Shown here: positions 1 through 64,000 of the stretch, piece by piece
Numbering within the stretch: position 1 is the first letter of the stretch
How the letters are laid out: every line of letters starts with the position of its first letter
Assembly (NCBI GenBank): GCA_964356315.1
Contig: CAYHHA010000003.1
Coordinates: 12,010 to 76,009, forward strand
Length of the DNA stretch: 64,000 nucleotides
Source: an uncultured Gammaproteobacteria bacterium
Lineage (GTDB): Bacteria > Patescibacteriota > Microgenomatia > UBA10105 > UBA927
Reading direction: 5' to 3'
Position numbers and translations under genes: made by a program
The notes under the pieces: generated by a model
Seen by the model: only the letters and a program-made list of their open reading frames with translations
Told to the model about the DNA's origin: nothing
Database searches by the model: none

Positions 1-3000
1 GGAGAGATATTCCATATCAAAAAAATACAGAGCTTTATAGAGGGGATTTTTACGCTGAAAGACATGCCACGCGACGCCATAAATTGGCAGAGCCTTCTTA
101 TACGTCTGTTCTATACTCATAAACATTGCCTTTTTCTGAGAAAGCGAAAGTGCTTTTCCATTTTCCCCGTAAATCTCAATATCTTCGTAATCTGCGGGAT
201 CAAAAGATTGCAAATCTTTGCGCAAAATTCCGTTTAACATCTGATTTGACAGTCGCCGTAGAAGCTCTTCATGTACTGCAGGAGGCAAGTTTATAATGCC
301 TTTCTTTTTCAAATCGTCTTCCAAAATCTTTCGGATATCTGCGGTAAGCTCTGTTGAGACAGCCGGTTGTCTTGCGTGCACATCATCTGGAGCATCGGGA
401 TACGTCGCTGTGGTGACATCTGTGACAGCCCGTGAAGGACCCTGGTTAGATCTACGAAATACCATTGCAAGACTATTGAAGAGGCGTTGAATGCGCGTAA
501 GAGGTTGCGTTTCCGGTGGAGTAGCTGGAGTGGCTTGAGAAGTAGCAATGGACGCTATGCGGGCCAGAAGATATGCTTTAATGGTTGCTATTTCTGGAGG
601 ACCTCGATCAGAGAACAGAGACTTATACTCAAGATCGCTTGGGATCATATCTACGATCTTTTCGAATTCCCCTGACTGGATAAGCGCTGGTTGAGCACTC
701 GCAACGCGCTGAGCGATTGCATCAAAATTCGAGAGGTACGCACGAGGCAACAACGCCGTAGCAGTATCGAGCGTTTCAGATCGACCAATAGTCCTAAACG
801 TCACTGTTTCCCCTTTGGTCACTCCAATGGATTTCGAAGATGGGGTGATAACTCCCCAAGACCCACCAGAGGTTGTGTACCACCCATAGGTGGGAATCGC
901 CACTGTTGTTACCCCATCAAAATACTCCCCTCCCGGAGCCATAAATACACAGTTCTCCCCCGCCGCAAACACACGGGAGACGAAGGGATTTAGAGCGGCT
1001 TCACAGCCGGAATCTTTCTGGACAAAGCCAGGGTTCATTTCTTGTACAGGCTTTTTCTGTTGTAAATATTCTGTCACAGGAGATATATCACGAAGCGATT
1101 TTCCTTCTTTCTCAAGCTCGATAACCCGATCAACACTGATTACATGCTGAGATACCCAATCAAATGCATTGACATTTGCTTCATTCATCCCATTCCTAAA
1201 ATAGTAATCATTCAATAGCCATGCCACAAACGCCTGGGCCTCATAGTCAGATCCTACCAAAAACATCAATGCATCGGGTGGAATAATATCTACGCCATTT
1301 ATTTCGTCCTTCACGATGATATCTTTCATTTTTACTCCTTTTGGCAAAACCATGAGCACTGCATATCCTTCAAAAAATCTTCCAGCCGACTCGCCGATTG
1401 GCGCCTTGCCAAATTCACCGTACATTAAACTTTCTCCCGGATTGTGACGAAAACCAAATTCGAGCGTATGCCGTAAGCCGTTCATTACCTCCTCTTTATC
1501 TCCACGGGACGGAGCGTGACCATATATACCATCTTTCTCTAATATCTTTCTCGCCACTTCGATTTTTGAATCATCATGATATTGATTCAGGAGTTTAGAA
1601 AGATTCACCATGTTGTCGTATGTCAGCCAATAAGGCACTAACTCATCGATCTTTAACTTATTCATCCGTGAAATCATTAATGTTTCAGGAAAGACAGCAT
1701 TCCCATTACTCCGATATGAAACTTTGTCTCTTAAGTCTGATGCGATATGTGTGTACGCTAATCCTCCAACAGCCATTACCGGTCTTTTCAGATAAACTGT
1801 GTTTCGACCAAACTCTTCAAACGTGAATAGTTGATTGTTATATTCAAATACATCATTGGGATGAATTTGGATTTTTTCCGAATCCACAGTCGTTCCATTT
1901 AGTAAAACGTTTTGAGCACCTGAAGGGATAACAACAAACCAATCGTTTCCTTCATGATGAATTTTTGCGTTTGTACCAATCAATACTGCGCTTGAATTAT
2001 CCTGAACAACCATCATGTCGAATACTGATTTGTTTAAAGAAGACAGCGGAATAATATCCGACCCCACGATGGTGATATCTGTTCCTACGATCATCATCGT
2101 CCGGTCGTTATCGAATTTAATCTGAGTATCTTTATCAAAGACATACTCATTTTTTTCTCCATTCAAGGTATATGTACCAGAAACCGGAATTGTAATCGTT
2201 TCGTTTTTGATCGTATATGTCTGACCGGCACTCAGAATCACGCAACCTGTTGAAGCACTTTGGGCAAACACACGGGAGACAAATGCCTTGAAGGGGATTT
2301 CACACCCTTTCTTTTTCTCTGTTTGAACCTCTATAGGGACTAAGTCGGTGGTTTTTGGAGTCTTTCCTGTCGATTTTCTAGCAGTGATTACACTTTGTTC
2401 TTCATACACATCCCACCCGAGACGTACGAGTTCGTTGATGAAATCGATCTTCGATCCATCCCTTTTTGAGTAATCAAAACGAAGGATAGCACCAGGACGC
2501 GCAACTCTGTCTATCGCCTGAACTGTCTTCCATTCTCCCCATTTGCCGATAGCTTGTACCGACATGATTCGATCGATGCTCTGATTTGGGATGTGCGCCA
2601 GACTATCCCAATCATCACGGACCAGCTGTACTCCCGATCGATTTGTCATCTGTCTATCGAAGCTATAGTTCAGATCAGCAGCTACCCATGAAATATTTCT
2701 ATCTCTATACTGTTGTTCGAGTTGTCGTATAGCGACCGCCTCGCCGGCTCCATCATCGAGCACCCGAGTGCCGGGGGTGAAAAATCCATCCACACCACCA
2801 AATATGGCCGATGGCTTCTCTCTCGCGAGGTATTGCTCCCCTGTCGACGCATAAAATGGTATCGACTGTATCTCCTCCGATGAGTTAAAAAGATGCGATA
2901 GATAGTCTGAGGCGTTTCGATTCGTCGTATTCCCATACTGAGTGAAGATTGGCTGCGGATCGATGATATCCCATACATATTGCCAGATAGATGTGTATGG

Positions 3001-6000
3001 GAGTGGTGCTACAGGAAGTGTAGTTTCCATCTCAGTATATCCCACGAATTTCGCTCTATCAAATCCTGGTAGCTCAATATCCTCTGGTATCCATACATCC
3101 TGACTTGGCTGCTCATCCGGCGTAACAGCTTTTTTGAAAGAACGTTTTGATAAAACCAGCTCATCACCACCTGGTGCTCGTGAAATCGAATACGTGACCC
3201 GGTGTCCTTCTCCAATTTCAAAAATATCATCTTCAAGGATATAGCGTGCATCCCAAATCCCGGTTTGCATATCTGATCCCAACAGTATGCGACCGGGTAT
3301 CGCACCAGGAGCATTTGCCAACGCGAGGTTTCCAGTCTTTGGATCGATAAAAAAGAGTGCGCCGTTATATGTAAACGTAGTGTATTTTTCTGGCCAAATG
3401 AGCGATCGAAGGTACCGCATCAGCTGTCCAAATGCACGAACCTGAGCTTCGCGTTTCGTTTTTGGAGTAGTATCTATCGTTATCTTTTTGGATTCCAAAT
3501 CAGCTATGAGCTTCTCTTCTGCCCTAAGCCAAGGAAATCTGGTTCGGAGCCAATACCCTGCTCCTTTTTTGAGAATCTTTTGCACATAGGCTGTATCAGA
3601 CGGAGTCACTGGCTTGACCGATCCCTTATCTGTTGTGAGTGTATCTATATAGGTGAGTAAATTGAGGTAAAACTCTCCATAGAGTGCTTCGGTATCGTTT
3701 AGATATGGTGGAGAGATAAATGAATTGGGAGAATCGAACGATAAAAATTGATCCTCATCGTCATTCAGAACAGATGGTTCTGGAAGCTCCCATTCGTGCG
3801 AGCGAAATATAGCTTCTGTAAGCTTTCTAGCTGAATCCGCAAACTGCAACGCTGCCTCATATCCTGCAGGTGATTGCATAGCTTCGCCCAATCTCTCCAT
3901 GATCTGCATTCCGAGGCCTGATTGTATGATGTCTTCGTCAAATGCATGATCCGTGAGGACATATGAGATGAGTTGCTCAAGCTTTTTCACTGCTTGTCCT
4001 TTATAAGAGTCCTTTCCTCTTTCGAGTAACCTATCTACTTCTTTTAGCGTTTTTTCGGTAACCAGTTTGATGTAGGAACAATCAGAACAGCGTCCTCCTC
4101 CCGTTTCCTGTATTACACTCTGCTGACTATTGGGCTTGCTACCATCTTTAGGTGCAATGGGTTCTGTGGAGTTTTTTGAAGCAACTCGTATGACCTCTTG
4201 TATGACAGACTCTTTTTCCGGGAAATTGGCAACCCCAAGATCAATGATCATCAGCCTACCATCTGGAGAGCGTCCGATCTGAGTCGTGGAAAAATCAAAT
4301 AATTCATATCGTTTCGCGAGGGCAAAAAGCCCAGGTAGTTGTTCCAAATCTCCCTCTGTGAGAAAATATTTTTGCATCAAGCGCTCTTTTTCCATGACGC
4401 CATTCGCGGAACTGATAGAAGCGAGTATTTTTTGATAATCCGACAGACCAATAATCTGATCAGTTTTATAATCAGATATTGTGACTATCGAAACAGCCTT
4501 TGAAAGAATAATGTAATATCCACCTGCTTCCGTCATCCCCCATCCCTTCAGAAACTGTTTCATATAGGGATCAGCGATCATCACGGCGATTTCGTTGAGC
4601 ATTTGTATTTGATTGGTTGTCGTCACAATGTTTATCTTCAACACTTCGTTGTTCCCTATGTCAAAGACTTGGCGTTGACCTCCAGATCCGATTGCCGTCA
4701 ATTCCCTAGTATTTATTTTCCTTACCGTTTCCTTCTGAGTTGCTTCAATAGTCATAGGCCTATACAAGCGATGAAGTTCGTCTGAAATGGAATTTTGGCC
4801 CCTCAGGAGAGGGATTTTCGTGAGTGGATCTGAGGGCGCTGGGGATTTTTCTTTAGCTTCAAGCGCTTTGCGTATATACGCGTCGATAGCATCGTTTTCT
4901 GGAGAGCCGCGTCCCGCCGTGAGATCTTTGTACCGTTGATCAGCTTTAATGATATTCATCACCACTTCCACATCACCTTGAGCCAGAAGCTCAGATTGGC
5001 TTATTACTACCTGAGAAATCATTGCATTGAGCTGGTGTTGAGTCGTACCATCGACATTTGCACTATTTTTCAAATAACTGGACATATTCATGAATATATT
5101 TTCCATTACTCCCATTTCTTGTTTATATATTTCAGCAGGTATTATCCTATAATCGTGCTCACCAAGAATATCCGCGATGATTTTCCTAATTACATTGATT
5201 TGGACATCTCCTGCATCCTTGAGATCAAATAACTTTCTATACTGTTGGAACATCACGAGATGAAGATCATTGTAAAATCCTCTCGTTCTCATGCGCTCAT
5301 CCGAAATTTGTAAAAGCTCACTGTTAATTTTCTCGTAGTCAAACGATGCTAGAAAATGTGCGTATTTTGATAGCGATTTGGTTTTTTGGAATATATATCT
5401 CTCTGTTGTTTTATCCTGGTATACGTCCCATCCGAACTCTTCAAAAATATCCAAGTACATCGGGTCAAAGTCTTGAGATGAGGTCAGCTGATCCAGAAGA
5501 ATTATTGCACCCATTTTCGCTTTTCTCGTCACCGCTGAAATCATTTTGATCGGATCCTCATTTGCTATTTCCGTGCCATGCAACATCGCACCCTGGTAAG
5601 ATAAAAACGTATCGACACTATTATCCGGAATCCCACCTAACACATTCCAATCTTCTTTTGATAGCTGCAAACCGGGTTTATGAATATCAATTGGCAACTG
5701 TTTTTCGTATCCGTTATCAATGCCGATAATTGTCGCATCTGGATACTTACGGGAAAATTCCAAATCCGCGACAGCCAGTCCGCTCCCCAAATTGAGCGTA
5801 ACATTTCCTTTTTTAAAGACATCTTGTTCAGTCGGAGATGCAAATGCAGGATCTGCGTCCGATGTTATTGCAGATAAATTCCTAGATCTGAAAAGAGACG
5901 CATATTCCGTCATGTTCCGTACAACTGACCATAGTCCTCTCCCGGCTTCCGTGTAAGTGACGCGTTTAAAAATCCCCATGGGGATTTTCACCGAACCATT

Positions 6001-9000
6001 TTCTTTAGGCTCCAACGCGATACTTTTCAAAATAAAATTTCCCACAGGATCATAAAGAGGAAATATACGGTTTATCCAAAACCTCTCAGCCTGTATCATG
6101 AATTTTTGAGAAAACGAAAGCCCGGTCAAATTGACGGAAAATATATCCTGTGACGCTTTGACAGGAGCATTGTGAAGATATGAGAGGACATATCGGATAT
6201 TTCCGCTATATGTCACCGCTACAGCTTCCCGATACAGTAACTCCAAATCCCGCGCCCACTGCTCATCTTCGTCAGAAAAGCCGAAATACCCAAAGAAAGA
6301 CGAATTTCCACCTACACTTCTATACTTTAATAGTATTTCAATTTCTTCTATTGTAAACAATTTAGAATTTTCCGCTGCTAACTTCAATTCGGCCTTTGAA
6401 TACTGTTTATTTAAAAAAATTGCATCATGGACTATCCATAAATCATTTTTTATCGGAGAAAAATTACGAAGAACTTTTTTTTGAATAATGGTAAAATTAT
6501 CATTGAAATTAACTGCATTCCGGGGAAACCCACTTATCAGACCATATCGTTTTTCTCCTTTGCTAAGATCATTAAAATTATTATTGATTGCATCTCTCAC
6601 AGTCTTTTCATCAACAATCCCTTTAAATTCAGTAAATACATCCCTATTATTGTTAATGACTCGAGTAACCGATCGAACATTTATAAGTGAACCATACATT
6701 GCATCCGATGTGTCAGAGATAAACAAATAATTTTTATCTTTTTCCATTATATTTTTTATAACCCTGGCTTCTTCGTTGGTAAAATATGCACCATTTTCCT
6801 GATAAATATCTTCAGGCTCTAGCTCTGGAATCACACCTGAATATAATGAGCGAATGCGAGGATATCTCTGTACTTTCTCAGCTAAGGTCTTTGGTAAAGC
6901 AACTAACATCTTATGATACGATTCTAATCCTAGAAGTGCTTCATCCCTCGTTACAAATAACGATTTCGAGAATTCTCGCGGCTGTGTATTTCCCACCACA
7001 TTCCTTCCATCTACTTTGAGTGTCGTGCGACTAAAAAACTGCATCATACCCCTAAATGGCATCATCCATGATCGAGCAACATCACTACTCGGATCTACTC
7101 CTCTAGCCTTGTGATATGCTGTAATAAATCGCTTTACCCATGTCAAAAATCTAGTACACGGATTCCCGTTCACCGCATAGACAGTCGAGAATATACCGAT
7201 ACCAGGTGTTGGAATACACGATTTCGCTTCATCCTCTACCCCTTCAACCGCGATTGCCGCTTTTGCAGCAACTGTCCTTGCTACTGTTTCGAGTGGACCA
7301 ATAGACGCGCTATCATCATGAGCTGCTTGTGACACTGCGTCAGGACTATTTGAGTTTGAGGCCACATCCTGAAGCGCGTCTTCTGCTTCTTGCGTGAGTG
7401 GTAGTTCATGCTCTACCCCACGACTTTCAAGTGTATCAAGAAAAGCATCAGCTATAGTTTTTTGTTTTTCAATTTGAGCTTCTGCCATCGAGATAGCCTC
7501 TCTAATGCTGTCAATTTTCCTTTTTACGGGTGAGGTGTGCAGAAATTCCAACACTTTTTCATCTCCGAGCTGCTTTTGCAAGGCTTTGCCAAGCATAATT
7601 CCTATCGAATAATACTTATCATCTGTACTAATAATTGATTGCCTCTGTAACTGATGTTCAATATCCAGTAACCGTACTTTTGCTGCCAATTCGTTTTCAC
7701 TATTTTGATCCATTCCATCAGCCAGCGTATTCAAAAATCTCGATGCTGCCAACTCACCACCCATCTCGTCGACTATGCTTTCAATATATTTTTCCTCATC
7801 GTTTAAATTCGGATGTACCAAAAACTGCTCTTGATAGGAATACGTAACAGCATGATCAATTTCATGGGCAATAAACGCTAGAGCGCTTACTAATCCTTGA
7901 TTATCAAATTCATCGCTAATAAACAACATGTGTCTAGGCTCTCCATTTATGGTGGTTTGGATTGCCACACCAAATGTCTGCGAAGCTTTTAGAAAAGACG
8001 ATTGCGCGTCCATATTTGTTACCATAATAGGAATTCGCATGGTCACGTTACCCGTTTGAATTACTATATGAGAGACATTCAGACCTTTGAGAAATTCTCT
8101 TTGCAGTGTAGAGTATTGATCCATCTTCTCGATAAGCTCTGCGGTAGGCAATGCCAAAAGCTCATCTCTCAAGCGCTTATCGCTAATAGCATTTTTTACA
8201 ACTTCCTCTGCAACTTTTCTTCGTATTTCATCATCAATAGACGCTGATTCTATGTGAATGTTAGCAATTTTTCCATAGACAGACCGTAAATATTCTTCAA
8301 AACTTGCTGGATTATGCTGAATATCGAAAAATGGTTTTTTTTCAGAATCAAGCAGTTGATTTAATAGAATTTGTTGCTGGGACGAAGCCATTTTTTGACC
8401 TTGCATTCTATTTTTGATAGCGTTATCGTACGTTTTTAAAATGTATATTAGAGATTGTGTATGCTTTGCAATATACGCAGAAAACTGTAATGAAAATTGA
8501 GGAATATTAAAAACTAAGTAGTTTTTGGCTCGATATTTCGTAGCGCCTGATTCTCGAGTGCTTTTATCGGATAACCCAGCTTTAACTGACTCTTCTAGAT
8601 AGGACGTAACCAATTCTTGTGCTATCAGCATACTGTCACCTGCGACTTTTGTAATAGTTTCCTTTTCGATAACGGCTGATTTTTGTTGTGGTACGTTTTC
8701 TTGCACTGGATTTTTCTTTATTAATATCCCATTTTGTTCAACCCAACCATATGCAGAAAATAGCTCAGCATACTCACCTTCGACATCCGCGGATATAATT
8801 CTCGCGCCATTTTTTGCTATTCTGGACACAGCGTTAATAAACTGAAGAGCTTTTTCTTCCCCTTCTTTCAATCCATGCATCATGCCCCCGTTATTGGATA
8901 AAAACGTATCGACACTATTATCCGGAATCCCGTCCAAGGTAAACCAATCTTCTTTAACGAGTTGTAATCCTCGCTTCGTAATGTCAACTTTTTTCCTGGT

Positions 9001-12000
9001 ATCATACCCAAAATCTATGCCAATAATTTTTGCCTTTGGATATACCCGAGAAAACGCTACATCAGCGAGCGCTTCGCCGCTGCCTAAATCCAGCACAACT
9101 TGATCATCGGCAAACACCTCCTGCTCTGTAGGCATATTTTCCGTACTGCCCGGTGTACGTTTTCTCAGCATTTTTGCATCGGCAAATAATAAATCAGTAT
9201 AATTACCACGATCTCTGTCCGTGTCCCATCCTCGGGAATTTAATGTGAATGTAATATTCTTGAACCAGCCTATCGTCACATGATATTTGGCGCCTACGGA
9301 AGGCATATGTTTTAGAGGTTTCTTTTGGGCTATATATCTTCCCGCAGGATCATAGATAGGAAATATATACTTCATCCAAAACAACTCAATACGACAGAGG
9401 GTACGTTCAGATCTAGATGCAGTATTCATATCCAGATAGGTAAGCTGATTGCTTGTATCCTTCGCATCTGCACCCAACTGCTTCAAAAATTGAAAGAAAC
9501 TCCTAAACATCGCACGGTGATACTGTGAAGACAAATTGTTCTGTATCGTTTCTTTTTCTTTTTCTGTCAAAAACGTCACTCCCTTTCTGGCTATAAATAT
9601 GTCTAAACTATCTTCTATGAGTCCTTTTATATATCCGCTATGTGCGTACTTCGGAATGCTTTGAATTCGTGCGATATAGTCACTATCCTTTACGATCGCC
9701 TCCTCTAGATTTTTTGCTGTAGCAAATTCAGCTTTTGCATCTGTTGATCTACTATTTTCCTGTATAAATTGAAGTGTTTTTTGAAGAAGCGGCTTTGTTT
9801 CAAAGTAACGTGAGTACTTTGAGGACTCTTCAAGTTCAAGTAATTTTTGAAGAGACGGAGGGCCAGTCTCAAATAACTTTCTGATTAACAGCGCTTTTGG
9901 ATTTTCAACATCAGGGTTTACCACAAATGCGACAATGTCCTCTTCTGATACTACGCCACTTTGGAGAGAAGGCAATACCGCCTGAATGATATCCAACACT
10001 TGAGTTATCTGCTCCGTATTCAGCACATTTTGTGCATGAGCCTGTGCAAACGCACGGTAGTCAGCAGGAACAGGCTGAGCTGAAGTTTCAGGTAAACCAA
10101 TAGACTTATCATCATCTTTTACAGCCGTACTATCCAAGGATGGCTGCTTATCTACTGAGCTACTTTGTCCCTGTTTTGATCGCTGAACATAAGCATCATA
10201 CCCAGCAATACTTCTCCCTTTTGGAAAAATCAAGAACGGCGCTGGTTCAACTTTATTGTATAACGACTCTAAGCTGTAAATAATTTGTAATTGATAAAGA
10301 TTCAGTAGAATCGCCCGAATTATTGATAAATCGTCTAACTGGATATTCTTCCATTGCCAAGAGATCTTCCCTGGAAATTCCTCGACTACTGCTTCTAAGA
10401 ACGCGTCTTCTGTCGGAAATTTTTCGCCTACTGTTTTCTGAAATGAATCCCACGATTCAAGATCTGCAACAGGAATATTCAACAATGTAGCAGTCTTTTC
10501 TTGTTGCTTTGCATCGTATAACTCAAGATAATCCTCATCACTCATTCCGACGCTCTGTGGCGCTCCTATAGGTACTGTCTTAAATACTTGTAGAGATATG
10601 CCTGTTTTCTCCCATTTTTGAGCAAGTTTTTGTATTTTTTGACGATCAAATTTCCTAATATAGGATCCTCGTAGAATCGAGTCAACAAAATCAATGAAGG
10701 TAGTCTGTTCACTCGTGAGCTGCATACTTCCCATATTCTTTGGATCAACATATTTATCTGTAATCATCTTTACATCATCCCCAAGAAGTGGATCTGTACT
10801 TTCTGCCCTAAACTGAATTTCCCTCTGAGAACCAGTTTTAGGTTTAACTTTAAAATATTGTCCTGGGTACCCAGCTCCTCCAGGAACTTCTCCTGTTTCA
10901 AACACTCCGGGAGTCCTCAACGCCACGAGCAAAGCCCCACCTTCAGGCCTGAGAGCGAATCGATCACTTTGTGTGTCGGAAAAACTAGTCGTCAATGTTC
11001 CCTCGGCGAATCCCAATTCCTCAACACTTTCAGCATTTTTCTGAGATGTTCCACTTAACAACAAGAGTGGATACCCTTCTGGGATAAATTCTGCCAACGG
11101 ACCAGTGATTTCAGATTTCGTTGGTGAGGCAAATACATCATTCTGAGAGGACGGCAACTCAGGTTCTGCAGCGATTTGCACCTGAGTCTGAGCTGGTCGA
11201 TTTTTTGTGGTAGAGGGCAGTGCTGATCGGATTGGTTGAATAAATCTTACGAAAAAACTCTTTAGGTATCCTGAAAATTGAGCAATATATGTGCGCGGTT
11301 TTGAGAATAACGCTTGTTCGTATGACGTATTAAGACTATTAATTTCTGTTAATACTTTTATGAATTGATTGAAATATCTGGAGACTCTTTCTGGTGTTGG
11401 TGGTTGCCAGTTGAGAAGCGCGGTTGCCTCAAGAGTCATGAGCCAATATTTCGCATTTTCATATCCTTCTTTGAAAGTAATTACACCATCTGCGACAATG
11501 AGTTTGCTATGCGCTCCTGCGCGCTTATGGTACAAAAGCGCAAGGTTCTTTTTCTCCTTCCCATTCAGTCCCCGATCATTGATATGCTCCATAATCGTAT
11601 GGAAAATCTGATCATACGCACTTTCTCTCAAATACTCATCCTGTATCACATCAGCTTCATCCATCTTTCCATCTATTTCACGAACAAGTAGTTTACAATC
11701 AGAACACTTTTTTGGTAGATCTTGCGTAATACTATTTTCTGCTTCTGGCGCCCTAAGGCCCGCAGCATACGAGCGTAAATACTCGCGTCTTCGTATCAAG
11801 ACCTCGGCGATTTTTTTCTTATCTACAACACGTAATGCAGATTGTTCTGTTAGATTGATTAGAACTTGATCTGTCATAGTGTCGACCAGTATATCTATTT
11901 GATTTACGATCGCTTCAGTATCCAACCCGGGGTATCCATCCAACATACTGATTAACTCAGTCACCTGTGCAGTCTGAAACCGTTCTTGCCGCCTCTCACC

Positions 12001-15000
12001 GAGGGATTTGAATAAGACTGAGGATCCATTATCTATACGAATTGCTCCTTTTCTATTTTTTTCGTATTTCATGTCGAAATTCATCAACCATGCGTCAAGT
12101 ACAAATCCATTTTTATAATCTTCAGCTATTCTAGGATCAGATTCTTCTACCCATCTTGAAGCTCGTCCTATTTTCACCCCATTTTCAGTTTCAACCTGAA
12201 CTATAGTAGATTCAACAACAGGAATTCCTAATCTTTTGTAGATAGAATCCATCAATACTTCGCTTGCGATGGCATCAGGTGATTGAAATTTTACGTACCA
12301 TTTTGATTTATCTGTTCGTTCGACTAACATGGCCTCATTGCCACCGCCGAGATCACTTGGCAAAATCGAGTATTCACTTTTTTTCCATATACCTAAGACA
12401 GGATTCGGATCTGTGAATTGAGATACCACCCTATTAATCGAGGCATTTAATCCCTCAGTATCCTCAGAGCCACGAACATATGGCTCAATGGTTTCCAACA
12501 CTTTCACATACGATGATTCAGTCAAGTTCATCACATAATTATCGAAGCTGTTACCTCGAAGATTTATGCCCGGATCATATATACCGTATTTACCCTTAAA
12601 CTCATCAATCGTAAGGACTCCACCATTCGGGTCATGAGCTGCGTCCCAAAATGTTTTCATTGCGATTTCCAGATTACCGTTATTGGATAGTATCCAGTTT
12701 TCTACACCTATGCCGCCCAATCCCGCTTGCCCGCCCGCCCCGGTGCCTTTTTTATACACCTTCGCCTCTTTGAGAATTCTCTTTGCCACAAGTATATTTG
12801 CTACAACGAAATTTCGCTTCTTCTCTGTTATGCTGTCCAATCGCCTTCTGACAGCCGCATGAGACGGAAGATTGATAAGGTCGATATAGCTATTTATTCC
12901 TATATCTATATCTATGACTCCTTCAATGCCTGAGAACTGTACATTGGTAAACCTAGTTTGAATAGATGTGCCTGTCGCGAGTGGATCGTGTATTTCTTGT
13001 CCTCCGAGGGCAGAGAAAGCAACCCTGAGATCCTGTGCAATCTGCGAACCATATTTTCCAACCAACGCCTGGTTGAGGGTCAGTGTATAGTCAAAGTCTG
13101 CATCTCCAGAAACATTTGTCCCTCTCCCCGTTGAGCCGATATCTTCAAGCACGGCGTCCTTCAGATCTACCTTTCCAACTTCATTGCCTGAGATTGGAAT
13201 CTTGTATTTCGCTAATATATCTCCGACAATACTCAGAACATTCGATCGGACAACAGACATCCTTTGCGCTTCTTTTTTAGTGTCGCGTTGAGCCACGACT
13301 GTTGTAATATCTTGTTGCAACGAGACACTCTTAATTGCCGTATTCACAGCAAGAGATTCTCCACTAAATTCTGGCAATCCCTTATATGACTCGCGGATAG
13401 TGTCATATTGATCTTCTGTAAAGATTAGCTTTCCGTCCTTATCAAAAATAGGGATATAATATCCATTTCTCGCTATGACTGAGTAGATCATTTTTTGTGT
13501 ATCGCCACTCGTATAAATCTCCGGATCAAGCAAAATTGCGCTGATGAGGTTTGATGGCAGGGCGCCCCGAATATCGACGTGTTTCATATTATCCTGCTTT
13601 ACGACATCTGTGATATACATTTCCGGTCGCGGATCAGAGGTAGTAGCTTTTCCTGTGTCATTCAGCCTTCCATCAGGGTGGACAAACACATATAAATGTC
13701 CATAACCTTTCAAGGCGTTCATCGCCAGCTGCACGCCTGAAATATCGGCATCTCCCTCGAAGCGCAAAAGGTCTAATCCAAACGGAGTTAAATCTTTCTC
13801 TGTATATCCCCCGCCAAGAGCTTCTCTCATAGAGGGACCCCTCTGTAAAAGCCCGTAAAAGTTACTCGGACTCAGTTGTCCCACCAACAGCTGACCCTTG
13901 ATCAAATCTCCTTTTTTAGCTTCAAATAGCTTTGAACCAAACTGTTTTGCGTAGGCTCGATTTCTTGCGTCCGCCTCAATCCGAGAACTTCTAATTTTTG
14001 AAACCACCTCTCCGAGAGACGCTCCCATATTTGTACCAATATTTTTCGGCCCTATAAGAAACAACTCATTCACTCTTTCCCGCAACGTCTGATTCGGATG
14101 AATTTGTAGGTTTGCATATAAGGTATTAACTGATTCTTGAAGCTCCTTATCCGTCATATCCTCTATCATGCCGAGATTCAGAAATATATTTTTTGGCTTC
14201 CTCTCCTTTTTGCTCACAAAGGCAACTGTCGAAAGACGAACCATGGTCATTTTCAATAATTTCCTCTCCTTTTCTATTAAGTGCTTACCACTTCTATACT
14301 TTTCTATGACGTTTAATCCTGCATCCAACTTCACTAGATATGTTTCCAGTTCATAATTTCCTGATCCAACGGCGGCAGACAACAAATCTCTCCAAATAAG
14401 CACCCTCCGGTGAGCATCATTAGTCCTAGAAAGCAACGTCGGGGAACCTATATCTGCCTTTGGAGTAAATTTCGCCTCAGGAAACAGAGAATTAAATACA
14501 TAAAATAGCTTGACGATGAGAGGTGTATTGTTTTGTGTAAATATTGTTCGAATATTTCTAAACGCTTCGAGTGGCTGTTCGAGATCCAACAGTGACTCCA
14601 TGATTTCTGTCTTTAATTTTTGAAGCTCCAATGAACCAGACTCATCAACCATTGCCTCAATAGCGAGAAATTGTTCAATTTTTCCTTCTTTTTGGAAGAT
14701 CTTCACAATCTCATCTGGTGTTTTTGTGGCAAATAACTCGCGCAACGAAGGAAGCTCAGAATGAACACGTAGTAGGATTACTGTGTCCAGAGGAAGCTCT
14801 AAAAATATTCGTTTTTTCCGCTCTGCCTCTGCTAAAATACCTGAAAACCAACGGAAAACCTGATCAATATTGCGACTTTCTACTTCACTTTTTATGAATA
14901 CCGCAATTTTTTGATCGCCGGTCAACTCACTCATTTTGTTTTTCGCATAAAATTCTAATCCATTTTGACTAAGTGGCGCTTGAAGATATGGCTCGGTTGC

Positions 15001-18000
15001 ATAGGTTTCCCAAAATGACCTATATTCATCAGGAAGTTCATTTAATACTATTGCTAGCTTTTCTGGATCGTTAAGCTCATGTTTGAAGCCCCAGACAACG
15101 CTTATGTTACCGGCATTTGTTTCGTGCTTTATGATGGACGCAACCATTCCAATATATGGATCTGTACGAGAATTCTTTTGTGCAGTTCGCTCCTGGAAAT
15201 ACACTAGTCCTTCTTTTCCACCAAAAAAAGATCGTAAACTACGATAGTCACGATAATACCGTAAAAATTCATTCTCAGGTGTTCTAGGAGTAGCAAATAT
15301 CTCATCCTGTATAAATTCAGCTTCGTGACCAAGGAAATCCAATCCATCTGATTTTGCATAGGATAATAGATATGCTCGCTTTTTGGCCTTCATTTCCTCG
15401 CCGCCACTCACCAAGCCTAACTTCTCTCCGACCAGAATCAGATCCAACCGAATGCGATCTACGTTTTTCACTGGGATTCCATTAAGCATTCCAGCGCCTG
15501 TTACCAACCGATACAAATCATCGGCTAACCAAGCAGACTCATTCAAATCTCCTTTTTTGAACTCTGTGTACAATATTTTCTCTGCAAGCTGTATCTCGAT
15601 ATCATCCCGCGCTATCAAGTCCCTAATTAGGATCCAAATGCTATCTGTTAGAGACTCTAGTTTATACAATTCCTCTGCATATCTCATCAGCTTCACTGCA
15701 CGATCTCTATGGAGGAAAGCCCGTATAAAGCTAGGTGGAGTATCTATTGCTAAAAATATTTTATCCAGGTACGATTGAGGCTCGTTTGGAAAAATAGACC
15801 GCATGAGACCGATGAATTCCTCAGTGTTCGTGTCGAACTTCAAAACAGATCCATTTGGCGGATCCGTTTTCATCTGCCCTAGCACTGTATAGAATAACCT
15901 CGTCTGTTCGTCAGTAAATGTATTCAGAGTTGCGACAACCTGTTCCCTAGGTATATTTGGGTACGCGAGTAATCGATCTCGCATCAATTCCACCCTATAT
16001 GATGTTGCATTTTGTGCTATCTCTTTATTTGCAAGAAGCGTCGAGAGTGTTTTCGGTATAGAGAGTACGTTCGTAGTATGAATCAGGAATTCACTAACCA
16101 GATCGAAACCTTGAAGTAACGCATCACCTGATGGGATAGGATCGTCAAAATATACAAGCGTTTCAAGAATTTTTTTTCGTACCTCAGGAAGTATCTTATA
16201 TTGTTCGAATTTTTTATCTAATTCAACCGAAATTCTTGCTAACTCTGGAATATCTGATAATTTTAGTTTTAATTTTTTTTCACCTGTGTCTTCAATCAAT
16301 ACATTGAGCGAAATATGATTTCGAAGGGCAAACAAACTAGTAAGCATACCAACAGGATCTTCAGACTGTGGAGAATACCGAAGTGCTATAGAAAATTGTT
16401 CAGGGTCACTATGCTCAAAAAGACTCAATCCGTCTAAATACTCACTTTTATCCGTTGCCTGAATATATCCAGCTATCAAATTCTCCGCTTGCCCCTGCCT
16501 ACTCATAGATCCAAGTGTATCTACAAATATCTTATTTGACTGCAATGTGCCCTTCGCATACAGCTCTAGAGCGTGAATTTCTTCATCGGATAACTCCATA
16601 AACTTTTGGTAAGAATCAGGAGATACGATAGTTTCAAAGTAGTACTTCAAACCAAGAACCAAGCGTTTGTCGCTGAATTTTTTCACCTGCATCGCAAACA
16701 GCTCTAATTCATGATTCGGATCTTCAGAATTAAGAGCACGCAGAAGCATATTAATCTCAGCATTCCCAAAGACTTCCCAGTTGGTAAACCCGGCCTGAGA
16801 CAATGAAAACATCACTGTTTCAAACATCTCCGGACGTATAGACTGAGCCTTATGGATTGCATCTTCGGGACGATCTGAAAGCAGTATTGCCGCAAGCAAT
16901 TGTTCAGAGTACCACACCCGTACTGAACCAATACTCTTTATATGAAATTGTTGGAATGTCGGGGCGAGCTCTGCAAAATGCTCATGTATATATTCGATAG
17001 TTTTTTTCTGTATGCGGTCAGTTTGCGTATATAGAATTGGCAAAACTCTAGCCGTCCAGTCCATTCTATTGGAATACAATGAACTACCACGCAGAGGATC
17101 CAGCACATTATTTTTTATTTTCACCCGACGTATATCCCTATTCAGCAATGCAATTTCTGGTACCAGATGTTGAACATACAGAAGTCGTTCATATAATCCT
17201 GAATCATTTTTTATGTATCTATCCGAATCTGATATCAATCTATGAACAAATGCTAGTGGTACACCACTCTGGGTCAATCTCGTATGTACATCCATATATG
17301 CATCGAGAAACGTACCAATAGGAATATCTTTCCGATAGTCAAACATATAGCCTATATATGAGGCTAATGCGATTGTTTCGGTTGAAAGTAATCTAATAAA
17401 ACGGGGGTTTTTTTGCATATATACTATCAATTCCTGAAGCTTCTCTGGGCTTATATATTTTTGATAGTAAACCGAATCTATAAAATAACTCTGATTTTTA
17501 TAAAAGAAATTTGAAAATGCTTGTCTTAAATCCACATCCATCTTCTTGGGAAATAAACCTTGAATTGTTAAAATTTTTTGTAGGTAATTTTTCCCGTTTT
17601 CAGTAGGATTTCGAATTAATTCGGTTATATACTTTTTTCCATCTTCATCACCAAGAACCAAACTCCATGCGGGATGAATCAATGGAACTGAAAGTTCATC
17701 AGAAAGTGCAGTCAACGCATCTCGCTGTTCAAATGGCAAAGAGGATATATATTCATTTGTAGCTCTATAGGCATACGGAATTTCGATATTTTGTTGCCAT
17801 ATATTTTTACCTATTTTCAGTTTTTTTGCTTGTTGGGATATAACTACCCACTCTTGTGCTTCTCTAATTGGCATTCGCCAAGATCGAGCAACATCACTAC
17901 TCGGATCTACCCCTCTAGCATTGTGATACGCGGTAACAATTCGATTAACCAAAGTCCAAAACGCACTACATGGATTCCCGTCCAAAGCGTACACGGTTGG

Positions 18001-21000
18001 GAATATACCCATACCTGTTTTTGGAGTGCATGTTTTCGCTTTCTCCTCTACTCCTGCAACTGCTATTGAAATTTCTTCTGAGAGAGGCTTTGCTGCCGCT
18101 TCAAGAGGACCAACTACTTGGTCCTCTGAGGCTTGTTGTAATTCATTTGAAGTTTGGTCCATCGTGGTTGGTTTGCTTGATGAGGAGTCCTTCCCAGAGG
18201 GGGAATTTAAATCAGGTTTGGGTTGCGTACTTTTTGTTTGTCTCAGTAGTCTCGCTACACTATCAAGAATTACTTTTATTGGACGTCTGCCTCCTTGGGT
18301 TCTGATTATTGCCGCAGCGGATTTACTCTGTCCTTCAATCATTGATGCAAATTTATCCATAACCCCAAATGCGATTCGTTCGTCCACTGACCGAACTATG
18401 TTCAATGTTCCAACTTTCGTAACCATGTGTATGATTCGATTAATCCATACTGTTTGTTTCCGAATATCGGATAATTCCTGTGCTGTAAGTTGTGGAACAT
18501 ATGCTTCTAATTTTGAGATAGCAAATATAGTCTTCCCTACTACATCAGGTGGAGCTGTTGTTACGCGCTGAACTGATTCCACAAGTAATTTTGCATTTCT
18601 TCCAAATTCTCCTTGAACAAGCGGAATATCTTTCGGTGCATCTGTCCAGCCTAATTCAGACAGTGCACGAAACACCATTTCCTGACTTCCAACTATCAAC
18701 CCGCTTAATAGATTACGAATCGCTGGCATTTGAGACTTCTCTACTCGTTCATTTAGTCCAGCGTCAAGAATAGAAACGATCAGATCTTCACCTTGTGTTT
18801 CTACAAATATATTTCCTGGTTGCAAATCAGCATGTACATTGCCCGTATCAAGAATTTCTGAGAGAAATTCTTTCACGATAGCGGAATTAACCAATCGTAT
18901 TACTTGAAGCATTGACTGTTTTTGCTCCCCCTCAGACATGTGAGAGAACTCTTCTAAAATGCTGTCAAATCCCCGACCTAGAGCTATTTCTTCTAAAATT
19001 ACCACATTCGAAGCAAATAATATTTGTGGTACGTGAAGCGCTACGTGTGGGATTGAACCTCGAGCACTAATATCTGCCGATAGTGCCTCTCGAAATGCTC
19101 TTTCATTTTCAAACACTAATTCTTCTTCAATTGCAGATCGAATCTGACGAGCAAATCCTGCAGGCAATTGAGATGCAACATTTCGTTGAGATAAAAACCC
19201 AACAACCTCACCCAAAAGGTTTATATCATGATCGAGCGCTCCCGACTTTTGAGCTGACGGTCGTTTAAACTTCCCTATCACGTCTTTAGTCTGAGTAATA
19301 CCAAAACTATCTTCATATTCAATGGTAAGAATGATTGCTTGTTTATTTGACGCTGCCCCTACTAACGGTCCAAATTTCACAATCCGTACCGGACTATGTG
19401 GATCTAACAATCCAGAACTTTGCGCTAAAATCATAATAGCCCGCTTCGTTAACCGATCGGCTTGACTTTGAGCAGATCTCAACTCTACACGATACTCTTC
19501 AGGGACCCAAAGGGCTTCAGACAAACTTTGTGCAACTTTTTTACCAGCGACACCTAGTTGAGAAAGAAAAATGGATAGCGCCTTTGGCGTCGTCATATCT
19601 TTTCCTTCAGACTTCAACGCAATTGATGATTCGATAAGTTTTTCCACAATCTGCGTTGATCGCGCAGGATCAGCTTTTTCCAGCAAAAAGACGAAGAGAT
19701 CGCGAAAAAGCCCAGAATTCTCACCCTCTTTTATGAATGCTTTTGAAAGCTCTGTAAGAAACGCTTTTCGCTCTGTTTGCGCTTTTTCCAGGACGCCTTT
19801 ATCTCCTGATTGCTCGGCAACACGCAGATCCAAGATGCCCTCAGCGCCTAAGAGCAACCGATTTAGGAATATTGTTCGTTCATCTGGCGTAATTCCAGCA
19901 AACACTTCTATAAGTCTATTTGCAGATCCATCTGAAACTGACTCTATGAATTTCACTTTCCCAGGTTTTTCAGTCGTTAATTGCATGAGCCACAAGGCCA
20001 AGTCAGATCGTTCCTTTCTCAATCCCGCTGCAAGTTGCGTCATAACAAACACACTGGGGTTTGCCTTCATATTCCCATCAGAATCCTGAGCTTGACCTTC
20101 TTCAGTCACACGCATTGAAACGAGACGCTCCAACTGCTCAGGCGTCACTGAAGTGTTATTTTCGATTTGCTCAAAATAATAATTTCTTGCAACTGATGGC
20201 TCTGATAAATACGTCACTACCGCTCGTACCGCTGAGTCAAAATCCTGATAGAAATTTGGCGTTGTTTCAATCAAGAGACGCAACGCAATAATTCCATATG
20301 TTTGTTTAATAGATGAGTTTGGCGACAATATACTGAGAAGTTCAGAAATTCGAGTTAGAGCAACCTTTTTGTCTATTTTTTGATAATCGATTGCCTCTTC
20401 AATAAGAAATTCTACATATGCATCTCGTACAGGAGAAGCAACCGGTGAAAGAGATGTTAGGAGTTTTACCCGATCAGTAAAATTCGTTTGTGGATCAAAT
20501 AGTTCTTTTTCATGGAAAAACAATTGTTCTGCCAAGTATCTTTTAACAAATGGATCACGTTCATCATACCCATGGAAATATTCATCTTTAACACTATCGG
20601 CAAATGTTCTATACCGCATAAACGACATCCGTCGACGAACAAGATCACCCTGAATTTCAGCCATCTTTCCTTTTGCCTTTAGATCACTAGCTAGAGCAAC
20701 CATGTCACCACCGGTTACATCTGGACCATTTAATAATGATAAAAATCGCGCTGAAGCAGGAATGACTATTTGCCCTAATAGTGGTGATGTCGGAATTTCG
20801 TTATATATCACCAAAAGCTTATCACGCATTGAAGATGAGGTGAAATGTTGTTCGATCCAGTCTAGATAGGCAGTTTCATTTGGAAATTCACGAACTGATT
20901 TTCGAACGATATTCCAAAACTCGACAACCCGCGTATTTTCTGGCGTACGGGATCCGGGCGGAACTAGTGAAAGAAGTGTACATACTTCTCCGAGAGATAG

Positions 21001-24000
21001 ATCCCCATACATTGCTTGGTATCTTTCATCATAAAATGGGTGAGAATTTACTGAGGAAAATAATCTTCCCAATTCTTTTAATGTATCTGCTGATGCATAG
21101 TTCACTATGTCTATAAATACTGGCTTCTGTATCTTGACAGTAAATGTATCACTCCAAAAGTCTGGAACAATTCCATTTGATGTGAGAGTGTGAATTACTC
21201 TGATGATCTGCTGCTCTTCCTCCTTAGTAAATGCGTTAATTGTCTTTTCTTGCTCCTTTCTCTTCACGATATCAGGAATTGCTTGTAAAAAAAGGTGATT
21301 AAATATTTCATCTTTACGGACTCTTGCATTAATCTCTTCCCCTCTTTCTCTTTCTTTATACAGTCGAGCAAAAAATTTCAGTAATCGTTCAGTCTCACCA
21401 TCCGTTGAACTTTTTGATTTCTTAGCTAGATCAATAAATTGGCGTATCCGACCCTTTCCTTCCCATGGAGAATGATCATAAAGATAGATAAGATCGTCAG
21501 AGGATAACGATATAGAAAACTTACCCATGGATCGAATAATAGTAAGAATCTCGGAAGACGCAGATCCGTTTGCTCGCATCTGAGAGATATATGTGTTTAG
21601 GATATCTTCTCGTGAAGTCAAAAGAGCTTTAAATTTATCAACACCTGGGATATGTATGTACGGAGTCGGTGAATTTGTAAAAATATCAGTCGCTAATCCC
21701 CATTCTGATTCGGATAGGTTCAATAGTTTTGGATTTTCAAACACCGGGGAGATGTCACCTTCAGACACACCTCTTGAAATCAATTCCCACCCAAACATAG
21801 ACCTAAGTGCTTCTTCGTATTCGTGCACATAGTAATATCTATCAGATTGTTTCACGACAGGGACACCGTCAACCCGCTTCATCCTCTGTGAAGTTGACGG
21901 ATTTATTTTATCTAGAAGCGGATGGGTCATATATCCACGTGCTTGAGGAATTTCGAGTGCTTCCCTCGTTAAATCTCCATTTACAATAGTTCTCAGAGAT
22001 TCCATATATGATTTACCTTGTTCATGAGGGGAATTTCGCATAGGCAGTATTGGTGCTACTACGGATAATTTTTTATAGAGTGATGGGATTCTTTCCCTAG
22101 GATAGGCACGCAAAAATGCAAACCACTTTACCTCCCCTTCAGGGGATTGCATTATCCATCCTGCAAACGCTCGAGCCTCCTCAAGAGAAACGCCAGCTTC
22201 ATTCTGAATGAGGACGCTAAGAACCTGTTGAGCATCGGTATTCTCTGGAATTTGCTCAAGCAACCCAAACACTAGATTTGTAGCCGACGTACTCTTTAGC
22301 TCATGTATCGATTGTGGTTCTGAAATATCTTTTGTAATCGTACGTTCTGCAGGTAATCGCACCCCATTGTTGATTGCTATTTTTCGAGCTTGGTCATTTA
22401 AATACGAATTAACATGTTGTGAATTCTCTGGAAATGCTGTTTCAAGAATTGCTAAAGGTGGATCAACTTCATAATTGCCCACTTGTGTGTAATCTAGAAC
22501 AGACTGAAAAAATGATTGATTTTTTGTAGAGAAATTTGTGTTTGCTTTATTCTTTGAGATTAATTCGCTAATCGCCACGTCCAGTATTCTATTTAGTTCA
22601 GCTATATGTGCAGATATTTGCTGGACTTCGGCATCATTCACTCGCCCACTTGGTAATTGAGAACGATATACCGAGTCAACCATCAAACTACGTGTAATTA
22701 CATCATAGTAATTCATAGTCTTTGAATCATAAATTATACTGAGTATCTGACTTCGCATATGCTCTTTTATATTTGTAAATTTTGGAAAATCCACGATTGA
22801 ATCATCCAGAACCTGCAATCCAGATCGTAAACTTTGAAGAGCTATTAGTCTTCGAATCGTTGGTTGTAATTCATCATTAATTTTTTCTGCTATGCCCTTT
22901 GAAGCCTCGACTCTCTGTGCATGACGTTCAGCTTGGTAGTACAGCCAAAAATCAGTTATTGTTTCTGCCTTTCGCATTTTTTCCAATGCTTCACTAGATG
23001 ATAAGGTCGCCATATCATCGATGACATACACTTTCGACTCGGCATCAAACAATGCTAACAACCGTGGTGATAATTTCTGGGAGGTGTAAGTAGCAATCGG
23101 ATGCAGATCATCCGTTGCGGTCAATTCTAGATGCGAAATGCGATCTATAATTTCTCCATGACTCGAGCCCCTGTCAGTTGTTAATCCCATCGCCGTGTAT
23201 GCATCAATCATCGCCTGATAGTTATATTTACCGATGTTTGCCAAGAGCATCATTCCTTCTCGGTCTGCACGGAATTCTTCACTCGTGATGCTCGTCTTTT
23301 TGTTTGCAACATTAGCTAACCAATCTCCTGATTCACCCAACCGATCTTTCGTATCTTTGTGCATAATTTCGTGTGCAAATATAGCTGCGACATGGTCTTC
23401 TGTAAGCACCCTACCTTTTTTAGCGAGTTCACTTTTAATTTGCCTAATTAATCCTGTAGTCATAACAATTATTTTTTCTGTTTCATTTGCAATATGAAAC
23501 GCGTTTTGAGTGTCTGAATCCAACGCAATGATCTGATAATCGGAAGGCAGCTGAAGTCGCTTTGCTATCGCATGAAGTAGCTGAGTGAACTCATGGTCAT
23601 CGGGCAACGGTTCTCCCATATTCCATAACACTTGTTTCAAATCATCAGCTATTTGGAATCTATCGAGCCCACTAGCTTGAGTCAAACTAGATACATTTGA
23701 ATTAACGCTGAGAGCGTTTGGAGCAGTCTTTATATTTTTCAGAACAAGGCTTGACTCATTCTCGCTCTGAGGAATAGTACCGCTGTACATCGAACTCTCC
23801 AACTCTATGGCTTTTATAACTTCTTGAAGCAAAGATGCGGGAGGTGTTCGTGCTAAAATCGATGCCACATCATCATACTCTTTAACAATTGAGAACACCT
23901 CATCTCCACTGAGTGCATCAATGCGTTTTACGGATAGAATATCTTGTAAATACGGTAGTATTGCATCGAATAGTTGAATTGCCTGCGCTTGTAGTTTTGG

Positions 24001-24600
24001 ATCTGTTATCTCTCCTACTATTAGCGCTCTCCCCTGCTCACCCAAAAGTATAGATGCCTGTGTTATACGCACGGGCGCTTCTGATTGAAAATTTGATTGA
24101 GTCTGACTATCTCTCGTTACTCTTTGCATCAGAAATAATGAATTCCCTCTCAAAAACGTTGAAACGGAGCTCCATGGCCTTTCGGCGATAGCATTGGTAA
24201 TCCTATTCACGGTAAGCTCTCGATCCAATATTAGTTGTTGTGCACGTAATCTATCCTCATCCGTCATCTCAACACATTGATCTGTCGCGGCATACACCTT
24301 TGGAATAAATCGGTACGTTCGGATCACAGCAAATGGAGAGCCACAGCTTCCTGATTGCTGCAGCGCAAAGGCAAAGGAAAACAAAAATCCTGCGAGAAGT
24401 CCGAGAGAGCCGGGAACCATATGATTGCGAGTGAGCTTCGTAGTTTCGTAGCTTAGTAGCTTAGTAGAACGAGACATGGGACATGAGACATGGGAAGCGT
24501 AGCTTCGTAGCTTAGTAGAACGAGACATGGGACATGAGGCATGAGACAGGAAACAAGAAAAGCGGGAAACGTAGCTTCGTAGCTTAGTAGAACGAGACAT
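1..24600 (-). CDS. Giant multidomain protein A (≥8,160 aa, 3' end/C-terminus beyond window start); N-terminal repeat + signal-peptide-like segment; M48-like metalloprotease, ABC1/UbiB kinase-like, 3× SAM-MTase-like domains. Candidate start codons at 24600, 24528, 24477 (24420 less likely)
   Basis: Minus-strand frame hand-translated over 24,600→17,800, ~12,000–12,750 and 4,900→1 with no stop; the intervening stretches were not translated end-to-end. Only short out-of-frame ORFs appear on the track across 1–24.4 kb (no in-window stop, so the tool cannot report it). An in-frame stop (TGA) lies just upstream of ATG 24600. The protein reads MSRSTKLLSYETTKLTRNHMVPGSLGLLAGFLFSFAFALQ...; motifs are listed as separate features. 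Confidence 0.85.
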   Translation of the reverse strand, partial: MSRSTKLRSYVSRFSCFLSHASCPMSRSTKLRSYASHVSCPMSRSTKLLSYETTKLTRNHMVPGSLGLLAGFLFSFAFALQQSGSCGSPFAVIRTYRFIPKVYAATDQCVEMTDEDRLRAQQLILDRELTVNRITNAIAERPWSSVSTFLRGNSLFLMQRVTRDSQTQSNFQSEAPVRITQASILLGEQGRALIVGEITDPKLQAQAIQLFDAILPYLQDILSVKRIDALSGDEVFSIVKEYDDVASILARTPPASLLQEVIKAIELESSMYSGTIPQSENESSLVLKNIKTAPNALSVNSNVSSLTQASGLDRFQIADDLKQVLWNMGEPLPDDHEFTQLLHAIAKRLQLPSDYQIIALDSDTQNAFHIANETEKIIVMTTGLIRQIKSELAKKGRVLTEDHVAAIFAHEIMHKDTKDRLGESGDWLANVANKKTSITSEEFRADREGMMLLANIGKYNYQAMIDAYTAMGLTTDRGSSHGEIIDRISHLELTATDDLHPIATYTSQKLSPRLLALFDAESKVYVIDDMATLSSSEALEKMRKAETITDFWLYYQAERHAQRVEASKGIAEKINDELQPTIRRLIALQSLRSGLQVLDDSIVDFPKFTNIKEHMRSQILSIIYDSKTMNYYDVITRSLMVDSVYRSQLPSGRVNDAEVQQISAHIAELNRILDVAISELISKNKANTNFSTKNQSFFQSVLDYTQVGNYEVDPPLAILETAFPENSQHVNSYLNDQARKIAINNGVRLPAERTITKDISEPQSIHELKSTSATNLVFGLLEQIPENTDAQQVLSVLIQNEAGVSLEEARAFAGWIMQSPEGEVKWFAFLRAYPRERIPSLYKKLSVVAPILPMRNSPHEQGKSYMESLRTIVNGDLTREALEIPQARGYMTHPLLDKINPSTSQRMKRVDGVPVVKQSDRYYYVHEYEEALRSMFGWELISRGVSEGDISPVFENPKLLNLSESEWGLATDIFTNSPTPYIHIPGVDKFKALLTSREDILNTYISQMRANGSASSEILTIIRSMGKFSISLSSDDLIYLYDHSPWEGKGRIRQFIDLAKKSKSSTDGETERLLKFFARLYKERERGEEINARVRKDEIFNHLFLQAIPDIVKRKEQEKTINAFTKEEEQQIIRVIHTLTSNGIVPDFWSDTFTVKIQKPVFIDIVNYASADTLKELGRLFSSVNSHPFYDERYQAMYGDLSLGEVCTLLSLVPPGSRTPENTRVVEFWNIVRKSVREFPNETAYLDWIEQHFTSSSMRDKLLVIYNEIPTSPLLGQIVIPASARFLSLLNGPDVTGGDMVALASDLKAKGKMAEIQGDLVRRRMSFMRYRTFADSVKDEYFHGYDERDPFVKRYLAEQLFFHEKELFDPQTNFTDRVKLLTSLSPVASPVRDAYVEFLIEEAIDYQKIDKKVALTRISELLSILSPNSSIKQTYGIIALRLLIETTPNFYQDFDSAVRAVVTYLSEPSVARNYYFEQIENNTSVTPEQLERLVSMRVTEEGQAQDSDGNMKANPSVFVMTQLAAGLRKERSDLALWLMQLTTEKPGKVKFIESVSDGSANRLIEVFAGITPDERTIFLNRLLLGAEGILDLRVAEQSGDKGVLEKAQTERKAFLTELSKAFIKEGENSGLFRDLFVFLLEKADPARSTQIVEKLIESSIALKSEGKDMTTPKALSIFLSQLGVAGKKVAQSLSEALWVPEEYRVELRSAQSQADRLTKRAIMILAQSSGLLDPHSPVRIVKFGPLVGAASNKQAIILTIEYEDSFGITQTKDVIGKFKRPSAQKSGALDHDINLLGEVVGFLSQRNVASQLPAGFARQIRSAIEEELVFENERAFREALSADISARGSIPHVALHVPQILFASNVVILEEIALGRGFDSILEEFSHMSEGEQKQSMLQVIRLVNSAIVKEFLSEILDTGNVHADLQPGNIFVETQGEDLIVSILDAGLNERVEKSQMPAIRNLLSGLIVGSQEMVFRALSELGWTDAPKDIPLVQGEFGRNAKLLVESVQRVTTAPPDVVGKTIFAISKLEAYVPQLTAQELSDIRKQTVWINRIIHMVTKVGTLNIVRSVDERIAFGVMDKFASMIEGQSKSAAAIIRTQGGRRPIKVILDSVARLLRQTKSTQPKPDLNSPSGKDSSSSKPTTMDQTSNELQQASEDQVVGPLEAAAKPLSEEISIAVAGVEEKAKTCTPKTGMGIFPTVYALDGNPCSAFWTLVNRIVTAYHNARGVDPSSDVARSWRMPIREAQEWVVISQQAKKLKIGKNIWQQNIEIPYAYRATNEYISSLPFEQRDALTALSDELSVPLIHPAWSLVLGDEDGKKYITELIRNPTENGKNYLQKILTIQGLFPKKMDVDLRQAFSNFFYKNQSYFIDSVYYQKYISPEKLQELIVYMQKNPRFIRLLSTETIALASYIGYMFDYRKDIPIGTFLDAYMDVHTRLTQSGVPLAFVHRLISDSDRYIKNDSGLYERLLYVQHLVPEIALLNRDIRRVKIKNNVLDPLRGSSLYSNRMDWTARVLPILYTQTDRIQKKTIEYIHEHFAELAPTFQQFHIKSIGSVRVWYSEQLLAAILLSDRPEDAIHKAQSIRPEMFETVMFSLSQAGFTNWEVFGNAEINMLLRALNSEDPNHELELFAMQVKKFSDKRLVLGLKYYFETIVSPDSYQKFMELSDEEIHALELYAKGTLQSNKIFVDTLGSMSRQGQAENLIAGYIQATDKSEYLDGLSLFEHSDPEQFSIALRYSPQSEDPVGMLTSLFALRNHISLNVLIEDTGEKKLKLKLSDIPELARISVELDKKFEQYKILPEVRKKILETLVYFDDPIPSGDALLQGFDLVSEFLIHTTNVLSIPKTLSTLLANKEIAQNATSYRVELMRDRLLAYPNIPREQVVATLNTFTDEQTRLFYTVLGQMKTDPPNGSVLKFDTNTEEFIGLMRSIFPNEPQSYLDKIFLAIDTPPSFIRAFLHRDRAVKLMRYAEELYKLESLTDSIWILIRDLIARDDIEIQLAEKILYTEFKKGDLNESAWLADDLYRLVTGAGMLNGIPVKNVDRIRLDLILVGEKLGLVSGGEEMKAKKRAYLLSYAKSDGLDFLGHEAEFIQDEIFATPRTPENEFLRYYRDYRSLRSFFGGKEGLVYFQERTAQKNSRTDPYIGMVASIIKHETNAGNISVVWGFKHELNDPEKLAIVLNELPDEYRSFWETYATEPYLQAPLSQNGLEFYAKNKMSELTGDQKIAVFIKSEVESRNIDQVFRWFSGILAEAERKKRIFLELPLDTVILLRVHSELPSLRELFATKTPDEIVKIFQKEGKIEQFLAIEAMVDESGSLELQKLKTEIMESLLDLEQPLEAFRNIRTIFTQNNTPLIVKLFYVFNSLFPEAKFTPKADIGSPTLLSRTNDAHRRVLIWRDLLSAAVGSGNYELETYLVKLDAGLNVIEKYRSGKHLIEKERKLLKMTMVRLSTVAFVSKKERKPKNIFLNLGMIEDMTDKELQESVNTLYANLQIHPNQTLRERVNELFLIGPKNIGTNMGASLGEVVSKIRSSRIEADARNRAYAKQFGSKLFEAKKGDLIKGQLLVGQLSPSNFYGLLQRGPSMREALGGGYTEKDLTPFGLDLLRFEGDADISGVQLAMNALKGYGHLYVFVHPDGRLNDTGKATTSDPRPEMYITDVVKQDNMKHVDIRGALPSNLISAILLDPEIYTSGDTQKMIYSVIARNGYYIPIFDKDGKLIFTEDQYDTIRESYKGLPEFSGESLAVNTAIKSVSLQQDITTVVAQRDTKKEAQRMSVVRSNVLSIVGDILAKYKIPISGNEVGKVDLKDAVLEDIGSTGRGTNVSGDADFDYTLTLNQALVGKYGSQIAQDLRVAFSALGGQEIHDPLATGTSIQTRFTNVQFSGIEGVIDIDIGINSYIDLINLPSHAAVRRRLDSITEKKRNFVVANILVAKRILKEAKVYKKGTGAGGQAGLGGIGVENWILSNNGNLEIAMKTFWDAAHDPNGGVLTIDEFKGKYGIYDPGINLRGNSFDNYVMNLTESSYVKVLETIEPYVRGSEDTEGLNASINRVVSQFTDPNPVLGIWKKSEYSILPSDLGGGNEAMLVERTDKSKWYVKFQSPDAIASEVLMDSIYKRLGIPVVESTIVQVETENGVKIGRASRWVEESDPRIAEDYKNGFVLDAWLMNFDMKYEKNRKGAIRIDNGSSVLFKSLGERRQERFQTAQVTELISMLDGYPGLDTEAIVNQIDILVDTMTDQVLINLTEQSALRVVDKKKIAEVLIRRREYLRSYAAGLRAPEAENSITQDLPKKCSDCKLLVREIDGKMDEADVIQDEYLRESAYDQIFHTIMEHINDRGLNGKEKKNLALLYHKRAGAHSKLIVADGVITFKEGYENAKYWLMTLEATALLNWQPPTPERVSRYFNQFIKVLTEINSLNTSYEQALFSKPRTYIAQFSGYLKSFFVRFIQPIRSALPSTTKNRPAQTQVQIAAEPELPSSQNDVFASPTKSEITGPLAEFIPEGYPLLLLSGTSQKNAESVEELGFAEGTLTTSFSDTQSDRFALRPEGGALLVALRTPGVFETGEVPGGAGYPGQYFKVKPKTGSQREIQFRAESTDPLLGDDVKMITDKYVDPKNMGSMQLTSEQTTFIDFVDSILRGSYIRKFDRQKIQKLAQKWEKTGISLQVFKTVPIGAPQSVGMSDEDYLELYDAKQQEKTATLLNIPVADLESWDSFQKTVGEKFPTEDAFLEAVVEEFPGKISWQWKNIQLDDLSIIRAILLNLYQLQIIYSLESLYNKVEPAPFLIFPKGRSIAGYDAYVQRSKQGQSSSVDKQPSLDSTAVKDDDKSIGLPETSAQPVPADYRAFAQAHAQNVLNTEQITQVLDIIQAVLPSLQSGVVSEEDIVAFVVNPDVENPKALLIRKLFETGPPSLQKLLELEESSKYSRYFETKPLLQKTLQFIQENSRSTDAKAEFATAKNLEEAIVKDSDYIARIQSIPKYAHSGYIKGLIEDSLDIFIARKGVTFLTEKEKETIQNNLSSQYHRAMFRSFFQFLKQLGADAKDTSNQLTYLDMNTASRSERTLCRIELFWMKYIFPIYDPAGRYIAQKKPLKHMPSVGAKYHVTIGWFKNITFTLNSRGWDTDRDRGNYTDLLFADAKMLRKRTPGSTENMPTEQEVFADDQVVLDLGSGEALADVAFSRVYPKAKIIGIDFGYDTRKKVDITKRGLQLVKEDWFTLDGIPDNSVDTFLSNNGGMMHGLKEGEEKALQFINAVSRIAKNGARIISADVEGEYAELFSAYGWVEQNGILIKKNPVQENVPQQKSAVIEKETITKVAGDSMLIAQELVTSYLEESVKAGLSDKSTRESGATKYRAKNYLVFNIPQFSLQFSAYIAKHTQSLIYILKTYDNAIKNRMQGQKMASSQQQILLNQLLDSEKKPFFDIQHNPASFEEYLRSVYGKIANIHIESASIDDEIRRKVAEEVVKNAISDKRLRDELLALPTAELIEKMDQYSTLQREFLKGLNVSHIVIQTGNVTMRIPIMVTNMDAQSSFLKASQTFGVAIQTTINGEPRHMLFISDEFDNQGLVSALAFIAHEIDHAVTYSYQEQFLVHPNLNDEEKYIESIVDEMGGELAASRFLNTLADGMDQNSENELAAKVRLLDIEHQLQRQSIISTDDKYYSIGIMLGKALQKQLGDEKVLEFLHTSPVKRKIDSIREAISMAEAQIEKQKTIADAFLDTLESRGVEHELPLTQEAEDALQDVASNSNSPDAVSQAAHDDSASIGPLETVARTVAAKAAIAVEGVEDEAKSCIPTPGIGIFSTVYAVNGNPCTRFLTWVKRFITAYHKARGVDPSSDVARSWMMPFRGMMQFFSRTTLKVDGRNVVGNTQPREFSKSLFVTRDEALLGLESYHKMLVALPKTLAEKVQRYPRIRSLYSGVIPELEPEDIYQENGAYFTNEEARVIKNIMEKDKNYLFISDTSDAMYGSLINVRSVTRVINNNRDVFTEFKGIVDEKTVRDAINNNFNDLSKGEKRYGLISGFPRNAVNFNDNFTIIQKKVLRNFSPIKNDLWIVHDAIFLNKQYSKAELKLAAENSKLFTIEEIEILLKYRSVGGNSSFFGYFGFSDEDEQWARDLELLYREAVAVTYSGNIRYVLSYLHNAPVKASQDIFSVNLTGLSFSQKFMIQAERFWINRIFPLYDPVGNFILKSIALEPKENGSVKIPMGIFKRVTYTEAGRGLWSVVRNMTEYASLFRSRNLSAITSDADPAFASPTEQDVFKKGNVTLNLGSGLAVADLEFSRKYPDATIIGIDNGYEKQLPIDIHKPGLQLSKEDWNVLGGIPDNSVDTFLSYQGAMLHGTEIANEDPIKMISAVTRKAKMGAIILLDQLTSSQDFDPMYLDIFEEFGWDVYQDKTTERYIFQKTKSLSKYAHFLASFDYEKINSELLQISDERMRTRGFYNDLHLVMFQQYRKLFDLKDAGDVQINVIRKIIADILGEHDYRIIPAEIYKQEMGVMENIFMNMSSYLKNSANVDGTTQHQLNAMISQVVISQSELLAQGDVEVVMNIIKADQRYKDLTAGRGSPENDAIDAYIRKALEAKEKSPAPSDPLTKIPLLRGQNSISDELHRLYRPMTIEATQKETVRKINTRELTAIGSGGQRQVFDIGNNEVLKINIVTTTNQIQMLNEIAVMIADPYMKQFLKGWGMTEAGGYYIILSKAVSIVTISDYKTDQIIGLSDYQKILASISSANGVMEKERLMQKYFLTEGDLEQLPGLFALAKRYELFDFSTTQIGRSPDGRLMIIDLGVANFPEKESVIQEVIRVASKNSTEPIAPKDGSKPNSQQSVIQETGGGRCSDCSYIKLVTEKTLKEVDRLLERGKDSYKGQAVKKLEQLISYVLTDHAFDEDIIQSGLGMQIMERLGEAMQSPAGYEAALQFADSARKLTEAIFRSHEWELPEPSVLNDDEDQFLSFDSPNSFISPPYLNDTEALYGEFYLNLLTYIDTLTTDKGSVKPVTPSDTAYVQKILKKGAGYWLRTRFPWLRAEEKLIADLESKKITIDTTPKTKREAQVRAFGQLMRYLRSLIWPEKYTTFTYNGALFFIDPKTGNLALANAPGAIPGRILLGSDMQTGIWDARYILEDDIFEIGEGHRVTYSISRAPGGDELVLSKRSFKKAVTPDEQPSQDVWIPEDIELPGFDRAKFVGYTEMETTLPVAPLPYTSIWQYVWDIIDPQPIFTQYGNTTNRNASDYLSHLFNSSEEIQSIPFYASTGEQYLAREKPSAIFGGVDGFFTPGTRVLDDGAGEAVAIRQLEQQYRDRNISWVAADLNYSFDRQMTNRSGVQLVRDDWDSLAHIPNQSIDRIMSVQAIGKWGEWKTVQAIDRVARPGAILRFDYSKRDGSKIDFINELVRLGWDVYEEQSVITARKSTGKTPKTTDLVPIEVQTEKKKGCEIPFKAFVSRVFAQSASTGCVILSAGQTYTIKNETITIPVSGTYTLNGEKNEYVFDKDTQIKFDNDRTMMIVGTDITIVGSDIIPLSSLNKSVFDMMVVQDNSSAVLIGTNAKIHHEGNDWFVVIPSGAQNVLLNGTTVDSEKIQIHPNDVFEYNNQLFTFEEFGRNTVYLKRPVMAVGGLAYTHIASDLRDKVSYRSNGNAVFPETLMISRMNKLKIDELVPYWLTYDNMVNLSKLLNQYHDDSKIEVARKILEKDGIYGHAPSRGDKEEVMNGLRHTLEFGFRHNPGESLMYGEFGKAPIGESAGRFFEGYAVLMVLPKGVKMKDIIVKDEINGVDIIPPDALMFLVGSDYEAQAFVAWLLNDYYFRNGMNEANVNAFDWVSQHVISVDRVIELEKEGKSLRDISPVTEYLQQKKPVQEMNPGFVQKDSGCEAALNPFVSRVFAAGENCVFMAPGGEYFDGVTTVAIPTYGWYTTSGGSWGVITPSSKSIGVTKGETVTFRTIGRSETLDTATALLPRAYLSNFDAIAQRVASAQPALIQSGEFEKIVDMIPSDLEYKSLFSDRGPPEIATIKAYLLARIASIATSQATPATPPETQPLTRIQRLFNSLAMVFRRSNQGPSRAVTDVTTATYPDAPDDVHARQPAVSTELTADIRKILEDDLKKKGIINLPPAVHEELLRRLSNQMLNGILRKDLQSFDPADYEDIEIYGENGKALSLSQKKAMFMSIEQTYKKALPIYGVAWHVFQRKNPLYKALYFFDMEYLS
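2440..2800 (-). other. Class I SAM-dependent methyltransferase-like domain (copy 3) in giant A
   Basis: GTRVLDDGAGEAVAIRQLEQQYRDRNISWVAADLNYSFDRQ…QLVRDDWDSLAHIPNQSIDRIMSVQAIGKW. Confidence 0.45.
5640..5870 (-). other. Class I SAM-dependent methyltransferase-like domain (copy 2) in giant A
   Basis: GNVTLNLGSGLAVADLEFSRKYPDATIIGIDNGYEKQ…DWNVLGGIPDNSVDTFLSYQ. It is paralogous to copy 1. This is also the source of the look-alike + strand artefact ORFs at 5720 and 8882. Confidence 0.55.
7070..7330 (-). repeat. Intragenic dispersed repeat X, copy 2 (~80–85% nt identity to 17,882–18,140); encodes GPLE…GIGIF.TVYA.NGNPC…TAYH.ARGVDPSSDVARSW module
   Basis: Direct comparison gives 'gatcgagcaacatcactactcggatctac[t/c]cctctagc…' at 7,070 versus 17,882. 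The proteins also align. Confidence 0.7.
8890..9125 (-). other. Class I SAM-dependent methyltransferase-like domain (copy 1) in giant A
   Basis: ADDQVVLDLGSGEALADVAFSRVYPKAKIIGIDFGYD…DWFTLDGIPDNSVDTFLSNN. Motif I is VLDxGxG, motif II is IIGID, and post-II is D.SVD. Confidence 0.55.
12020..12480 (-). other. Possible atypical (lipid/protein) kinase-like segment in giant A
   Basis: …GGGNEAMLVERTDKSKWYVKFQ…DSIYKRLGIPVVE…NGFVLDAWLMNFDMKYEKNRKGAIRIDNGSSVLF. This fits a Lys – catalytic D..N – (I)D.G arrangement reminiscent of PI3/4K- or CotH-like atypical kinases. Motif-level only. Confidence 0.25.
17882..18140 (-). repeat. Intragenic dispersed repeat X, copy 1
   Basis: See copy 2. The two copies are ~10.8 kb apart within giant A. 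Confidence 0.7.
18650..19600 (-). other. ABC1/UbiB-family atypical kinase-like domain in giant A
   Basis: LGVAGKKVAQSLSEALWVPEEYRVELRSAQSQAD (ABC1 N-lobe LGP.fIKlGQ..StR.DllP.ey..eL..LQD); IVKFGPLVGAASNKQ (P.AaASiaQVH); VHADLQPGNIFV…ILDAGL (HaDpHPGNilv…IDfG). HADLQPGN lies at ~18,820–18,843. Confidence 0.6.
23128..23580 (-). other. Peptidase M48 (HtpX/Ste24)-like zinc metalloprotease module in giant A
   Basis: Translation …DSDTQNAFHIANETEKIIVMTTGLIRQIKSELAKKGRVLTEDHVAAIFAHEIMHKD…SEEFRADREGMMLLAN. It matches the M48 pattern NAFA…V.V.TGLL…E.EAV.AHEI.H … EF.AD. The HEIMH codons sit at ~23,359–23,373. Confidence 0.6.
24343..24420 (-). other. Signal-peptide-like / N-terminal hydrophobic segment of giant protein A (…KLTRNH-MVPGSLGLLAGFLFSFAFALQQSGS)
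   Basis: A positively charged n-region (K, R) is followed by a ~18-residue hydrophobic core and an A-x-A-like site (AFA|LQ). There is no lipobox. Confidence 0.5.
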
Positions 24601-24612
24601 GGGACAAGAAAC
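24434..24612 (-). repeat. Tandem repeat (units of 51 and 72 bp, core gtagcttcgtagcttagtagaacgagacatgggaca ×3) overlapping the 5' end of giant gene A; each unit carries an in-frame ATG (MSRSTKL[R/L]SY)
   Basis: Exact cores lie at 24,499–24,534 and 24,571–24,606, with a variant at 24,440–24,478. ATGs at 24477, 24528 and 24600 are all in frame, so the unit lengths are multiples of 3. Confidence 0.8.
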
Positions 24613-24699
24613 ATGAGACAAGAGAGTAGAAATGAGATGAAAGAATAGATGAAATAATTTCACGGTAATTACGGCGTAAAATAGCCTCAATTATCAGTA

Positions 24700-24735
24700 T
24701 GCAGAACCCCGTGAAATAGTGCAAGGGGTTATTAT
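24700..24735 (+). terminator. GC stem hairpin aaccccgtgaaatagtgcaaggggtt followed by ttattatatata (terminator-like on + strand; function unclear because no + strand gene lies upstream)
   Basis: Inverted repeat aacccc/ggggtt with a 14-nt loop and an A/T-rich tail. Confidence 0.2.
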
Positions 24736-24930
24736 ATATAAGTTGGTTAAGAAGCTTGGTAGCTTAGCAAATGGAAGTAGCTTAGACGGACAAAAAAAGC
24801 ATTTAGATTAGGATGAGAGTGAGCTTCGTGGCTTTGAATTTGGGGTAAGTAGCATGTAGTATGGAGAAAGGAGTACGACAATTCTCCCCTTATCCCTTAC
24901 TACATATACCGTACTACATTGCGGGATGTT

Positions 24931-25020
24931 GGATTTAGGATTTATGATTTAGGATTTTAGAGAGGCACAGGATACTAAATACTCGATACAAAATACAAGA
25001 TATTGGATTTAGGATTTAAG
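24931..25020. repeat. Dispersed direct repeat copy 1: (GGATTTA)n array + 66-bp core gatttaggattttagagaggcacaggatactaaatactcgatacaaaatacaagatattggattta + GGATTTA units
   Basis: It is identical to copy 2 (25,511–25,593) apart from one core mismatch and one extra heptamer unit. Confidence 0.8.
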
Positions 25021-25025
25021 AGTTC

Positions 25026-25050
25026 GAATTATGAATTATGAATTATGAAT
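25026..25050. repeat. Heptanucleotide tandem repeat (GAATTAT)3+GAAT
   Basis: Direct reading gives gaattatgaattatgaattatgaat. Confidence 0.8.
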
Positions 25051-25092
25051 AGTTGGGATACGGGAACCATAACGACAAAAACTATTCCATTT

Positions 25093-25110
25093 TGTCTACT
25101 ATAGTAGACA
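25093..25110. promoter_or_regulatory. 18-bp perfect palindrome tgtctacta|tagtagaca (candidate operator); third TGTCTA half-site at 25,127
   Basis: A perfect inverted repeat, with one additional half-site 17 bp downstream. Confidence 0.45.
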
Positions 25111-25424
25111 TTTTAGTGTTGTTTTTGTCTATACCACGTTGTATGAGGCATGTTATTTTTTCAGAAACACCAGTTTGTGACTGCAACGATGGGTATATAC
25201 CAAATCGAAGCAGTATATCAAGATGATCTTTAGGAGATGTTAGTGTATCAATGGGTATCTCCGAAAGTGCTAATGGGTAGAGAAAAAACTGTCGGATACG
25301 ACAAGTAAGTAGCTCCGGATCTTTTAAAGATACTCTATTACATTAATCTATAGTTCTATCAAATATCATGATTACGTTACACTATACGTATAGGTAATTG
25401 TCAATTTCTAACTAGAAAGACACG

Positions 25425-25480
25425 GCCAAAGCTAAGCTTTTTCGGCAGAATTGATCCACAAAGCTTAGCTTTTTCCGTTA
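25425..25480. promoter_or_regulatory. Pair of 13-bp quasi-palindromes aaagctAagcttt / aaagctTagcttt (mutual reverse complements) 33 bp apart, each followed by ttc(g/c)g
   Basis: Direct reading; a candidate paired regulator-binding site. Confidence 0.4.
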
Positions 25481-25510
25481 TGAATTTCAGAGCTATTTAC
25501 GCTACGCTTT

Positions 25511-25593
25511 GGATTTAAGATTTAGGATTTTAGAGAGGCACAGGATACTAAATACTCGATACATAATACAAGATATTGGATTTAAGATTTAAG
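25511..25593. repeat. Dispersed direct repeat copy 2 (580 bp from copy 1)
   Basis: See copy 1. Confidence 0.8.
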
Positions 25594-25644
25594 ATTTTGG
25601 AATACAGAATACTGTATACAAAATACTAGAATGGGGCGAGCGAG

Positions 25645-26283
25645 TCACCGTATGCTTTCTGACTGAAGAAACTGCTTGACAGTTTCATCCGGCACCTCAT
25701 GCCCTGGCATATACGTGACTTCCTCCGTATAATCAATATCGTCAAAATATCCCAGCTGTTCACGAAATAATTTCTCATTAAATTCGCCACCAAAAATCTT
25801 TCGACTTTGGCGTATAACATCCGCAAAAGGTATTGTTCGAAAGATTTGGTACAAATCGACGTAATCTTTCCATTTTGCACGTCTCGATAGAGCGTACGCC
25901 TTCATTGCGGATAGCGATAACAGGCTTGGCATGCCGATAATTCCGTCAAAATCGTCAGGACATTCGAGTGAAAATGGATACTGAAGAAATGTCCATTTCA
26001 CCCCTCCAAACGCAAGCGTCAGCTCCTGTTCCTCTGAAACGAGAATACTGTCGATGCCACCATGTTTCCTCAGGGTATCCTGGATGGCATCCCGTTGTAG
26101 AGATTCCTGTGTCATGCAGTCAAAATCCACGGAACGCCGGTGACCCAAATGAAGCGCAATTGCCGTTCCCCCGATAAGGCTGAAGGAATGACGAAACTGC
26201 GCAAGGACCGGAAGAAGTTTATATTGCTCTGGCGCTAAAATATCAGGATGCATAGGCTGTATAATATCTGGAAAAATACGCAA
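25645..26283 (-). CDS. AbiEii/AbiGii-like nucleotidyltransferase (DUF1814-type type IV TA toxin family) – 212 aa; alternative start at M11 (26253)
   Basis: LIGGTAIALHLGHRRSVDFDCMT matches the AbiEii GGTaL…R.SeDiDf nucleotidyltransferase signature. It overlaps the upstream small ORF by 41 nt. Confidence 0.55.
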   Translation of the reverse strand: MRIFPDIIQPMHPDILAPEQYKLLPVLAQFRHSFSLIGGTAIALHLGHRRSVDFDCMTQESLQRDAIQDTLRKHGGIDSILVSEEQELTLAFGGVKWTFLQYPFSLECPDDFDGIIGMPSLLSLSAMKAYALSRRAKWKDYVDLYQIFRTIPFADVIRQSRKIFGGEFNEKLFREQLGYFDDIDYTEEVTYMPGHEVPDETVKQFLQSESIR

Positions 26284-26521
26284 TCGTTTTTTTTCGGAGG
26301 TTTACGCGGTTACTCGAACACATCTCTTCAAATAATTGTTTTGTTTTTTGGATACCGAGCGTGCGCTCCGTCAACACATAATCATCCCAATCCCCATAAT
26401 TGAGGATATGTTCAAGGATGCTCTTTTCTGATAGCCGGGATGTGTCTGCCAAATACCAGGTCAAATATGGCTTTTTTTGAAGCATTTCACTCAATGTTTC
26501 CATACATGCAGTATACCTCAT
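26243..26521 (-). CDS. Small hypothetical protein (92 aa) translationally coupled to the AbiEii-like gene; putative cognate antitoxin/partner
   Basis: The ORF sits directly upstream of, and overlapping, the nucleotidyltransferase gene. GAGG lies 13 nt before the internal ATG (METLSEM…). No recognisable domain. Confidence 0.4.
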   Translation of the reverse strand: MRYTACMETLSEMLQKKPYLTWYLADTSRLSEKSILEHILNYGDWDDYVLTERTLGIQKTKQLFEEMCSSNRVNLRKKTIAYFSRYYTAYAS

Positions 26522-26537
26522 TTTTACGAATCATGAG

Positions 26538-26567
26538 TAGTGTACACCCCTAAACTATTGAATATCA
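26538..26567 (-). promoter_or_regulatory. Candidate sigma70-like promoter for the small-ORF/AbiEii pair (minus strand TTGATA-18-TACACT)
   Basis: In the AT-rich 150-bp gap between the ATPase gene and the 92-aa ORF. Confidence 0.25.
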
Positions 26568-26673
26568 ATCACCATGCTTTACTATATCGATATATATCAT
26601 ACTATGATCTATATGGATCTTTTCAGATAGAAACTCTAGTTTGCGATTTGCGTGCAAAATCATAAAGCTCACT

Positions 26674-27900
26674 TCATACTGGGCGGGTAACAAAGTCCAA
26701 CACATTCTCACGATGGATTATCGCATAGGTAGAATCGGGATAATTTGTACTCCACGCGACCGGCGCCTTTTGTTTTTTCACCGTCCACTTTAATTCAAAC
26801 GCCTGCAACTTTCCTCCAGCATCTTCTACATAATCCACCTCTGCGCCATCCCACGTGCGCCAAAAATATGAGTTCACAGAATTTCCTGAATTATTCATAC
26901 ATTTGATCCGCTCTGATATGCAGAAATTTTCCCACAACGCTCCTGTGTCGGTCCGAAGTGACAGCGGGTTCACGTTATTGATAATGGCGTTGCGTACACC
27001 CACATCATAAAAGTATACTTTTCTCAGCTTCGAAAGTTCTTTCCGATGATTTCGCGCCAGGGGCCGTAGGGTAAATATAATAAACGCCTGTTCTAAAATC
27101 CGGATATAATTCATAACTGTTTTCTGATCAATGCCTAGCAAATTGCTCAGCTCAGTGCCTGATACTTCGTTCCCGATCTGTAACGCCAACGCCTGTACGA
27201 GTTTTTCTAAAATATCCGGATTTTTAATCCGCTGATATCCCAATACGTCTTTATACAGATAACTTTTGGTCAATACGTTCATCGACTCCCCCGCCTCACT
27301 TGGTTTGAGAATAGCGCTTGGATACATACCATATTGGAGATATCGCTCAATAAGTCTCATGGTCTCCAGTCGGTCCGATACTGAAAGAATCTCATCAAGA
27401 GAAAATGGATATAAATAAAATTCATAAATTCGGCCGGTTAATGGTTCTGAAATTTTATTTGACAGATCAAATGAGGAGGAGCCGGTCGCTATAATCTGCA
27501 TCCCCGGTGATGTATCAATGAGTAATTTCAGCGTGAGCCCAATATCAAGCACACGCTGCGCCTCATCGAAAACTACGAGCTTTTTATCTCCGATATAGGC
27601 ACGAAGTTCGGTTGATGTTTTATGTGTGAGCGCCTGGCGAACATCCGGCTCGTCGCAATTTAAATATACCGAATCGGTTTTATAGTGATTTAATATCTCG
27701 GTGACAAGAGTAGTTTTCCCAACCTGACGGGCTCCGTAGATTATAATTGCCTTCCCTTGGAACAATTTCGCTTCTACTCTCGGTTGAATACTCCGTTTAA
27801 TCTGCATAGTTAAGTGATTCAATTCCTTTAACTTATACCTATTTAGAGGATTTGTCAACAAAATCGGAAAGTCCCCTTTATATATCTCTTCTTTCCACAT
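26674..27900 (-). CDS. AAA+ ATPase of the AAA_14/DUF4143 family (ATP-binding protein); 408 aa from first ATG, 377 aa if it starts at MQIKRS… (27807)
   Basis: Walker A IIIYGARQVGKTTLV and Walker B LVVFDEAQ, with the overall architecture typical of DUF4143 ATPases. AGAGGAGAGGA lies upstream of ATG 27900. Confidence 0.7.
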   Translation of the reverse strand: MWKEEIYKGDFPILLTNPLNRYKLKELNHLTMQIKRSIQPRVEAKLFQGKAIIIYGARQVGKTTLVTEILNHYKTDSVYLNCDEPDVRQALTHKTSTELRAYIGDKKLVVFDEAQRVLDIGLTLKLLIDTSPGMQIIATGSSSFDLSNKISEPLTGRIYEFYLYPFSLDEILSVSDRLETMRLIERYLQYGMYPSAILKPSEAGESMNVLTKSYLYKDVLGYQRIKNPDILEKLVQALALQIGNEVSGTELSNLLGIDQKTVMNYIRILEQAFIIFTLRPLARNHRKELSKLRKVYFYDVGVRNAIINNVNPLSLRTDTGALWENFCISERIKCMNNSGNSVNSYFWRTWDGAEVDYVEDAGGKLQAFELKWTVKKQKAPVAWSTNYPDSTYAIIHRENVLDFVTRPV

Positions 27901-27927
27901 CTGTGCACCACGACCATCCTCTCCTCT

Positions 27928-30900
27928 TTAACAGGGATTAGTCACAGGCACGGTACGATCCTGCCTAAAGAAATCGTATAGATCATACCCAGCAGTAACA
28001 AACGGTCGGATTAAGTAATCTTTTGCAAGCTCTGTGATATCTTCACGTGATGGGAGTGATGCACGGATGCTTTGGATAGATATCGCTGGGACTGTGGCCC
28101 CTGCTTCACCACCAAACACTGCGCTGGCGTTCCTTTCCGCTTCAGAGGTAAACAGAGAATTTGTAAACGACGCGAACCCTGCACCTAAACCATCTTTCTT
28201 ACCTACGGTAAAGGCCTTGATTGCCTCTGCTTTTGCCCGGAACGGCGCACGAAGGAAAAGTACACAGGTATTCCCCACCTCGCCGAATGTCACGGCATAC
28301 ACGCGTCCTACGAGAGGGTTGAAAGAAACACAGTCAGACGCGCGTGCAACAAGACCTTGTTTCGTACTTTTCACCGGACGCATTAGAACGAATCCAAAAT
28401 CATCTACATTTCTAATTGACATTGCTTTTTGCTTTGGCACACCAAACAACATATCAGACCAGCTTTGTGCGCCTGTCTGCGCTCCCACATAAATCGATTG
28501 AATCGTACTTGCTGCATTTTGCAGGGTAGTTGATTTTTTTATAGCTTCACTAACTTGTTTTAACCTATCAGAAACATCTGAAGTACCTTTCTCCACGGCA
28601 TCGGATCCGAAAAAAAACGTATCACCATCTTGTATCGGGTAGCTATTTCCGTACGCAATCATATTTGGCAATAAAAACGATACAGGAGTGGAACCTGTGC
28701 CCGAGTTGTATAAAAACTGATATTTTTGACGCTCTGAGTCGTCTAGAGCAGACCACGCCTTCACAAACAAATCTGTATCTTCCCAAGAGGCTGGGTTCTG
28801 ACGATTGAGAATCCTAGTCACATCTTCGGGAGTCAATGATTTTGTCGTAAAGAGACTTTCGTAGGCTCCGTTGGCATGAATCACATATTGATTCGGATCA
28901 CCTACAACATAGGAGAACATATACTGCATTCCATTTTTCTCGTAAGGAATATGAATAGAAAACACCATGTTTCCAGTGACCAGCATCTCTTTAGAGAGTG
29001 CGTCATCCACTGCTTGCCGTACTTTACTAGAAATAGCATTGCGTCGATCAGAATCACTCTCAAATAATACTGGATTAAAATTGTTCATCGCACTATCAAC
29101 GAGTTTCGCAAATGTAACTGCGCTTGCTTGAATTTCTTGGGCTGACAATTCTCCGATAATAGATGGACTATCCACTACGATTGAATACCGGTCGTTCGTA
29201 ACGGTCACATCTCCCCCACCAACATGGATAGTAGATGTATGAAATGGGATATCCGAAGAATCCGCTAGTCCTTTTCCTATTTTCCCAACCGCTAACGATG
29301 CGCTTTCCACAGGAACTGTACTTGGAACGCTGGATTTCTTCGTAGACAACACTTCTTTGGATGGTGTTGTAGTCACTGCTTGTGGCGCCGTTTCTCTCTG
29401 TAGCTTCCATGCTGAAAACGCAATAGTATTATTCACGCGCACAAGTATGTCTATGGTACGACCATCGGATAATTTAATAGTCGTAGTCTCACTACTACTC
29501 ATTGAGTATTCTTCTAAAACTCTCTTTACGGATAATGCGTCAGCTGCGTTAAGCGAATATTTGGAATCGATAGCATTGAGTATCTTTGATCTTGCGTCTA
29601 CCAAATCAGAATGGGCGATAATTCTTCCCATAAATACACCGCGTTCTGCATTTATATACACCCCATTTTTTGGTGATATCTCAGAATCAAATTGAACAAC
29701 CGGCTCGCCTAACAAATCACCTTGGTTGAAGAGCGCCACCCGTCCTTTCACATCAATTCCTACTATATAAACCGTTTCAGACCCATTAAATTCGACTGTA
29801 TCGCCGACTCGTAGATCTGTACTCCTAATTAAAGTAGATTCACCTAACCTCATCATACCGCCCCCGATATCCGCAGGAGCAGATCGATACTGTTTATGTG
29901 GAAAAGCAATTCCATTTATTTTAACTATCGATATATCACCCTTCACATCAATTTGTACTGCATCAGGCGTTATCACGATTTCTGAGCTCGTATACAATGT
30001 ACGAAGACTTTGTTTCCCATTTTGCAATGCTCCAACCACTACTTCTTTTTGTTCTGGGGTGGAGGATGATGGTTGACTCGCGATACTAGATTTTTTTGAA
30101 CTTGGGGCCATTAAATAGTGCATTGGTGGACTATTTACATCCAAACGTTCCTCGGCGCTCATAACTGCGGCTGCTAACATATATTCACCATCCCCAGGTG
30201 AAACACAGGGGATTCCCCGAATACGTAATGCAGTATTAGAATATATAACAACAGGGATATTTAATGCGTTTCGAATTTTTTCAGGATCATCATGCCCATC
30301 CACAATAACAACATTTGGAGATTCGTTAACATACCTCTTAAATGTCGCTTGAGAATCAGCAATTAAAATATTATCCCTATCAGCCCCGTAATTCAATAAG
30401 TTTCTTCGTATTTCTTCTCGAACATATTCGTTTTGAACTACTACAAGTATCCTATAAGGCTGAAGATTTATTCCTGCTTTCTGTGCATACGACGGGTAAG
30501 TTCCAGTAATTGCCACATCCATTTTTATCGGTATATTGTCTGATTCATTTTGCAGAAAATCAGTACCTTTCAAATACGCTTCTATCTCGCCAGGATTCAA
30601 TGAGCTCGCCCTGCTCCCAAGAGCCGCTCGAAACGCTTCAGCCATCGCTTTTTCTATGCCTGCTCTTCCAAGTTTAGATGGTTTCAATTCCCGTGTCGCG
30701 TTGAAATATGAGGCAATTGCAAGTAAGCGATCTTCTGTTGACACATTTCCTGCAAAAAGGACGCGAAAGATACTCGTTTCAAATTGGTGATACAGCTCTG
30801 CATAGGCCTCTGAAACGATCCCCGGATTCTCTTCGAGATTTGCCGGATCCCCAATAACAGAAAGTGTTGCCTGTTGCCAAACGCTTCCACTCGCAGAGTC

Positions 30901-33900
30901 CACCGCTCCGTTTTGCCGTAATTCATGTGCTCGTCTGGCAATCATAAGCACGATTGCAAGCTTCTCGTTGGCCTCTGGTGTCAGATATGGACTGTATTCC
31001 CTCACGAGATCATGGGATAATTCATGTGCTATCAGATCCCGAATATACGCTCTATTTGGACCATCCGCACCTTCACTTTTTGCCAAAAAGGCCACACTTG
31101 AGCGAATTACGATGACACCTGTTCTTTGATCATATATACCAAGGATCGATTTTAGTCGTTCTTGAATGTCTGTTTCAGTAACAGATTCAGGCCTTGTTCC
31201 TTTTGGCAATTCGTTAATCAACTGCTCTTTCACATTTGCATAGAGGGATTTCTCAAACGCGACATCATCTTTAGAGACAATAGGCACTGTTTTTGCATCT
31301 GCGTTAGCGGTTTTCAACGGCATGCCCATTTCGGTGAATTGATCATTCACACGGGTATATTCTGCATCGAACACATCACGGTGCAACACCTCTTGCTCGA
31401 CTAACCATTTTCGGAGTTGCTTTTCAAGACTTGTCACATCACCAGAGGACAATTGCTTTGGAGAATCGAGTAGCAATTGCTCCACAAATCCGCGAATTGG
31501 ACTTGACTCGAGCTCCCCATAAAGAAGTGATGTCAGAGGAGAAAGATTCACAGACTTATCGCTGTTGTATGCCGTTACTACCCGCGTCAAATCCTTTTTC
31601 GCTTTGGCAAAATCTGTGGTTCGTTCTATTTCATCCTTAACTGATCGCCATGGAGATGTAGCTATGTCAAAATTCGCACGGAATTCCGCGATAACACTGG
31701 CCACTTCCTTCGCCGGTACTATTAACCGATCAAGAAAATTTGGAGAGGATTGGGATGATTGGACAGATTTAGGACTGATCGGATTACTATTGATAATTTC
31801 TTTCGAATAAAACTGTTCGCGAGCCTTGAGAACGGCGTCGATATTCTTGGCCGGAATATTGATAAGATAGAGGTCGCCTGATTTGTCTATGTACACTCGA
31901 AAATACTGCGGGGTCATTATACCGTAATATGCCAAACCTAAAACATCACCTGACTGCAAATCGGTGTTATCTTTAGCTGAATATCTTCTTGTCACTGATG
32001 GTCTTTGTTTTGCATTTTTCCACCACGGTCCGTTTGTGATAACAAAGTTTTTCGTAGTTTTATGAACTCCCACATACACCGAATTTTCTTCATTCAGAGA
32101 AGTTGTTGAAATGTCGCCAGATTCGCCTATTTTTACGAAGTATTTTTTGTATTCGACTGGAGCATCTGCTAGGGTGATATCTGATTTTTGGATCACAAAC
32201 ACACTTTCCGTATATACACTGCGTTTTTCCTTAGATTCTTTCGGATTTATACGGATTGCAGATTGTACATCTGGTTCTTCTGGCCATAGAGACATGTCGA
32301 CATTTACTTCTGAATTCTCTGGTGATGTAGGAGCCTGCCCTTGCATGCTATCATTCCACATGGTGTCGTGATACGCATCTATCCCCGCATTTATCCGCTG
32401 TATTGTATCCTCTGTAGTACCCAGGAATGTCTGCAACGCTGTGATGGTTCTATCATTCACTTTGGATGCAAATATATCGAAGGAGAGAATCGGTTCTGCC
32501 TGTGGAACAATCACAGTAGCGCTCGCTTCATCAGCTTTAAACAGTCGCGAAGCAGTAGATAAAGATATGCTTTCTGTTTGAACGTCATCAATAGATTTTA
32601 TATTTCCTATAGTGTTAGCAAACCTTATCATCTGGAGACCATATATATATAGCTGTGCCTCAGTCTCAAACCGATCAGCATATACCATAGCTGTGCTTGC
32701 GATCTCTGCATATCGTGCGAATTCACTGACAATTGTCGCTACCTCAGTTTTAAACGCTTCTATGATGATTTGTTTGTCTCCTTCAGGTAATGCTTCAAAG
32801 TGCGCAGAAATGGCAGGACGTTCTACCTGTGAAAATAAACCAGTTCCAAACAACCCATCGGTTTTTACTTCGTCCTGCGCATCAATACGTTTTCCTTGCT
32901 TTATCTTAAACTCAGCCATGCGGTAAGCATTCTCTATACGTTTCTTCAATCCCGCTTCATACTGTACTGCGAGATCCTCATAGGTCGTAGATTCGAGCAG
33001 TGTTTCTGCTTCTTCCAATTCCGTCCGCTGTGTCAGGCCTCCCAATGTAACCTTTCTATTATTCTCTGTGAATTCTTTCACTAACATTTTTATTGTTATC
33101 GGAGACGTATTTACTCGCTCTTTTGCTTCATTGGTCAGAGTTTCAAATATTGTTTGCACGTTTTTCATTCTCTTTATAGTTTGTTGGGTAAAAAAGTACG
33201 AATTCAGATCTGCTCCGTACTTTTTAACAAATACATGTATAGCATCGAACATCTCAATTGATTTTGATTTATAATATTTATCCCATCCGTTATCTTCAAA
33301 ATCTGGACCAAGTGAGACCCGATATGTAGAGGTTGTAGTCTTTGCCATTACCAGTAGCAACGAAGTCAACCACTCTTCTGGTGATGTCTTTAAATCACTA
33401 TGGGCATATAACATACTCAGCGTTACCCAGTTATTATTATCAAAGGTCAATGATTCAATAAGCGAAGCGATGACATCAGGATCATTAAATACTAATTTCT
33501 CCTCTTTTGATTTTTTTGCAACCTCTTTTTGTTTCTTTAAGAGATACTGCTTCAGTGTCCCATCTGCAAACTCTATAAATTCAATTTTTGATTTCCACGG
33601 ATAGGCTGATAGTTGCACGGACGGTGTACCAAACAGTTGCAAAAATACCAGTTCACCGATATACGGATTATATGCTGGATCCACAGATTTCCATGATTCT
33701 AGCCATTCGGCAAATACTCCTTCATTCGTTTGTAGAGCTATTTTTTCGAATAAAAATTTATCATATATATCCCCAATTATTGCCCCGTATGAGTTACTAA
33801 AACCTATTTTTTGCAATAATTCCGGTTTTTCCTCCTTGCTCAATGTATTGATATAGAGAGTCATAACCGAATATATATTCTCTACCCCTTGTAGCCGATT

Positions 33901-36900
33901 CCATTCCGATTGAATGTTTTTTGCAAACTCTTCTCTACCCAAATATTCATACCTTGACTCAAAATAGGACCATGCATTGAGTTTATTTGCAATAAATGTC
34001 AGAGCTTTTGGTTGAATTAGCTCGCCAAAGTAGCCTCGTTCGGCAAATGGCCAATCCAATATCTGCTGAATCGTTGAAACTTCCTGAACGTCATCATCAG
34101 TGGCGTTTATATCAGATCCCATATTTTTTAGCGATTCCTGAACGATGAATGGCTGAATATATGACCATAATTGGTCTGCAGCTTCAGGGGGCAATGTTAC
34201 GGATAAATTTAATAATTTCTCTGCCAGAATTTGATGCCCTTCTCCTTCTATATCCGATAAATTCAACGCAAATTTGACCATGCCTTTCGGCAAACCTAAT
34301 ATTTTTAGGGCATACTCAGCCTGGCTTGTATCTTGAGCAATTTCCAAACTGGAGAGAATGTCAGGATCTCTAATACCCGTTGTGTACAAAAACACCAGTA
34401 AGTCCTGCTTCGTACCTCTGGACTCCCTGAAATTCAAGATGCCTCCGAGCTTCTTTGCTGCCGATTGGGTAAAATATTTCACACCGCCCCGTACGTCATA
34501 GCACTTCCCACCACATAAATCTTTCTCATTGGCTTCCATAACTTCCAGAATTTTCCCTCTTCCCTGATCTATCAACAATTGTGGCGTAAGATCGCGATAA
34601 TATGCGACTATTTTTTCACCGGTCTTTATTTGCTCCTCCAATGCTTTTGTCTGACGATGATGCCCATCATCCACCCAGCGCTTGTCTGAGGCATCAACCC
34701 ATGTTCCCATAATACCCGCACGCCGAAGATCATACCTCTTTCCTTCTATGGCAACATTTATTTTTTTTCCTAATTTTGTAACTTTTTCCTGCAAATCCTG
34801 GTGAATACCTACGTCGTCTACCGGTAATTTCAATATATTTGCAAACGGATTTATGGTTGTTTTACCCTCAAAATATCGCAATCTCAACTCGATTTCATCA
34901 AGGTTTGAATAAATTGCAGTATTATTTATGGAACTGGCACTTTGCTTTTCATTCTTATGGATAAAAGGAACAGCATTTTCCGCCATTAACGCAATGGCTA
35001 ATTTTTTGATTCCCCATTTATCTTTAATAGCGGTAAGGATAAGTGAAGATACTAACGACTCTTCGAGTAATGATTCCTCATGTTCAATTCCATATGTAAA
35101 TCGGGCTCGGTTTCCATACGTCAGAGTTTCTATAATCGGAAGATATTCGGGATTCTCAAGGGCCAGAGTAAACCATTTTGCCCGATCATCATACAGTGCG
35201 AGCTGCTTTTTTAGAAACACCTGCTGCTGTATATATGCTATATATGGATTTGGAACTTTAGTGATGATAAATACCCCATATCCAACGTCCTTCATTTGTA
35301 TCGGCTTATCATACGTTTTTTGACTGTTCATGACCATAAATCCTATGGATCCCATAGAGCCATATGACACCACAGTCGGAAGTTGCGCCAATTGCGTAAC
35401 TTTCTGTTGGCTCGTCAGTGTCATATCACTCTCTATAAATGCACGCAGTTGGACTAATTCATGAGGAGTTGGAGTTGTTATATCGATCACAACATCATGC
35501 CCACTCTTATCTTTAAATGTAAATTTGAACCCATCATTTCCAACATAATAGATTCCCAATGTCTGATATTGTTCCTGTAATTTTTTTGCCAGAGCTTCTA
35601 TATTTTTATTGAGTTCGACGCGATCAAGATTTTCATTGCTGTTTGCACGTGCTTTATCTGCCTCCAGAGTCTGAATATCGCCAATAATCGTTCGAATGGT
35701 AGTCTCGTCAAAAGCAACCGAGTCAGAAATCTTTAGCACATCGTGTAACGATTGTGTCGAGGCACCCGTGCGCAGTTGGCGTTGGACTGCTGTCTGCAAT
35801 TGGTCCACGTCTCCATGCTCTTTGCGACTCTCGTCGTATTTTTTCGCCAAAAGAGTACGGTCTTCTCGCAAATATTCTGCTGTAACATCTAAAATCGAAT
35901 CATTGCCAAATTCAGATATATTTAAGTAGTCTTCTTTGTGCGAGGATGTCATCTCTGGAATCTTTAATCCATACGATTCGCCCGTTTTCGCATCTGCAGC
36001 GATCCGATTCCACAGATAGATACCTATCGCGTCGACGAATGCATTGACGAGCGACGGTTCCTGAGATATGCCTTGAGATGTAAATAAAGCTCCTACAATT
36101 TCCCGTAGGCGTGCTTCATTCGCCGTAGTAAAGCCGTTGGCTGTGGCATCGGCAGACACATACCACCCTTCTGGAGTTATAGAAGTCTGCATAAGAGATC
36201 TTATGGATTCAAAAAATGCTGCCGTATCCCCTGTTACATCCTTTTTGATAGCCGCACGTAGTATTGCATTCACCATAGGAATTGCATCTATCGGAGCAAC
36301 CCCATCTGATACAAACTGCGCTGCAATTCCAGCACTTTGTGACACTACCTCAGCACTTCTTGCAAGATCAAATCCCGCGTCCATAGCAGCTCCAATGGGA
36401 AAGACTCCGGAGAGAAGCGCATCGATCATATGTTTTACGTTTGGCACAGAACGTAGATATGATGGCAAATTTCTGTATATAATGTGCCTGAGCGTTCTCC
36501 TTTCAATCTGAGAGATCTGTGCCTCTGACGGCACTTCATACACGGCAAACTGACCATCTTGGCTTCCAACCAACAGCACTGTTTTATCTTTGTATGTAAT
36601 CAGTACTTTTCCTTGAAAGACAGGAACTTGAGGTGATCCCATTGCCTTCCAGAGACTGATAGTTGAAAGTGTCGTTTCACTTTTCTTGTCACCTTCAAAT
36701 TGTACAGTCATCGATTCTTTGGATGATACGCCTATGTTAAACGTTTTTGCCAACTCAGTGTAGATCTGTACCATCGTCGAAGCAGTTTTTTCTATGGTTG
36801 AATGATACGTCACGCCATCGAATTGAACCGATGTGTATGGGAAATCTGCTGAATCACGCTCAAAGTATTTATAGGCCACATCAGTTTTGTCCTCATTCGA

Positions 36901-39900
36901 TTGTATGAGTATTGATCGGCCATCTCTTGATATCACAACGGGCCGGTGTGCACGCAGCTCTGTTTCCACCTGATAATCAGTGAGATTATTTCTGTACCCT
37001 CCGGGTACATCATCATGTCCCGCCAATTGCCCCATCATTGATTCGGCAGGATCATACCCCACAAAGCGTTTAACGGCTTTCACAATATCTTCCGGAGGAA
37101 GTAGCCAAGATGAGACACTATCGGAGAATATTGTGCTGAACTCTACTGATTCCCACGAGGTAGATGCAAATTCCCCAACTTGTGCTTGAAACGGCAGTGT
37201 GGATGGATCAAAAATGACATCAGGAGTTATAGATTTAACTTCAAGGAAAGCTGGATCAACATGAAACAGAGGAGCTGTGGCCAGTGATGATCCTTTTGTG
37301 TTTGCGTTACCACCGCGTGGTGCTTCTATCGGTTTTGACTGTTGCAGTCGTGCGTACACATACCTTCCCAGCTCGTTGGTAAGCCTGAGGAGCGCTACAT
37401 TGGATATAGCGGAATTATTACGTCCCAGAGAATTCTCTGCAAGTACTTTGGTTATTTTTGTGGTATTTGCTTGCGCTAAGACGAACGCAGACTCAGGGTT
37501 TTTATCATCTGCCTTGGGCATGACCCAACCTGTCTTCATACCATCCAGATCATCTACAGATTTTTTCAAGGCAGACAGAACCGTAGGAAGCTCGCTTCTT
37601 TTTTCAAACCCCACACTAAATATGGTCTGAACATACACAGACAACAACCGCTCCACGGAAACTGCAGACTCACGTGCCTCGTTGAGTTGAGATTGTATGC
37701 CCGTGAGAGCCATCCTAAATTCCGGATTTGCCTGAATTGCTTCAACAGCATCTGTCAACTGCGATACTGATGTATAGAGTCCGAGCGCGGGCAGGATTGA
37801 TTTAATGACCGAGTCTCTGGATGCGTCTGCAAGAGTGATGGTTGGTTCCATGGTCAACAGGAGGTCGATCATGGTATTCCCCGCTGATTTTTTCTCATCC
37901 TGAACTGCTTTATCGGGAATTTGGGAGAATACTGCTTCTGCAAACGGGCGAAGGAATACGTACAGATCGTAGTTTTTTCCCGAAGTATTCAAAGAAGCGA
38001 GGTGTGCTGCAAGTATTGGTCTGTTTAACTCTTTGGTTTGCAAACCTGTGGGAGCAATGAATGCAAGAAGCTCTTTGAGAAATGCAGGATTTGTGAGGAT
38101 TTCATCTGCATTTTTTGGTTCAGGTTCGCCAAATGATGTCACCTTTTGAATTGCCGCAATCGCCTTTTGGAGTTCCGTTACAACAGTCGGCAGATCTTTC
38201 ATACTCACACTTCCAAGCAACTGCACTAGAGATGGCATATAGAGGGAAAATTGTTGCATAGCCTCTTGAGGAGTATTGGTACCCGTTTGGAATGATGTAG
38301 CCAGCTCCCCCATCGCTTTTTGAAGTCTTGTCACTTGAGCTCCGGTTCCCGCCATATCTGACTGAATCTTATCGAGTGGAAACCCCGAAGAGACAAATTC
38401 GTTTATAAATCCAGTGGCTAGCGCTTCATACTCCGTGGTACTTTCTTTCCATGTTTGTGGAACTTCCTCAAGCAGTTTAACTGTCAGATTTCGTACCCGT
38501 TGCATTGGAGGCTCTGTGTATAAAAAGAGCTTTTTATATGCGTCCACTTTTTGACCGTCTTTTTCAAGCGCGGCAATCAGGATTGATGCATTTTGTTCCA
38601 GTGTTAGAGATTCATTGTATGCAATCCCCAAACCGAATTTGATGTTTGCTGATTTCATCAACTGGGTAAGTTTGTTGCGTGTTGAATCGGGAGCGTCTTT
38701 CACCTGCTCTGCGGTTCCACCTTTCAATTTTTGCACATCAAGGAGTTGTTTATCCATACTTCTCCATACGTTCACATAGGCTCCAGCTATAGCCAACCTT
38801 CCTTCGGGTGTCTGTATAGTTTGCTGAAATGCAGACAATGGCGATCCTGCAAAATTCTTTATATTTACATTTGCACTCTTCAGAACCGCTTCCAGAAATT
38901 TACCGGGAGATACGGCTATCTGTTCTTCCGTTACCCCATATGTACCGACCGTAGCTCCCATCAGATTATCAAATTCACTCAACTGTGCCATATCGATGGT
39001 ACTACTTTTTTTCACCTGCTCGGCAAATTCTTCGAGTTTTGCTATGACCGTAGACTCAGGTGGAACTTTTGCAAATATCGAACTCCCGAGTGAGGAGAAT
39101 TCTCCATGTAACGATCCTTGAGAGTCCTGCATATTTTCAAAGAGTGCCCGTATAAACGATGGGTCCAAGAGCACTAAAAATGAATTAGGATTTGATGCTA
39201 CACTCGCTCGCACCGCATCTAAAAATGTATCCTTAGTACTTTTCACCGGTGATTTTATTTCCGATAACACTGATGTCATTTTTTGTTCCATCTGCTTCAT
39301 TGTTTCCTCATCACTTAACTTCGTCCCTTTGTAGCCGTCCAAAAGCGCCTGTATTGATTCCAATGACTTCTCCATTTGTAGTTTAATAACTGAAGGACCG
39401 GCATCTGTTGGAGTCAGAGAATCCAGAAGACTCTGTACCCAGGTAGTTAATCTATCAGCATACACTGCATCATTCCATAGCGTTGCGTCTTCTGCTTTTG
39501 GAGCCGGGTAGAGTTCCAGTAATCCTGTTTGTCCCACAGCTTCACTGACTCGATTTTGAAGCAAACTCAGGACATTGCGAGTAGCCTTCATTACAGCATC
39601 TGCGTTTGATAGTTCTTTTCTGAGGCTCTCCAAAGGCTTTATGACACGTTCATATGACTGATCTGCAATTTCTGTTCTAAACGCTCTGACATCAGTACCG
39701 ACTGAATTTGTATTCCAATCGCCTTTTTGTATAATACCGACCAACACATGGACAGCAAATTTTTTATAACCACTGAGCCGCGCAAACGTATGAGCAAATT
39801 TCTCTGTTCCTGCAGTCAATTCAATAAACTCAGGGGCAAAGCCATATTGTTTTCCGTACGCTTCAAGTAGCGCTTTCAGTCGCTGAACAACCTCATCCGT

Positions 39901-42900
39901 AACCAAATCAAATGCAATTATATTAGCGTTTGAATTATCAAAATCCGATGGCTTAAACTCTGGTTTTACTAACTCATCAAATAGTTGCGCGATGTCTTTG
40001 GTCAGAGTATCCGGTATTTGCGTGCCATAATCTCGAAGCGCTATTTCAACGTTTCTAAGTAATTCAGCATGTTCGATTCGATTTGTTGGGACAAGAACAG
40101 CACCTTCTTTATCGGTATTCATTGCACCTGCATAGACAGCTGATACGTCTGACCCAAAGACCTGTTTTACATTGCCTAACGCCTTCTGCACCGAATCTGC
40201 ATACCCTACATTTTCAACAGGTTGCGTTCGACTGATTTCCTGCTGTAACTTATCCAACGCTTCAGAAATTGGTTGAGCTTTTTCTATAACAGGATTTGTG
40301 GCAACTTCAAGCTGTCTGTTCCAGAGAGCAAATGTTTCAGCAGGAATACTTCCATCTGGTGTCTTTTGCACATTCTCTATGACAGTCAACGGAAGGTCGT
40401 GTAGAACCTGGTCATTCATCAAAGACACCACCAAAAGTGATTCCTGATCATTAGAAGCGGTGAGAATAGCAGTGATACTTTTCACCAGCGCGTCTATAGC
40501 AATGGAATCTGCGGATCCACTCATATACCCACCGTTTCTCTGCATTGTTTGAGAGTATAGTGACGCAATGATTCTGGCATAGTGCTTTGACTGAAGATCT
40601 GCAGGAAGAATGCTGAGTCCTACCCTCTGTATGCCTTCCACTTCACGGGTAAATGATTCCTGCTTATCATCCCGACCCGACAACTTTGCCACCTGTGCTG
40701 ACAGGTCGGTGACTTGCTGTATGCGCGAGAGGTTTGCCACTAGAGGCGCCTGATTTTTCAAACCATTGAGGACTCCAGTAAGCATCTTGTCCATAAACTC
40801 GAGTTCTCCTTTTTGAAGATTTTTACCTAAACGATCTTGGACATGGATCTCGACATAGGTTAGAAACGCCTGTAAATCACCAAGTGATTTTTTCGTTAGA
40901 TTTATTTGCGCGAATGCTTTGAATTTGTCTTTTCCCTTGACCAAGGGCATTACCACAGTCTTCAAAAATGCAGAGGCTTGTATGTCTAATGCTTCTCTTT
41001 TGCCTGCATCATATTGCTCCTGCATTGCAGCTTCCAATTCCGTTTCAGTCCAATATGTTGAAGCTTCGTCTTTCGACTTTTTTGGTTTGGCGGTATTCGT
41101 GACATTCAGTTGAAACAGTTTCAACTGTGATTCAACAGACGTAGTATCAGAAGCACCTACTTTATTTCTAACTGGAGGCAAATCACCACCGGTTTTCCCT
41201 GCTTCATACGCTACCTCAAGAGTTTTTGCTATGACTCCCCGCGCTCCCCGCTGTCGTATAAATCTCGGGTTTGTAAAATCATCACCCTCAAACATGGCCA
41301 TTTCGTTGTAGTTGGATAGTAGTATCCCAAGGAGTCCCGCGTGTTCTTTGTTTCCAAATAGAAATGCATCTGCCTGTGCTATTTCCTCCGGAATTTTAAG
41401 CACATCGGTAAAAAATGTAGAAAACGTACTTTTCCATTGTTTTTTAGCTTCATCCTTCGATCCTGAGCTGATAAACTGTGCAAATAAAGTCGCCAATTGT
41501 TTGCCGTTATCCGTAGAGATATCCCGTAATGCATCCACGACCGTATAGAGAGATGTCACTACATCCTCAGACCACATCGGAGCCGGTACAAACCCGATCA
41601 TAAGAGACATAGCCTGCAGATATTGTTTCGCTACCACTGGGTCTACATCTTTTGCTTCCAGAAAACTCCCAATCATATCCGCATTTTTAGGATCAATGAG
41701 AGCTGCTGCCAGCTCTGATTGATTTTTACTATTTACCTCCAACATTCCGGATGCTCCCTCTATCAACACATATAACTGAATATATGTCGCACGATTTAAC
41801 GGTTCCCCCGGAGTCGGCAGTGAACTTGCTGCGAAGGCAAACTGCTGTTTACCCGTCAGACTCAACGACGGCGTCGCTGATCCAAGTGACCTCGTACCCT
41901 TTAAGAACGTTTGAAACCAATCTATAGCACCATCAGTAGTATTCACAACTGTGTACCATGGAGCATCTGTAAGAGTGTTTAGGGCATAGGTCAGCGCTTG
42001 ATTTGGCGCACAGGATGTAGCTTGGGCATATACCACAGGAAGTATATGAATACCAACCTCACACCCAATACCGGACCGAGCCACTAGATCACCAATACGG
42101 GTACGCTTTCGTGCTGAAAATTCATCTCCCCCATCCATCATCGCCTGAAATTGAGTAGGTAAGTACGTACGGACAGATGTTTTTGTATTTGATGGACCTC
42201 CACCTCCAGCTAGAGGAGATTTGAATGAATTTCTGATATCTTTAGTGGCTTGAGGGGCAATGGCCACAGCCATAGTTCTCGCAGCATCCATGTCTCCGAA
42301 TAGAACCTGTAAAAGTTGTTCTTCCTGTGCACCAACAGTAATATTGAGAGTAATATGTCTCCATTCATCGCCGGCAATAATTGCTTGAATATGCCCTGAC
42401 ACCATTAGTGATAATCTAGATGGACTTTGCGAGTTTACTGATATATATGCCCCTCTTCGTTTCTTATTTATAGGATCAGGTGATGATAATTCAGCCTGTA
42501 TCGCCACTATGATAGATCGTGCGATTTCTCGTACGGATGGATCAAGTCCAATTGTGGTAAAGGCTTTTTCTATGTCATCATTTGGCGCTTTTGTTGAGGC
42601 TGTCGATTTTGTCACCGCGGGTTTTGTTTGCGCTTGTTTAAGTGGAGCTTGAGATTGTACTTTCTCGGCTGCAGGCTTTTTCTTATCAGCCGTTGCAGCA
42701 AACATCTGTGCCTGAAAACTCTTTGCCAGTAGTTTCATCTGTGCATCCGTGTTTGGTGGGAATTTTTTGGTATCAAGTAATTTTTTGTAAATATTATTAG
42801 TGACATTTGTGCTGTCCGGTTTCCAACCAGCACTGTTTGCTCTTTGTTGAATAAATTGTCTAATCGCTACACTATCTCTTACTCCAACAGTGGCGGCAAG

Positions 42901-45900
42901 AAGTTGTGCCTGTAGCGTAGGTTCCTTTGTAATTGTGGCTATGATAGTTTCCAATTCCGTCTCGGCATTAGTAGCGGTTGACGTCGAAGCACTCGATGAC
43001 GGCTGCGTGTTTGTCGTCCGATTTGCGACAGTTGTAGCTGTGAGCAGTAAGTTTCCTTCAGCATCAAAGGAAACAGTAAATGCATCATGGCGGGTATTTC
43101 CAAACCGTATCTCATCTCCGGCTTTAAGGATCTGAGGTTTTGTAAACTCTCTTCCGTTGATTGCAACATCTTCAGATGATGCTTTGTTTATAAACCATTC
43201 GCGTTTATCTGGATTTCGGTCCAAATCATACTGATTTGATATCTCCATATTCCCAGATATCACCCGAATATGGGCATTTTCGGTGCTATTCATCTTGAGA
43301 GATTTTGCCGTTCCGCCGAACATTGATTGTTGTAATCTGTATATGACTCCTGCTTGTGGAACTACACGTGATTCAGGCACTATTTCTGTGGTTTTTGCCA
43401 AAGAGGCATCGAACTCGGCTTGTTTTTGTGCATATGCTGCAAGCACCGGGGTAAGGATTTGTGGATTGATCAATCTAAAGTAGTTCACTCCTCCTACTGC
43501 CACTTCTCCGGTTGGAGAACCTGTTCGCTCATAGTCCCCCACTGTTTGACCGGAAAATGGCATCGTCTGTGTTATTGTATTGTTTCTGTTATATCCAATC
43601 GTTCCGCCTGTTACCGTTCCCTTAAATGTCTTAAAGCCATTCTCTTCTTTTACAAACACCTCTAAGCTCGTATTTACTGTCTGATATAGCGTTATACGAG
43701 TACTACTCATTTGATTACTAAAGGTTCTGTACAAAGGATTTTGGTTTATGTTGAGTGCTGCATCCCTAAACCAAAGTTGTCGGATAGCAACGAGTGAAGA
43801 GAACTCATCACGAGATCGAATCTGATAGTTGCCTAAAAATTCTAGTGCTGCATTTGCAATCGCAGGCTGTACTACATCAGCATTGGAGAGATTCAAAACT
43901 AACGTAATTTTCTGTGCATCAGTGACAAGTTTTGATTTCAGAGCATTCACAATCTGCTCTTGATTGCCTGCTACATTTGGCTGAGCGGGGGCGGATTGAG
44001 CTGCCACATTTTTCTCTTCAAACAAATCAAATCCACCATTTGCTGACCGTTTAAAATTGATGGTTATAGTATCAATAGTGAATGAGCCAGCATTAGTATT
44101 GTTTAGTGAAAAAACAAATGGACGCAGTGTCGATGTTACGGGAACATTATTAACCCTATGAGAACCGATTGAACCAACCGTTAGATTTTCACTCGTCGTG
44201 CTCGCTTCAACTGAAACGAGTGGATCTGTAGTCTCTAAACGATTTGCACGAATTTCCATTTTTCCATTATTCATCCAAAGATAATATGACTTACCATCCT
44301 TTGGAATAGTGCCGATTGATACTTCCTGTTTGACAGTTGAATCCGACGCTTGAGCTTGTGATGCGGGGGCATCACTTTTTGGCGGCGCTGTAGTTATACC
44401 AACATAGACAATTTTCTCGTCATCGCCTTTTCGCAATATAAATGCCTGGAATTCATTTACTTCGGCTTTCGTCTTTGCGTTTAGCTCATCAAGGGTAGAT
44501 TGTTTAATCACCGGCCCGAGGGTGGAAGATTGCGGAAAAAGTTGAGAGGCAACGAGCATCTTCATGTCCCTCTGCGCGCTTATCAAAATTTCTTGAGAAT
44601 TATAAAAATATCCATCGGTCACTGAGGAAAAGTACTCCGCAATTTTTTTCTTATCTCCACCAAACGCTTCTACATAGGCTTCGATTACTGGTGAAAAATT
44701 ACTAGAGAGAGCCATCTTATATAATTCTGATCTTTTTATAGGATCAGTCCAATCAAATTTTCCAGAAGTTTTCAATCGCTCAAGCACGCGGGCTAAACCG
44801 ATCGCTCCACCCCAATACTTTGAACTTTTTTCTATTTGCTCTGTGGGTAATCCTATTTTTTTTGCGTAAAGATACTGAAGTGCAGTCACGACGATCTCTT
44901 GGGACTCTGAATCAATTGGCATCCAATATGATTCTGTCGTGGAAGCATCGCGAAGTGCAGATATCTTCAAATGAAGTTTTTCATGAAAAAGTGTTAAGGC
45001 TTTATCCTGATCTGTTGTATCAGTCCGTGCTAAATTTAATGCGCCACCACCTTGCACATGAGCTTTATCACTATCTTCTTTACGAAATACGATAATATCG
45101 TTTATCGGATCTGAAACACTGTTTTCATCATATACATACGATGAATTTTCTTGTTGTAGTAGTTTGATAAGTGTTTCTTTCGTTTGGATTGGCAAATCAT
45201 ATTTTAGTGCCTCTTTTGCAACAACTGCAGAAATAACTTCTTTCAGATCTGAATCCGTAAGTGTTTTAAGAGCAAATGAATTGTTTTTAGAGCCAAGTAT
45301 GTATTCCAAACTTACGCTAATTGCATCTGCCTCATGAGGAGCTAAAAACCCAGGAAATTCAGTATTAACTTTTATAATCGCATCCCCTATATTGTTTATT
45401 CTATTATCCAAGGCAACAAGCACATGTATTGTGTATCGAGCAATTTTATTTTTCTGAGCCTCAGTAAGATTCGAATATGTTGAAAGAATGCTAGTAATTT
45501 GAGCACGCATTTCATCAGTTATGATGACAAAGTCTGCTTCAGACCTCGCAAGTTTTTGCGTGAGCAATTCTTTTGCAGTTCTCTCTTCCTCTTTCATCCC
45601 CTGTACAATCAGCTCGAGATCGGAAGAACTAGGAACTTGGGATGTTTTAAGATCTTCCTGGACTATTTTCAACACATCACGCACTTCCACCATTTTGTTA
45701 CCAGCGCCAAGCGGGATTATGGACGCGCTTACAAGTGCTTTAAGAATATCTACATTTCCCGCCTTCTGAACCGCTCTAATCGCCCTTGCGAGAGATCCAA
45801 TTGCAGTCTTTGTATTTTTCAAATCTACCTGTCCTACTTTTTGTATCTGACCCAGTGCTGTTACTGCTTCTCTCACTCTTGTGACATCACGATCCTTCAG

Positions 45901-48900
45901 AGCGTCCGTTAAATCGGATAGTAACGTTTTAAAATCAACATCGACGACTGGCGCAGCAATAACTACCACTACTGGCTTCTGCGCGTTTGCCGGAGGCGTT
46001 GGAACTGGTGTTAAATAATACATCTTCGCACCTTTGTAATATGCTTCAATAGTCGCCGTCTCAGTCAGGGCCATTCCGTTGTATTTAAATAATCCATATA
46101 CCGTATCATCTCCCACATGAAATGTGCCTGATACAACATCATAGACACCATAATCTTCTAAAAACTGTAGTAGAGAGCTAACAGACCGATATTCCACCCG
46201 AGATCCTAAGTCTACCGCAATCACCAGATCCTTCCCTGCACTTTTGGTTAACCACGCCTGCATCGTACGTTTAAATTCAGCGAAGTTTGAAAATACAAGC
46301 GGAGCTTCAGAAGTGACCACCTCATACTCGGGTTGTTTAATAAAAACTGCCGTTGACAGGCGATTTTTTCCTGCCTGTATCTCATTTATCGCATATTGAA
46401 TTTCTTCTGGAGTATTTGAATGTTTTGCGACAGCTACATCAAGTATTGTTTTACGCGCTTTCAAATTGATAAAGCTTTCTCTCAACTCCTGTACATTCGC
46501 GCTATTTTCAAAACCAAACTCAGTCAATACCTTCAAAAATGGATCTGAAACTCCCAATACTGCATTTATATACGTCAAGTCGTTAGACTTTTTCAGAGAA
46601 TCAATACTCACCTTCAATTCCGTGATCATCAATGCAAATTCGTTTACATTCCCCTTACTAATTTCTATTGAATGATTCTTATACACATCTGCAAATGGAT
46701 TTTGCGATCGAATCGTTTTCTGGATATGACCGTCCAACCTTTTATACAGAATAGGCCGTAATTCATCTAGGGATTTCCATTTTTCAATAACCGGCTTTAG
46801 CGTCATGACAATTGCATCGATATTCGCTTCGTCTCGAATCTTGCCAAACGCATCTATAACCTGTTTCACAAATGAATCAGCTTGAGGCTGAGCATTAAAT
46901 GTTGACACAGCGCTCTCCCATGAAGCAATAGACAAAGCTGTCGCAGTCTTCACCGCGGCCGCAAGTGCAACTGTATCAGTGGTGGTATTGGCATTCTGCA
47001 ATGCGGTTAGTAATTCATTAAATACCGCTTGAGCAACAGAGGATTGACTCTCCCCCGTCGCATTGATCGCTTTTAATTTCTTATTCAATTGGGCTACCGT
47101 TTTGTTGAAATCAGTTATTTTCTTCACAATGCTTGTAAATGGATGAACACCAGTCCACTCAGATTGAATAATTGAGGCAATCTGCCCGAACCATACTAAT
47201 TCATCTGCAGCTGTTCTAGTTCTAAGTGTTCTTTGCAGTTCACGGGTAAAGAGTGTTAGGTATTTCTGTATCACTTTTCGAGCGTCGCCAACACTGGAAT
47301 CTGCGGTAATTGTAGATAAGAGATCAAGTAACGCTTGATCTTTTGTGTTTGCCTTAAGAGCGTCGATTGCTCTGTTCATGTCCGCTAAATCCTTTGCATT
47401 TGCTAGCATATCCTTTGAATATGAAGTTATTTCTTTGGATGTATATCCAAGCTGTGTAAGAATTGCTTCGTATGAGGCTATAACTTGTGCTGTTTCGAAA
47501 TTTGGATCAGCATATAAGCCTACATACAACTCTCTTAATGTCATAGGATCTATCGTTTCCTCTATTAAATCTGTAAGTGCTCCAGTAGCTTTTTGTGCGA
47601 GAGCAAGTGCCTCAGGATTTTCAGCATCGCGATCCTCGTCTTTTACCATAGCGCTGATAAGCATTGAGGTAGGGCTTTGTATATCTCCTGTAATGACTGC
47701 TACTTCTGCTGAAATATCCCTAATAGTTTCAATAACATATGATTTTCTCTCGCTTGGTCCTGCCGGTAGCTGGTGAAGTCTTATGTATGCTGCTGCTATC
47801 ACTCCAACATAATCATTTGCCTGAATATATTCTTCAGGAATGTTGATGCCAAGTTTTTCCAGATCTTGTAACAGATCTTTGTATAACCGTATTGCCCAGG
47901 CTTTGTTTCTTTTTTCCTTGAGAGACGCAATAGACTGTGTTAACTTCGTGGTTCGGGAAATCACATCGTATACTGGTAATTGTGTCTTTAGGTCAGTCTG
48001 AATTGAATAAAGAACCTGCGACCAGAAAGATAGTGTTTGGCGGTCTACCTGTGCGCCTCGAGTATTTTGCTCAGCTTCACGTACAACAACTTTCACCAGT
48101 TCTGCAATTCCTTTCACACCCGTGGATTGCGCGCTATTTATAAGTTTTGCAACTGCGGCAGGTACATTCCCTTCAAATGCCGGGAGAAGTGTTTGTTGTA
48201 TAAATTCATTTACTCGTGCGATCTCACCATTTTCTTTTCCGAGCGCGTATTGAGTGCTTAGTTCTGTGCGAAGCGATGCTGCTGTCCAACGTGTTTTTGC
48301 TCCAATACGATGCACATCGGTAAGCTGAACTCCCAATGCATTTAACCGTTTGTTAAGCTTTTCGATTGTATCAGAAGCCTGTTTGACGCCATCATACCCC
48401 TGCTTTTCTACATCACTAAGACTCATCGCAATTACATGATGAACTACATTCATTTTCTGATTGGCTATATATGCTCGAAGCGGTGCAACACGACCTCGAA
48501 GAGAGATAAGTGTGTTATCTGTCTCTATCCTTTTGAGATCTGCTTCAATACGGGCCGGAGTGTCGGATAGGAACCATGCCTCATCCAGATCTTCTGTTTC
48601 TATGCTCTGCATAATTGCGCTTAGAATAGTGCGATCCATTTGAGCCTTTCCCAAGCGGGCATTGAGAGTGGTTATGAAAGTTTTTGTGGTTTGTGCAACC
48701 CAAAACGAACGCACAGCTTCAGGAATTGCTTTACCGTCAAATTTCGCGGCTTTAGCAACTGCTGTTAGTTGAGTTACGGCTTCTGTATATGGATCATCGG
48801 CAGCCAAAAACGCTGTTTCAACTTCTTCCCGTTTGCGGGCAAGCGCACCTACCATTGCTCTATCCATGCCATTTGCTTTTGTTTTTGCGGCTTCGAATAC

Positions 48901-51900
48901 TTTCTTATACACACCAACGCTATCTGCGTCATCATCAGCTAAATTCGGCCTTCCGGAAATAAAATCCAACATGCCTACGGTTGCATTGCGGGATCCCTGT
49001 TCTTCACGCAAAATATTTAACAATAAATCTGCTTCGTTGATAGGATCAGCAAAAAAGTTGACGAATGCAGTGCGTTTTTCCTCAACTGTTGCGGACTGCA
49101 ACTCTATCTTTTTATTGTGTCGCATGTAGAGGATGGTAAACAAAAGTTCTTTCGCTGTAAGATTCCCCATATAGCGTATATCTACTCTCCAAGTTGGATT
49201 CTCTAGGCCATCAACTCCTGCAAGAAGACTAGATATACCGGCATTAAATGTTCTTCCATCACCATATGGATACGCGCGGAGTGCAGAGACATCCACAAAT
49301 TGTTTTGCAGAACTTAGTAGTATAGAGCCGTCTCTGAGTGCAAGTTGGATGCCTTTAAGTACTTGTTTGATATACTCTACACGATCCGCAGGTGTCAGAT
49401 CGTTTGCCAGTGCAGCTCGCACGATAAGCTCTGCCCAATAAGGTTGTTCTGCTTTTTTGGTGTCCACAGGCAGGTTTAATAGAGCGTCTTTCAATAATGC
49501 TACTACCACTGGGTCGTTCAGAGCAGCAAGAGCTGCATTAAACACGCCTTCTGTTGTTCCATTTTCCTTGGCCACTTTTTCTACTATCTTTGGAAAATCG
49601 CCTTTGGCGGGAGTTATGCCTGTGTTAGATGCAAAGGCGCTCGACAATACTTCCTCTACCTCTACTTTCGGATCCTTTTGCACGGGTGCAAAAAAGAGCA
49701 TATACGCAAAACCCGTATCATCATTTATCATTCTCGTAAATTCTGCCAACGTGAAATCTCGGGCGACATTTAATCGTTGATCCCAACCTAATATTTTTTT
49801 GTTTACTCCATCATATCCATAGAGAAGCATTGCATGATTTTCTCCTGGGACGCCGAAGGTAGCTACCCCTCCCCTACGGAATGTTTCCATGAGTGCAGGG
49901 ATTGACCTGCTGTTTACTCCCCTATTTCTATCCGATAACGTATCTATTTTTTCACCATAGAGTTCCTCCACAACATGTGTTGCCGTCTGCATCATAAAAC
50001 CGACAGGATCAGCTGCTGAGTACGCGTTGGGATCAGGCTTGTTTGTCGTACCAAATTGAATTTCTATCGCTTTATTTATAAGCTCCGCTTCACCATTTTT
50101 TGGCAATGGGATTTCCGGATTATTCTGATTCAATATAATAATCGCATTTTGAAGAGATGCCGTGACACACGATGAAAAATTACAATTTCTCAAAACTGGG
50201 TTTCTCCCACCATTGTACATCTGTGGTTTCATTTCAGATGGTCGCAGTAATTTAGGACCTATGACAGTAGTTGGCAACTGCCCACTCGCCAAATATCGTG
50301 TGTTGATAAGTGAGATCGCATCGTTGGACGATCCGAATAGACTTCCAGAACTATGAAGCGCATAGGCGAGACTCGGAATTCCGGTAAATTCTACGGTCTT
50401 ATATTCAGGCTCTTTCTTTTTCGCTTCCGCTATATCATGACGAATATTTTGAATCTGAGTTTTGGCATACTTTTGAGCGCCAACTTTTGCTTTTGGATTG
50501 ATTCCAACTATGCCGTCCACAATTTTTTGTATTTCTGCCTCTGCCGTATAGGTAAAGTTAGATTGAATACCTGCTTCCGCAGACTGAAGTGCTTCAGACA
50601 TAAAATCAACACCGAATGAGAGTACTTGTCCAGCTGCTTTTTGGAAAAATCCGTAGGATATGTCGGTAAATTCACTTTCGGTAAATAGAAGTGTTCCACT
50701 ACTGAGATATATAGGAACATAAAAATCAAAAGATAATGCAGCATCGATTGCGGTGTCTAAATCAGCGCGATCGTTTATGATAATCGCACGGACAGCAGTG
50801 GCTGGAACACCAATTGAGGCAATAAAATCTTTGGAATCTGAGACCTGCCCTGCGCTTCTCTGTTGCATCGTCTGGTCGTCAAAATCCATGACCAGCGTGA
50901 CGCGTTTTTCTGCTGCAGTGCTAACACCATATTCTTTTGCTTTTGTTCTATTTATCACATCTATCGGCGTATCTTTTTGGAAAATTTGTCCCGGCTTTGA
51001 CATAAATACTGCATTTGGGATAGTCCCTACACTTCCGTAATAATCCGCTGCTAGGACACCATATTCACCCTTGTCTGATACCTGAGCCAGCGGGACACCG
51101 TGAAGTACTACATTTCCCGTTCCTTTTTGATCAAAGAGATTATTTTCCGCCACTAGTTGGACATTTCGGTCGTGAGCCTTCTGTACCGCTGCCGGGTCAT
51201 GACTTTGGTTTGCAATCACAAGTGCTTCGTCTATAAACAATTTTTCCAGGTTACCGTTATAGTCACTTACCTGTTTGTTACTTGGTAGTGAACGGATCGT
51301 GCTTTGACTCTGCATTGCTGTAGATCCCGATTGTGCAGCGCGTACCAGTTGTCGTATGGCATCCTCGCGTGGATCCCCAAAAACAAGACCAACTTTCTTC
51401 GTAGGAGCAGCTACTCCACGAGCGGCATCTAGAACACTTCGCAGATCCTTCAGTGATTGATTTACTCCCTTAACCGGGAATGCTGCATTCGCAAATTCGT
51501 TTGCAACAAAGGCTATCATACTGACACGTTTTGTGCTCTGCAGTGCTGTGATAGCATCTGTTATCTTTAGTACTCTTGGGGCATACTTTAGACCCACTGT
51601 TTTCCATTGTTGTGGAGATAATCTGGCAAGTGTGGTGAGCGCAGTCTGCGCCTTTTTCACATCTGGAGCTTTCCCGCTTTCAATAGCACTTTGCAGGTCT
51701 TTGAGAGCTTTTGCATATTCTTTTTCGGTAACGTCTGCCGGTTGAGATTGTTTTTTCCAAATCATAGATTTTCCATGCCAATCCCCACTTCTCATATCTC
51801 CTGATCTCAGTGCCAGCGCAAATCCAAATTTCTCGTACATAGAGACGAGCACATCTATATCTGCCTCATCCAATATTGTTCCCTTAGCTATCGGCAAACC

Positions 51901-54900
51901 ACTTGGCACTGCCTGAAGTGTGATTTCTTGAAATAACTCCTGTGCTTTTTTGATCATTGTTGTTGCAATATCCTGCCCCTGATAGTCCGGATGCACGATC
52001 ATCCTATCTGCTTCTGCCTTTTTTCCATTTGAATCTGTTGTATGGAGAGTCAAAAATCCGACTAATTCATTGCTATCATTGCGTACTGTGATTACGTGGG
52101 TAGTTTTGTTGTACGCAGGATCGGCTTGATTCCAATTTTCCAACGGATTCGCATCAGCAATAGATTGTTTAAATGCTTTAATTTCGTCGATGAGTGATGA
52201 AATATTACTTTTCTTCGTTTCAACGACAGGATTTATGTTTGTGAGAGTATTTGTACCGGAGGAGCCCGTTGATGATACTTCATATTGTATCCATTGAGGC
52301 TGACCGCTTGTATCAAGCCCTGCAAAATATAGATATACTGGCTCAGCCAGTTCGGATGACTCAATTTTCACGAGAGGTGTTTCCCCACCTGTTTTAGTTT
52401 GAATACTTGCACGCTCACGGTCAACATTAAATGAACCACCTGAAGGCGTGTTTGTAGCCTCAAATACTCCATTGGCTCTTTTGAAGTATGTGGCAGTATA
52501 TGCGGTCACTCCTGAAAAAATACTGGTAAATTGATCTGATGTAACCAGTCCTTTGTCAACAAGTGTCGGACCATTCTTTATCGTGATTTGTTGTGGGGTA
52601 TTTTTTTGAACTGTTGCTAATTTCTTATTCAACTTCGTTACGGTTTTGTTGAAATCTACGATCTTTTTCACAATGCTTGTAAATGGATGAACACCAGTCC
52701 ACTCAGATTGAATAATTGAGGCAATCTGCCCGAACCATACTAATTCATCTGCAGCTGTTCTAGTTCTAAGTGTTCTTTGCAGTTCACGGGTAAAGAGTGT
52801 TAGGTATTTCTGTATCACTTTTCGAGCGTCGCCAACACTGGAATCTGCGGTAATTGTAGATAAGAGATCAAGTAACGCTTGATCTTTTGTGTTTGCCTTA
52901 AGAGCGTCGATTGCTCTGTTCATGTCCGCTAAATCCTTTGCATTTGCTAGCATATCCTTTGAATATGAAGTTATTTCTTTGGATGTATATCCAAGCTGTG
53001 TAAGAATTGCTTCGTATGAGGCTATAACTTGTGCTGTTTCGAAATTTGGATCAGCATATAAGCCTACATACAACTCTCTTAATGTCATAGGATCTATCGT
53101 TTCCTCTATTAAATCTGTAAGTGCTCCAGTAGCTTTTTGTGCGAGAGCAAGTGCCTCAGGATTTTCAGAGAGAAGTGTTTCGAGTTCTTGATATCTTGGT
53201 AAGAGATCTTGTACTGTTTGTTGCAACTCCTCTACTGTCGATATCGTTCCATATTGTTTGTTTAGCTGCTCAATCTCTTGATTGGTCTTTTCCAACACTG
53301 CTGCATCATATAGAGACTGTGCCTGATCTAATAATTTTGAATTTGCCAGAGAAATAGCACGAGGTGTAACACCAACTTCTTTCCATTTTAGAAGCTCTGC
53401 TTTTTCTATGGTGCCGTCATACTCAGGATCATTTTCCCACGCGGCTGCAATATCTGTAGCATATGCTGTGACTGTGGAGGCAAACACTTCGCCCCGCAAT
53501 TTGGTAAATGCAGCATTTGCTTCATCCACCTGACGCTGCATCTTAGCTGTATTTATATCTCTTTGAACGATAGCTCCAATTAGGGCACTGGCATCCTTAA
53601 ATCCTTCAAGGGTTATGTCTGGTTGTGCGAGAATTTGTGATACTTCACCAAGCGCTTCGGTTACGCGAGTTTTTGCCTCATTTTGTTTTGTTGGCACCAG
53701 TGGCTTTAACAATCCCTGCAATTTTCTTAAGCCTTCTTTGAGTCCATTTGGAGCTATACCAATCAGACGAGAAATTTCCTGTTCCAATGGTATTGCCCTA
53801 TCTACCTTAAGATTATTATTTGCGATGGTCATTTGGACTAATTCATAAAGAGCAACGGAGATAACATTATTGATGGTACTATCCGTATAGCTTGGCCCAT
53901 CAAGCAGACCGTCATATTCTGGGAATATTTTGCGCAACTCTGTCAAGATTTCTTGTGCTTTCACAGTAGATGCCACCGATTTTTGTGTTCCTGGAATAAA
54001 CTGTATGACTTTTTTGCCTCCTGGTGCCACCGGTGCCTGTTGGATAACAGGAACAGCTACAGTCTCAGAGGATTTCGGAAGCTTTGATACTCTCATGACA
54101 GCTACAGACACATCATCCGGTGCTTTTGGTCCTCGAGATTCCACTATTGGCTTGATCAGATTAAATATACTTCGTTCTATCTCAAGTGGGCTACTGCCTT
54201 TTCCTGCTTTGACCATGTGTTCTGCGTAGCTTTCTGTCTTGGTGCTATCTTTTGAGAAATATTTATGCAAACCGTCTGATGAGATTAGGATGGTGTCACC
54301 TTCCGTGACCGCAAATGAGGTAATTTTTGCTCCCCAGAATGCGTCGCGGCCGAGCATGTTTGGAATTAGACCCATGGTACCCGTTGATTTCATCGCATAC
54401 ATATCCTGGTACGCTGATGAGCTTGGATAGTCAGGGCCATTTTGTTTTTGTGTCCAGGTATTTACTTCGTCCAGTTCATACACTTTTCCATCACGGCCAA
54501 ACATAATATCTCCATCTCCTACCCGAATGGTAAACACATACCCGGCAGGATGGATAAACGCACCTGTGTATGTGGATGCGCCATCCTCACCAAATTCATC
54601 CATCACTTTTCTGTTTATTTCAAATGCCTGTTGTTCCAGGAAGGACTGCACTTTGTTTAGCGGCAGTTTTTTTGCTTCTGCCTTTACCTCTTCCATCAGA
54701 TCAGCTATATAACGGGCGCCCTCAGGGGAACGCGAGACATGCTTACTTGATACACCGTCAGCGGATCCTATAGATGCCGGTTTTACTGCTATAGCGTCTT
54801 CTCCTGACTTTTTGGACTTTGGTTTGCTTACATGGACTGCAGCGATAACGCCATTTGGCCCGCCTTGTTCCATAGTTATGTTACCCTCCGACTGGTTATC

Positions 54901-57900
54901 TACTACATGTACTGTGCCATCGAGCTCTACAGAAAGAGTATATTTGTTATTGATTTCGACCAAATCAAGACGATCTCCTCTTGCACTTATAACTGCTGTC
55001 CATGCCTGATTGTCGAGGCGAATGACAGTCCCATTCTGAAGAGGAATCCCACTTAATGGTTGTCCATCAAAGGTGCCAACTCTTCCACGAGAAGGCATAT
55101 TATTGATCGTAAATACACCTGTCGCGGTTCTGACTATGTTAAAGGCCTTTCCTACAAATCCAGGATCAAGCACTTTTATATTTTGATCTGAATCAGAACC
55201 AAGTGACACTTTCCATTCTCCTGTAAACGGCTTTACATCTACAATTTCCATCCCGCCATTTGCAAACAGTTTATACATGCGTTCACTTGCGGGATCATAG
55301 ACAGCCAATGTCCCTTCATACTCTCTGACAAAGTACGAAATGCCGTTATGAACGACTGTGGTGCCTTCCACAATCGGATCGCTTGCCTGATCTTCCGCTA
55401 AAGGTTTTCCATCTACAATTGCATTATTATTTTTTGGCATCACTACGAACGCACCATCTCCCCGGCGTTCTATGACAAAGACTCTGGTTCCTACATTATC
55501 CTCAATTGTCGGCCAGCTTGTAACAATTTCATTGCGAGCCAGAATTTCTGCAAGATAGCCGTCTATTGCTTTAACGAATGCGGAATTGGCTTTTATCTGA
55601 GCAAATACAGATTTGATGTCTGCTTCAGAAATATTCAAACCCTTCAATCGGTCAGCAATTTCATCTGACAGAACAGGATCTGACGAATTTTGGAAATCAG
55701 AAGAAAAATGATCACCTAAGATAGTCCGAATCTCGGTCAGCTTTTGTGCGTCAGTTAGTGCGCTATACTCTGCTACTTTCATCCCCCCATATTTTCTGGT
55801 CAGTAATACGTCGACAAGATTGGACACAATAACATCTGCTGCTTTTGCAGCATTTATATACCCCACCAATTCCTGCCAGGTTTGAACGTTGTTTATATCC
55901 AGTGGCGCCGGTCGGGTGGCTAATTTTGCCTGAAGTCTGGAAAGAGCACTTATGAGTACCTGAGAATTTTTTATCACGCTAGCAAATGGATGAACATCGG
56001 TCCATCGGGATTGAATATATTCTGCGACTGATTGCAGTGCACTGAGCTTTTCATAATTTGGCTTAGTTCTACCAACTTCTGTATCTATAGCAGCTATCAA
56101 TAATCTGACGAATGCTCGCGCTGCGCGCTGGGATGATATGAGGTTTTTCCCAAGTTCAGGAATTGCGCGGGCCAGTTCTGTGGCTTTTGTACTCCCAACA
56201 AAACTGATTAAATGTTGCCAGACACTTTTAGAATACGCATAGTCTGCTACCTGTTTTGCTTCTGCCAAAAGTGACTGTATGTTAGCCTGAATTGTTCTTA
56301 TCGCAATACGTTGGGCGGCATATACATTGCGTATGCCATCCAACTCTGTTGTGACAATATAGTCAGGTTCTAGTACCAGCCTACCTGCTACATCTCGAAC
56401 AGCAGTATCGTAGAGTGCATCAATTTTCTTTTGCAGCGCCTTTTCAAATTTGCTCAAATTTCCGGGAGTTAGAGCTGCAGAATCTTTCACTTTCGGAGGT
56501 AACTTTTTGAGTTTTGCAATCAGCTCGACGGCCTGTACAACCTCTGTTTCATTCACAGTCGCTGAGGTTAAAAGTGGTAACAGCGTTGCAATGTCACTTT
56601 TCGCCTTTTGCTCCGGTGTAGAGCTTGCGATAAAAGCAGTTCGAGCTTTTTCAGTCAAGATAGTTGTCTGGGCACCTACCCATGCCTCATAGATCGGCAA
56701 GTCAACGGTAGCTGGTTTTATCACTGCATCCCGAACTTTCGTTTCTATGATAGTGCGTGCACCCGCTTCTCCTGCACCAAATACCGCTATGCCAGCACTT
56801 ACTATCGGAGCTGTATTTGGAGGAATATTGAGTTCAGCAAGTTGAGGTTTCAGCAACGCAAGTTCATCTCCTATATATGTCTTTGGATCCGCTGATGTAT
56901 CAACACCTTTTAACAAAGTAAATTCAGATGTTAGTTTCAGTATACCTTCGGATTTGGCAAGTATATCCGTCTGCGACACTCCAGTTACGAGGCTTTCTAT
57001 GAGAGATACCCGTTCGGAAACGACCTTTGTATGAAAGGCTGACCGTTTTTCTGCTATATCTTTTGCTTTGGCTTTGATGGCGTCTGTGGCTCTGGCGATT
57101 TCTGCAGATTTTACATTAGCCGTTGAGTACGTAAATCCACCCAGAAGTGTATTTATAGCCGTTTCCACATTTCCGAGTGTCGTTAGGTTTTCATCGTAAG
57201 CGTTTTTGTTTACCAGCAACAGTGCAATTCGTTCTATTTCGCGATCTGATACTTTTTGTTTTGCATCACGGGCAACGGCCACTCTCTCTTTTAGATCGGT
57301 ATATGCGATGAGTGCTACATCTTCATCTTCTTGCAAATCCACGATTAAGACAGGAGGAATTGATAAACCAACGGCTTCCTTGTTTAGGGGGGTAATTTTA
57401 GTGATGAGATCATAATATCCTGCTGTTCTGATTTTTGCACCACCACCACCACCTCCACCAGCTCTTAATCTCGCGGTAGATATCTCTGTGAGTGGGATAA
57501 CGTATGTTTTACCTGCGCGATGGATAAAAACTCCATATCCAAGAGAAGTAATATTAGTGGGTACGGTATGTGAAAAAGATAAATTGCGACCTAACGTCTC
57601 AGAACCCTCTACCGTAACATGGACTCTACCAGTTGCCTGTGCCACGTGTATAAAACCGTAGTTAATCGTGTCGGTCGGCAAAATAGTCACTTTCTCACGT
57701 ACATCACCTTTTTCAACGGAGGGCGTTTCTCCACTGGAGGTATTACTGACTAACATCTGCACTTCATCTCCGACATTTAATTGCCCTGGAGTTGCAAGGG
57801 TTTGATTTACAGGAATTACTACCACAGGAGTTGTACCACCACCAATAGAGTTTATTTGCGCGGCCTTTTGTTTCACCCACGCTAGATACAGGGCGTTATA

Positions 57901-60900
57901 TCGCTGGTCAACTATACCGAGCTTCCCTACGATCGCTGTCTCTACTCCTAGGCCTGCTACCGGTAAACCACCAGCTGCAACCATTGTTTCCCAATCTTTT
58001 ATTTGCGCTACGATATCTTTGGCAAAAGCATCTGCGCGATCTTGCAAAACAGATACCTCAATTGTTGGAGAAATACCGGTAGTAGTAGCCGTTTTCAATA
58101 AATCTAATATTGTTTTTATAGCTGTTGGATCGGCAAGTGTTGGAGCGGTTATACCAGCTTGGATAATAGCTGGCGTATTTGCTACTACAACTGCATCCAT
58201 AGCAAGACGTAAGGCAAATAATCGCTTCGCAAGTGCAACAACGATCGCCATTTCATCGTTTACCGTTTGTGTTCGGAGTCCTGAATCAGTAATAGTCGAA
58301 TTAGCAGCAACTATCTGAGCGCGTGCATCTGCAACAAACGTATTTGTGGAAACATCTATATCAGCCAGTCCGCCAACATTTTCAGCGATTACCACTGCCT
58401 TTTTATATTGTGGAATTTTCGAAACATCGCTCGTTCCAGCTATCGATTGATCAAACGCATCGGGTGAAATAAATGCCCAGAATCCACCAGGAGTAAAAGA
58501 AATTCTTATAGCATCAAATATCCACAATGCCATATTTCCCAAAAATTCTGTGATCGCTAGAGGAAGCGGAACAAATTGTTTCCAAAGGAATGCGCCACCA
58601 GTGACACCCCGAGTCAGATAATACGATGGGTTAGCTCCGGGCGTTGCAGTAAGTAATTTTATAACCCACGAAATAAATTTATTGGGCGTGGTTGGATTAT
58701 GTATCCAAAGACCTCGTTGTAAATCATTAAGCTGTGACCACTGAGGTGGATCCTGAAACGGTGACAAGTACGATAGCACTGTTTTCGCTTTGCTAGGAAG
58801 CCACGTGACCGCATCTAATTTTGTAGTTGTTACGACGCGAGCTGGAGCATTTGCCCAATAATCTATTTGTCGCAGCACATCCATCGCAGGAAGCCACCAA
58901 TTTCCAGATACAATAGCAGATGCTCGAGTTCCGAGAAAAATTACAGTTTTAACGATAAAATGCACATTTTTCACAGTTGCGTTACCAACAGGTATACTGC
59001 GTCCGAAAGTTGGAAGTACGGTTTCATATGCCACAAGTGCGAATTGCTTCCACCCTGTCTCAGGCATTCGCTCTATATAGCGTCTCGATTCATTCATGAC
59101 AGCTACTGCTACACCTCTGAATCCACCACCCAGCATGTACCATCCAGCTATTCGGTTTGCCCCCTGTAATACTTGTGTCACTTTTGTTCCATTCGACTGT
59201 GATGCGTTGACATCAGAAGACACCCCAGAAGAGAGAACATATTTTATATACCCAGTCGGAGATTTCGAGGTAGTGCTTGGTGTCATGACATATCCAATAG
59301 ACCCGAGAAGTAGTGAGATTCCTCCAAATACGGCAAATACTTTATTGATTGACCAGACTGCCTTTGTCGCAACCTCTGAGGACGCTACCGCTTCAGTTGC
59401 GGTTACCGTTGCGACAGCTCCCCCAGCTCCCGCGATCGCTCCGATTCCCGCTACAACTAATGCTCCGACCGCCAGTGCGATTATTCCTGCTACCCATCTT
59501 GGCAGAGAAATATTTGAACTCACTGGAGCACTAAACCATGTGCCAACATCTTTGAGCGCAGGCACCACTGTATTCGTAAACCAGTTTGATTTCGCAGGCG
59601 CCTGTGCGGGAGTGATTGAACTCACAGTAAACTGTGCGCCTCGGGCGTTTAGATTTGAACTGAGCACTATCCGAGTCCCATCAAAATCAACGACATCATC
59701 TTTTTTCAACTCAAACAAAGCCGTAGATGTAACATTTACAGGCCTGTTATTTATCAGTAAAGTTTCACTTCCCGATGCGGGGCCAACTTTTGCAACCATT
59801 CGGCCACCCACTTGTTCAACTAATACTTGAATTTTATCTGCTGGATCTCTTCCCGTAGTCAATCCATTTGTATTTGACATCCAGAATAGATCATTAGTCT
59901 TTACTAAGACATCTTTTGTCACAAAGCTAGACACTGTTACTTTCGTAATCACATTATGCATCCCTGCCCCTATGTCTTTTGCCTGATATGTTATTAGATT
60001 TCCTGCCACGTCGATGGTTATCGATGAGCCATCTGTGGCAATAGCGGTCACCTTCCCAGTTTGTTTTTGACCATAGATAAATGAACTTGGTGTTACCGTA
60101 ATAGTTTCTCCAATAACAATTGGAGCGCCATTTTTGTCTAAAATTGGAGCTACAGCTGGAATGACTGGAACTGATACTGGAGCAACACGCACCATTTCAT
60201 CATCAATATGCTTGGTAATACCATTTACGATAGCTTGTATTTTTGTTGGATCAGTTATTGTTTTTGTCGCTAATACCTTGGCAACTTCGGCCTCTAATGC
60301 CGTATGAGCAGCCGTGGCATCCTGCCCCGCCGTCTTGATAATCTCATAATTCATAGCAATATGCGCAAGCGCTGTCACATCAACACCTGGCGCTCCTTGT
60401 GCAACAAGTAAAGAAGAAAGCTCTGCTGCTACTATCGGCAAATATACTTTCACTGCCGAATTCATCCTTGTTTTTGAGTCATTCTTAGCCGTATCCGAGT
60501 CAGATTTTTCAATTGGCGTTTGATTTGGTGTCGTAATGTTAGTCAAACGACCCGCGACATCTTTATCGACCGCTCCTTTTTGACCTGATAAATCCTCAAC
60601 GGTAAAATCGATTGATGGAATAGGAATTGGCGTACCTATTAATGGAACGCCGTTAATTTTAAATCTCGCTTCCAGTTTCATAGTGGTCGTTACTCCATTT
60701 ATCACAACAGGTATTTCATCTCCAATAGAGAACATCTTCTGTTTTTGTATGGTCGCTTGCGTTCTACTATTTGCTAAATAATCCAAATTTAATGCAGTAA
60801 TTGCAATCACCCGTTGAACTCTGTTTGCAGTCGCTTTGACACCATCTGCTATGGTTGCACTGCGCTTAGCAGATTCTATGGCTGGATGAGAAGCACGCGC

Positions 60901-63900
60901 AACAGGTGGTGTTCCTAAGCTTCCATCAATATCTGTGGTTGATCGAGGCGTTTCTCTGGATGTGGCGCCCAAGTCACGCATTTGAATCGGCTCACCTCGG
61001 AACACATCTTGATCAAACAATGCTTTTTTAGTCGCCGTTTCCATAGAACGGATAGAATTAACATATTGATCCAGGCTCTTTACCTCATTAAGTGGCGTAA
61101 ACTTTGCTCCTGGTTCTGGCGAATTAGTAAGCAATTCTTGTCCATAGGATATTCTCTCGCGGCTGACTCGCTCATAATATACTTGTTTCACTTCAGGCGG
61201 GAGTAGTTTGAAGAATTTGTTATTTGAAGGGATGAGTTCAATACCACGTAGAAATGAATGAACTCGATTGATGGTCGCTAGTATATCTGCCGCACCTTTT
61301 GTACTTCCTCCACCGAGGGAATAATTTAAATCCGTCACTTGCCTGGCGTCCGCCATAAGTTGTTCTATGAATATCTTTGTTGTTGCGTATTCGGTTGTAT
61401 TAAATCCAGTGATTAACCGTCGTGCATTCATAGAATCCATAGCCTGATACATGGAGGCCAGTGTATCTCCGATCAAATTATCCGCCACTCGTTTGACTGC
61501 GGAGAGCTGACTGCGGGCAATAAGATCTGTTTCATTTTTATTTAGGAATTCCCGAAGCGTCGTCTGATTGGTGAAGGATGTGCCAATACCCACAATGTCC
61601 AATTCTGAATATCCGTCAAATCGTCCTCGATCACGACCTATTGCTTGGGAGAGCTCTGTCATTGTGGTGTCTTTTCCTGCGATAACCGTAAACTTTTCGC
61701 CAAATTTCGTCACTGAATCAACCCCCTTATGCATGCCGTACTCATAGACAGTGATAACTTTTTTACCTTTATTTGACCCACTGCGATACGTCTCGACTAA
61801 TGCGTCTAGCTCTGCGAGGTCTTTTATTTCCGTTCTCGTGCCATCTTTGGCGATTCTATAATGCTTCAAATTCGCATCGCGTACGATAATGTCCATTTCG
61901 GTGTGCTGTGACCGAATTCGACTTATAAGATCCAAGCTTGATCGTTCACCAGTTGCAATGACGACATGCTGAATATCTCCTCCTTTGATTTGAGTTGCGA
62001 AATCTCCATATGATGCCGATACAACTTTTGATATAGCATGTTGTGATGTGTATGTTTTACCGTCAAATACACCACCAAATATAAATGTATCCTGACTGAT
62101 TCCACCCACACCCATGTCGATGCCATAAATATTTTTAAACTGTTCCGCGACATATTTTGGCGTACCGGTAAAGCCGAATATTTCTGTGAAGTTTTTAAGG
62201 AAGGTGGCATAGTTTGTGGATGTGGCCGATGCAGTGATTGAGATGGCATTTACATCAACCGGCCCAAGCTTCGTGCCATTATGATACGTTGGTACTCCGT
62301 TATATACCTCTGTGCCGATCACTTCGAGGGCCAGTGCATCGTAGCCTTTACTCGGCGTGCGACCGGATATTTGATTTTCCTCGGCAAGCACTATTCGCCC
62401 ATCGCCATTCCTATAATGCACGCCATATTCTTTGGCAATAATATCTACGATTGATTCTGCTGCTGTTTTGCGTTCAAAAAAATCTGTCCGCATTTGTGTA
62501 AGCGCTTCTCTGGCAACTCCTGGGATTTCTGTTTTTTCTAATAATTCACCCAGCTTTGTTTGGTAGTCTTTACCTGTCTTACCCGCAAGCTCACGAGCTA
62601 TATACTCTTGAACCTTTGCTTTTGATGCAGGGTCCGTCATTTTTTCTACTGATTGTTTTAATAATTGTTCATACAATTTGCTTTGCACGCCATCGTCAAC
62701 AATCCTCCCCTGTTCTCCTGTGCGCGCTTCTGTTTTCAGTAGATTTCTTGCGCCATCCAAATCTCCACGTTTTATCAAATCTATAGCGTCTTTAATGAGA
62801 GATTCACCTTTTGTCACTTCATTGAATACCGATATTTGTGTTTTTCCACGTAAAGTTGAGCCTAAATTGGAGCGCTCACCATGGGACATCACATAATCTA
62901 CTTCCAACCGAAGAGATAACTGAGCCTCATCAGCTAGAAGCACTCCACCCTTCATTTTTTCCATGATGGCATACCCCTCTACCCCCTTGATGGATTCGAA
63001 AATGACATCTTTAGTCGTGAGTATAATTCTGGCATCAGCAAGCTCTGATGCTGTGCGTGGGCGCTGACCCTCGAAAATTGCGACCTTTTCGCCAAACACT
63101 TTTGAAAGCACCGCTTCTGCTTCATGAAGTTGCTTTGGGGTCAACTCTGATAGTGACTTCCCTTGTGGCAAATCAACATAATTTTCGATAAACAATCTCA
63201 ACTGTGCTTTATCACTTAAGACCGATGTCACCACTTTCCCTGTAACTTTTGCTTTCATGACAGCGATTTCAGGGATCAGCATAGTTGTTTTCCCGATGCC
63301 TGTGAGTGCTTCAAATAAAATACCCCGTTTCCCAACCTCGACTGTCATAGCTTTTAGAACGACGGAGGCTTGGTTTTTCAGCCCACCCTCAAATCCTCGA
63401 AGCGCGGATATCGACATATCACGCACTGGTACAAGCGTACCTCCTTCACCTGGAGTCAGAGTGATATAGGTTGATTCTCCTGCTTTTGTCGCTTTTTCAA
63501 ATACCACTTTTTGTCCGTTAACTGTGAATTCATATTTCCCGTCCAGTTGGCTTTTGAGAAGTTCTGCGACGTGTTTCCCAACACTTCGATCAGTGGCCGC
63601 TCGAATTGTGGGATCCAACCCGGTAACCGTTTCCGGCGTCGTAGCACCGAGTTTTTTGAACGATAATTCTGTTGGAACGTTTTTCCCTAGTATCGAATCA
63701 ATCTTCGCATCGACACTCACAAAAGAAGATAACTTTCCTTCTTTATGTGTTTCGAGGCGCACTTCATACTCAGCCATTTCCTTGTTCAACGTGTCGATGA
63801 TACGGTCGGATAGTTTGAATTTATTTAGGGATGATCCATCAGAAACATGGAATCGAGTTTCGGTTTTTAACACCCCATCGGCAAGCTGTAAATCTGCCGT

Positions 63901-64000
63901 ACTGCCAACCTGTGTTTTGCTTGCTACATCTAGATACAGGTTGCCTTTTTCATAGAGTATGTTTACTTTTTGCCCATTTATCTCCAGTTGATATCTACCT
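27928..64000 (-). CDS. Giant multidomain protein B (≥12,020 aa; 5' end/N-terminus beyond window end): SF2/SecA-like ATPase, internal TM helices, PP2C-like phosphatase, GNAT, Cys-peptidase-like, zincin-like motif, internal repeats
   Basis: The track ORF 27928..63873 (11,981 aa) is extended to 64000: the codons upstream of the first Met (GTG TTA AAA…) continue in frame with no stop to the window edge (…RYQLEINGQKVNILYEKGNLYLDVASKTQVGSTADLQLADGV-LKTETRF). The stop codon is TAA at 27928–27930. Confidence 0.9.
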   Translation of the reverse strand, partial: GRYQLEINGQKVNILYEKGNLYLDVASKTQVGSTADLQLADGVLKTETRFHVSDGSSLNKFKLSDRIIDTLNKEMAEYEVRLETHKEGKLSSFVSVDAKIDSILGKNVPTELSFKKLGATTPETVTGLDPTIRAATDRSVGKHVAELLKSQLDGKYEFTVNGQKVVFEKATKAGESTYITLTPGEGGTLVPVRDMSISALRGFEGGLKNQASVVLKAMTVEVGKRGILFEALTGIGKTTMLIPEIAVMKAKVTGKVVTSVLSDKAQLRLFIENYVDLPQGKSLSELTPKQLHEAEAVLSKVFGEKVAIFEGQRPRTASELADARIILTTKDVIFESIKGVEGYAIMEKMKGGVLLADEAQLSLRLEVDYVMSHGERSNLGSTLRGKTQISVFNEVTKGESLIKDAIDLIKRGDLDGARNLLKTEARTGEQGRIVDDGVQSKLYEQLLKQSVEKMTDPASKAKVQEYIARELAGKTGKDYQTKLGELLEKTEIPGVAREALTQMRTDFFERKTAAESIVDIIAKEYGVHYRNGDGRIVLAEENQISGRTPSKGYDALALEVIGTEVYNGVPTYHNGTKLGPVDVNAISITASATSTNYATFLKNFTEIFGFTGTPKYVAEQFKNIYGIDMGVGGISQDTFIFGGVFDGKTYTSQHAISKVVSASYGDFATQIKGGDIQHVVIATGERSSLDLISRIRSQHTEMDIIVRDANLKHYRIAKDGTRTEIKDLAELDALVETYRSGSNKGKKVITVYEYGMHKGVDSVTKFGEKFTVIAGKDTTMTELSQAIGRDRGRFDGYSELDIVGIGTSFTNQTTLREFLNKNETDLIARSQLSAVKRVADNLIGDTLASMYQAMDSMNARRLITGFNTTEYATTKIFIEQLMADARQVTDLNYSLGGGSTKGAADILATINRVHSFLRGIELIPSNNKFFKLLPPEVKQVYYERVSRERISYGQELLTNSPEPGAKFTPLNEVKSLDQYVNSIRSMETATKKALFDQDVFRGEPIQMRDLGATSRETPRSTTDIDGSLGTPPVARASHPAIESAKRSATIADGVKATANRVQRVIAITALNLDYLANSRTQATIQKQKMFSIGDEIPVVINGVTTTMKLEARFKINGVPLIGTPIPIPSIDFTVEDLSGQKGAVDKDVAGRLTNITTPNQTPIEKSDSDTAKNDSKTRMNSAVKVYLPIVAAELSSLLVAQGAPGVDVTALAHIAMNYEIIKTAGQDATAAHTALEAEVAKVLATKTITDPTKIQAIVNGITKHIDDEMVRVAPVSVPVIPAVAPILDKNGAPIVIGETITVTPSSFIYGQKQTGKVTAIATDGSSITIDVAGNLITYQAKDIGAGMHNVITKVTVSSFVTKDVLVKTNDLFWMSNTNGLTTGRDPADKIQVLVEQVGGRMVAKVGPASGSETLLINNRPVNVTSTALFELKKDDVVDFDGTRIVLSSNLNARGAQFTVSSITPAQAPAKSNWFTNTVVPALKDVGTWFSAPVSSNISLPRWVAGIIALAVGALVVAGIGAIAGAGGAVATVTATEAVASSEVATKAVWSINKVFAVFGGISLLLGSIGYVMTPSTTSKSPTGYIKYVLSSGVSSDVNASQSNGTKVTQVLQGANRIAGWYMLGGGFRGVAVAVMNESRRYIERMPETGWKQFALVAYETVLPTFGRSIPVGNATVKNVHFIVKTVIFLGTRASAIVSGNWWLPAMDVLRQIDYWANAPARVVTTTKLDAVTWLPSKAKTVLSYLSPFQDPPQWSQLNDLQRGLWIHNPTTPNKFISWVIKLLTATPGANPSYYLTRGVTGGAFLWKQFVPLPLAITEFLGNMALWIFDAIRISFTPGGFWAFISPDAFDQSIAGTSDVSKIPQYKKAVVIAENVGGLADIDVSTNTFVADARAQIVAANSTITDSGLRTQTVNDEMAIVVALAKRLFALRLAMDAVVVANTPAIIQAGITAPTLADPTAIKTILDLLKTATTTGISPTIEVSVLQDRADAFAKDIVAQIKDWETMVAAGGLPVAGLGVETAIVGKLGIVDQRYNALYLAWVKQKAAQINSIGGGTTPVVVIPVNQTLATPGQLNVGDEVQMLVSNTSSGETPSVEKGDVREKVTILPTDTINYGFIHVAQATGRVHVTVEGSETLGRNLSFSHTVPTNITSLGYGVFIHRAGKTYVIPLTEISTARLRAGGGGGGGAKIRTAGYYDLITKITPLNKEAVGLSIPPVLIVDLQEDEDVALIAYTDLKERVAVARDAKQKVSDREIERIALLLVNKNAYDENLTTLGNVETAINTLLGGFTYSTANVKSAEIARATDAIKAKAKDIAEKRSAFHTKVVSERVSLIESLVTGVSQTDILAKSEGILKLTSEFTLLKGVDTSADPKTYIGDELALLKPQLAELNIPPNTAPIVSAGIAVFGAGEAGARTIIETKVRDAVIKPATVDLPIYEAWVGAQTTILTEKARTAFIASSTPEQKAKSDIATLLPLLTSATVNETEVVQAVELIAKLKKLPPKVKDSAALTPGNLSKFEKALQKKIDALYDTAVRDVAGRLVLEPDYIVTTELDGIRNVYAAQRIAIRTIQANIQSLLAEAKQVADYAYSKSVWQHLISFVGSTKATELARAIPELGKNLISSQRAARAFVRLLIAAIDTEVGRTKPNYEKLSALQSVAEYIQSRWTDVHPFASVIKNSQVLISALSRLQAKLATRPAPLDINNVQTWQELVGYINAAKAADVIVSNLVDVLLTRKYGGMKVAEYSALTDAQKLTEIRTILGDHFSSDFQNSSDPVLSDEIADRLKGLNISEADIKSVFAQIKANSAFVKAIDGYLAEILARNEIVTSWPTIEDNVGTRVFVIERRGDGAFVVMPKNNNAIVDGKPLAEDQASDPIVEGTTVVHNGISYFVREYEGTLAVYDPASERMYKLFANGGMEIVDVKPFTGEWKVSLGSDSDQNIKVLDPGFVGKAFNIVRTATGVFTINNMPSRGRVGTFDGQPLSGIPLQNGTVIRLDNQAWTAVISARGDRLDLVEINNKYTLSVELDGTVHVVDNQSEGNITMEQGGPNGVIAAVHVSKPKSKKSGEDAIAVKPASIGSADGVSSKHVSRSPEGARYIADLMEEVKAEAKKLPLNKVQSFLEQQAFEINRKVMDEFGEDGASTYTGAFIHPAGYVFTIRVGDGDIMFGRDGKVYELDEVNTWTQKQNGPDYPSSSAYQDMYAMKSTGTMGLIPNMLGRDAFWGAKITSFAVTEGDTILISSDGLHKYFSKDSTKTESYAEHMVKAGKGSSPLEIERSIFNLIKPIVESRGPKAPDDVSVAVMRVSKLPKSSETVAVPVIQQAPVAPGGKKVIQFIPGTQKSVASTVKAQEILTELRKIFPEYDGLLDGPSYTDSTINNVISVALYELVQMTIANNNLKVDRAIPLEQEISRLIGIAPNGLKEGLRKLQGLLKPLVPTKQNEAKTRVTEALGEVSQILAQPDITLEGFKDASALIGAIVQRDINTAKMQRQVDEANAAFTKLRGEVFASTVTAYATDIAAAWENDPEYDGTIEKAELLKWKEVGVTPRAISLANSKLLDQAQSLYDAAVLEKTNQEIEQLNKQYGTISTVEELQQTVQDLLPRYQELETLLSENPEALALAQKATGALTDLIEETIDPMTLRELYVGLYADPNFETAQVIASYEAILTQLGYTSKEITSYSKDMLANAKDLADMNRAIDALKANTKDQALLDLLSTITADSSVGDARKVIQKYLTLFTRELQRTLRTRTAADELVWFGQIASIIQSEWTGVHPFTSIVKKIVDFNKTVTKLNKKLATVQKNTPQQITIKNGPTLVDKGLVTSDQFTSIFSGVTAYTATYFKRANGVFEATNTPSGGSFNVDRERASIQTKTGGETPLVKIESSELAEPVYLYFAGLDTSGQPQWIQYEVSSTGSSGTNTLTNINPVVETKKSNISSLIDEIKAFKQSIADANPLENWNQADPAYNKTTHVITVRNDSNELVGFLTLHTTDSNGKKAEADRMIVHPDYQGQDIATTMIKKAQELFQEITLQAVPSGLPIAKGTILDEADIDVLVSMYEKFGFALALRSGDMRSGDWHGKSMIWKKQSQPADVTEKEYAKALKDLQSAIESGKAPDVKKAQTALTTLARLSPQQWKTVGLKYAPRVLKITDAITALQSTKRVSMIAFVANEFANAAFPVKGVNQSLKDLRSVLDAARGVAAPTKKVGLVFGDPREDAIRQLVRAAQSGSTAMQSQSTIRSLPSNKQVSDYNGNLEKLFIDEALVIANQSHDPAAVQKAHDRNVQLVAENNLFDQKGTGNVVLHGVPLAQVSDKGEYGVLAADYYGSVGTIPNAVFMSKPGQIFQKDTPIDVINRTKAKEYGVSTAAEKRVTLVMDFDDQTMQQRSAGQVSDSKDFIASIGVPATAVRAIIINDRADLDTAIDAALSFDFYVPIYLSSGTLLFTESEFTDISYGFFQKAAGQVLSFGVDFMSEALQSAEAGIQSNFTYTAEAEIQKIVDGIVGINPKAKVGAQKYAKTQIQNIRHDIAEAKKKEPEYKTVEFTGIPSLAYALHSSGSLFGSSNDAISLINTRYLASGQLPTTVIGPKLLRPSEMKPQMYNGGRNPVLRNCNFSSCVTASLQNAIIILNQNNPEIPLPKNGEAELINKAIEIQFGTTNKPDPNAYSAADPVGFMMQTATHVVEELYGEKIDTLSDRNRGVNSRSIPALMETFRRGGVATFGVPGENHAMLLYGYDGVNKKILGWDQRLNVARDFTLAEFTRMINDDTGFAYMLFFAPVQKDPKVEVEEVLSSAFASNTGITPAKGDFPKIVEKVAKENGTTEGVFNAALAALNDPVVVALLKDALLNLPVDTKKAEQPYWAELIVRAALANDLTPADRVEYIKQVLKGIQLALRDGSILLSSAKQFVDVSALRAYPYGDGRTFNAGISSLLAGVDGLENPTWRVDIRYMGNLTAKELLFTILYMRHNKKIELQSATVEEKRTAFVNFFADPINEADLLLNILREEQGSRNATVGMLDFISGRPNLADDDADSVGVYKKVFEAAKTKANGMDRAMVGALARKREEVETAFLAADDPYTEAVTQLTAVAKAAKFDGKAIPEAVRSFWVAQTTKTFITTLNARLGKAQMDRTILSAIMQSIETEDLDEAWFLSDTPARIEADLKRIETDNTLISLRGRVAPLRAYIANQKMNVVHHVIAMSLSDVEKQGYDGVKQASDTIEKLNKRLNALGVQLTDVHRIGAKTRWTAASLRTELSTQYALGKENGEIARVNEFIQQTLLPAFEGNVPAAVAKLINSAQSTGVKGIAELVKVVVREAEQNTRGAQVDRQTLSFWSQVLYSIQTDLKTQLPVYDVISRTTKLTQSIASLKEKRNKAWAIRLYKDLLQDLEKLGINIPEEYIQANDYVGVIAAAYIRLHQLPAGPSERKSYVIETIRDISAEVAVITGDIQSPTSMLISAMVKDEDRDAENPEALALAQKATGALTDLIEETIDPMTLRELYVGLYADPNFETAQVIASYEAILTQLGYTSKEITSYSKDMLANAKDLADMNRAIDALKANTKDQALLDLLSTITADSSVGDARKVIQKYLTLFTRELQRTLRTRTAADELVWFGQIASIIQSEWTGVHPFTSIVKKITDFNKTVAQLNKKLKAINATGESQSSVAQAVFNELLTALQNANTTTDTVALAAAVKTATALSIASWESAVSTFNAQPQADSFVKQVIDAFGKIRDEANIDAIVMTLKPVIEKWKSLDELRPILYKRLDGHIQKTIRSQNPFADVYKNHSIEISKGNVNEFALMITELKVSIDSLKKSNDLTYINAVLGVSDPFLKVLTEFGFENSANVQELRESFINLKARKTILDVAVAKHSNTPEEIQYAINEIQAGKNRLSTAVFIKQPEYEVVTSEAPLVFSNFAEFKRTMQAWLTKSAGKDLVIAVDLGSRVEYRSVSSLLQFLEDYGVYDVVSGTFHVGDDTVYGLFKYNGMALTETATIEAYYKGAKMYYLTPVPTPPANAQKPVVVVIAAPVVDVDFKTLLSDLTDALKDRDVTRVREAVTALGQIQKVGQVDLKNTKTAIGSLARAIRAVQKAGNVDILKALVSASIIPLGAGNKMVEVRDVLKIVQEDLKTSQVPSSSDLELIVQGMKEEERTAKELLTQKLARSEADFVIITDEMRAQITSILSTYSNLTEAQKNKIARYTIHVLVALDNRINNIGDAIIKVNTEFPGFLAPHEADAISVSLEYILGSKNNSFALKTLTDSDLKEVISAVVAKEALKYDLPIQTKETLIKLLQQENSSYVYDENSVSDPINDIIVFRKEDSDKAHVQGGGALNLARTDTTDQDKALTLFHEKLHLKISALRDASTTESYWMPIDSESQEIVVTALQYLYAKKIGLPTEQIEKSSKYWGGAIGLARVLERLKTSGKFDWTDPIKRSELYKMALSSNFSPVIEAYVEAFGGDKKKIAEYFSSVTDGYFYNSQEILISAQRDMKMLVASQLFPQSSTLGPVIKQSTLDELNAKTKAEVNEFQAFILRKGDDEKIVYVGITTAPPKSDAPASQAQASDSTVKQEVSIGTIPKDGKSYYLWMNNGKMEIRANRLETTDPLVSVEASTTSENLTVGSIGSHRVNNVPVTSTLRPFVFSLNNTNAGSFTIDTITINFKRSANGGFDLFEEKNVAAQSAPAQPNVAGNQEQIVNALKSKLVTDAQKITLVLNLSNADVVQPAIANAALEFLGNYQIRSRDEFSSLVAIRQLWFRDAALNINQNPLYRTFSNQMSSTRITLYQTVNTSLEVFVKEENGFKTFKGTVTGGTIGYNRNNTITQTMPFSGQTVGDYERTGSPTGEVAVGGVNYFRLINPQILTPVLAAYAQKQAEFDASLAKTTEIVPESRVVPQAGVIYRLQQSMFGGTAKSLKMNSTENAHIRVISGNMEISNQYDLDRNPDKREWFINKASSEDVAINGREFTKPQILKAGDEIRFGNTRHDAFTVSFDAEGNLLLTATTVANRTTNTQPSSSASTSTATNAETELETIIATITKEPTLQAQLLAATVGVRDSVAIRQFIQQRANSAGWKPDSTNVTNNIYKKLLDTKKFPPNTDAQMKLLAKSFQAQMFAATADKKKPAAEKVQSQAPLKQAQTKPAVTKSTASTKAPNDDIEKAFTTIGLDPSVREIARSIIVAIQAELSSPDPINKKRRGAYISVNSQSPSRLSLMVSGHIQAIIAGDEWRHITLNITVGAQEEQLLQVLFGDMDAARTMAVAIAPQATKDIRNSFKSPLAGGGGPSNTKTSVRTYLPTQFQAMMDGGDEFSARKRTRIGDLVARSGIGCEVGIHILPVVYAQATSCAPNQALTYALNTLTDAPWYTVVNTTDGAIDWFQTFLKGTRSLGSATPSLSLTGKQQFAFAASSLPTPGEPLNRATYIQLYVLIEGASGMLEVNSKNQSELAAALIDPKNADMIGSFLEAKDVDPVVAKQYLQAMSLMIGFVPAPMWSEDVVTSLYTVVDALRDISTDNGKQLATLFAQFISSGSKDEAKKQWKSTFSTFFTDVLKIPEEIAQADAFLFGNKEHAGLLGILLSNYNEMAMFEGDDFTNPRFIRQRGARGVIAKTLEVAYEAGKTGGDLPPVRNKVGASDTTSVESQLKLFQLNVTNTAKPKKSKDEASTYWTETELEAAMQEQYDAGKREALDIQASAFLKTVVMPLVKGKDKFKAFAQINLTKKSLGDLQAFLTYVEIHVQDRLGKNLQKGELEFMDKMLTGVLNGLKNQAPLVANLSRIQQVTDLSAQVAKLSGRDDKQESFTREVEGIQRVGLSILPADLQSKHYARIIASLYSQTMQRNGGYMSGSADSIAIDALVKSITAILTASNDQESLLVVSLMNDQVLHDLPLTVIENVQKTPDGSIPAETFALWNRQLEVATNPVIEKAQPISEALDKLQQEISRTQPVENVGYADSVQKALGNVKQVFGSDVSAVYAGAMNTDKEGAVLVPTNRIEHAELLRNVEIALRDYGTQIPDTLTKDIAQLFDELVKPEFKPSDFDNSNANIIAFDLVTDEVVQRLKALLEAYGKQYGFAPEFIELTAGTEKFAHTFARLSGYKKFAVHVLVGIIQKGDWNTNSVGTDVRAFRTEIADQSYERVIKPLESLRKELSNADAVMKATRNVLSLLQNRVSEAVGQTGLLELYPAPKAEDATLWNDAVYADRLTTWVQSLLDSLTPTDAGPSVIKLQMEKSLESIQALLDGYKGTKLSDEETMKQMEQKMTSVLSEIKSPVKSTKDTFLDAVRASVASNPNSFLVLLDPSFIRALFENMQDSQGSLHGEFSSLGSSIFAKVPPESTVIAKLEEFAEQVKKSSTIDMAQLSEFDNLMGATVGTYGVTEEQIAVSPGKFLEAVLKSANVNIKNFAGSPLSAFQQTIQTPEGRLAIAGAYVNVWRSMDKQLLDVQKLKGGTAEQVKDAPDSTRNKLTQLMKSANIKFGLGIAYNESLTLEQNASILIAALEKDGQKVDAYKKLFLYTEPPMQRVRNLTVKLLEEVPQTWKESTTEYEALATGFINEFVSSGFPLDKIQSDMAGTGAQVTRLQKAMGELATSFQTGTNTPQEAMQQFSLYMPSLVQLLGSVSMKDLPTVVTELQKAIAAIQKVTSFGEPEPKNADEILTNPAFLKELLAFIAPTGLQTKELNRPILAAHLASLNTSGKNYDLYVFLRPFAEAVFSQIPDKAVQDEKKSAGNTMIDLLLTMEPTITLADASRDSVIKSILPALGLYTSVSQLTDAVEAIQANPEFRMALTGIQSQLNEARESAVSVERLLSVYVQTIFSVGFEKRSELPTVLSALKKSVDDLDGMKTGWVMPKADDKNPESAFVLAQANTTKITKVLAENSLGRNNSAISNVALLRLTNELGRYVYARLQQSKPIEAPRGGNANTKGSSLATAPLFHVDPAFLEVKSITPDVIFDPSTLPFQAQVGEFASTSWESVEFSTIFSDSVSSWLLPPEDIVKAVKRFVGYDPAESMMGQLAGHDDVPGGYRNNLTDYQVETELRAHRPVVISRDGRSILIQSNEDKTDVAYKYFERDSADFPYTSVQFDGVTYHSTIEKTASTMVQIYTELAKTFNIGVSSKESMTVQFEGDKKSETTLSTISLWKAMGSPQVPVFQGKVLITYKDKTVLLVGSQDGQFAVYEVPSEAQISQIERRTLRHIIYRNLPSYLRSVPNVKHMIDALLSGVFPIGAAMDAGFDLARSAEVVSQSAGIAAQFVSDGVAPIDAIPMVNAILRAAIKKDVTGDTAAFFESIRSLMQTSITPEGWYVSADATANGFTTANEARLREIVGALFTSQGISQEPSLVNAFVDAIGIYLWNRIAADAKTGESYGLKIPEMTSSHKEDYLNISEFGNDSILDVTAEYLREDRTLLAKKYDESRKEHGDVDQLQTAVQRQLRTGASTQSLHDVLKISDSVAFDETTIRTIIGDIQTLEADKARANSNENLDRVELNKNIEALAKKLQEQYQTLGIYYVGNDGFKFTFKDKSGHDVVIDITTPTPHELVQLRAFIESDMTLTSQQKVTQLAQLPTVVSYGSMGSIGFMVMNSQKTYDKPIQMKDVGYGVFIITKVPNPYIAYIQQQVFLKKQLALYDDRAKWFTLALENPEYLPIIETLTYGNRARFTYGIEHEESLLEESLVSSLILTAIKDKWGIKKLAIALMAENAVPFIHKNEKQSASSINNTAIYSNLDEIELRLRYFEGKTTINPFANILKLPVDDVGIHQDLQEKVTKLGKKINVAIEGKRYDLRRAGIMGTWVDASDKRWVDDGHHRQTKALEEQIKTGEKIVAYYRDLTPQLLIDQGRGKILEVMEANEKDLCGGKCYDVRGGVKYFTQSAAKKLGGILNFRESRGTKQDLLVFLYTTGIRDPDILSSLEIAQDTSQAEYALKILGLPKGMVKFALNLSDIEGEGHQILAEKLLNLSVTLPPEAADQLWSYIQPFIVQESLKNMGSDINATDDDVQEVSTIQQILDWPFAERGYFGELIQPKALTFIANKLNAWSYFESRYEYLGREEFAKNIQSEWNRLQGVENIYSVMTLYINTLSKEEKPELLQKIGFSNSYGAIIGDIYDKFLFEKIALQTNEGVFAEWLESWKSVDPAYNPYIGELVFLQLFGTPSVQLSAYPWKSKIEFIEFADGTLKQYLLKKQKEVAKKSKEEKLVFNDPDVIASLIESLTFDNNNWVTLSMLYAHSDLKTSPEEWLTSLLLVMAKTTTSTYRVSLGPDFEDNGWDKYYKSKSIEMFDAIHVFVKKYGADLNSYFFTQQTIKRMKNVQTIFETLTNEAKERVNTSPITIKMLVKEFTENNRKVTLGGLTQRTELEEAETLLESTTYEDLAVQYEAGLKKRIENAYRMAEFKIKQGKRIDAQDEVKTDGLFGTGLFSQVERPAISAHFEALPEGDKQIIIEAFKTEVATIVSEFARYAEIASTAMVYADRFETEAQLYIYGLQMIRFANTIGNIKSIDDVQTESISLSTASRLFKADEASATVIVPQAEPILSFDIFASKVNDRTITALQTFLGTTEDTIQRINAGIDAYHDTMWNDSMQGQAPTSPENSEVNVDMSLWPEEPDVQSAIRINPKESKEKRSVYTESVFVIQKSDITLADAPVEYKKYFVKIGESGDISTTSLNEENSVYVGVHKTTKNFVITNGPWWKNAKQRPSVTRRYSAKDNTDLQSGDVLGLAYYGIMTPQYFRVYIDKSGDLYLINIPAKNIDAVLKAREQFYSKEIINSNPISPKSVQSSQSSPNFLDRLIVPAKEVASVIAEFRANFDIATSPWRSVKDEIERTTDFAKAKKDLTRVVTAYNSDKSVNLSPLTSLLYGELESSPIRGFVEQLLLDSPKQLSSGDVTSLEKQLRKWLVEQEVLHRDVFDAEYTRVNDQFTEMGMPLKTANADAKTVPIVSKDDVAFEKSLYANVKEQLINELPKGTRPESVTETDIQERLKSILGIYDQRTGVIVIRSSVAFLAKSEGADGPNRAYIRDLIAHELSHDLVREYSPYLTPEANEKLAIVLMIARRAHELRQNGAVDSASGSVWQQATLSVIGDPANLEENPGIVSEAYAELYHQFETSIFRVLFAGNVSTEDRLLAIASYFNATRELKPSKLGRAGIEKAMAEAFRAALGSRASSLNPGEIEAYLKGTDFLQNESDNIPIKMDVAITGTYPSYAQKAGINLQPYRILVVVQNEYVREEIRRNLLNYGADRDNILIADSQATFKRYVNESPNVVIVDGHDDPEKIRNALNIPVVIYSNTALRIRGIPCVSPGDGEYMLAAAVMSAEERLDVNSPPMHYLMAPSSKKSSIASQPSSSTPEQKEVVVGALQNGKQSLRTLYTSSEIVITPDAVQIDVKGDISIVKINGIAFPHKQYRSAPADIGGGMMRLGESTLIRSTDLRVGDTVEFNGSETVYIVGIDVKGRVALFNQGDLLGEPVVQFDSEISPKNGVYINAERGVFMGRIIAHSDLVDARSKILNAIDSKYSLNAADALSVKRVLEEYSMSSSETTTIKLSDGRTIDILVRVNNTIAFSAWKLQRETAPQAVTTTPSKEVLSTKKSSVPSTVPVESASLAVGKIGKGLADSSDIPFHTSTIHVGGGDVTVTNDRYSIVVDSPSIIGELSAQEIQASAVTFAKLVDSAMNNFNPVLFESDSDRRNAISSKVRQAVDDALSKEMLVTGNMVFSIHIPYEKNGMQYMFSYVVGDPNQYVIHANGAYESLFTTKSLTPEDVTRILNRQNPASWEDTDLFVKAWSALDDSERQKYQFLYNSGTGSTPVSFLLPNMIAYGNSYPIQDGDTFFFGSDAVEKGTSDVSDRLKQVSEAIKKSTTLQNAASTIQSIYVGAQTGAQSWSDMLFGVPKQKAMSIRNVDDFGFVLMRPVKSTKQGLVARASDCVSFNPLVGRVYAVTFGEVGNTCVLFLRAPFRAKAEAIKAFTVGKKDGLGAGFASFTNSLFTSEAERNASAVFGGEAGATVPAISIQSIRASLPSREDITELAKDYLIRPFVTAGYDLYDFFRQDRTVPVTNPC
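30935..31070 (-). other. HEXXH zincin-like motif near C-terminus of giant B (AYIRDLIAHELSHDLVREYSPYLTPEANEKLAIV)
   Basis: HELSH is followed by a Glu-containing helix. It is possibly an ImmA/IrrE- or minimal-zincin-like fold. Confidence 0.3.
47123..47623 (-). repeat. Intragenic direct repeat copy B (aa ~5417–5586)
   Basis: See copy A. The offset between copies is 5,544 bp (1,848 codons, so in frame). Confidence 0.9.
49684..50260 (-). other. Papain-like cysteine peptidase-like segment (C39/C70-like Cys…His arrangement) in giant B
   Basis: …NPVLRNCNFSSCVTASLQNAIIIL… (candidate nucleophile Cys) … GENHAMLLYGYDGVNKKILGWDQ (His followed by an aromatic/Gly-rich strand). Motif-level only. Confidence 0.35.
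51754..52191 (-). other. GNAT-family N-acetyltransferase-like domain in giant B
   Basis: HVITVRNDSNELVGFLTLHTTDSNGKKAEADRMIVHPDYQGQDIATTMIKKAQELF. This is GNAT motif A (V.P.yqG.GiG..L). Confidence 0.5.
52667..53168 (-). repeat. Intragenic direct repeat copy A (~501 bp, 100% identical to 47,123–47,623); encodes ENPEALALAQKATGALTDLIEE…SEWTGVHPFTSIVKKI (aa ~3569–3738)
   Basis: Nucleotide-for-nucleotide identity read directly from the sequence. The track shows identical + strand ORFs at 47345 and 52889. Confidence 0.9.
54088..54771 (-). other. PP2C/PPM-type Ser/Thr phosphatase-like domain in giant B
   Basis: …YTGAFIHPAGYVFTIRVGDGDIMFGRDGKVYELDEVNT… (anvGDSR.yl.r.G…lT.DH), …GDTILISSDGLHKYF… (lll.SDGl.d) and …PDDVSVAVMRV (DDiTvvvv). 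Confidence 0.5.
55900..56420 (-). repeat. Third, diverged copy of the same ~170-aa module in giant B (…SVAEYIQSRWTDVHPFASVIKNSQ…)
   Basis: 'gcaaatggatgaacatcggtccatcgggattgaatatattctgc' at ~55,981 versus 'cttgtaaatggatgaacaccagtccactcagattgaataattgaggc' in copies A and B. Confidence 0.5.
57439..57459 (-). repeat. (GGT/GGA)7 run encoding Gly7 (RAGGGGGGGAKIR) in giant B
   Basis: + strand reads accaccaccaccacctccacc. Confidence 0.8.
59284..59499 (-). other. Two predicted transmembrane helices inside giant B (aa ~1459–1488 WVAGIIALAVGALVVAGIGAIAGAGGAV; ~1508–1530 WSINKVFAVFGGISLLLGSIGYVM)
   Basis: Strongly hydrophobic Ala/Gly/Ile/Leu-rich stretches. The mirror-image + strand ORF 59096..59830 is the Ala/Pro-rich antisense artefact. 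Confidence 0.6.
61590..63320 (-). other. SF2 helicase/translocase-like ATPase (SecA/DEAD-like) region of giant B
   Basis: Walker A EALTGIGKTTML (aa 189–200, nt ~63,283–63,300), motif II LLADEAQ (aa 313–318, nt ~62,925) and helicase-C/arginine-finger ELSQAIGRDRGRFDGYSE (aa ~740–757). This resembles SecA's QLRGRSGRQGDPGSS. Confidence 0.55.

Follow-up and report, generated by a model that had tools for sequence, protein, structure and literature searches.

Introduction

Bacteria belonging to the candidate phyla radiation (CPR) have genomes of about 1 Mb and live attached to other cells, and how they recognise and exploit these hosts is largely unknown. Long single chains that combine several unrelated cofactor-dependent enzymes are familiar from MARTX toxins and from the polyvalent proteins of phages and conjugative elements, where the modules vary between relatives. 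In Omnitrophota and Actinobacteriota, giant proteins have been described that combine divergent SecA-like ATPase domains and transmembrane (TM) segments with GNATs and Ser/Thr phosphatases (West-Roberts et al., bioRxiv 10.1101/2023.11.21.568195; Nielsen & Lui, bioRxiv 10.64898/2026.06.07.730766). Within the CPR, where one example genome measures 0.8 Mb (PMC7143001), giant membrane proteins of up to 4,163 aa have been described for Vampirococcus lugosii (PMC8080830) and of up to 2,228 aa for Ca. Chazhemtobacterium Ch65 (PMC7143001). In a green-sulfur-bacterial consortium, giant virulence-factor-like proteins are reported to pass between the partners (bioRxiv 10.64898/2026.03.19.712371).

Here we analyzed a stretch of 64,000 nucleotides (the window) that contains the larger part of a gene encoding 14,806 aa, compared with 2,228 and 4,163 aa for the longest CPR proteins that we found in the literature.

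An uninterrupted giant gene

An earlier note on this DNA had described a single stop-free reading frame on the minus strand that runs from 27,928 to the window edge and starts upstream of position 64,000. We could confirm both. The frame comprises 12,023 sense codons (window 27,931-63,999), has its TAA stop at 27,928-27,930 and is still open where the window ends; over this stretch the two alternative frames contain 832 and 815 stops. G occupies codon position 1 at 32-40%, compared with 10-24% in the other two frames, and this was found in 24/24 blocks of 1.5 kb. Therefore, the whole 36 kb is coding-like and more than stop-free. On the source contig (ENA ERZ4201063 NODE_68, 123,744 bp) the gene call amounts to 14,806 aa or ~44 kb, which places ~2,783 N-terminal residues (8.3 kb) beyond the window edge. 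It is one genuine, uninterrupted giant gene of 14,806 codons. The features found in its in-window part are listed in Table 1.

Downstream lies a second giant gene of 11,849 aa (36 kb), with a small islet of defence genes (PDC-S01, AbiEii) between the two. The adjacent 44-kb and 36-kb genes would take up several percent of a CPR genome and must therefore matter to the organism.

Table 1. Features of the giant gene. Residues are numbered from the window edge; coordinates are window positions.
Feature	Residues	Coordinates	Strand	Remarks
Giant gene, in-window part		27928..63999	-	12,023 codons + TAA; start ~8.3 kb past edge
Two ~150-aa modules ahead of ATPase	1-200	63400..63999	-	Y-x-[LF]-x-[IV]-NGQKV; conserved with relative P0001
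SF2 ATPase module	195-921	61237..63417	-	motifs I, II, III, VI; predicted fold closest to SecA
Hydrophobic pair, probable TM hairpin	1,501-1,533 + 1,554-1,572	59284..59499	-	hydropathy scan
Gly7 run	2,181-2,187	57439..57459	-	sequence scan
Repeated helical-looking module, copy 1	2,492-2,707	55879..56526	-	~23% identical to copies 2 and 3; W-T-x-VHPF
FHA-like segment 1	2,931-2,995	55015..55209	-	16.5 bits, E 0.012, below cut-off
PP2C/PPM phosphatase domain	~3,060-3,304	54088..54822	-	GEDA 3066, ADGV 3080, SDGL 3241, DDVS 3295
Repeated module, copy 2	3,591-3,812	52564..53229	-	holds perfect 500-nt repeat 52,667-53,166
GNAT acetyltransferase domain	3,961-4,060	51820..52119	-	motif A YQGQDIA, partly degenerate
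Candidate papain-like cysteine peptidase	~4,590-4,790	49630..50232	-	Cys4611, His4722; motif only
~490-aa region	4,970-5,462	47614..49092	-	conserved with relative P0001, 25% identity, E 1e-44
Repeated module, copy 3	5,439-5,660	47020..47685	-	holds perfect 500-nt repeat 47,123-47,622
HEKLH motif	6,339	44971..44985	-	motif scan
FHA-like segment 2	6,929-6,967	43099..43215	-	16.1 bits, E 0.015, weak
Diverged paralogue of ~490-aa region	7,582-7,913	40261..41256	-	self-comparison
HELSH motif	10,992	31012..31026	-	candidate zincin site, motif only

Relatives and lineage

Relatives were recovered through the ATPase module. An exhaustive HMMER search returned 27 cluster representatives among 1.84 billion proteins, and one of the relatives found is 44% identical. 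All named relatives belong to the Patescibacteria (Gottesman-, Ames- and Beckwithbacteria). Two GTDB genomes matched, one Patescibacteria MAG and one Gottesmanbacteria MAG; the latter match lies on a 567-kb contig and is therefore chromosomal. The longer relatives are mostly long ORFs of 1.5-8 kaa, many of them ended by contig ends, and the open frames of four giant relatives, of at least 5,905, 3,692, 5,725 and 7,401 aa, are all cut by contig or locus ends.

A word-index protein search found nothing for residues 1-1,200, although the 44%-identical relative exists, and with the family alignment it recovered a single 923-aa fragment. Because this search missed a known relative, its negatives are weak, including that for the papain-like segment described below. 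The first 400 in-window residues, scanned as protein patterns against GTDB genomes and JGI metagenomes, gave no match. The organism is assigned solely through homologues, because the window carries no marker genes, and is most likely a Patescibacteria (CPR) bacterium of the Microgenomatia type. An Omnitrophota origin, suggested by the literature on giant genes with SecA domains, was rejected, since the named homologues are all Patescibacteria. The family appears to be a rare one of giant envelope proteins, known so far from CPR genomes only.

Membrane segments and cysteine partition

Membrane assignments were made by hydropathy. The two internal TM helices claimed in the earlier note were recovered as a pair, but not at the ~1,460 residues given there (Table 1). 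In this crude scan they are the only strongly hydrophobic, uncharged segments among 12,023 in-window residues. The flanks of the hairpin are net positive and its ~20-aa loop is neutral, and a hairpin at the same offset behind the ATPase was found in one relative only (L008). Where the start of a relative is intact, the chain opens with a K/R-rich stretch and then a hydrophobic helix, a signal anchor. In the closest relatives an Ala/Gly-rich membrane segment lies 850-950 aa ahead of the ATPase; in such long Ala/Gly-rich hydrophobic stretches the number of membrane passes is ambiguous.

The N-terminal region of the relatives contains 4-7% Cys in 9/14, among them the closest relatives, 1-2.5% in 3/14 and 0% in 2/14. 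Behind the Cys-rich region and through the ATPase the content is 0-0.5%, and in long tails it is mostly below 0.3%. The in-window part of the giant gene encodes 10 Cys in 12,023 residues, compared with 0.74% in the neighbouring giant gene (binomial P 3e-29). This cysteine boundary is sharp and predicts topology, the Cys-rich side presumably being outside the cell.

Enzyme domains in the tail

Two of the enzymes that had been proposed from motifs were borne out by domain HMMs. The PP2C-like phosphatase scored 35.3 bits with Pfam PP2C_2 (cut-off 24), and 4/4 metal-binding Asp motifs are present. The GNAT acetyltransferase exceeded the gathering scores of Acetyltransf_1 (34.8 bits vs 27) and Acetyltransf_7 (32.9 vs 20.7); its acetyl-CoA loop, Q-G-Q-D-I-A against Q/R-x-x-G-x-G/A, is only partly canonical. 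Two FHA-like segments both stayed below the Pfam cut-off of 20.7 and do not conserve the key Arg/Ser/Asn residues for phosphothreonine binding.

For the proposed papain-like peptidase and the C-terminal HELSH zincin the motifs stood, while a family match was obtained for neither. In the candidate papain-like segment, Cys4611 lies within SSCVTASL and His4722 within NHAMLLYGYDG..GWD. The segment gave no HMM, PDB or homologue match, the homologue search being the word-index search of low sensitivity, and a single-sequence AlphaFold model (pLDDT 31.5) was too low for use. The region around HELSH returned no family or PDB match and has no fold support, and no third zinc ligand was identified in it. 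In total, two HExxH motifs occur in the in-window protein, with 0.064 expected by chance and at least two in 0.2% of shuffles.

Pfam matches above cut-off cover 2.9% of the in-window residues, or ~9% when the ATPase is included, so the protein is mostly an unannotatable chain with sparse divergent enzyme domains. NCBIfam yielded only a faint PP2C signal below threshold and two pilin matches at chance level, and PDB sequence searches with the whole in-window protein found no match. In relatives, FHA, Metallophos, HD and Macro domains were found in the tails, and the enzyme set differs between family members (PP2C/GNAT, Metallophos, HD/Macro). The FHA match behind the ATPase of one relative (P0009) is significant.

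A putative host-interaction platform

We propose, with confidence that is evenly balanced, that an episymbiotic CPR cell uses the protein as a membrane-anchored platform for interacting with its host. Judged from the relatives, the chain would begin with a signal anchor, followed by a presumably extracellular Cys-rich region, of which the giant gene's own copy would lie beyond the window edge, and by an Ala/Gly-rich membrane segment ~900 aa before the ATPase. Next would come the SF2 ATPase, with intact catalytic motifs and a predicted SecA-like fold, and the extra hairpin of this protein. The remaining tail of more than 10,000 aa would be an almost Cys-free, mostly unannotatable chain with sporadic cofactor-dependent enzyme modules that vary among relatives, here the FHA-like segments, PP2C, GNAT and the candidate papain-like and zincin peptidases. 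The gene, its domains, its family and the lineages in which the family occurs are observed; from this layout we infer how the protein might be oriented, exported, targeted and processed. The ectodomain would contact a partner cell, and the SecA-like motor, acting in cis beside the membrane segments, would drive polypeptide translocation. The most economical cargo would be the protein's own Cys-free tail, whose enzyme modules, perhaps once freed by proteolysis, might act in a cytoplasm on phospho- and acetyl-signalling. PP2C, GNAT and ATPases use ATP, acetyl-CoA or phosphoprotein substrates and are therefore expected to work in a cytoplasm. The label "multi-effector", which the earlier note had given to the protein, is a reasonable idea and may fit.

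That cytoplasm might also be the producer's own. The protein could be a stay-at-home scaffold, tethered to the membrane, with its tail of more than 10,000 aa kept in the producer cytoplasm and nothing exported. FHA and PP2C would then serve Ser/Thr signalling, the GNAT acetylation, and the SF2 ATPase would remodel bound partners. By the positive-inside rule, positively charged TM flanks face the cytoplasm; the charge pattern of the hairpin, with its neutral loop, thus fits both ends being cytoplasmic. The need of ATPase, PP2C and GNAT for cytoplasmic cofactors or substrates is satisfied without any export, and FHA with PP2C is a combination well known from signalling inside bacterial cells, the FHA domain of P0009 being significant. 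However, the ~ten-fold depletion of Cys, common to the tails of the relatives, is unusual in resident cytoplasmic proteins, and the neighbouring giant gene has a normal content. Furthermore, the shifting enzyme set is less reminiscent of a conserved housekeeping scaffold than of an arsenal for conflict or of effectors. We therefore regard this alternative as serious but somewhat unlikely.

A predicted SecA-like ATPase

The earlier note had recognised a SecA/DEAD-like SF2 ATPase, and the sequence motifs agree with this call. Walker A (TGIGKT, 232-237; motif I), DEAQ (357; II), FTGTP (610; III) and GRDRG (788; VI) provide the Walker A, DExx, TGT-type motif III and motif VI arginine finger of a two-RecA motor. 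Across 14 family sequences there is no variation at G43, K44, Q592, R596 and R598, and conservation at D164/E165 and T420 is at least 90%. An AlphaFold model of the module (pLDDT 78, pTM 0.76) shows a ~250-aa insertion between motifs II and III, the site of the preprotein-binding domain in SecA, and long helices after RecA2, one of them of 50 residues. SecA ranked first in two independent fold searches with this model, and SecA or SecA2 took 6 of the top 8 places in Foldseek. We conclude that the module is an SF2 ATPase with intact motifs for catalysis and a fold that is predicted to be SecA-like.

It resembles SecA in being a DEAD motor of two RecA domains that has motifs I, II, III and VI, in the large insertion that separates motif II from motif III, and in a long helix following RecA2. 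In contrast to SecA, with which it shares only 11-17% identity, it stays under the Pfam SecA_DEAD threshold, and its insertion, predicted to be mostly helical, is likened to that of SecA by position only. Neither a wing domain nor a C-terminal zinc tail was detected, and the ATPase sits ~3,000 residues into a chain of 14,806 aa.

Alternatively, the SF2 module might be a helicase or translocase for nucleic acids, of the Ski2, DinG, XPD or RIG-I type, in place of a protein translocase, in which case the giant protein would act on DNA or RNA, for example in envelope uptake or processing of host nucleic acids. Indeed, the family profile matches SF2 helicases in the PDB at E 1.3e-12, namely Ski2-like SLH1/Brr2/ASCC3, RIG-I and XPB, and not SecA. 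In Pfam, DEAD is matched by 5/14 and ResIII by 8/14 family members, and the window sequence gives a weak ResIII match only; SecA_DEAD (PF07517) had no match above cut-off in the giant gene or in family members, and neither had SecA_PP_bind in the giant gene. DinG, XPD, Hjm and UvrB follow closely behind SecA in both fold searches. Still, SecA leads both searches, the large insertion is placed as in SecA, and domain searches found no nucleic-acid-binding domains in 12,023 residues. We consider a helicase function unlikely.

The host-interaction platform can also be taken to its extreme, a self-delivering polyprotein. The SecA-like motor would thread the protein's Cys-free tail, more than 10,000 aa long, across the membrane and possibly into an attached host, after which internal papain-like and zincin peptidases would release PP2C, GNAT and other enzymes that rewire the host. 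We consider this specific version doubtful. If true, a single gene would provide secretion and effectors alike, in a system confined to CPR bacteria, a group that lacks classical effector-injection machines.

Repeats, surface function and assembly support

Exclusion of Cys is typical of exported proteins in monoderm bacteria, and the near absence of Cys would suit a mostly extracellular surface fibre or adhesin for host attachment, like the Vampirococcus giant proteins or classical giant adhesins. CPR bacteria have also been reported to possess large surface proteins that are thought to mediate host contact (PMC8080830; PMC7143001). Against such a function, motif scans and Pfam found no RTX (GGxGxD), LPXTG or adhesin-type repeats and no adhesin match in the in-window protein, corroborating the earlier statement that it is unlike any classical adhesin or RTX family. 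Ig-like and cadherin features are likewise missing, there is almost no internal repetition, and outside a cell the ATPase, GNAT and PP2C would be without ATP, acetyl-CoA and substrates. An adhesin is thus improbable.

What repetition there is consists mainly of the thrice-repeated module noted before at ~170 aa. Smith-Waterman tiling found three copies of ~200 aa each with a common W-T-x-VHPF motif, which a BLASTP self-comparison had missed; the Gly7 run was also present as claimed. Copies 2 and 3 contain perfect 500-nt DNA repeats, 5,544 nt apart, which equals 1,848 codons in frame.

Such repeats within a short-read metaSPAdes contig raise the question whether the length of the gene is partly an assembly artefact, the 44-kb frame or the 5.5 kb between the repeats being a wrong path or a strain chimera. 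Two other assemblies agree with the gene over its 3' part: ERZ4201064 NODE_2686 matches window 18,747-36,511 with 1 mismatch and 0 gaps, and Logan contig ERR3856787_257200, which by its gene table encodes the C-terminal 6,407 residues, is identical over the stretch compared. The Logan contig ends exactly 30 nt (k-1) into the downstream repeat copy, and the repeat is therefore a true graph branch point. Upstream of residue ~5,617, support comes from the one metaSPAdes assembly. However, the repeat spacing is divisible by three, so that a deletion or extra copies would still leave the frame open, and the coding signature is uniform along the gene. Distinct flanks and a diverged third copy show that the repeated module is a real paralogous domain, and relatives in four other assemblies likewise have unbroken frames of several thousand residues. 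An artefact is therefore very unlikely, while the order and copy number of the 5.5 kb between the repeats are uncertain because of the two identical repeats in a single short-read assembly.

Genomic neighbourhood

Scans of the window for Rfam families and tRNAs found none, and no secretion genes, including type II, were found in its 64 kb. The giant gene product recalls polyvalent proteins in that it combines a helicase-like ATPase with peptidase-like motifs and modifying enzymes. That it is such a protein, encoded by a phage, a plasmid or some other mobile element and delivered together with the element's DNA, is nevertheless highly improbable despite this domain mix and the adjoining defence islet. 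Searched by tblastn, 50,697 phage and 72,556 plasmid records contained no match to the first 3,000 residues, no PHROG matched the first 10,000, and the Gottesmanbacteria contig that carries one relative is chromosome-sized for CPR.

Comparison with described giant proteins

The giant proteins of V. lugosii and Ch65 share with the protein described here the CPR lineage, a predicted membrane or surface location and a presumed role in host contact. They differ in being 3-7 times shorter and in carrying adhesion-type domains (WD40, PKD, integrin, fibronectin), in place of which our protein carries an ATPase together with enzymes for signalling or modification. Like MARTX toxins and polyvalent proteins, it has candidate internal Cys and Zn peptidases that could release modules. 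Unlike MARTX, it lacks RTX repeats, and neither effector domains of the MARTX kind nor a CPD could be recognised. It is three to seven times longer than MARTX and polyvalent proteins, shows no phage or plasmid link and brings its own ATPase and membrane anchors. The green-sulfur-bacterial consortium shows that an epibiont's unusually large proteins can enter its bacterial partner, as reported there; the organism is unrelated, and the likeness is one of description. The family described here offers testable handles, namely a compact and well-modelled ATPase module, intact PP2C and GNAT domains and a Cys boundary that predicts topology.

To say that this combination resembles nothing known would be too strong, since the giant proteins of Omnitrophota and Actinobacteriota are comparable. 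Common to both are a length of more than 10,000 aa in an ultra-small bacterium with presumed host dependence, an internal SecA-like ATPase beside TM segments that lacks the SecA C-terminal domains, very sparse recognisable domains, sporadic enzymes of similar kinds (Ser/Thr phosphatase, GNAT, methyltransferase, peptidases), and fast divergence into families that are mostly singletons. In contrast to those proteins, the named relatives of our gene belong to another phylum, Pfam SecA_DEAD and SecA_PP_bind are not matched, and 2 TM segments were found in 12,023 residues (by the crude scan, which excludes the N-terminal 2,783 aa) as against "numerous" ones. Carbohydrate-active and dockerin content is absent from our gene, as are type II secretion genes from the window, and a sharp Cys partition such as that of our family was not found described in the parts of the two preprints consulted. 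We conclude that the gene is a lineage-specific variant of giant genes already described in other tiny symbiotic bacteria and not wholly new. The locus and its CPR-only family suggest that the Omnitrophota strategy of a giant gene with a SecA-like motor also occurs, in a form without sequence relationship, in a second ultra-small radiation, which points to convergence linked to an episymbiotic lifestyle.

Extent and integrity of gene A

The reading frame of gene A is open over 12,023 sense codons, up to and past the window edge, in line with the single giant frame described in the earlier note. Within this stretch, 832 and 815 stops interrupt the two alternative frames. At this frequency, about 7% per codon, a chance open frame of such length is out of question, and since TGA, TAA and TAG are all absent, the frame stays open whichever genetic code applies. 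Furthermore, G at codon position 1 amounts to 32-40% in the gene A frame versus 10-24% in the others, in 24 out of 24 consecutive 1.5-kb blocks, revealing a coding signature over the whole stretch beyond the mere absence of stops. An exact look-up of a small neighbouring gene identified the window as a section, in reverse orientation, of contig NODE_68 (123,744 bp) of ENA assembly ERZ4201063. There, gene A is called at 14,806 aa and is complete on the contig. Consequently, the window misses about 2,783 residues (8.3 kb) of the protein, including the N-terminus, as had been predicted. We are confident that gene A is real.

A partial assembly artefact has to be weighed at this point. ENA assembly ERZ4201064 agrees with the window from 18,747 to 36,511 except for a single mismatch, without gaps, and a Logan contig (run ERR3856787) is identical to the window over the compared part, its gene table giving the last 6,407 residues of gene A; upstream of these, the sequence comes from one assembly only. 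The weak point for short-read assembly is a pair of 500-nt stretches within gene A that are 100% identical. The copies lie 5,544 nt, or 1,848 codons, apart and hence are in frame with each other. Their identity has a sharp 5' edge and decays gradually on the 3' side, a pattern resembling recent gene conversion among paralogous modules of older origin. At window position 47,152 the Logan contig stops, exactly 30 nt (k-1, k = 31) inside the downstream copy, showing that the read graph truly branches at this repeat; the other end of the contig, at 25,534, falls within a different repeat. How the 5.5-kb segment separating the copies is ordered, and how many times it is present, depends on metaSPAdes repeat resolution. 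However, every alternative path through the repeat keeps the frame open, so that the giant-gene claim is robust and only the exact length is less certain.

Coordinates of features in the window and in the gene A protein (nt, window positions; aa, residues of the in-window protein)
Feature	Position	Strand	Details
Gene A, in-window frame	27,931-63,999 nt	minus	TAA at 27,928-27,930
Identical 500-nt stretches	52,667-53,166 and 47,123-47,622 nt
SF2 ATPase motifs	TGIGKT 232-237; DEAQ 357; FTGTP 610; GRDRG 788 aa	minus
Hydrophobic TM segments	1,501-1,533 and 1,554-1,572 aa		uncharged; only such segments in 12,023 residues
Gly7 run	2,181-2,187 aa
Repeated module, three copies	2,492-2,707; 3,591-3,812; 5,439-5,660 aa		Smith-Waterman tiling
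FHA-like segments, sub-threshold	2,931-2,995 (directly before PP2C) and 6,929-6,967 aa
PP2C			PP2C_2 35.3 bits (cut-off 24); metal-binding motifs GEDA, ADGV, SDGL, DDVS, 4/4 intact
GNAT			Acetyltransf_7 34.8 bits (27); Acetyltransf_1 32.9 (20.7)
Papain-like candidate	Cys4611, His4722		'SSCVTASL'; 'NHAMLLYGYDG..GWD'
HExxH motifs	6,339 and 10,992 (HELSH) aa
AAA_14/DUF4143 ATPase gene	26,674-27,900 nt	minus	408 aa; PADLOC PDC-S01, E 1.5e-149
92-aa ORF	26,243-26,521 nt	minus	precedes and overlaps the AbiEii gene
AbiEii-type nucleotidyltransferase toxin gene	25,645-26,283 nt	minus	Pfam E 6e-12
Repeat-rich non-coding DNA	24,420-25,604 nt		1.2 kb
97-nt direct repeat	24,935-25,031 and 25,508-25,604 nt		92% identity
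Three tandem units of 51-72 nt	24,420-24,614 nt		extend into the ATG of the second giant gene
Second giant gene	1-24,420 nt, ATG at 24,420	minus	8,140 codons in window; 11,849 aa on contig
Its internal DNA repeats	7,052-7,301/17,864-18,113; 5,576-5,690/8,873-8,987 nt		76%; 73% identity

A predicted SecA-like fold in the ATPase module

The earlier note had proposed a SecA/DEAD-like SF2 ATPase. On gene A alone, Pfam returned only a weak ResIII match (E 0.02-0.04). Searching 1.84 billion representatives exhaustively with HMMER revealed 27 relatives of the module; 14 of them entered a family alignment whose motif residues show no or almost no variation. The alignment profile matched Ski2-like, RIG-I and XPB helicases in the PDB (best E 1.3e-12), and among the 14 members Pfam DEAD was found in five, ResIII in eight and SecA_DEAD in none. 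An AlphaFold model built from the alignment is confident (pLDDT 78.1, pTM 0.76), and SecA was its best structural match in both fold searches; in Foldseek, 1tf5 was matched at E 2e-11 and SecA or SecA2 made up six of the eight top matches. The model shows an insertion of about 250 residues between motifs II and III, the site of the preprotein-binding domain in SecA, and a 50-residue helix after the second RecA domain. Thus, the SF2 part of the proposal stands, and "SecA/DEAD-like" is fair as a label for the predicted fold, without claiming membership of the SecA family. A role as nucleic-acid helicase would agree with the profile matches, a role as protein translocase with the fold and the insertion site, and we consider the translocase an even call against the helicase.

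A rare, apparently CPR-restricted family

Every named relative of the module comes from the candidate phyla radiation (CPR): Candidatus Gottesmanbacteria, Amesbacteria, Beckwithbacteria, "Patescibacteria group" and one "Parcubacteria group". Only two GTDB species genomes hold a relative, both of them MAGs, one assigned to Patescibacteria (45% identity) and the other to Gottesmanbacteria, and the family appears rare and confined to the CPR. The Gottesmanbacteria relative lies on a 567-kb contig and hence is chromosomal. Marker genes, tRNAs and Rfam matches were not found within the 64-kb window; judged by the homologues, we infer that it comes from a Microgenomatia-type CPR bacterium.

The relatives are long as well. 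Their open frames reach at least 5,905 aa in locus L005, where the frame is open across the whole 17.7 kb, and at least 3,692, at least 5,725 and at least 7,401 aa in the JGI loci L007-L009, respectively. Family representatives measure up to 7,969 aa, and most end at contig ends. At locus L006 (1031-18083), from the Gottesmanbacteria MAG, two overlapping ORFs of 3,899 and 1,809 aa take the place of a single giant frame, probably through a frameshift error of that assembly; relatives are therefore likely longer than database entries suggest.

Beyond the ATPase module the relatives are mostly not alignable to gene A, the closest, P0001, sharing three further stretches. Their layout nevertheless recurs. 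After a K/R-rich stretch comes a hydrophobic helix (residues 9-25), to which several relatives add a "(K)xQQDIRxRA" motif; members with an intact start have these elements in common, and the comparison took in the N-termini of P0002, P0007 and P0020 as well as loci L005-L009. We know of no described signal with this motif. The next region, of about 0.7-2.3 kaa, contains 4-7% cysteine in nine of the 14 relatives examined, the closest ones among them, 1-2.5% in three and none in two. In most relatives the elevated content gives way abruptly to below 0.5% about 1,000 residues before the ATPase, and in the closest relatives a hydrophobic stretch, long and rich in Ala and Gly, lies 850-950 residues ahead of it. 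The ATPase and a long tail almost without cysteine follow. Between the membrane stretch and the end of the ATPase the content is 0-0.5%; most of the long tails stay below 0.1%, with a maximum of 0.74% in P0001. Gene A has 10 cysteines in 12,023 residues (0.08%), compared to 0.74% in the neighbouring gene (P = 3e-29). The ATPase starts at residue 2,991 in P0002 (Gottesmanbacteria) and at about 2,978 (2,783 + 195) in gene A, hence the N-terminus of gene A beyond the window probably shares this layout. That gene A belongs to the CPR family as described is, in our judgement, highly likely.

The tail enzymes vary. Gene A encodes PP2C and GNAT, L005 a calcineurin-like phosphoesterase, L009 HD and Macro domains and P0009 an FHA domain, a variation that by analogy resembles that of a conflict or effector set.

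Other features of the gene A chain

The two internal TM helices, the Gly7 run, the PP2C-like phosphatase, the GNAT acetyltransferase and the thrice-repeated module of the earlier note were all recovered, both enzymes above their Pfam cut-offs. Shuffled sequences yield more uncharged hydrophobic segments than gene A, indicating that hydrophobic runs are otherwise avoided. The flanks of the TM hairpin are net positive and its short loop is neutral. It lies 1,309 residues after the ATPase start, and one in L008 at +1,338, although such a hairpin is not general among the relatives. BLASTP self-comparison missed the repeated module. Copies 2 and 3 show no difference over 169 residues. Copy 1 has 23% identity to them, and a W-T-x-VHPF motif is common to the copies and absent elsewhere.

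The two peptidase claims fared less well. The papain-like segment has Cys and His motifs resembling those of papain-like peptidases, but no match was obtained in Pfam, NCBIfam, PDB sequences or the homologue search, and a single-sequence model was unusable (pLDDT 31.5). The HELSH motif is present and one of two HExxH motifs, versus 0.064 expected (two or more occurred in only 0.2% of shuffles of the protein), but a zincin found neither a family nor a structure match. Above-cut-off Pfam domains account for 2.9% of the residues encoded in the window, a share that rises to 8.9% when the ATPase module is counted.

A defence islet and a second giant gene

A defence-type islet starts 27 nt after the gene A stop. 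Its first gene matches the candidate phage-defence system PDC-S01, and contigs of two ENA assemblies and two Logan runs, four in all, carry the exact 408-aa protein. An AbiEii-type toxin gene follows, for which the 92-aa ORF may encode the antitoxin; with PDC-S01 these genes form a small defence islet between two giant genes. The repeat-rich non-coding DNA behind it matched no Rfam family. Its 97-nt direct repeat is composed of short "TAAATCCTAAATC"-like units, a Logan contig end falls inside the second copy, and three tandem units lie directly upstream of the next ATG.

The second giant gene has a hydrophobic N-terminus (MVPGSLGLLAGFLFSFAFAL), Pfam matches to Peptidase_M48, ABC1 kinase-like and Methyltransf_25/31, and a low cysteine content (0.2%). 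The SF2 module is absent from its in-window part, and it shares a region of about 380 aa with the tail of family member P0020. Its diverged DNA repeats point to old internal domain duplications. Both giant genes together account for 80 kb. The plus-strand GC skew is negative in nearly all 2-kb blocks of the window, in keeping with both giant genes being encoded on the minus strand; it is positive at 24-26 kb (intergenic region and defence islet) and about zero in two gene A blocks. Strong G/C strand disparity is described for some Microgenomates genomes (PMC7143001), and that in this window is much milder.

A proposed host-interaction platform

Read from its sequence, the gene A product is a giant chain anchored in the membrane, whose ATPase seems competent for catalysis and which carries a few intact enzyme domains. 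We infer that a host-interaction platform fits all evidence best. The Cys-rich N-terminal part would face outward and offer disulfide-rich contact surfaces, and the ATPase and the following chain would start out in the cytoplasm, given the need for ATP. The charge pattern of the hairpin also fits a cytoplasmic side for its flanks. The SecA-like motor would then move polypeptide, plausibly its own tail, through a membrane. The enzymes, perhaps first cut free by the candidate peptidases, would do their work inside a cytoplasm.

All of PP2C, GNAT and the ATPase, as well as the domains of the relatives, depend on cofactors or substrates of the cytoplasm. This would also suit a resident cytoplasmic scaffold, whose tail stays where it is made. 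The gene A tail, on the other hand, avoids cysteine about ten-fold, as do the proteins that monoderm bacteria export and many effectors that are translocated, and its enzymes vary in the manner of an effector set. Export or delivery of the tail nevertheless remains a tentative element of the host-interaction platform, and we consider it rather doubtful. A surface fibre would agree with the avoidance of cysteine, less so with enzymes that depend on a cytoplasm. A polyvalent protein of a mobile element might combine a similar mix of enzymes, set against which stands the chromosomal Gottesmanbacteria relative.

Comparison with described giant proteins

The longest CPR proteins reported in the literature searched measure 2,228 aa (Ch65, PMC7143001) and 4,163 aa (Vampirococcus, PMC8080830), and Peregrinibacteria show a general tendency towards proteins of at least 5,000 aa. 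That literature describes neither such a lineage-specific family nor a protein of this size from CPR bacteria, nor the small number of TM segments and the cysteine partition, and Patescibacteria are not among the phyla that West-Roberts et al. (2023; bioRxiv 10.1101/2023.11.21.568195) and Nielsen and Lui (2026; bioRxiv 10.64898/2026.06.07.730766) highlight. The former describe proteins of at least 10,000 aa, mostly from Omnitrophota and also from Actinobacteriota. These carry TM regions and divergent SecA_DEAD domains that lack the wing and the scaffold, besides Ser/Thr phosphatases and further domains of sporadic occurrence. The latter report 916 Omnitrophota proteins of at least 10 kaa, including a "multi-enzyme" class with GNAT among the commonest domains and another group set by a SecA DEAD-like domain. 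Hence, gene A encodes a protein of a known kind: giants with TM regions, SecA-type ATPases, phosphatases and GNAT domains are already known from Omnitrophota and Actinobacteriota.

Follow-up and report, generated by a model that had tools for sequence, protein, structure and literature searches.

Two segments of perfect nucleotide identity lie 5.5 kb apart inside one giant gene, hereafter gene B, in the 64-kb stretch of DNA analysed here (hereafter the window). How did the two segments come to be identical, and are both of them real? The initial annotation had described them as in-frame segments of ~501 bp and had proposed a very recent duplication or ongoing gene conversion, with an assembly artefact as the alternative. 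We consider it probable (roughly 0.6) that the repeat is real and that it arose by recent non-reciprocal copying inside gene B, as a gene-conversion-like patch over older sister modules.

An exact repeat in a family of helical modules

Gene B is encoded on the minus strand, in a frame without stop codons from 27931 to 63999 (12,023 codons) that remains open through all four repeat junctions. On the source contig (ENA ERZ4201063 NODE_68), where the two segments and the sequence between them occupy record positions of about 51,390-57,435, gene prediction gives a product of 14,806 aa, of which the N-terminal 2,783 residues fall outside the window. In register, the two segments match without a single mismatch for 502 nt (Table 1), so that the length given at first was short by a single nucleotide. 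The offset between the copies is 5,544 nt (3 x 1,848), or 1,848 codons, and both are read in the same frame of the one minus-strand ORF; the proposed in-frame spacing is thus confirmed. In the window, all 31-mers of the repeat have exactly two occurrences. No differences between the copies were found at the ~116 synonymous sites of the 502-nt core. An exact match of this length in 64 kb cannot be due to chance. The unit of 1,848 codons consists of one copy of the repeat plus the unique block that separates the two.

Table 1. Coordinates of gene B, its modules and its domains in the window
Feature	Position	Strand	B-frame residues	Remarks
Giant gene B, host of the repeat	27928..63999	-		Frame continues past the right end of the window
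Third, old module copy (~190 aa)	55897..56475	-	2509-2701	
PP2C-type phosphatase domain	54088..54762	-		PF13672, E = 3.9e-8; PF07228 weak
Sister module, copy 1		-	3611-3805	
Exact repeat copy 1, N-proximal	52667..53168	-	3611-3778	About aa 6394-6561 of the full 14,806-aa product
Diverged tail, module copy 1 (KKIVDFNKTVTKLNKKL)	52618..52666	-		11 mismatches in 49 nt against copy 2
Unique block between the copies	47625..52666	-		5,042 nt
GNAT acetyltransferase domain	51925-52119	-		PF00583, E = 7.5e-8; inside the block between the copies
Sister module, copy 2		-	5459-5653	
Exact repeat copy 2, C-proximal	47123..47624	-	5459-5626	
Diverged tail, module copy 2 (KKITDFNKTVAQLNKKL)	47074..47122	-		11 mismatches in 49 nt against copy 1

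Each 502-nt repeat covers most of one module of ~195 aa that is predicted to be all-helical, and at least three copies of this module were found in gene B. AlphaFold2 models obtained from the single sequence and from the three-copy alignment were both all-helical, with pLDDT values of 50-51. The third copy, which had been described as strongly diverged, indeed showed only 23-25% amino-acid identity to the whole module (E = 1e-6). A 51-nt island with 76% nucleotide identity was found in it, and the motif IQSxWTxVHPFxS is common to the third module and the repeat modules. The PP2C domain separates the third module from module copy 1.

The two edges of the repeat are different. Beyond the 502-nt run, the in-register identity is no higher than expected at random (about 0.14-0.46 per 50 nt), except for a tail of 49 nt on the low-coordinate (C-terminal) side. 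The N-terminal edge is abrupt: identity falls to a random ~0.28, without amino-acid similarity. On the C-terminal side the divergence changes in a single step, from 0/502 nt to 11/49 nt, after which homology is lost. Of the 17 residues of the tail, 14 are identical in copies 1 and 2, while copy 3 matches at 5. This fact suggests that copies 1 and 2 were already sisters before the event that made them identical. Seven of the 11 nucleotide differences in the 17 codons are of the synonymous type (pS about 0.75, pN about 0.10), although the age of so short a tail is poorly estimated. The dN/dS comparison of the module copies suggested in the initial annotation gave little for the same reason, since no site differs in the core and changes in the third copy have reached saturation. 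Under uniform divergence along the 551 nt, all 11 differences would be confined to the last 49 nt with a probability of 3e-12. A single duplication of uniform age is therefore excluded.

Origin of the identical tract

Since a uniform-age duplication is excluded, a recent non-reciprocal patch over an older pair of paralogues is favoured. The step in divergence at the tail, together with the low identity of the third copy, supports the origin proposed earlier, by duplication in the very recent past or by continuing gene conversion. From this pattern we infer conversion as the mechanism, and likewise its direction. In the proposed sequence of events, the two modules would already have been sister copies when the first 502 nt of one was written over the other. 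One junction would be located directly past the motif that is best conserved in the module (IQSEWTGVHPFTSIVK); similarity left there at the nucleotide level may have directed the exchange. The second junction would be the N-terminal edge of the module, where homology stops. At this edge branch migration might have halted at heterology, or an in-frame illegitimate (template-switch) join might have been retained. The searches gave no relatives and no further strains from which the donor, the recipient and the timing could be reconstructed.

The textbook case of concerted evolution by gene conversion is the tufA/tufB pair of Salmonella and E. coli. As in tufA/tufB, the tract of full identity between the paralogues in gene B includes synonymous sites, it has a sharp border with diverged homologous sequence (on the C-terminal side), and the remaining member of the family is far more diverged than the converted pair. 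Unlike tufA and tufB, the partners share one ORF at a distance of 5.5 kb, and residual homology was found on one side of the tract only, with none on the N-terminal side. This point speaks against conversion, which in its classical form usually leaves some homology at both ends of a tract between diverged copies. On the N-terminal side, the limit of the old homology may be where the tract stops. In addition, if the copies before the event had diverged like the tail (about 22% of nucleotides), RecA-mediated exchange would have been inefficient. Since the prior similarity appears too low, in comparison with tufA/tufB, for easy exchange by RecA, the copying may equally well have gone by microhomology or template switching. 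Conversion and duplication within genes are familiar processes, and what we describe is an ordinary kind of event in an unusual gene.

A plain segmental duplication, in which ~500 nt was recently inserted in frame at a site without an earlier sister module, would explain the abrupt N-terminal edge and the loss of homology past it. The similar tail would then be a duplicated piece that changed later or a motif conserved by selection. Giant gene A contains older in-frame intragenic duplications, which suggests that these genes grow by duplication of modules. Residues 5686-5813, downstream of copy 2, have a weak likeness to the C-terminal half of the third module (E = 0.006), and copy 2 may thus adjoin another old module. 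Against these points, 17 homologous codons with 11 nucleotide differences directly adjoin a tract with none. A single event cannot yield both, and the second event or prior homologue that would be needed is in effect conversion. Conservation of a motif is also insufficient by itself, since the third copy agrees with the tail at so few residues. We therefore regard a plain duplication as possible but unlikely.

The repeat could also be an effect of assembly. The source is a short-read metagenome contig of the SPAdes style with about 9.7x coverage, in which near-identical copies may have been collapsed by bubble popping, or the number of 5,544-nt loops may be wrong; the population may also be a mixture of long and deletion alleles. 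The topology, a simple loop entered and left through the repeat and traversed once, would be a typical guess of a loop resolver. A contig from a second assembler in the same project (Logan ERR3856787_257200) is collinear with and identical to the window from 47152 to 25534. Each of its ends is located exactly 30 nt inside an exact repeat (at 25534, a second repeat). This length is k-1 for Logan contigs, for which we take k to be 31. The break indicates that the repeat is not spanned by unique k-mers; by the same observation, the assembly graph branches at 47123 and the branch is present in the reads. Both assemblies are probably built from the same reads, and the perfect identity could be due in part to both copies having been read off one collapsed graph edge. 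Copies diverged like the tail, however, could never collapse to one edge. On the graph topology, the junctions from repeat to loop and from loop to repeat would require at least two copies, and the frame is open across all junctions for 36 kb. The Logan branch and the open frame weaken the alternative of an assembly artefact but do not remove it, and we judge it to be quite unlikely. An exact look-up of the predicted partial products in Logan contigs gave no match and is uninformative, because a known fragment of 6,407 aa was also missed.

A system dedicated to variation, or a mobile element inserted in frame, is very improbable; the candidates would be a diversity-generating retroelement with its template/variable pair, a translated insertion of the RPE/MITE type or a programmed recombination switch. 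The general point that variation could be served by identical repeats in a protein so large and probably non-cytoplasmic is set against copies that are identical, without adenine-specific differences, and number only two in 64 kb, against repeat ends without inverted repeats, against Pfam scans of the large ORFs of the window that gave no reverse transcriptase, recombinase or transposase, and against searches of 1.84 billion representative proteins, JGI metagenome contigs, IMG/VR, plasmids and phages that gave no copy of the repeat. These observations speak against both the retroelement and the RPE/MITE-like insertion. Typical template/variable pairs are several times shorter than the repeat. 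The predicted RNA fold of the repeat is not unusual (z = -0.79), promoter-like sites in it are at the level of shuffled sequence, and no Rfam or tRNA match was found in it.

Consequences for gene B

Identical direct repeats of 502 nt would be a substrate for RecA-dependent recombination or for annealing and slippage. Recombination between the copies would delete or double, in frame, the block of 1,848 aa that contains the GNAT domain. That the locus should be a hotspot for such deletion and duplication, as was proposed at first, follows from established recombination biology, for example that of the repeats in PMC4627823. In that study, direct repeats of 438 bp were placed in the Deinococcus radiodurans chromosome with spacers of 1,479-10,500 bp; at 1,479 bp, the median deletion frequency was 6.5e-4 and independent of RecA, and a single mismatch reduced the deletion frequency about 4.8-fold (PMC4627823). 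According to the authors, the frequency is more than 10-fold above that of 358-bp repeats in Helicobacter pylori (PMC4627823). The geometry in gene B is nearly the same, with repeats of about 0.45-0.5 kb and a spacer of several kb. The D. radiodurans substrates, however, were engineered reporters in a known organism, whereas the instability of gene B is predicted from its sequence.

If both copies are real, gene B should continually yield in-frame variants in which the 1,848-aa acetyltransferase block is missing or doubled. The repeat would be the youngest visible step in the building and remodelling of an orphan gene of 14,806 codons by copying of a ~195-aa helical module. It is at the same time the least certain spot in the assembly of gene B, in both copy number and exact identity. 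It is conceivable, but in our judgment a long shot, that the pair is maintained as a recombination switch, so that a long form of the megaprotein with the 1,848-aa GNAT block and a short form without it would coexist in a population at all times. Such a switch would give orphan giant proteins a built-in way to vary their domain content. The module, marked by IQSxWTxVHPFxS and placed around the PP2C and GNAT domains, would then be a new kind of element, a "cassette boundary".

Gene B among giant proteins

No relatives of the module or of the giant protein were detected in the databases searched. A word-indexed search of 5.8 billion clusters, with the module, the PP2C region and 1,001 aa of the intervening block as queries, returned nothing. 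HMMER against the representative proteins gave one match (E = 2e-4), to a low-complexity helical repeat protein, which was set aside as not meaningful. An exact 24-mer search of GTDB genomes gave no match, and a PDB profile search gave nothing significant.

In Pfam searches, PP2C and GNAT were the only domains of gene B, and the block between the copies had no match other than GNAT. Two transmembrane helices are predicted at ~aa 1504-1572, and the Cys content is 0.1%. Protein B is probably non-cytoplasmic.

Metagenomic proteins of more than 10,000 aa with scattered enzymatic domains, GNAT among them, have been described in Omnitrophota as "Archaeovorins" and Dockerin-type giants, whose internal repeats cause fragmentation of assemblies (bioRxiv 10.1101/2023.11.21.568195). 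Gene B resembles them in its metagenomic origin, in its length above 10,000 aa and in a GNAT domain within long unannotated stretches. Unlike them, it has no Pfam matches to HEAT, TPR, dockerin or glycosyltransferase domains, and its domain content does not support membership in either group. In spider spidroins, modules in one long ORF are reported to be kept near-identical in nucleotide sequence by unequal recombination or conversion (PMC3933166). Gene B is similar in having modules of near-identical nucleotide sequence within one long ORF, and it differs from the numerous tandem repeats of spidroins in that its two copies are dispersed and separated by unique sequence.

Gene A has Pfam matches to M48, ABC1 and a methyltransferase. 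The uneven identity among its paralogous segments was considered as a second conversion mosaic and dropped, as it tracks the conserved core of the methyltransferase domain. The neighbouring AAA_14/DUF4143 ATPase has relatives at 54-63% in many phyla and is therefore uninformative on the host. At the locus that matches this ATPase best, a very long ORF, not homologous to A or B, is located upstream of the ATPase.

The repeat and its module family

Gene B, the giant minus-strand gene that hosts the repeat and runs off the right end of the window, is a stop-free frame of 12,023 codons (27931-63999) within the window and continues past it. It was called as 14,806 aa on ENA ERZ4201063 NODE_68 (123,744 bp), and the downstream giant gene A as 11,849 aa. 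B-frame positions are counted here from the first codon inside the window; by arithmetic from the NODE_68 gene call, the position in the full product is the B-frame position plus 2,783.

The in-register comparison at an offset of 5,544 nt (3 x 1,848) showed a single exact run of 502 nt between the two copies, both of which lie in one shared frame of B. Each 31-mer of the run occurs exactly twice within the window. The identical in-frame segment pair, 1,848 codons apart, that had been reported in the initial annotation was thus confirmed.

The two edges of the repeat were of different kinds. At the N-terminal (high-coordinate) edge the identity ends abruptly: the codon preceding the exact run is TCT in one copy vs GCT in the other, and the sequences upstream show no relation at either the nucleotide or the protein level. 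On the C-terminal side, 17 further homologous codons follow (KKIVDFNKTVTKLNKKL vs KKITDFNKTVAQLNKKL), with 11 differences in 49 nt, beyond which homology vanishes. The homologous unit comprises about 551-585 nt, or about 195 aa.

The diverged third module already suspected in B (copy 3) was borne out, since it aligns across the entire unit with 23-25% identity (E = 1e-6). The motif IQSxWTxVHPFxS is strongly conserved, also in copy 3, and its region forms a 51-nt island of 76% nucleotide identity. A three-copy profile detected no additional module copy in A or in the window portion of B. The predicted module structure is all-helical, with low AlphaFold2 confidence (pLDDT 50-51 with and without the three-copy alignment). 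No match to the module was found among Pfam families, PDB sequences or the 5.8 billion clusters of a word-indexed search, and the module was absent from JGI metagenomes, IMG/VR, plasmids and phages, each of which was searched. There was no genuine match among 1.84 billion representative proteins; the sole match there was a low-complexity helical protein and was rejected as a relative. Two further stretches of B beyond the module likewise had no homologues in the word-indexed search.

The Pfam scan of B found nothing besides the PP2C and GNAT domains. Along B the order is copy 3, PP2C, copy 1, GNAT, about 1,430 unannotated residues and copy 2. Two strongly hydrophobic segments at residues ~1504-1572 of B are likely to form a transmembrane hairpin.

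Features of the giant genes and their surroundings (window positions)
Feature	Position	Strand	B-frame residues
Giant gene A	1-24420	-	
Internal duplication in A, offset 10,812	7052-7301; 17864-18113	-	
Internal duplication in A, offset 3,297	5576-5690; 8873-8987	-	
51/72-nt tandem repeat array	24420-24614		
97-nt direct repeats	24935-25031; 25508-25604		
45-nt exact block of the 97-nt repeat	25519-25563		
ATPase and AbiEii-like genes	25645-27900	-	
Giant gene B	27928-63999	-	
Repeat, module copy 2 (C-proximal)	47123-47624	-	5459-5653 (unit)
Unique loop, 5,042 nt	47625-52666	-	
GNAT acetyltransferase domain (Pfam)	51925-52119	-	
Repeat, module copy 1 (N-proximal)	52667-53168	-	3611-3805 (unit)
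PP2C phosphatase domain (Pfam)	54088-54762	-	
Module copy 3	55897-56475	-	2509-2701

Origin of the repeat

The core of the repeat showed no difference in 502 nt, about 116 synonymous sites included, while 7 of the 11 tail differences are of the synonymous type over 9.3 synonymous sites (pS ~0.75, pN ~0.10). If divergence were uniform, all differences would be confined to the last 49 of 551 nt with a probability of 3e-12. This rules out a single duplication of uniform age; the sequence is a mosaic in which an old part adjoins a very young one. Since the tail residues of copies 1 and 2 match at 14 of 17 positions, and copy 3 matches at only 5 of 17, copies 1 and 2 were sister modules beforehand. 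In the simplest history, 502 nt of one sister were recently copied, non-reciprocally, onto the other. These findings support the earlier reading, a very recent duplication or ongoing gene conversion, and allow it to be made more precise: a conversion-like patch of recent date between two sister modules of greater age. Events of this kind are well known.

The C-terminal junction of the patch lies directly after the most conserved family motif, where diverged copies would retain most nucleotide identity. The N-terminal junction lies where copy 3 places the N-terminal limit of the module (residue 3614 aligns with residue 2512). Heteroduplex extension halts at heterology, and such a halt would account for this edge. 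A template switch or illegitimate join, kept because it was in frame, would be equally compatible with it. As to which sister was the donor of the conversion-like patch, the weak hints conflict: the sequence after copy 1 resembles that after copy 3 (KLAT...P..I.N..T), and the sequence after copy 2 shows a weak similarity (E = 0.006) to the C-terminal half of copy 3.

Other explanations of the nucleotide identity fared worse. An embedded RNA or regulatory signal was rejected: the fold of the repeat gave z = -0.79, Rfam and tRNA scans of it gave no match, and its promoter-like and terminator-like sites showed no excess over the shuffle level. A DGR pair was rejected because the copies are identical; the absence of a reverse transcriptase from the Pfam scans of the window's genes also counts against it. 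A MITE/RPE-like insertion was dismissed, as the repeat lacks terminal inverted repeats and has only two copies within the window.

Support for the two-copy structure and its predicted consequences

Three lines of evidence favour a real two-copy structure. First, the frame of B is open across all four repeat/unique junctions. Second, a different assembler produced a Logan contig of 21,619 bp (ERR3856787_257200) that runs collinear with the window from 47152 down to 25534 and is identical to it over the 12.4 kb compared; gene-length arithmetic agrees with this span (6,407 aa on the contig). One end of the contig (47152) lies exactly 30 nt into the 502-nt repeat, the other (25534) exactly as far into the exact block of the unrelated 97-nt repeat. 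With k presumably 31 in Logan, 30 nt equals k-1. Each end thus marks a branch point in the de Bruijn graph, and two different continuations at 47123 are present in the reads. Third, the loop in the graph both exits and re-enters the repeat (flank-repeat-loop-repeat-flank topology), from which we infer a genome with at least two copies. Since the same reads probably underlie the Logan run and the ENA assembly, the two are independent as assemblies but not as data. Both copies were possibly read from a single graph edge, in which case a few true differences may have been smoothed out. The loop could also be present more than once, and some members of the population could carry a deletion allele.

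A pair of identical 502-nt direct repeats separated by 5 kb would form a standard substrate on which deletions or duplications arise. A study in Deinococcus radiodurans used 438-bp direct repeats and spacers from 1,479 to 10,500 bp. At a spacer length of 1,479 bp the median deletion frequency was 6.5e-4 and did not depend on RecA; the authors place it more than 10-fold over the frequencies that had been reported from Helicobacter pylori for 358-bp repeats. One mismatch lowered the frequency about 4.8-fold (PMC4627823). Recombination products in B would stay in frame, with B-frame residues 3611-5458, including the GNAT domain, lost or doubled. Such variants would escape detection in the assembly, whose coverage is about 10x. 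The repeat is of modest interest, mainly because of its host, a pair of neighbouring orphan genes (14,806 and 11,849 codons), and because it predicts in-frame length variants, which can be tested for directly.

Gene A and the neighbourhood

The giant genes A and B neighbour each other on one strand and share no similarity. Enzymatic domains are only scattered in them, and cysteine is very low (0.1-0.2%; only 0.1% in B). A carries an M48 peptidase, an ABC1 kinase-like domain and methyltransferase domains, and begins with the hydrophobic segment MVPGSLGLLAGFLFSFAFAL. Directly upstream of its called start codon lies the tandem array, with units such as GAGACATGGGACATGAGACAT... and CGTAGCTTAGTAG....

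Between A and B, a gene for a 408-aa AAA_14/DUF4143 ATPase is accompanied by a short gene for an AbiEii-like nucleotidyltransferase toxin, upstream of which an 86-aa ORF was called. The 97-nt repeats (92% identical), one of which holds the Logan contig end, sit between the AbiEii gene and A and flank 476 nt of non-coding-looking DNA. The ATPase is the only small conserved neighbour, with relatives at 54-63% across many phyla. In its best match, a Gammaproteobacteria MAG, the ATPase again follows a long ORF (>3,069 aa), which is homologous to neither A nor B.

The two in-frame internal duplications of A (76% and 73% nucleotide identity for offsets 10,812 and 3,297, respectively) are older than the repeat in B. 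A also contains three paralogous class-I methyltransferase-like domains with an LDLGSGEA motif (A-frame residues ~5200-5320, 6300-6420 and 7300-7440). From these older duplications and paralogous domains, it seems that both giants grow through duplication of modules within the gene. A 17.8-kb contig from a second sample (ERZ4201064 NODE_2686) differs from the window solely at 23480, the shared region being otherwise identical.

Follow-up and report, generated by a model that had tools for sequence, protein, structure and literature searches.

A predicted transmembrane hairpin within a giant, ATPase-bearing protein of a probable Patescibacteria bacterium

Giant bacterial proteins are almost uncharacterised, and whether their enzymes work within the producing cell, at its surface or against a prey or host cell depends on which side of the membrane each part lies. 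We asked where the membrane divides one such chain, the product of giant gene B in the window (the whole 64,000-nucleotide stretch of DNA analysed here). The initial annotation had placed two hydrophobic helices in the middle of this protein, with a SecA/helicase-like ATPase on one side of the membrane and a tail of about 10,000 residues on the other, in an arrangement offered as an alternative to signal-peptide-dependent export.

Gene B and its hydrophobic pair

The part of the gene that lies within the window is a single open reading frame:

27928..63999, minus strand: giant gene B, part inside the window (12,023 codons plus stop)

The frame is still open at the edge of the window, and the 5' end of the gene lies 8,348 nt past it. 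On the 123.7-kb ENA contig ERZ4201063 NODE_68, to which the window is identical, the gene call gives a protein of 14,806 aa (record positions 32210-76630), of which the window lacks the first 2,783 residues. This replaces the 11,981 aa first assigned to the protein and makes the hairpin's supposed position, about 1,460 residues into the chain, an artefact of the window. Counted along the whole protein, the hairpin occupies approximately aa 4,284–4,355, Walker A lies at about aa 3,019, and the ATPase, which had been taken as N-terminal, is internal at about aa 3,000–3,600 of 14,806. Residue numbers below refer to the open reading frame within the window unless stated otherwise.

Within the window, gene B is accompanied by AAA_14/DUF4143 and AbiEii genes and by a second giant gene, A; genes for type II secretion or pili were not found among these neighbours. 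Genes A and B are not paralogous by blastp, and Rfam had no match across the whole window. Protein B holds a 169-aa exact internal duplicate. A reading of gene B as a phage, plasmid or "polyvalent protein" gene was dropped, as tblastn against plasmids and phages and a search of IMG/VR found no phage, plasmid or viral relatives. The relatives of protein B come mostly from Patescibacteria MAGs, under Patescibacteria or Gottesmanbacteria titles, with two labelled Gammaproteobacteria. Gene B itself most likely comes from a member of the Patescibacteria (CPR).

The flagged stretch and the region that follows it comprise four features:

59398..59496, minus strand: predicted transmembrane (TM) helix 1 of the hairpin, aa 1460–1492 (full-length about aa 4,285–4,317), by the Kyte-Doolittle (KD), Hessa and Eisenberg scales
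59344..59397, minus strand: connecting loop of 18 residues, TEAVASSEVATKAVWSIN, read directly; one Lys, two Glu
59281..59343, minus strand: predicted TM helix 2 of the hairpin, aa 1511–1531, by the same three scales
58444..59268, minus strand: Trp/Phe/Pro-rich, low-charge region, aa 1536–1810, directly C-terminal of the hairpin, by composition

Read on the minus strand, predicted helix 1 is WVAGIIALAVGALVVAGIGAIAGAGGAVATVTA and predicted helix 2 is KVFAVFGGISLLLGSIGYVMT. Helix 1 is Ala/Gly-rich (55% Ala plus Gly) with small-xxx-small spacing. The uncharged runs measure 34 aa around helix 1, the longest in protein B, and 25 aa around helix 2. Scored as simple window sums, the two segments outrank all others in the roughly 12,000 residues by three of the four hydrophobicity scales used. 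The Kyte-Doolittle 19-residue means are 2.49 and 1.99 for helices 1 and 2, the top two of protein B. On the summed Hessa biological scale the helices reach -0.8 and +0.9 kcal/mol, and the next-best window of the 12,023 residues stands at +4.7. Their Eisenberg 21-residue <H> values, 0.88 and 0.70, are the sole ones above 0.68 in the same 12,023 residues, and by the Hessa or Eisenberg 0.68 criteria no third segment reaches the TM threshold. On the Wimley-White octanol scale, which many other segments also pass, helix 1 ranks only 11th and helix 2 only 4th, so the ranking depends on the scale.

Among 1,000 composition-preserving shuffles of protein B, a single window this hydrophobic occurred in 24%, and two such windows no more than 100 aa apart in 0.8%. 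The net charge is +1 in the N-flank, +2 in the C-flank and -1 in the loop (0 when the boundary residue Lys1511 is counted in the loop), which agrees weakly with the positive-inside rule. A single-sequence AF2 model of the hairpin region, unusable at an overall pLDDT of 36.4, places two long helices at the hairpin positions at a pLDDT of about 40. Taken together, the scores and the charge-free runs bear out the original observation of two very hydrophobic mid-protein segments that resemble TM helices rather than soluble hydrophobic core, and both segments of the flagged stretch are probably membrane-spanning helices.

The further hydrophobic stretches reported up to about aa 1,800 are present as several weaker windows. 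These lie at aa 1575–1595, 1644–1664 and 1766–1811, with Eisenberg <H> values of 0.42–0.60, and several carry Arg, Lys or Glu. The same region, aa 1536–1810, contains 12 Trp, the maximum of protein B (mean 2.3, sd 2.0 over 275-aa windows), and its charged residues amount to 13.8%, versus 22.6% in the protein overall. It is predicted to be helical, at pLDDT 36, and is probably membrane-interfacial, running along the membrane surface.

The ATPase, the tail and the relatives

Upstream of the hairpin lies the ATPase:

60895..63426, minus strand: SF2/SecA-like ATPase module, aa about 150–990, by its conserved block and motifs
63283-63306, minus strand: motif I, LTGIGKTT, aa 190
62920-62940, minus strand: motif II, LLADEAQ, aa 312
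within 62158-62217, minus strand: FGFTGTP, aa 566
61621-61647, minus strand: motif VI, QAIGRDRGR, aa 743

Motifs I and VI lie at aa 190 and 743 and helix 1 starts at aa 1460; the hairpin does lie C-terminal to the ATPase, about 710 aa past motif VI. Family members range from 3,742 to 14,806 aa, and the ATPase is the sole block conserved in every relative (32–46% identity). The motif core residues TG.GK, LLADEAQ, GFTGTP and GRDRG are invariant in seven family sequences.

The call of a SecA/helicase-like ATPase holds as far as the SF2 P-loop and a SecA-like motif order are concerned; its resemblance to SecA stays below the Pfam cut-off. Motifs I, II, III and VI stand in SecA order, with an insertion of about 250 aa between II and III. 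Across the seven family members Pfam matches ResIII in 7/7, DEAD in 4/7 and SecA_DEAD in 1/7, the last in a match of 21.7 bits (cut-off 24.6) that covers motifs I–III across the insertion. In protein B itself, SecA_DEAD (PF07517) gave no Pfam match even at E <= 1. Pfam likewise found no SecA preprotein-binding domain (PF01043) in the ATPase; the insertion sits where SecA carries that domain, and SecA 322-375 aligns with the C-terminal end of the insertion. In hhalign, the ATPase scored 37.4 against E. coli SecA, above all 200 shuffled SecA sequences, HsdR and RapA, at a probability of just 17–21%. Sequence and profile searches of the PDB returned nothing significant for the ATPase, and the canonical mark of SecA, a match at the Pfam gathering score or to a PDB SecA, was not found. 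The AlphaFold model of the ATPase, built from an alignment of 2 sequences, has a pLDDT of 38.9; Foldseek with this model gave no match at E <= 0.001, a result that is uninformative and was not counted against SecA. SecA identity is unproven.

Downstream of the hairpin, the tail of about 10,450 residues contains two recognisable domains and much unannotated sequence:

54217..54762, minus strand: PP2C-type phosphatase domain (PF13672, PP2C_2), aa 3038–3219 (full-length about aa 5,860–6,045); 33.9 bits (cut-off 24), E 3e-08
51820..52098, minus strand: GNAT acetyltransferase domain (PF13508), aa 3926–4018; 35.5 bits (cut-off 27), E 1.3e-08

The GNAT region also matches a PHROGs acetyltransferase (E 7.8e-08), and NCBIfam and PHROGs scans of protein B added nothing else. 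The PP2C region aligns with that of relative L009, whose domain order is ATPase, hairpin, FHA plus PP2C.

Whether homologous giants conserve the hairpin, as the initial annotation suggested should be checked, has a divided answer. Paired hydrophobic segments follow the ATPase in L007/L015, L008 and L009, each beside a Trp-rich peak, and are weaker than the pair in protein B (KD 1.76–2.30, Hessa sums +1.6 to +3.1). No such hairpin was found in L005, the closest relative, or in L013 and L016/L017, as far as the sequences reach; the L006 sequence stops soon after the ATPase. By phmmer --max, neither the hairpin nor the Trp-rich module of protein B has significant similarity to its counterparts. 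Analogous pairs are therefore present in part of the family, and sequence similarity is not. Since several relatives keep the ATPase and lack the hairpin, the motor does not depend on the hairpin. Full HMMER searches with aa 800–1999 gave zero matches among 1.84 billion representative proteins, word-indexed searches with aa 1–2000 and aa 1380–1860 found no homologue, and a GTDB scan with the single protein B found nothing. Pfam and PDB searches of aa 1,300–1,900 were without significant match, toxin translocation domains included.

Upstream of the ATPase the family is more uniform. A hydrophobic cluster precedes the ATPase in all relatives (L005–L009, L013, L016/L017). An N-terminal TM or signal-anchor segment is present in L006, L007/L015, L009, L013/L014 and L017, and it is a strong TM in four of the relatives for which the locus includes that end of the protein. 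The N-terminal TM of these four and the pre-ATPase cluster of all are together consistent with an in-out-in path of the chain. What emerges is a small, previously unannotated family of giants in Patescibacteria-type MAGs, whose members have in common an anchor at the N-terminus, a hydrophobic cluster and an SF2 ATPase resembling SecA.

Sidedness of the chain

By simple geometry, a chain that makes two passes through the membrane in a two-helix hairpin ends on the side where it began, so the ATPase and the tail are most likely on the same side. An ATPase must face ATP, which puts this one in the cytoplasm. PP2C and GNAT domains are cytoplasm-type enzymes, GNAT enzymes need acetyl-CoA, a cytosolic molecule, and FHA plus PP2C are cytoplasmic signalling modules. 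The two predicted passes, the lack of a third segment at the Hessa or Eisenberg 0.68 threshold, the PP2C and GNAT domains of the tail and the domain order of L009 all speak against the proposal that ATPase and tail lie on opposite sides. Nor does the family look like an alternative to signal-peptide-dependent export, given the N-terminal TM or signal-anchor segments and the pre-ATPase clusters of the relatives. With moderate confidence, we lean towards the hairpin being an internal membrane anchor, with ATPase and tail both on the cytoplasmic face and the export signal in the N-terminal part of the protein.

In this arrangement, the two TM helices and their short loop, with its one Lys and two Glu, would form a helical hairpin about 4,300 residues into protein B. 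The hairpin would tether the middle of the protein to the cell membrane, and only the 18-residue loop would reach outside. The upstream ATPase and the tail of about 10,450 residues would both be held against the membrane on its cytoplasmic face. By analogy with the relatives, the N-terminal part would hold an N-terminal TM and an exported region, followed by a cluster that re-enters before the ATPase; the export signal is thus probably within the 2,783 residues outside the window. We infer membrane insertion, the N-in/C-in orientation and the anchoring role of the hairpin from these lines of evidence.

The weaker windows at aa 1575–1811 could add passes and so change the parity. On that reading the hairpin would be one piece of a larger membrane domain that makes an odd number of passes in all, the tail would lie outside, and a cis-encoded SecA-like motor would help to thread its own chain across. 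Sub-threshold hydrophobic windows do cluster right after the hairpin, the Trp enrichment there is typical of membrane proteins, the ATPase has SecA-specific similarity from SecA residues 322-409 (the C-terminal part of PPXD) through motif III, and self-export has been proposed for SecA_DEAD giants by West-Roberts et al. (bioRxiv 10.1101/2023.11.21.568195). However, the extra windows fail both the Hessa and the Eisenberg 0.68 thresholds, several of them bearing Arg, Lys or Glu; the tail carries cytosol-type enzymes; several relatives keep the ATPase without the hairpin; and the SecA identity of the ATPase is itself in question. We therefore judge an odd number of passes unlikely. If it were true that the motor moves its own chain, this would be a new secretion principle.

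The product of gene B could also be a polyprotein that is cut up, the hairpin anchoring one processed fragment. Processing by built-in peptidases was raised by West-Roberts et al. (bioRxiv 10.1101/2023.11.21.568195), and two motifs can be picked out by eye in protein B, a Cys...His stretch of papain/C39-like type (aa about 4,560–4,720) and an HELSHD zincin motif, both without Pfam support. Pfam, NCBIfam and PHROGs find no peptidase domain in the protein, however, and no cleavage sites are known. We judge this reading improbable.

It is very doubtful that the segments are soluble, as an Ala/Gly-rich low-complexity or buried hydrophobic element with no membrane span. The composition and unremarkable Wimley-White standing of helix 1 would fit such an element, as would the frequency of single windows in the shuffles, the lack of any homologue among the representative proteins and the lack of a reliable model. 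Against it, two neighbouring stretches without a charged residue, 34 and 25 aa long, clear the classic TM thresholds on the KD, Hessa and Eisenberg scales, as nothing else in 12,000 residues does; such a pair is rare in the shuffles, and relatives have analogous pairs.

Least probable, in our view, is that the hairpin and Trp-rich region form an insertion or pore module of colicin or diphtheria-toxin type, through which an episymbiont delivers the tail via a host membrane: the Ala/Gly-rich hairpin with its small-xxx-small spacing and flanking interfacial Trp-rich helices, the effector-like enzymes of the tail, and relatives in Patescibacteria, which count both episymbionts and predators among their members (PMC8080830), would suit it, but no toxin translocation domain was matched in Pfam or PDB, structural support is absent (hairpin model pLDDT 36), the module is not conserved across the family, and nothing within the window points to a secretion apparatus. 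We give equally little credence to a self-inserting translocation module, in which a tethered SecA-like motor would thread parts of the chain across the producer or host membrane and so let a tiny episymbiont deliver PP2C, GNAT and further enzymatic modules without a separate secretion system. Most likely the protein B hairpin is an ordinary anchor, and the giant protein around it, though unusual, is of a kind described before.

Comparison with known systems

M13 procoat and ATP-synthase subunit c are helical-hairpin anchors with short translocated loops that insert through YidC/Sec. Like them, protein B has two hydrophobic helices joined by a short loop of low net charge, with both ends predicted on the same side; unlike these small proteins, it has thousands of residues flanking the hairpin on each side. 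Hydrophobic helical hairpins also occur in the colicin pore domain, in diphtheria toxin (TH8-TH9) and in large clostridial toxins. Protein B resembles these in having an Ala/Gly-rich hairpin midway along a large enzymatic multi-domain protein, and differs in showing neither sequence similarity to them (Pfam, PDB) nor structural support.

The ATPase shares with SecA (E. coli b0098) the colinear motifs I, II, III and VI and an insertion, about 250 aa long, that separates motif II from motif III at the place where SecA has its preprotein cross-linking domain. Two stretches, G.DY..dG.VVLAE..ISGRTPS..YD.LALE and TNYA.FL.NF.EI.GFTGTP..V..QF...YGI, resemble SecA residues 322-409. Unlike SecA, a free protein of about 900 aa, the ATPase is embedded in a giant chain, its hhalign probability is low (17–21%), it has no PDB match, and Pfam favours ResIII plus DEAD. 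Among CPR bacteria, Vampirococcus lugosii encodes large membrane or surface proteins of 1,392–4,163 aa with adhesion-type domains (PMC8080830). Protein B is likewise very long, predicted to be membrane-associated and probably of CPR lineage, whereas it reaches 14,806 aa and carries ATPase, PP2C and GNAT domains.

The closest parallel comes from Omnitrophota and some Actinobacteria, whose giants have divergent SecA_DEAD or SecA preprotein-binding domains near TM regions and for which self-export has been proposed (West-Roberts 2023, bioRxiv 10.1101/2023.11.21.568195; also 10.64898/2026.06.07.730766). SecA-like domains with nearby TM helices, and the self-export idea with them, are thus already known from Omnitrophota (West-Roberts 2023). 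Protein B matches the Omnitrophota giants in exceeding 10,000 aa in a single ORF that is mostly dark to Pfam, in having an SF2/SecA-like ATPase deep inside the chain, remote from the N-terminus and close to predicted TM helices, and in joining Ser/Thr phosphatase and acetyltransferase domains to the ATPase in one chain; it also shares their topology question and the self-export hypothesis. It departs from them in that SecA_DEAD is undetected by Pfam in protein B and sub-threshold in one relative, in having two strong TM helices in 12,023 residues where theirs are "numerous", and in its window neighbours (AAA_14/DUF4143, AbiEii and a second giant, without genes for type II secretion or pili). 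Its relatives are mostly Patescibacteria MAGs, not Omnitrophota, and this family extends the Omnitrophota giant pattern to another ultra-small bacterial group.

Giant genes A and B and the window edges

The minus strand of the window carries two giant reading frames, A and B, with no similarity to each other by blastp. Residues of B are counted from the window edge unless stated otherwise.

27928-63873, minus: B as listed, 11,981 aa
1-24420, minus: A, start ATG at 24420, running off the other window end, with hydrophobic N-terminus MVPGSLGLLAGFLFSFAFAL
25645-27900, minus: genes between A and B, encoding a 408-aa AAA_14/DUF4143 ATPase, a small ORF and an AbiEii-like nucleotidyltransferase (202-212 aa)
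52660-53166 and 47116-47622, minus: two copies of a 169-residue segment, B aa 3570-3738 and 5418-5586
B aa ~1370-1406, ~2860-2965, ~4560-4720, ~10,900 and ~11,100, minus: FHA-, papain/C39-, zincin- and CheY-like stretches seen by eye

With 12,023 codons inside the window, the frame of B continues through 63874-63999 and past the window edge; the GTG at 63873, listed as its start, is an artefact. An exact-match look-up with the 408-aa protein led to ENA contig ERZ4201063 NODE_68 (123,744 bp), part of which is identical to the window. On that contig, gene calls give 14,806 aa for B and 11,849 aa for A; 2,783 N-terminal residues of B therefore lie outside the window. In full-length numbering, the Walker A motif falls at ~aa 3,019 of 14,806 and the hairpin, a pair of putative transmembrane (TM) helices, at ~aa 4,284-4,355. 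The initial placement of the pair ~1,460 residues into the protein, behind an implied N-terminal ATPase, was thus a product of truncation.

A opens with an N-terminal hydrophobic signal or anchor and matches Peptidase_M48 (aa 278-359) and an ABC1 kinase-like domain (aa 1711-1913); its start is closely preceded, at 24447-24543, by 1.9 copies of a 51-nt tandem repeat (95% match). Gene sets such as the intergenic one typically belong to mobile or defence contexts; the AAA_14/DUF4143-AbiEii block recurs in four assemblies from two related samples. Within B, the 169-residue copies are 100% identical in amino acids, their 507 nt differ at three positions, all silent, and their flanks are unrelated, a pattern that looks less like assembly error than like a recent duplication within B, or gene conversion. 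The stretches seen by eye are of four sorts: several resemble FHA (one of them just ahead of the hairpin), a Cys...His stretch (GENHAMLLYGYD) resembles papain/C39, HELSHD is a zincin motif, and one stretch resembles CheY; none had a match in Pfam, NCBIfam or PHROGs. On the plus strand, a 244-aa ATG ORF (59096-59830) overlaps the hairpin region in antisense; most likely it is a shadow of the 36-kb frame on the minus strand.

The ATPase module and the hydrophobic pair

Only aa ~150-990 of B, bearing the motifs LTGIGKTT, LLADEAQ, FGFTGTP and QAIGRDRGR, has relatives, namely a partial protein from Gottesmanbacteria (35% identity, E 1e-80) and ten loci in the GTDB and JGI collections (32-44% identity). 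Across seven family members scanned against Pfam, ResIII matched all seven (best E 2.4e-05) and DEAD four, while SecA_DEAD matched a single member below cut-off (21.7 versus 24.6 bits), in an alignment covering motifs I-III with a ~250-aa insertion. Compared with E. coli SecA, the family profile gave two separate alignments, one over motif I and one over SecA 322-409, which runs from the last part of the preprotein cross-linking domain up to and including GMTGTA and EFSSIYKLD. The profile scored 37.4, against a maximum of 33.3 for 200 shuffles of SecA, 28.5 for HsdR and 19.0 for RapA; hhalign probability was only 17-21%. PDB searches with the module returned no match, and its structure model was unusable (pLDDT 38.9). 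We read the module as an SF2 motor of SecA-like organisation; of the proposed SecA/helicase-like ATPase that much holds, but with SecA_DEAD below cut-off and such hhalign values, SecA membership is not established.

Direct translation of 59281-59496 (minus) gives WVAGIIALAVGALVVAGIGAIAGAGGAVATVTA, an 18-residue loop and KVFAVFGGISLLLGSIGYVMT.

Hydrophobicity of the two helices (Hessa, Wimley-White and Eisenberg values applied as plain window sums)
Kyte-Doolittle 19-residue mean: helix 1, 2.49; helix 2, 1.99; remainder of B all lower
Summed Hessa scale (kcal/mol): helix 1, -0.8; helix 2, +0.9; next best in B, +4.7
Eisenberg 21-residue <H>: helix 1, 0.88; helix 2, 0.70; none >0.60 elsewhere in B
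Uncharged run: helix 1, 34 aa (longest in B); helix 2, 25 aa
Wimley-White octanol rank: helix 1, 11th; helix 2, 4th; many B segments pass

The two helices rank first and second on the Kyte-Doolittle, Hessa and Eisenberg scales and are TM-like, as first annotated; the Wimley-White scale does not single them out. Among 1,000 shuffles of B, a single window as hydrophobic arose in 24%, a pair of such windows within 100 aa in 0.8%. The pair is a real sequence feature, beyond chance. That neither helix is a TM element is, on these values, very improbable. The further hydrophobic stretches described to ~aa 1,800 are also present: aa 1536-1810, directly after the hairpin, is low in charge, has several sub-threshold hydrophobic windows and holds 12 Trp, the maximum of B per 275-aa window (mean 2.3, s.d. 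2.0).

The hairpin among relatives

Relatives' giant frames, translated and scanned as for B, show a recurring order: N-terminal TM, long region, hydrophobic cluster, ATPase. Complete members span 3,742 aa (L006), 6,226 aa (L017) and up to 14,806 aa. A motif, Q(D/E)VRSRA, is conserved behind the N-terminal TM of four relatives (L006, L007/L015, L009, L017), within the first ~130 residues, and could be a family-specific signal-peptidase or sorting site; L013/L014 have the TM without it. Every relative carries an Ala/Gly/Cys-rich hydrophobic cluster ~650-1,600 aa ahead of the ATPase motifs:

L005, aa 890-1170
L006, aa 1800-2060
L007, aa 1800-2060
L009, aa 1730-1830
L013, aa 770-840
L017, aa 2380-2500

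Opening with ..RG.(V/L)(I/M) and better conserved than the post-ATPase hairpin, this cluster is probably the family's main membrane-embedded element.

A post-ATPase hairpin is present in only part of the family. Analogous pairs, each adjoining a Trp-rich peak, occur in L007/L015, L008 and L009, weaker than that of B (Kyte-Doolittle 1.76-2.30, Hessa sums +1.6 to +3.1), but none is present in L013 and L016/L017, over available sequence, or in L005, the closest relative, which retains the Trp-rich stretch. The hairpin regions do not align to one another, and two conserved blocks are separated by 1,282 aa in B versus 595 aa in L005. Hence, judged from these comparisons, the post-ATPase hairpin is a variable, lineage-specific accessory and not family-defining. 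The MAGs of L006 and L009 (CAZQTD010000001.1, CAYMYO010000005.1) are titled "uncultured Gammaproteobacteria", the others Patescibacteria or Gottesmanbacteria; either mis-binning or a wider family distribution accounts for those titles.

Topology and comparison with known giant proteins

The hairpin had been proposed to place ATPase and tail on opposite sides of the membrane. Two passes return the chain, so both should lie on the same side, barring extra passes, and no further segment of B reaches TM thresholds (Hessa, Eisenberg). The ATPase must face the cytoplasm, and GNATs use acetyl-CoA; the tail of B contains PP2C_2 and GNAT domains, both above Pfam cut-offs. FHA and PP2C likewise follow the hairpin of L009, and the flank and loop charges of the B hairpin fit N-in/C-in weakly. 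Together, these points argue against opposite sides and favour, somewhat beyond even chances, an internal membrane anchor for a giant protein that is mostly cytoplasmic. The hairpin would span the membrane twice, with ATPase and tail both cytoplasmic, and so keep the giant chain there; any truly exported part of B would lie near its N-terminus, as in the relatives. An odd-pass membrane domain, with the motor threading its own tail outward, is unlikely. Processing of B as a polyprotein is improbable, and a toxin-like insertion module the least probable of all.

Self-translocation of giant proteins is an already published idea and not new here. In giants from Omnitrophota and from some Actinobacteria, the SecA DEAD and preprotein-binding domains are divergent and come without scaffold and wing; these SecA-like domains may export the giant itself, adjacent transmembrane regions may anchor them, and TM-derived localisation calls for such giants are unreliable (West-Roberts et al., bioRxiv 10.1101/2023.11.21.568195). 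A 2026 preprint applying DeepTMHMM to 916 long proteins reported TM helices or signal peptides in 94%, and a SecA_DEAD architecture cluster of 20 proteins (10.64898/2026.06.07.730766). Our limited literature search found no publication on the family of B. B is a giant of the same kind as the Omnitrophota-type proteins, but its family belongs to a different lineage, Patescibacteria-type MAGs, its SecA signal is far weaker, and its TM helices are few.
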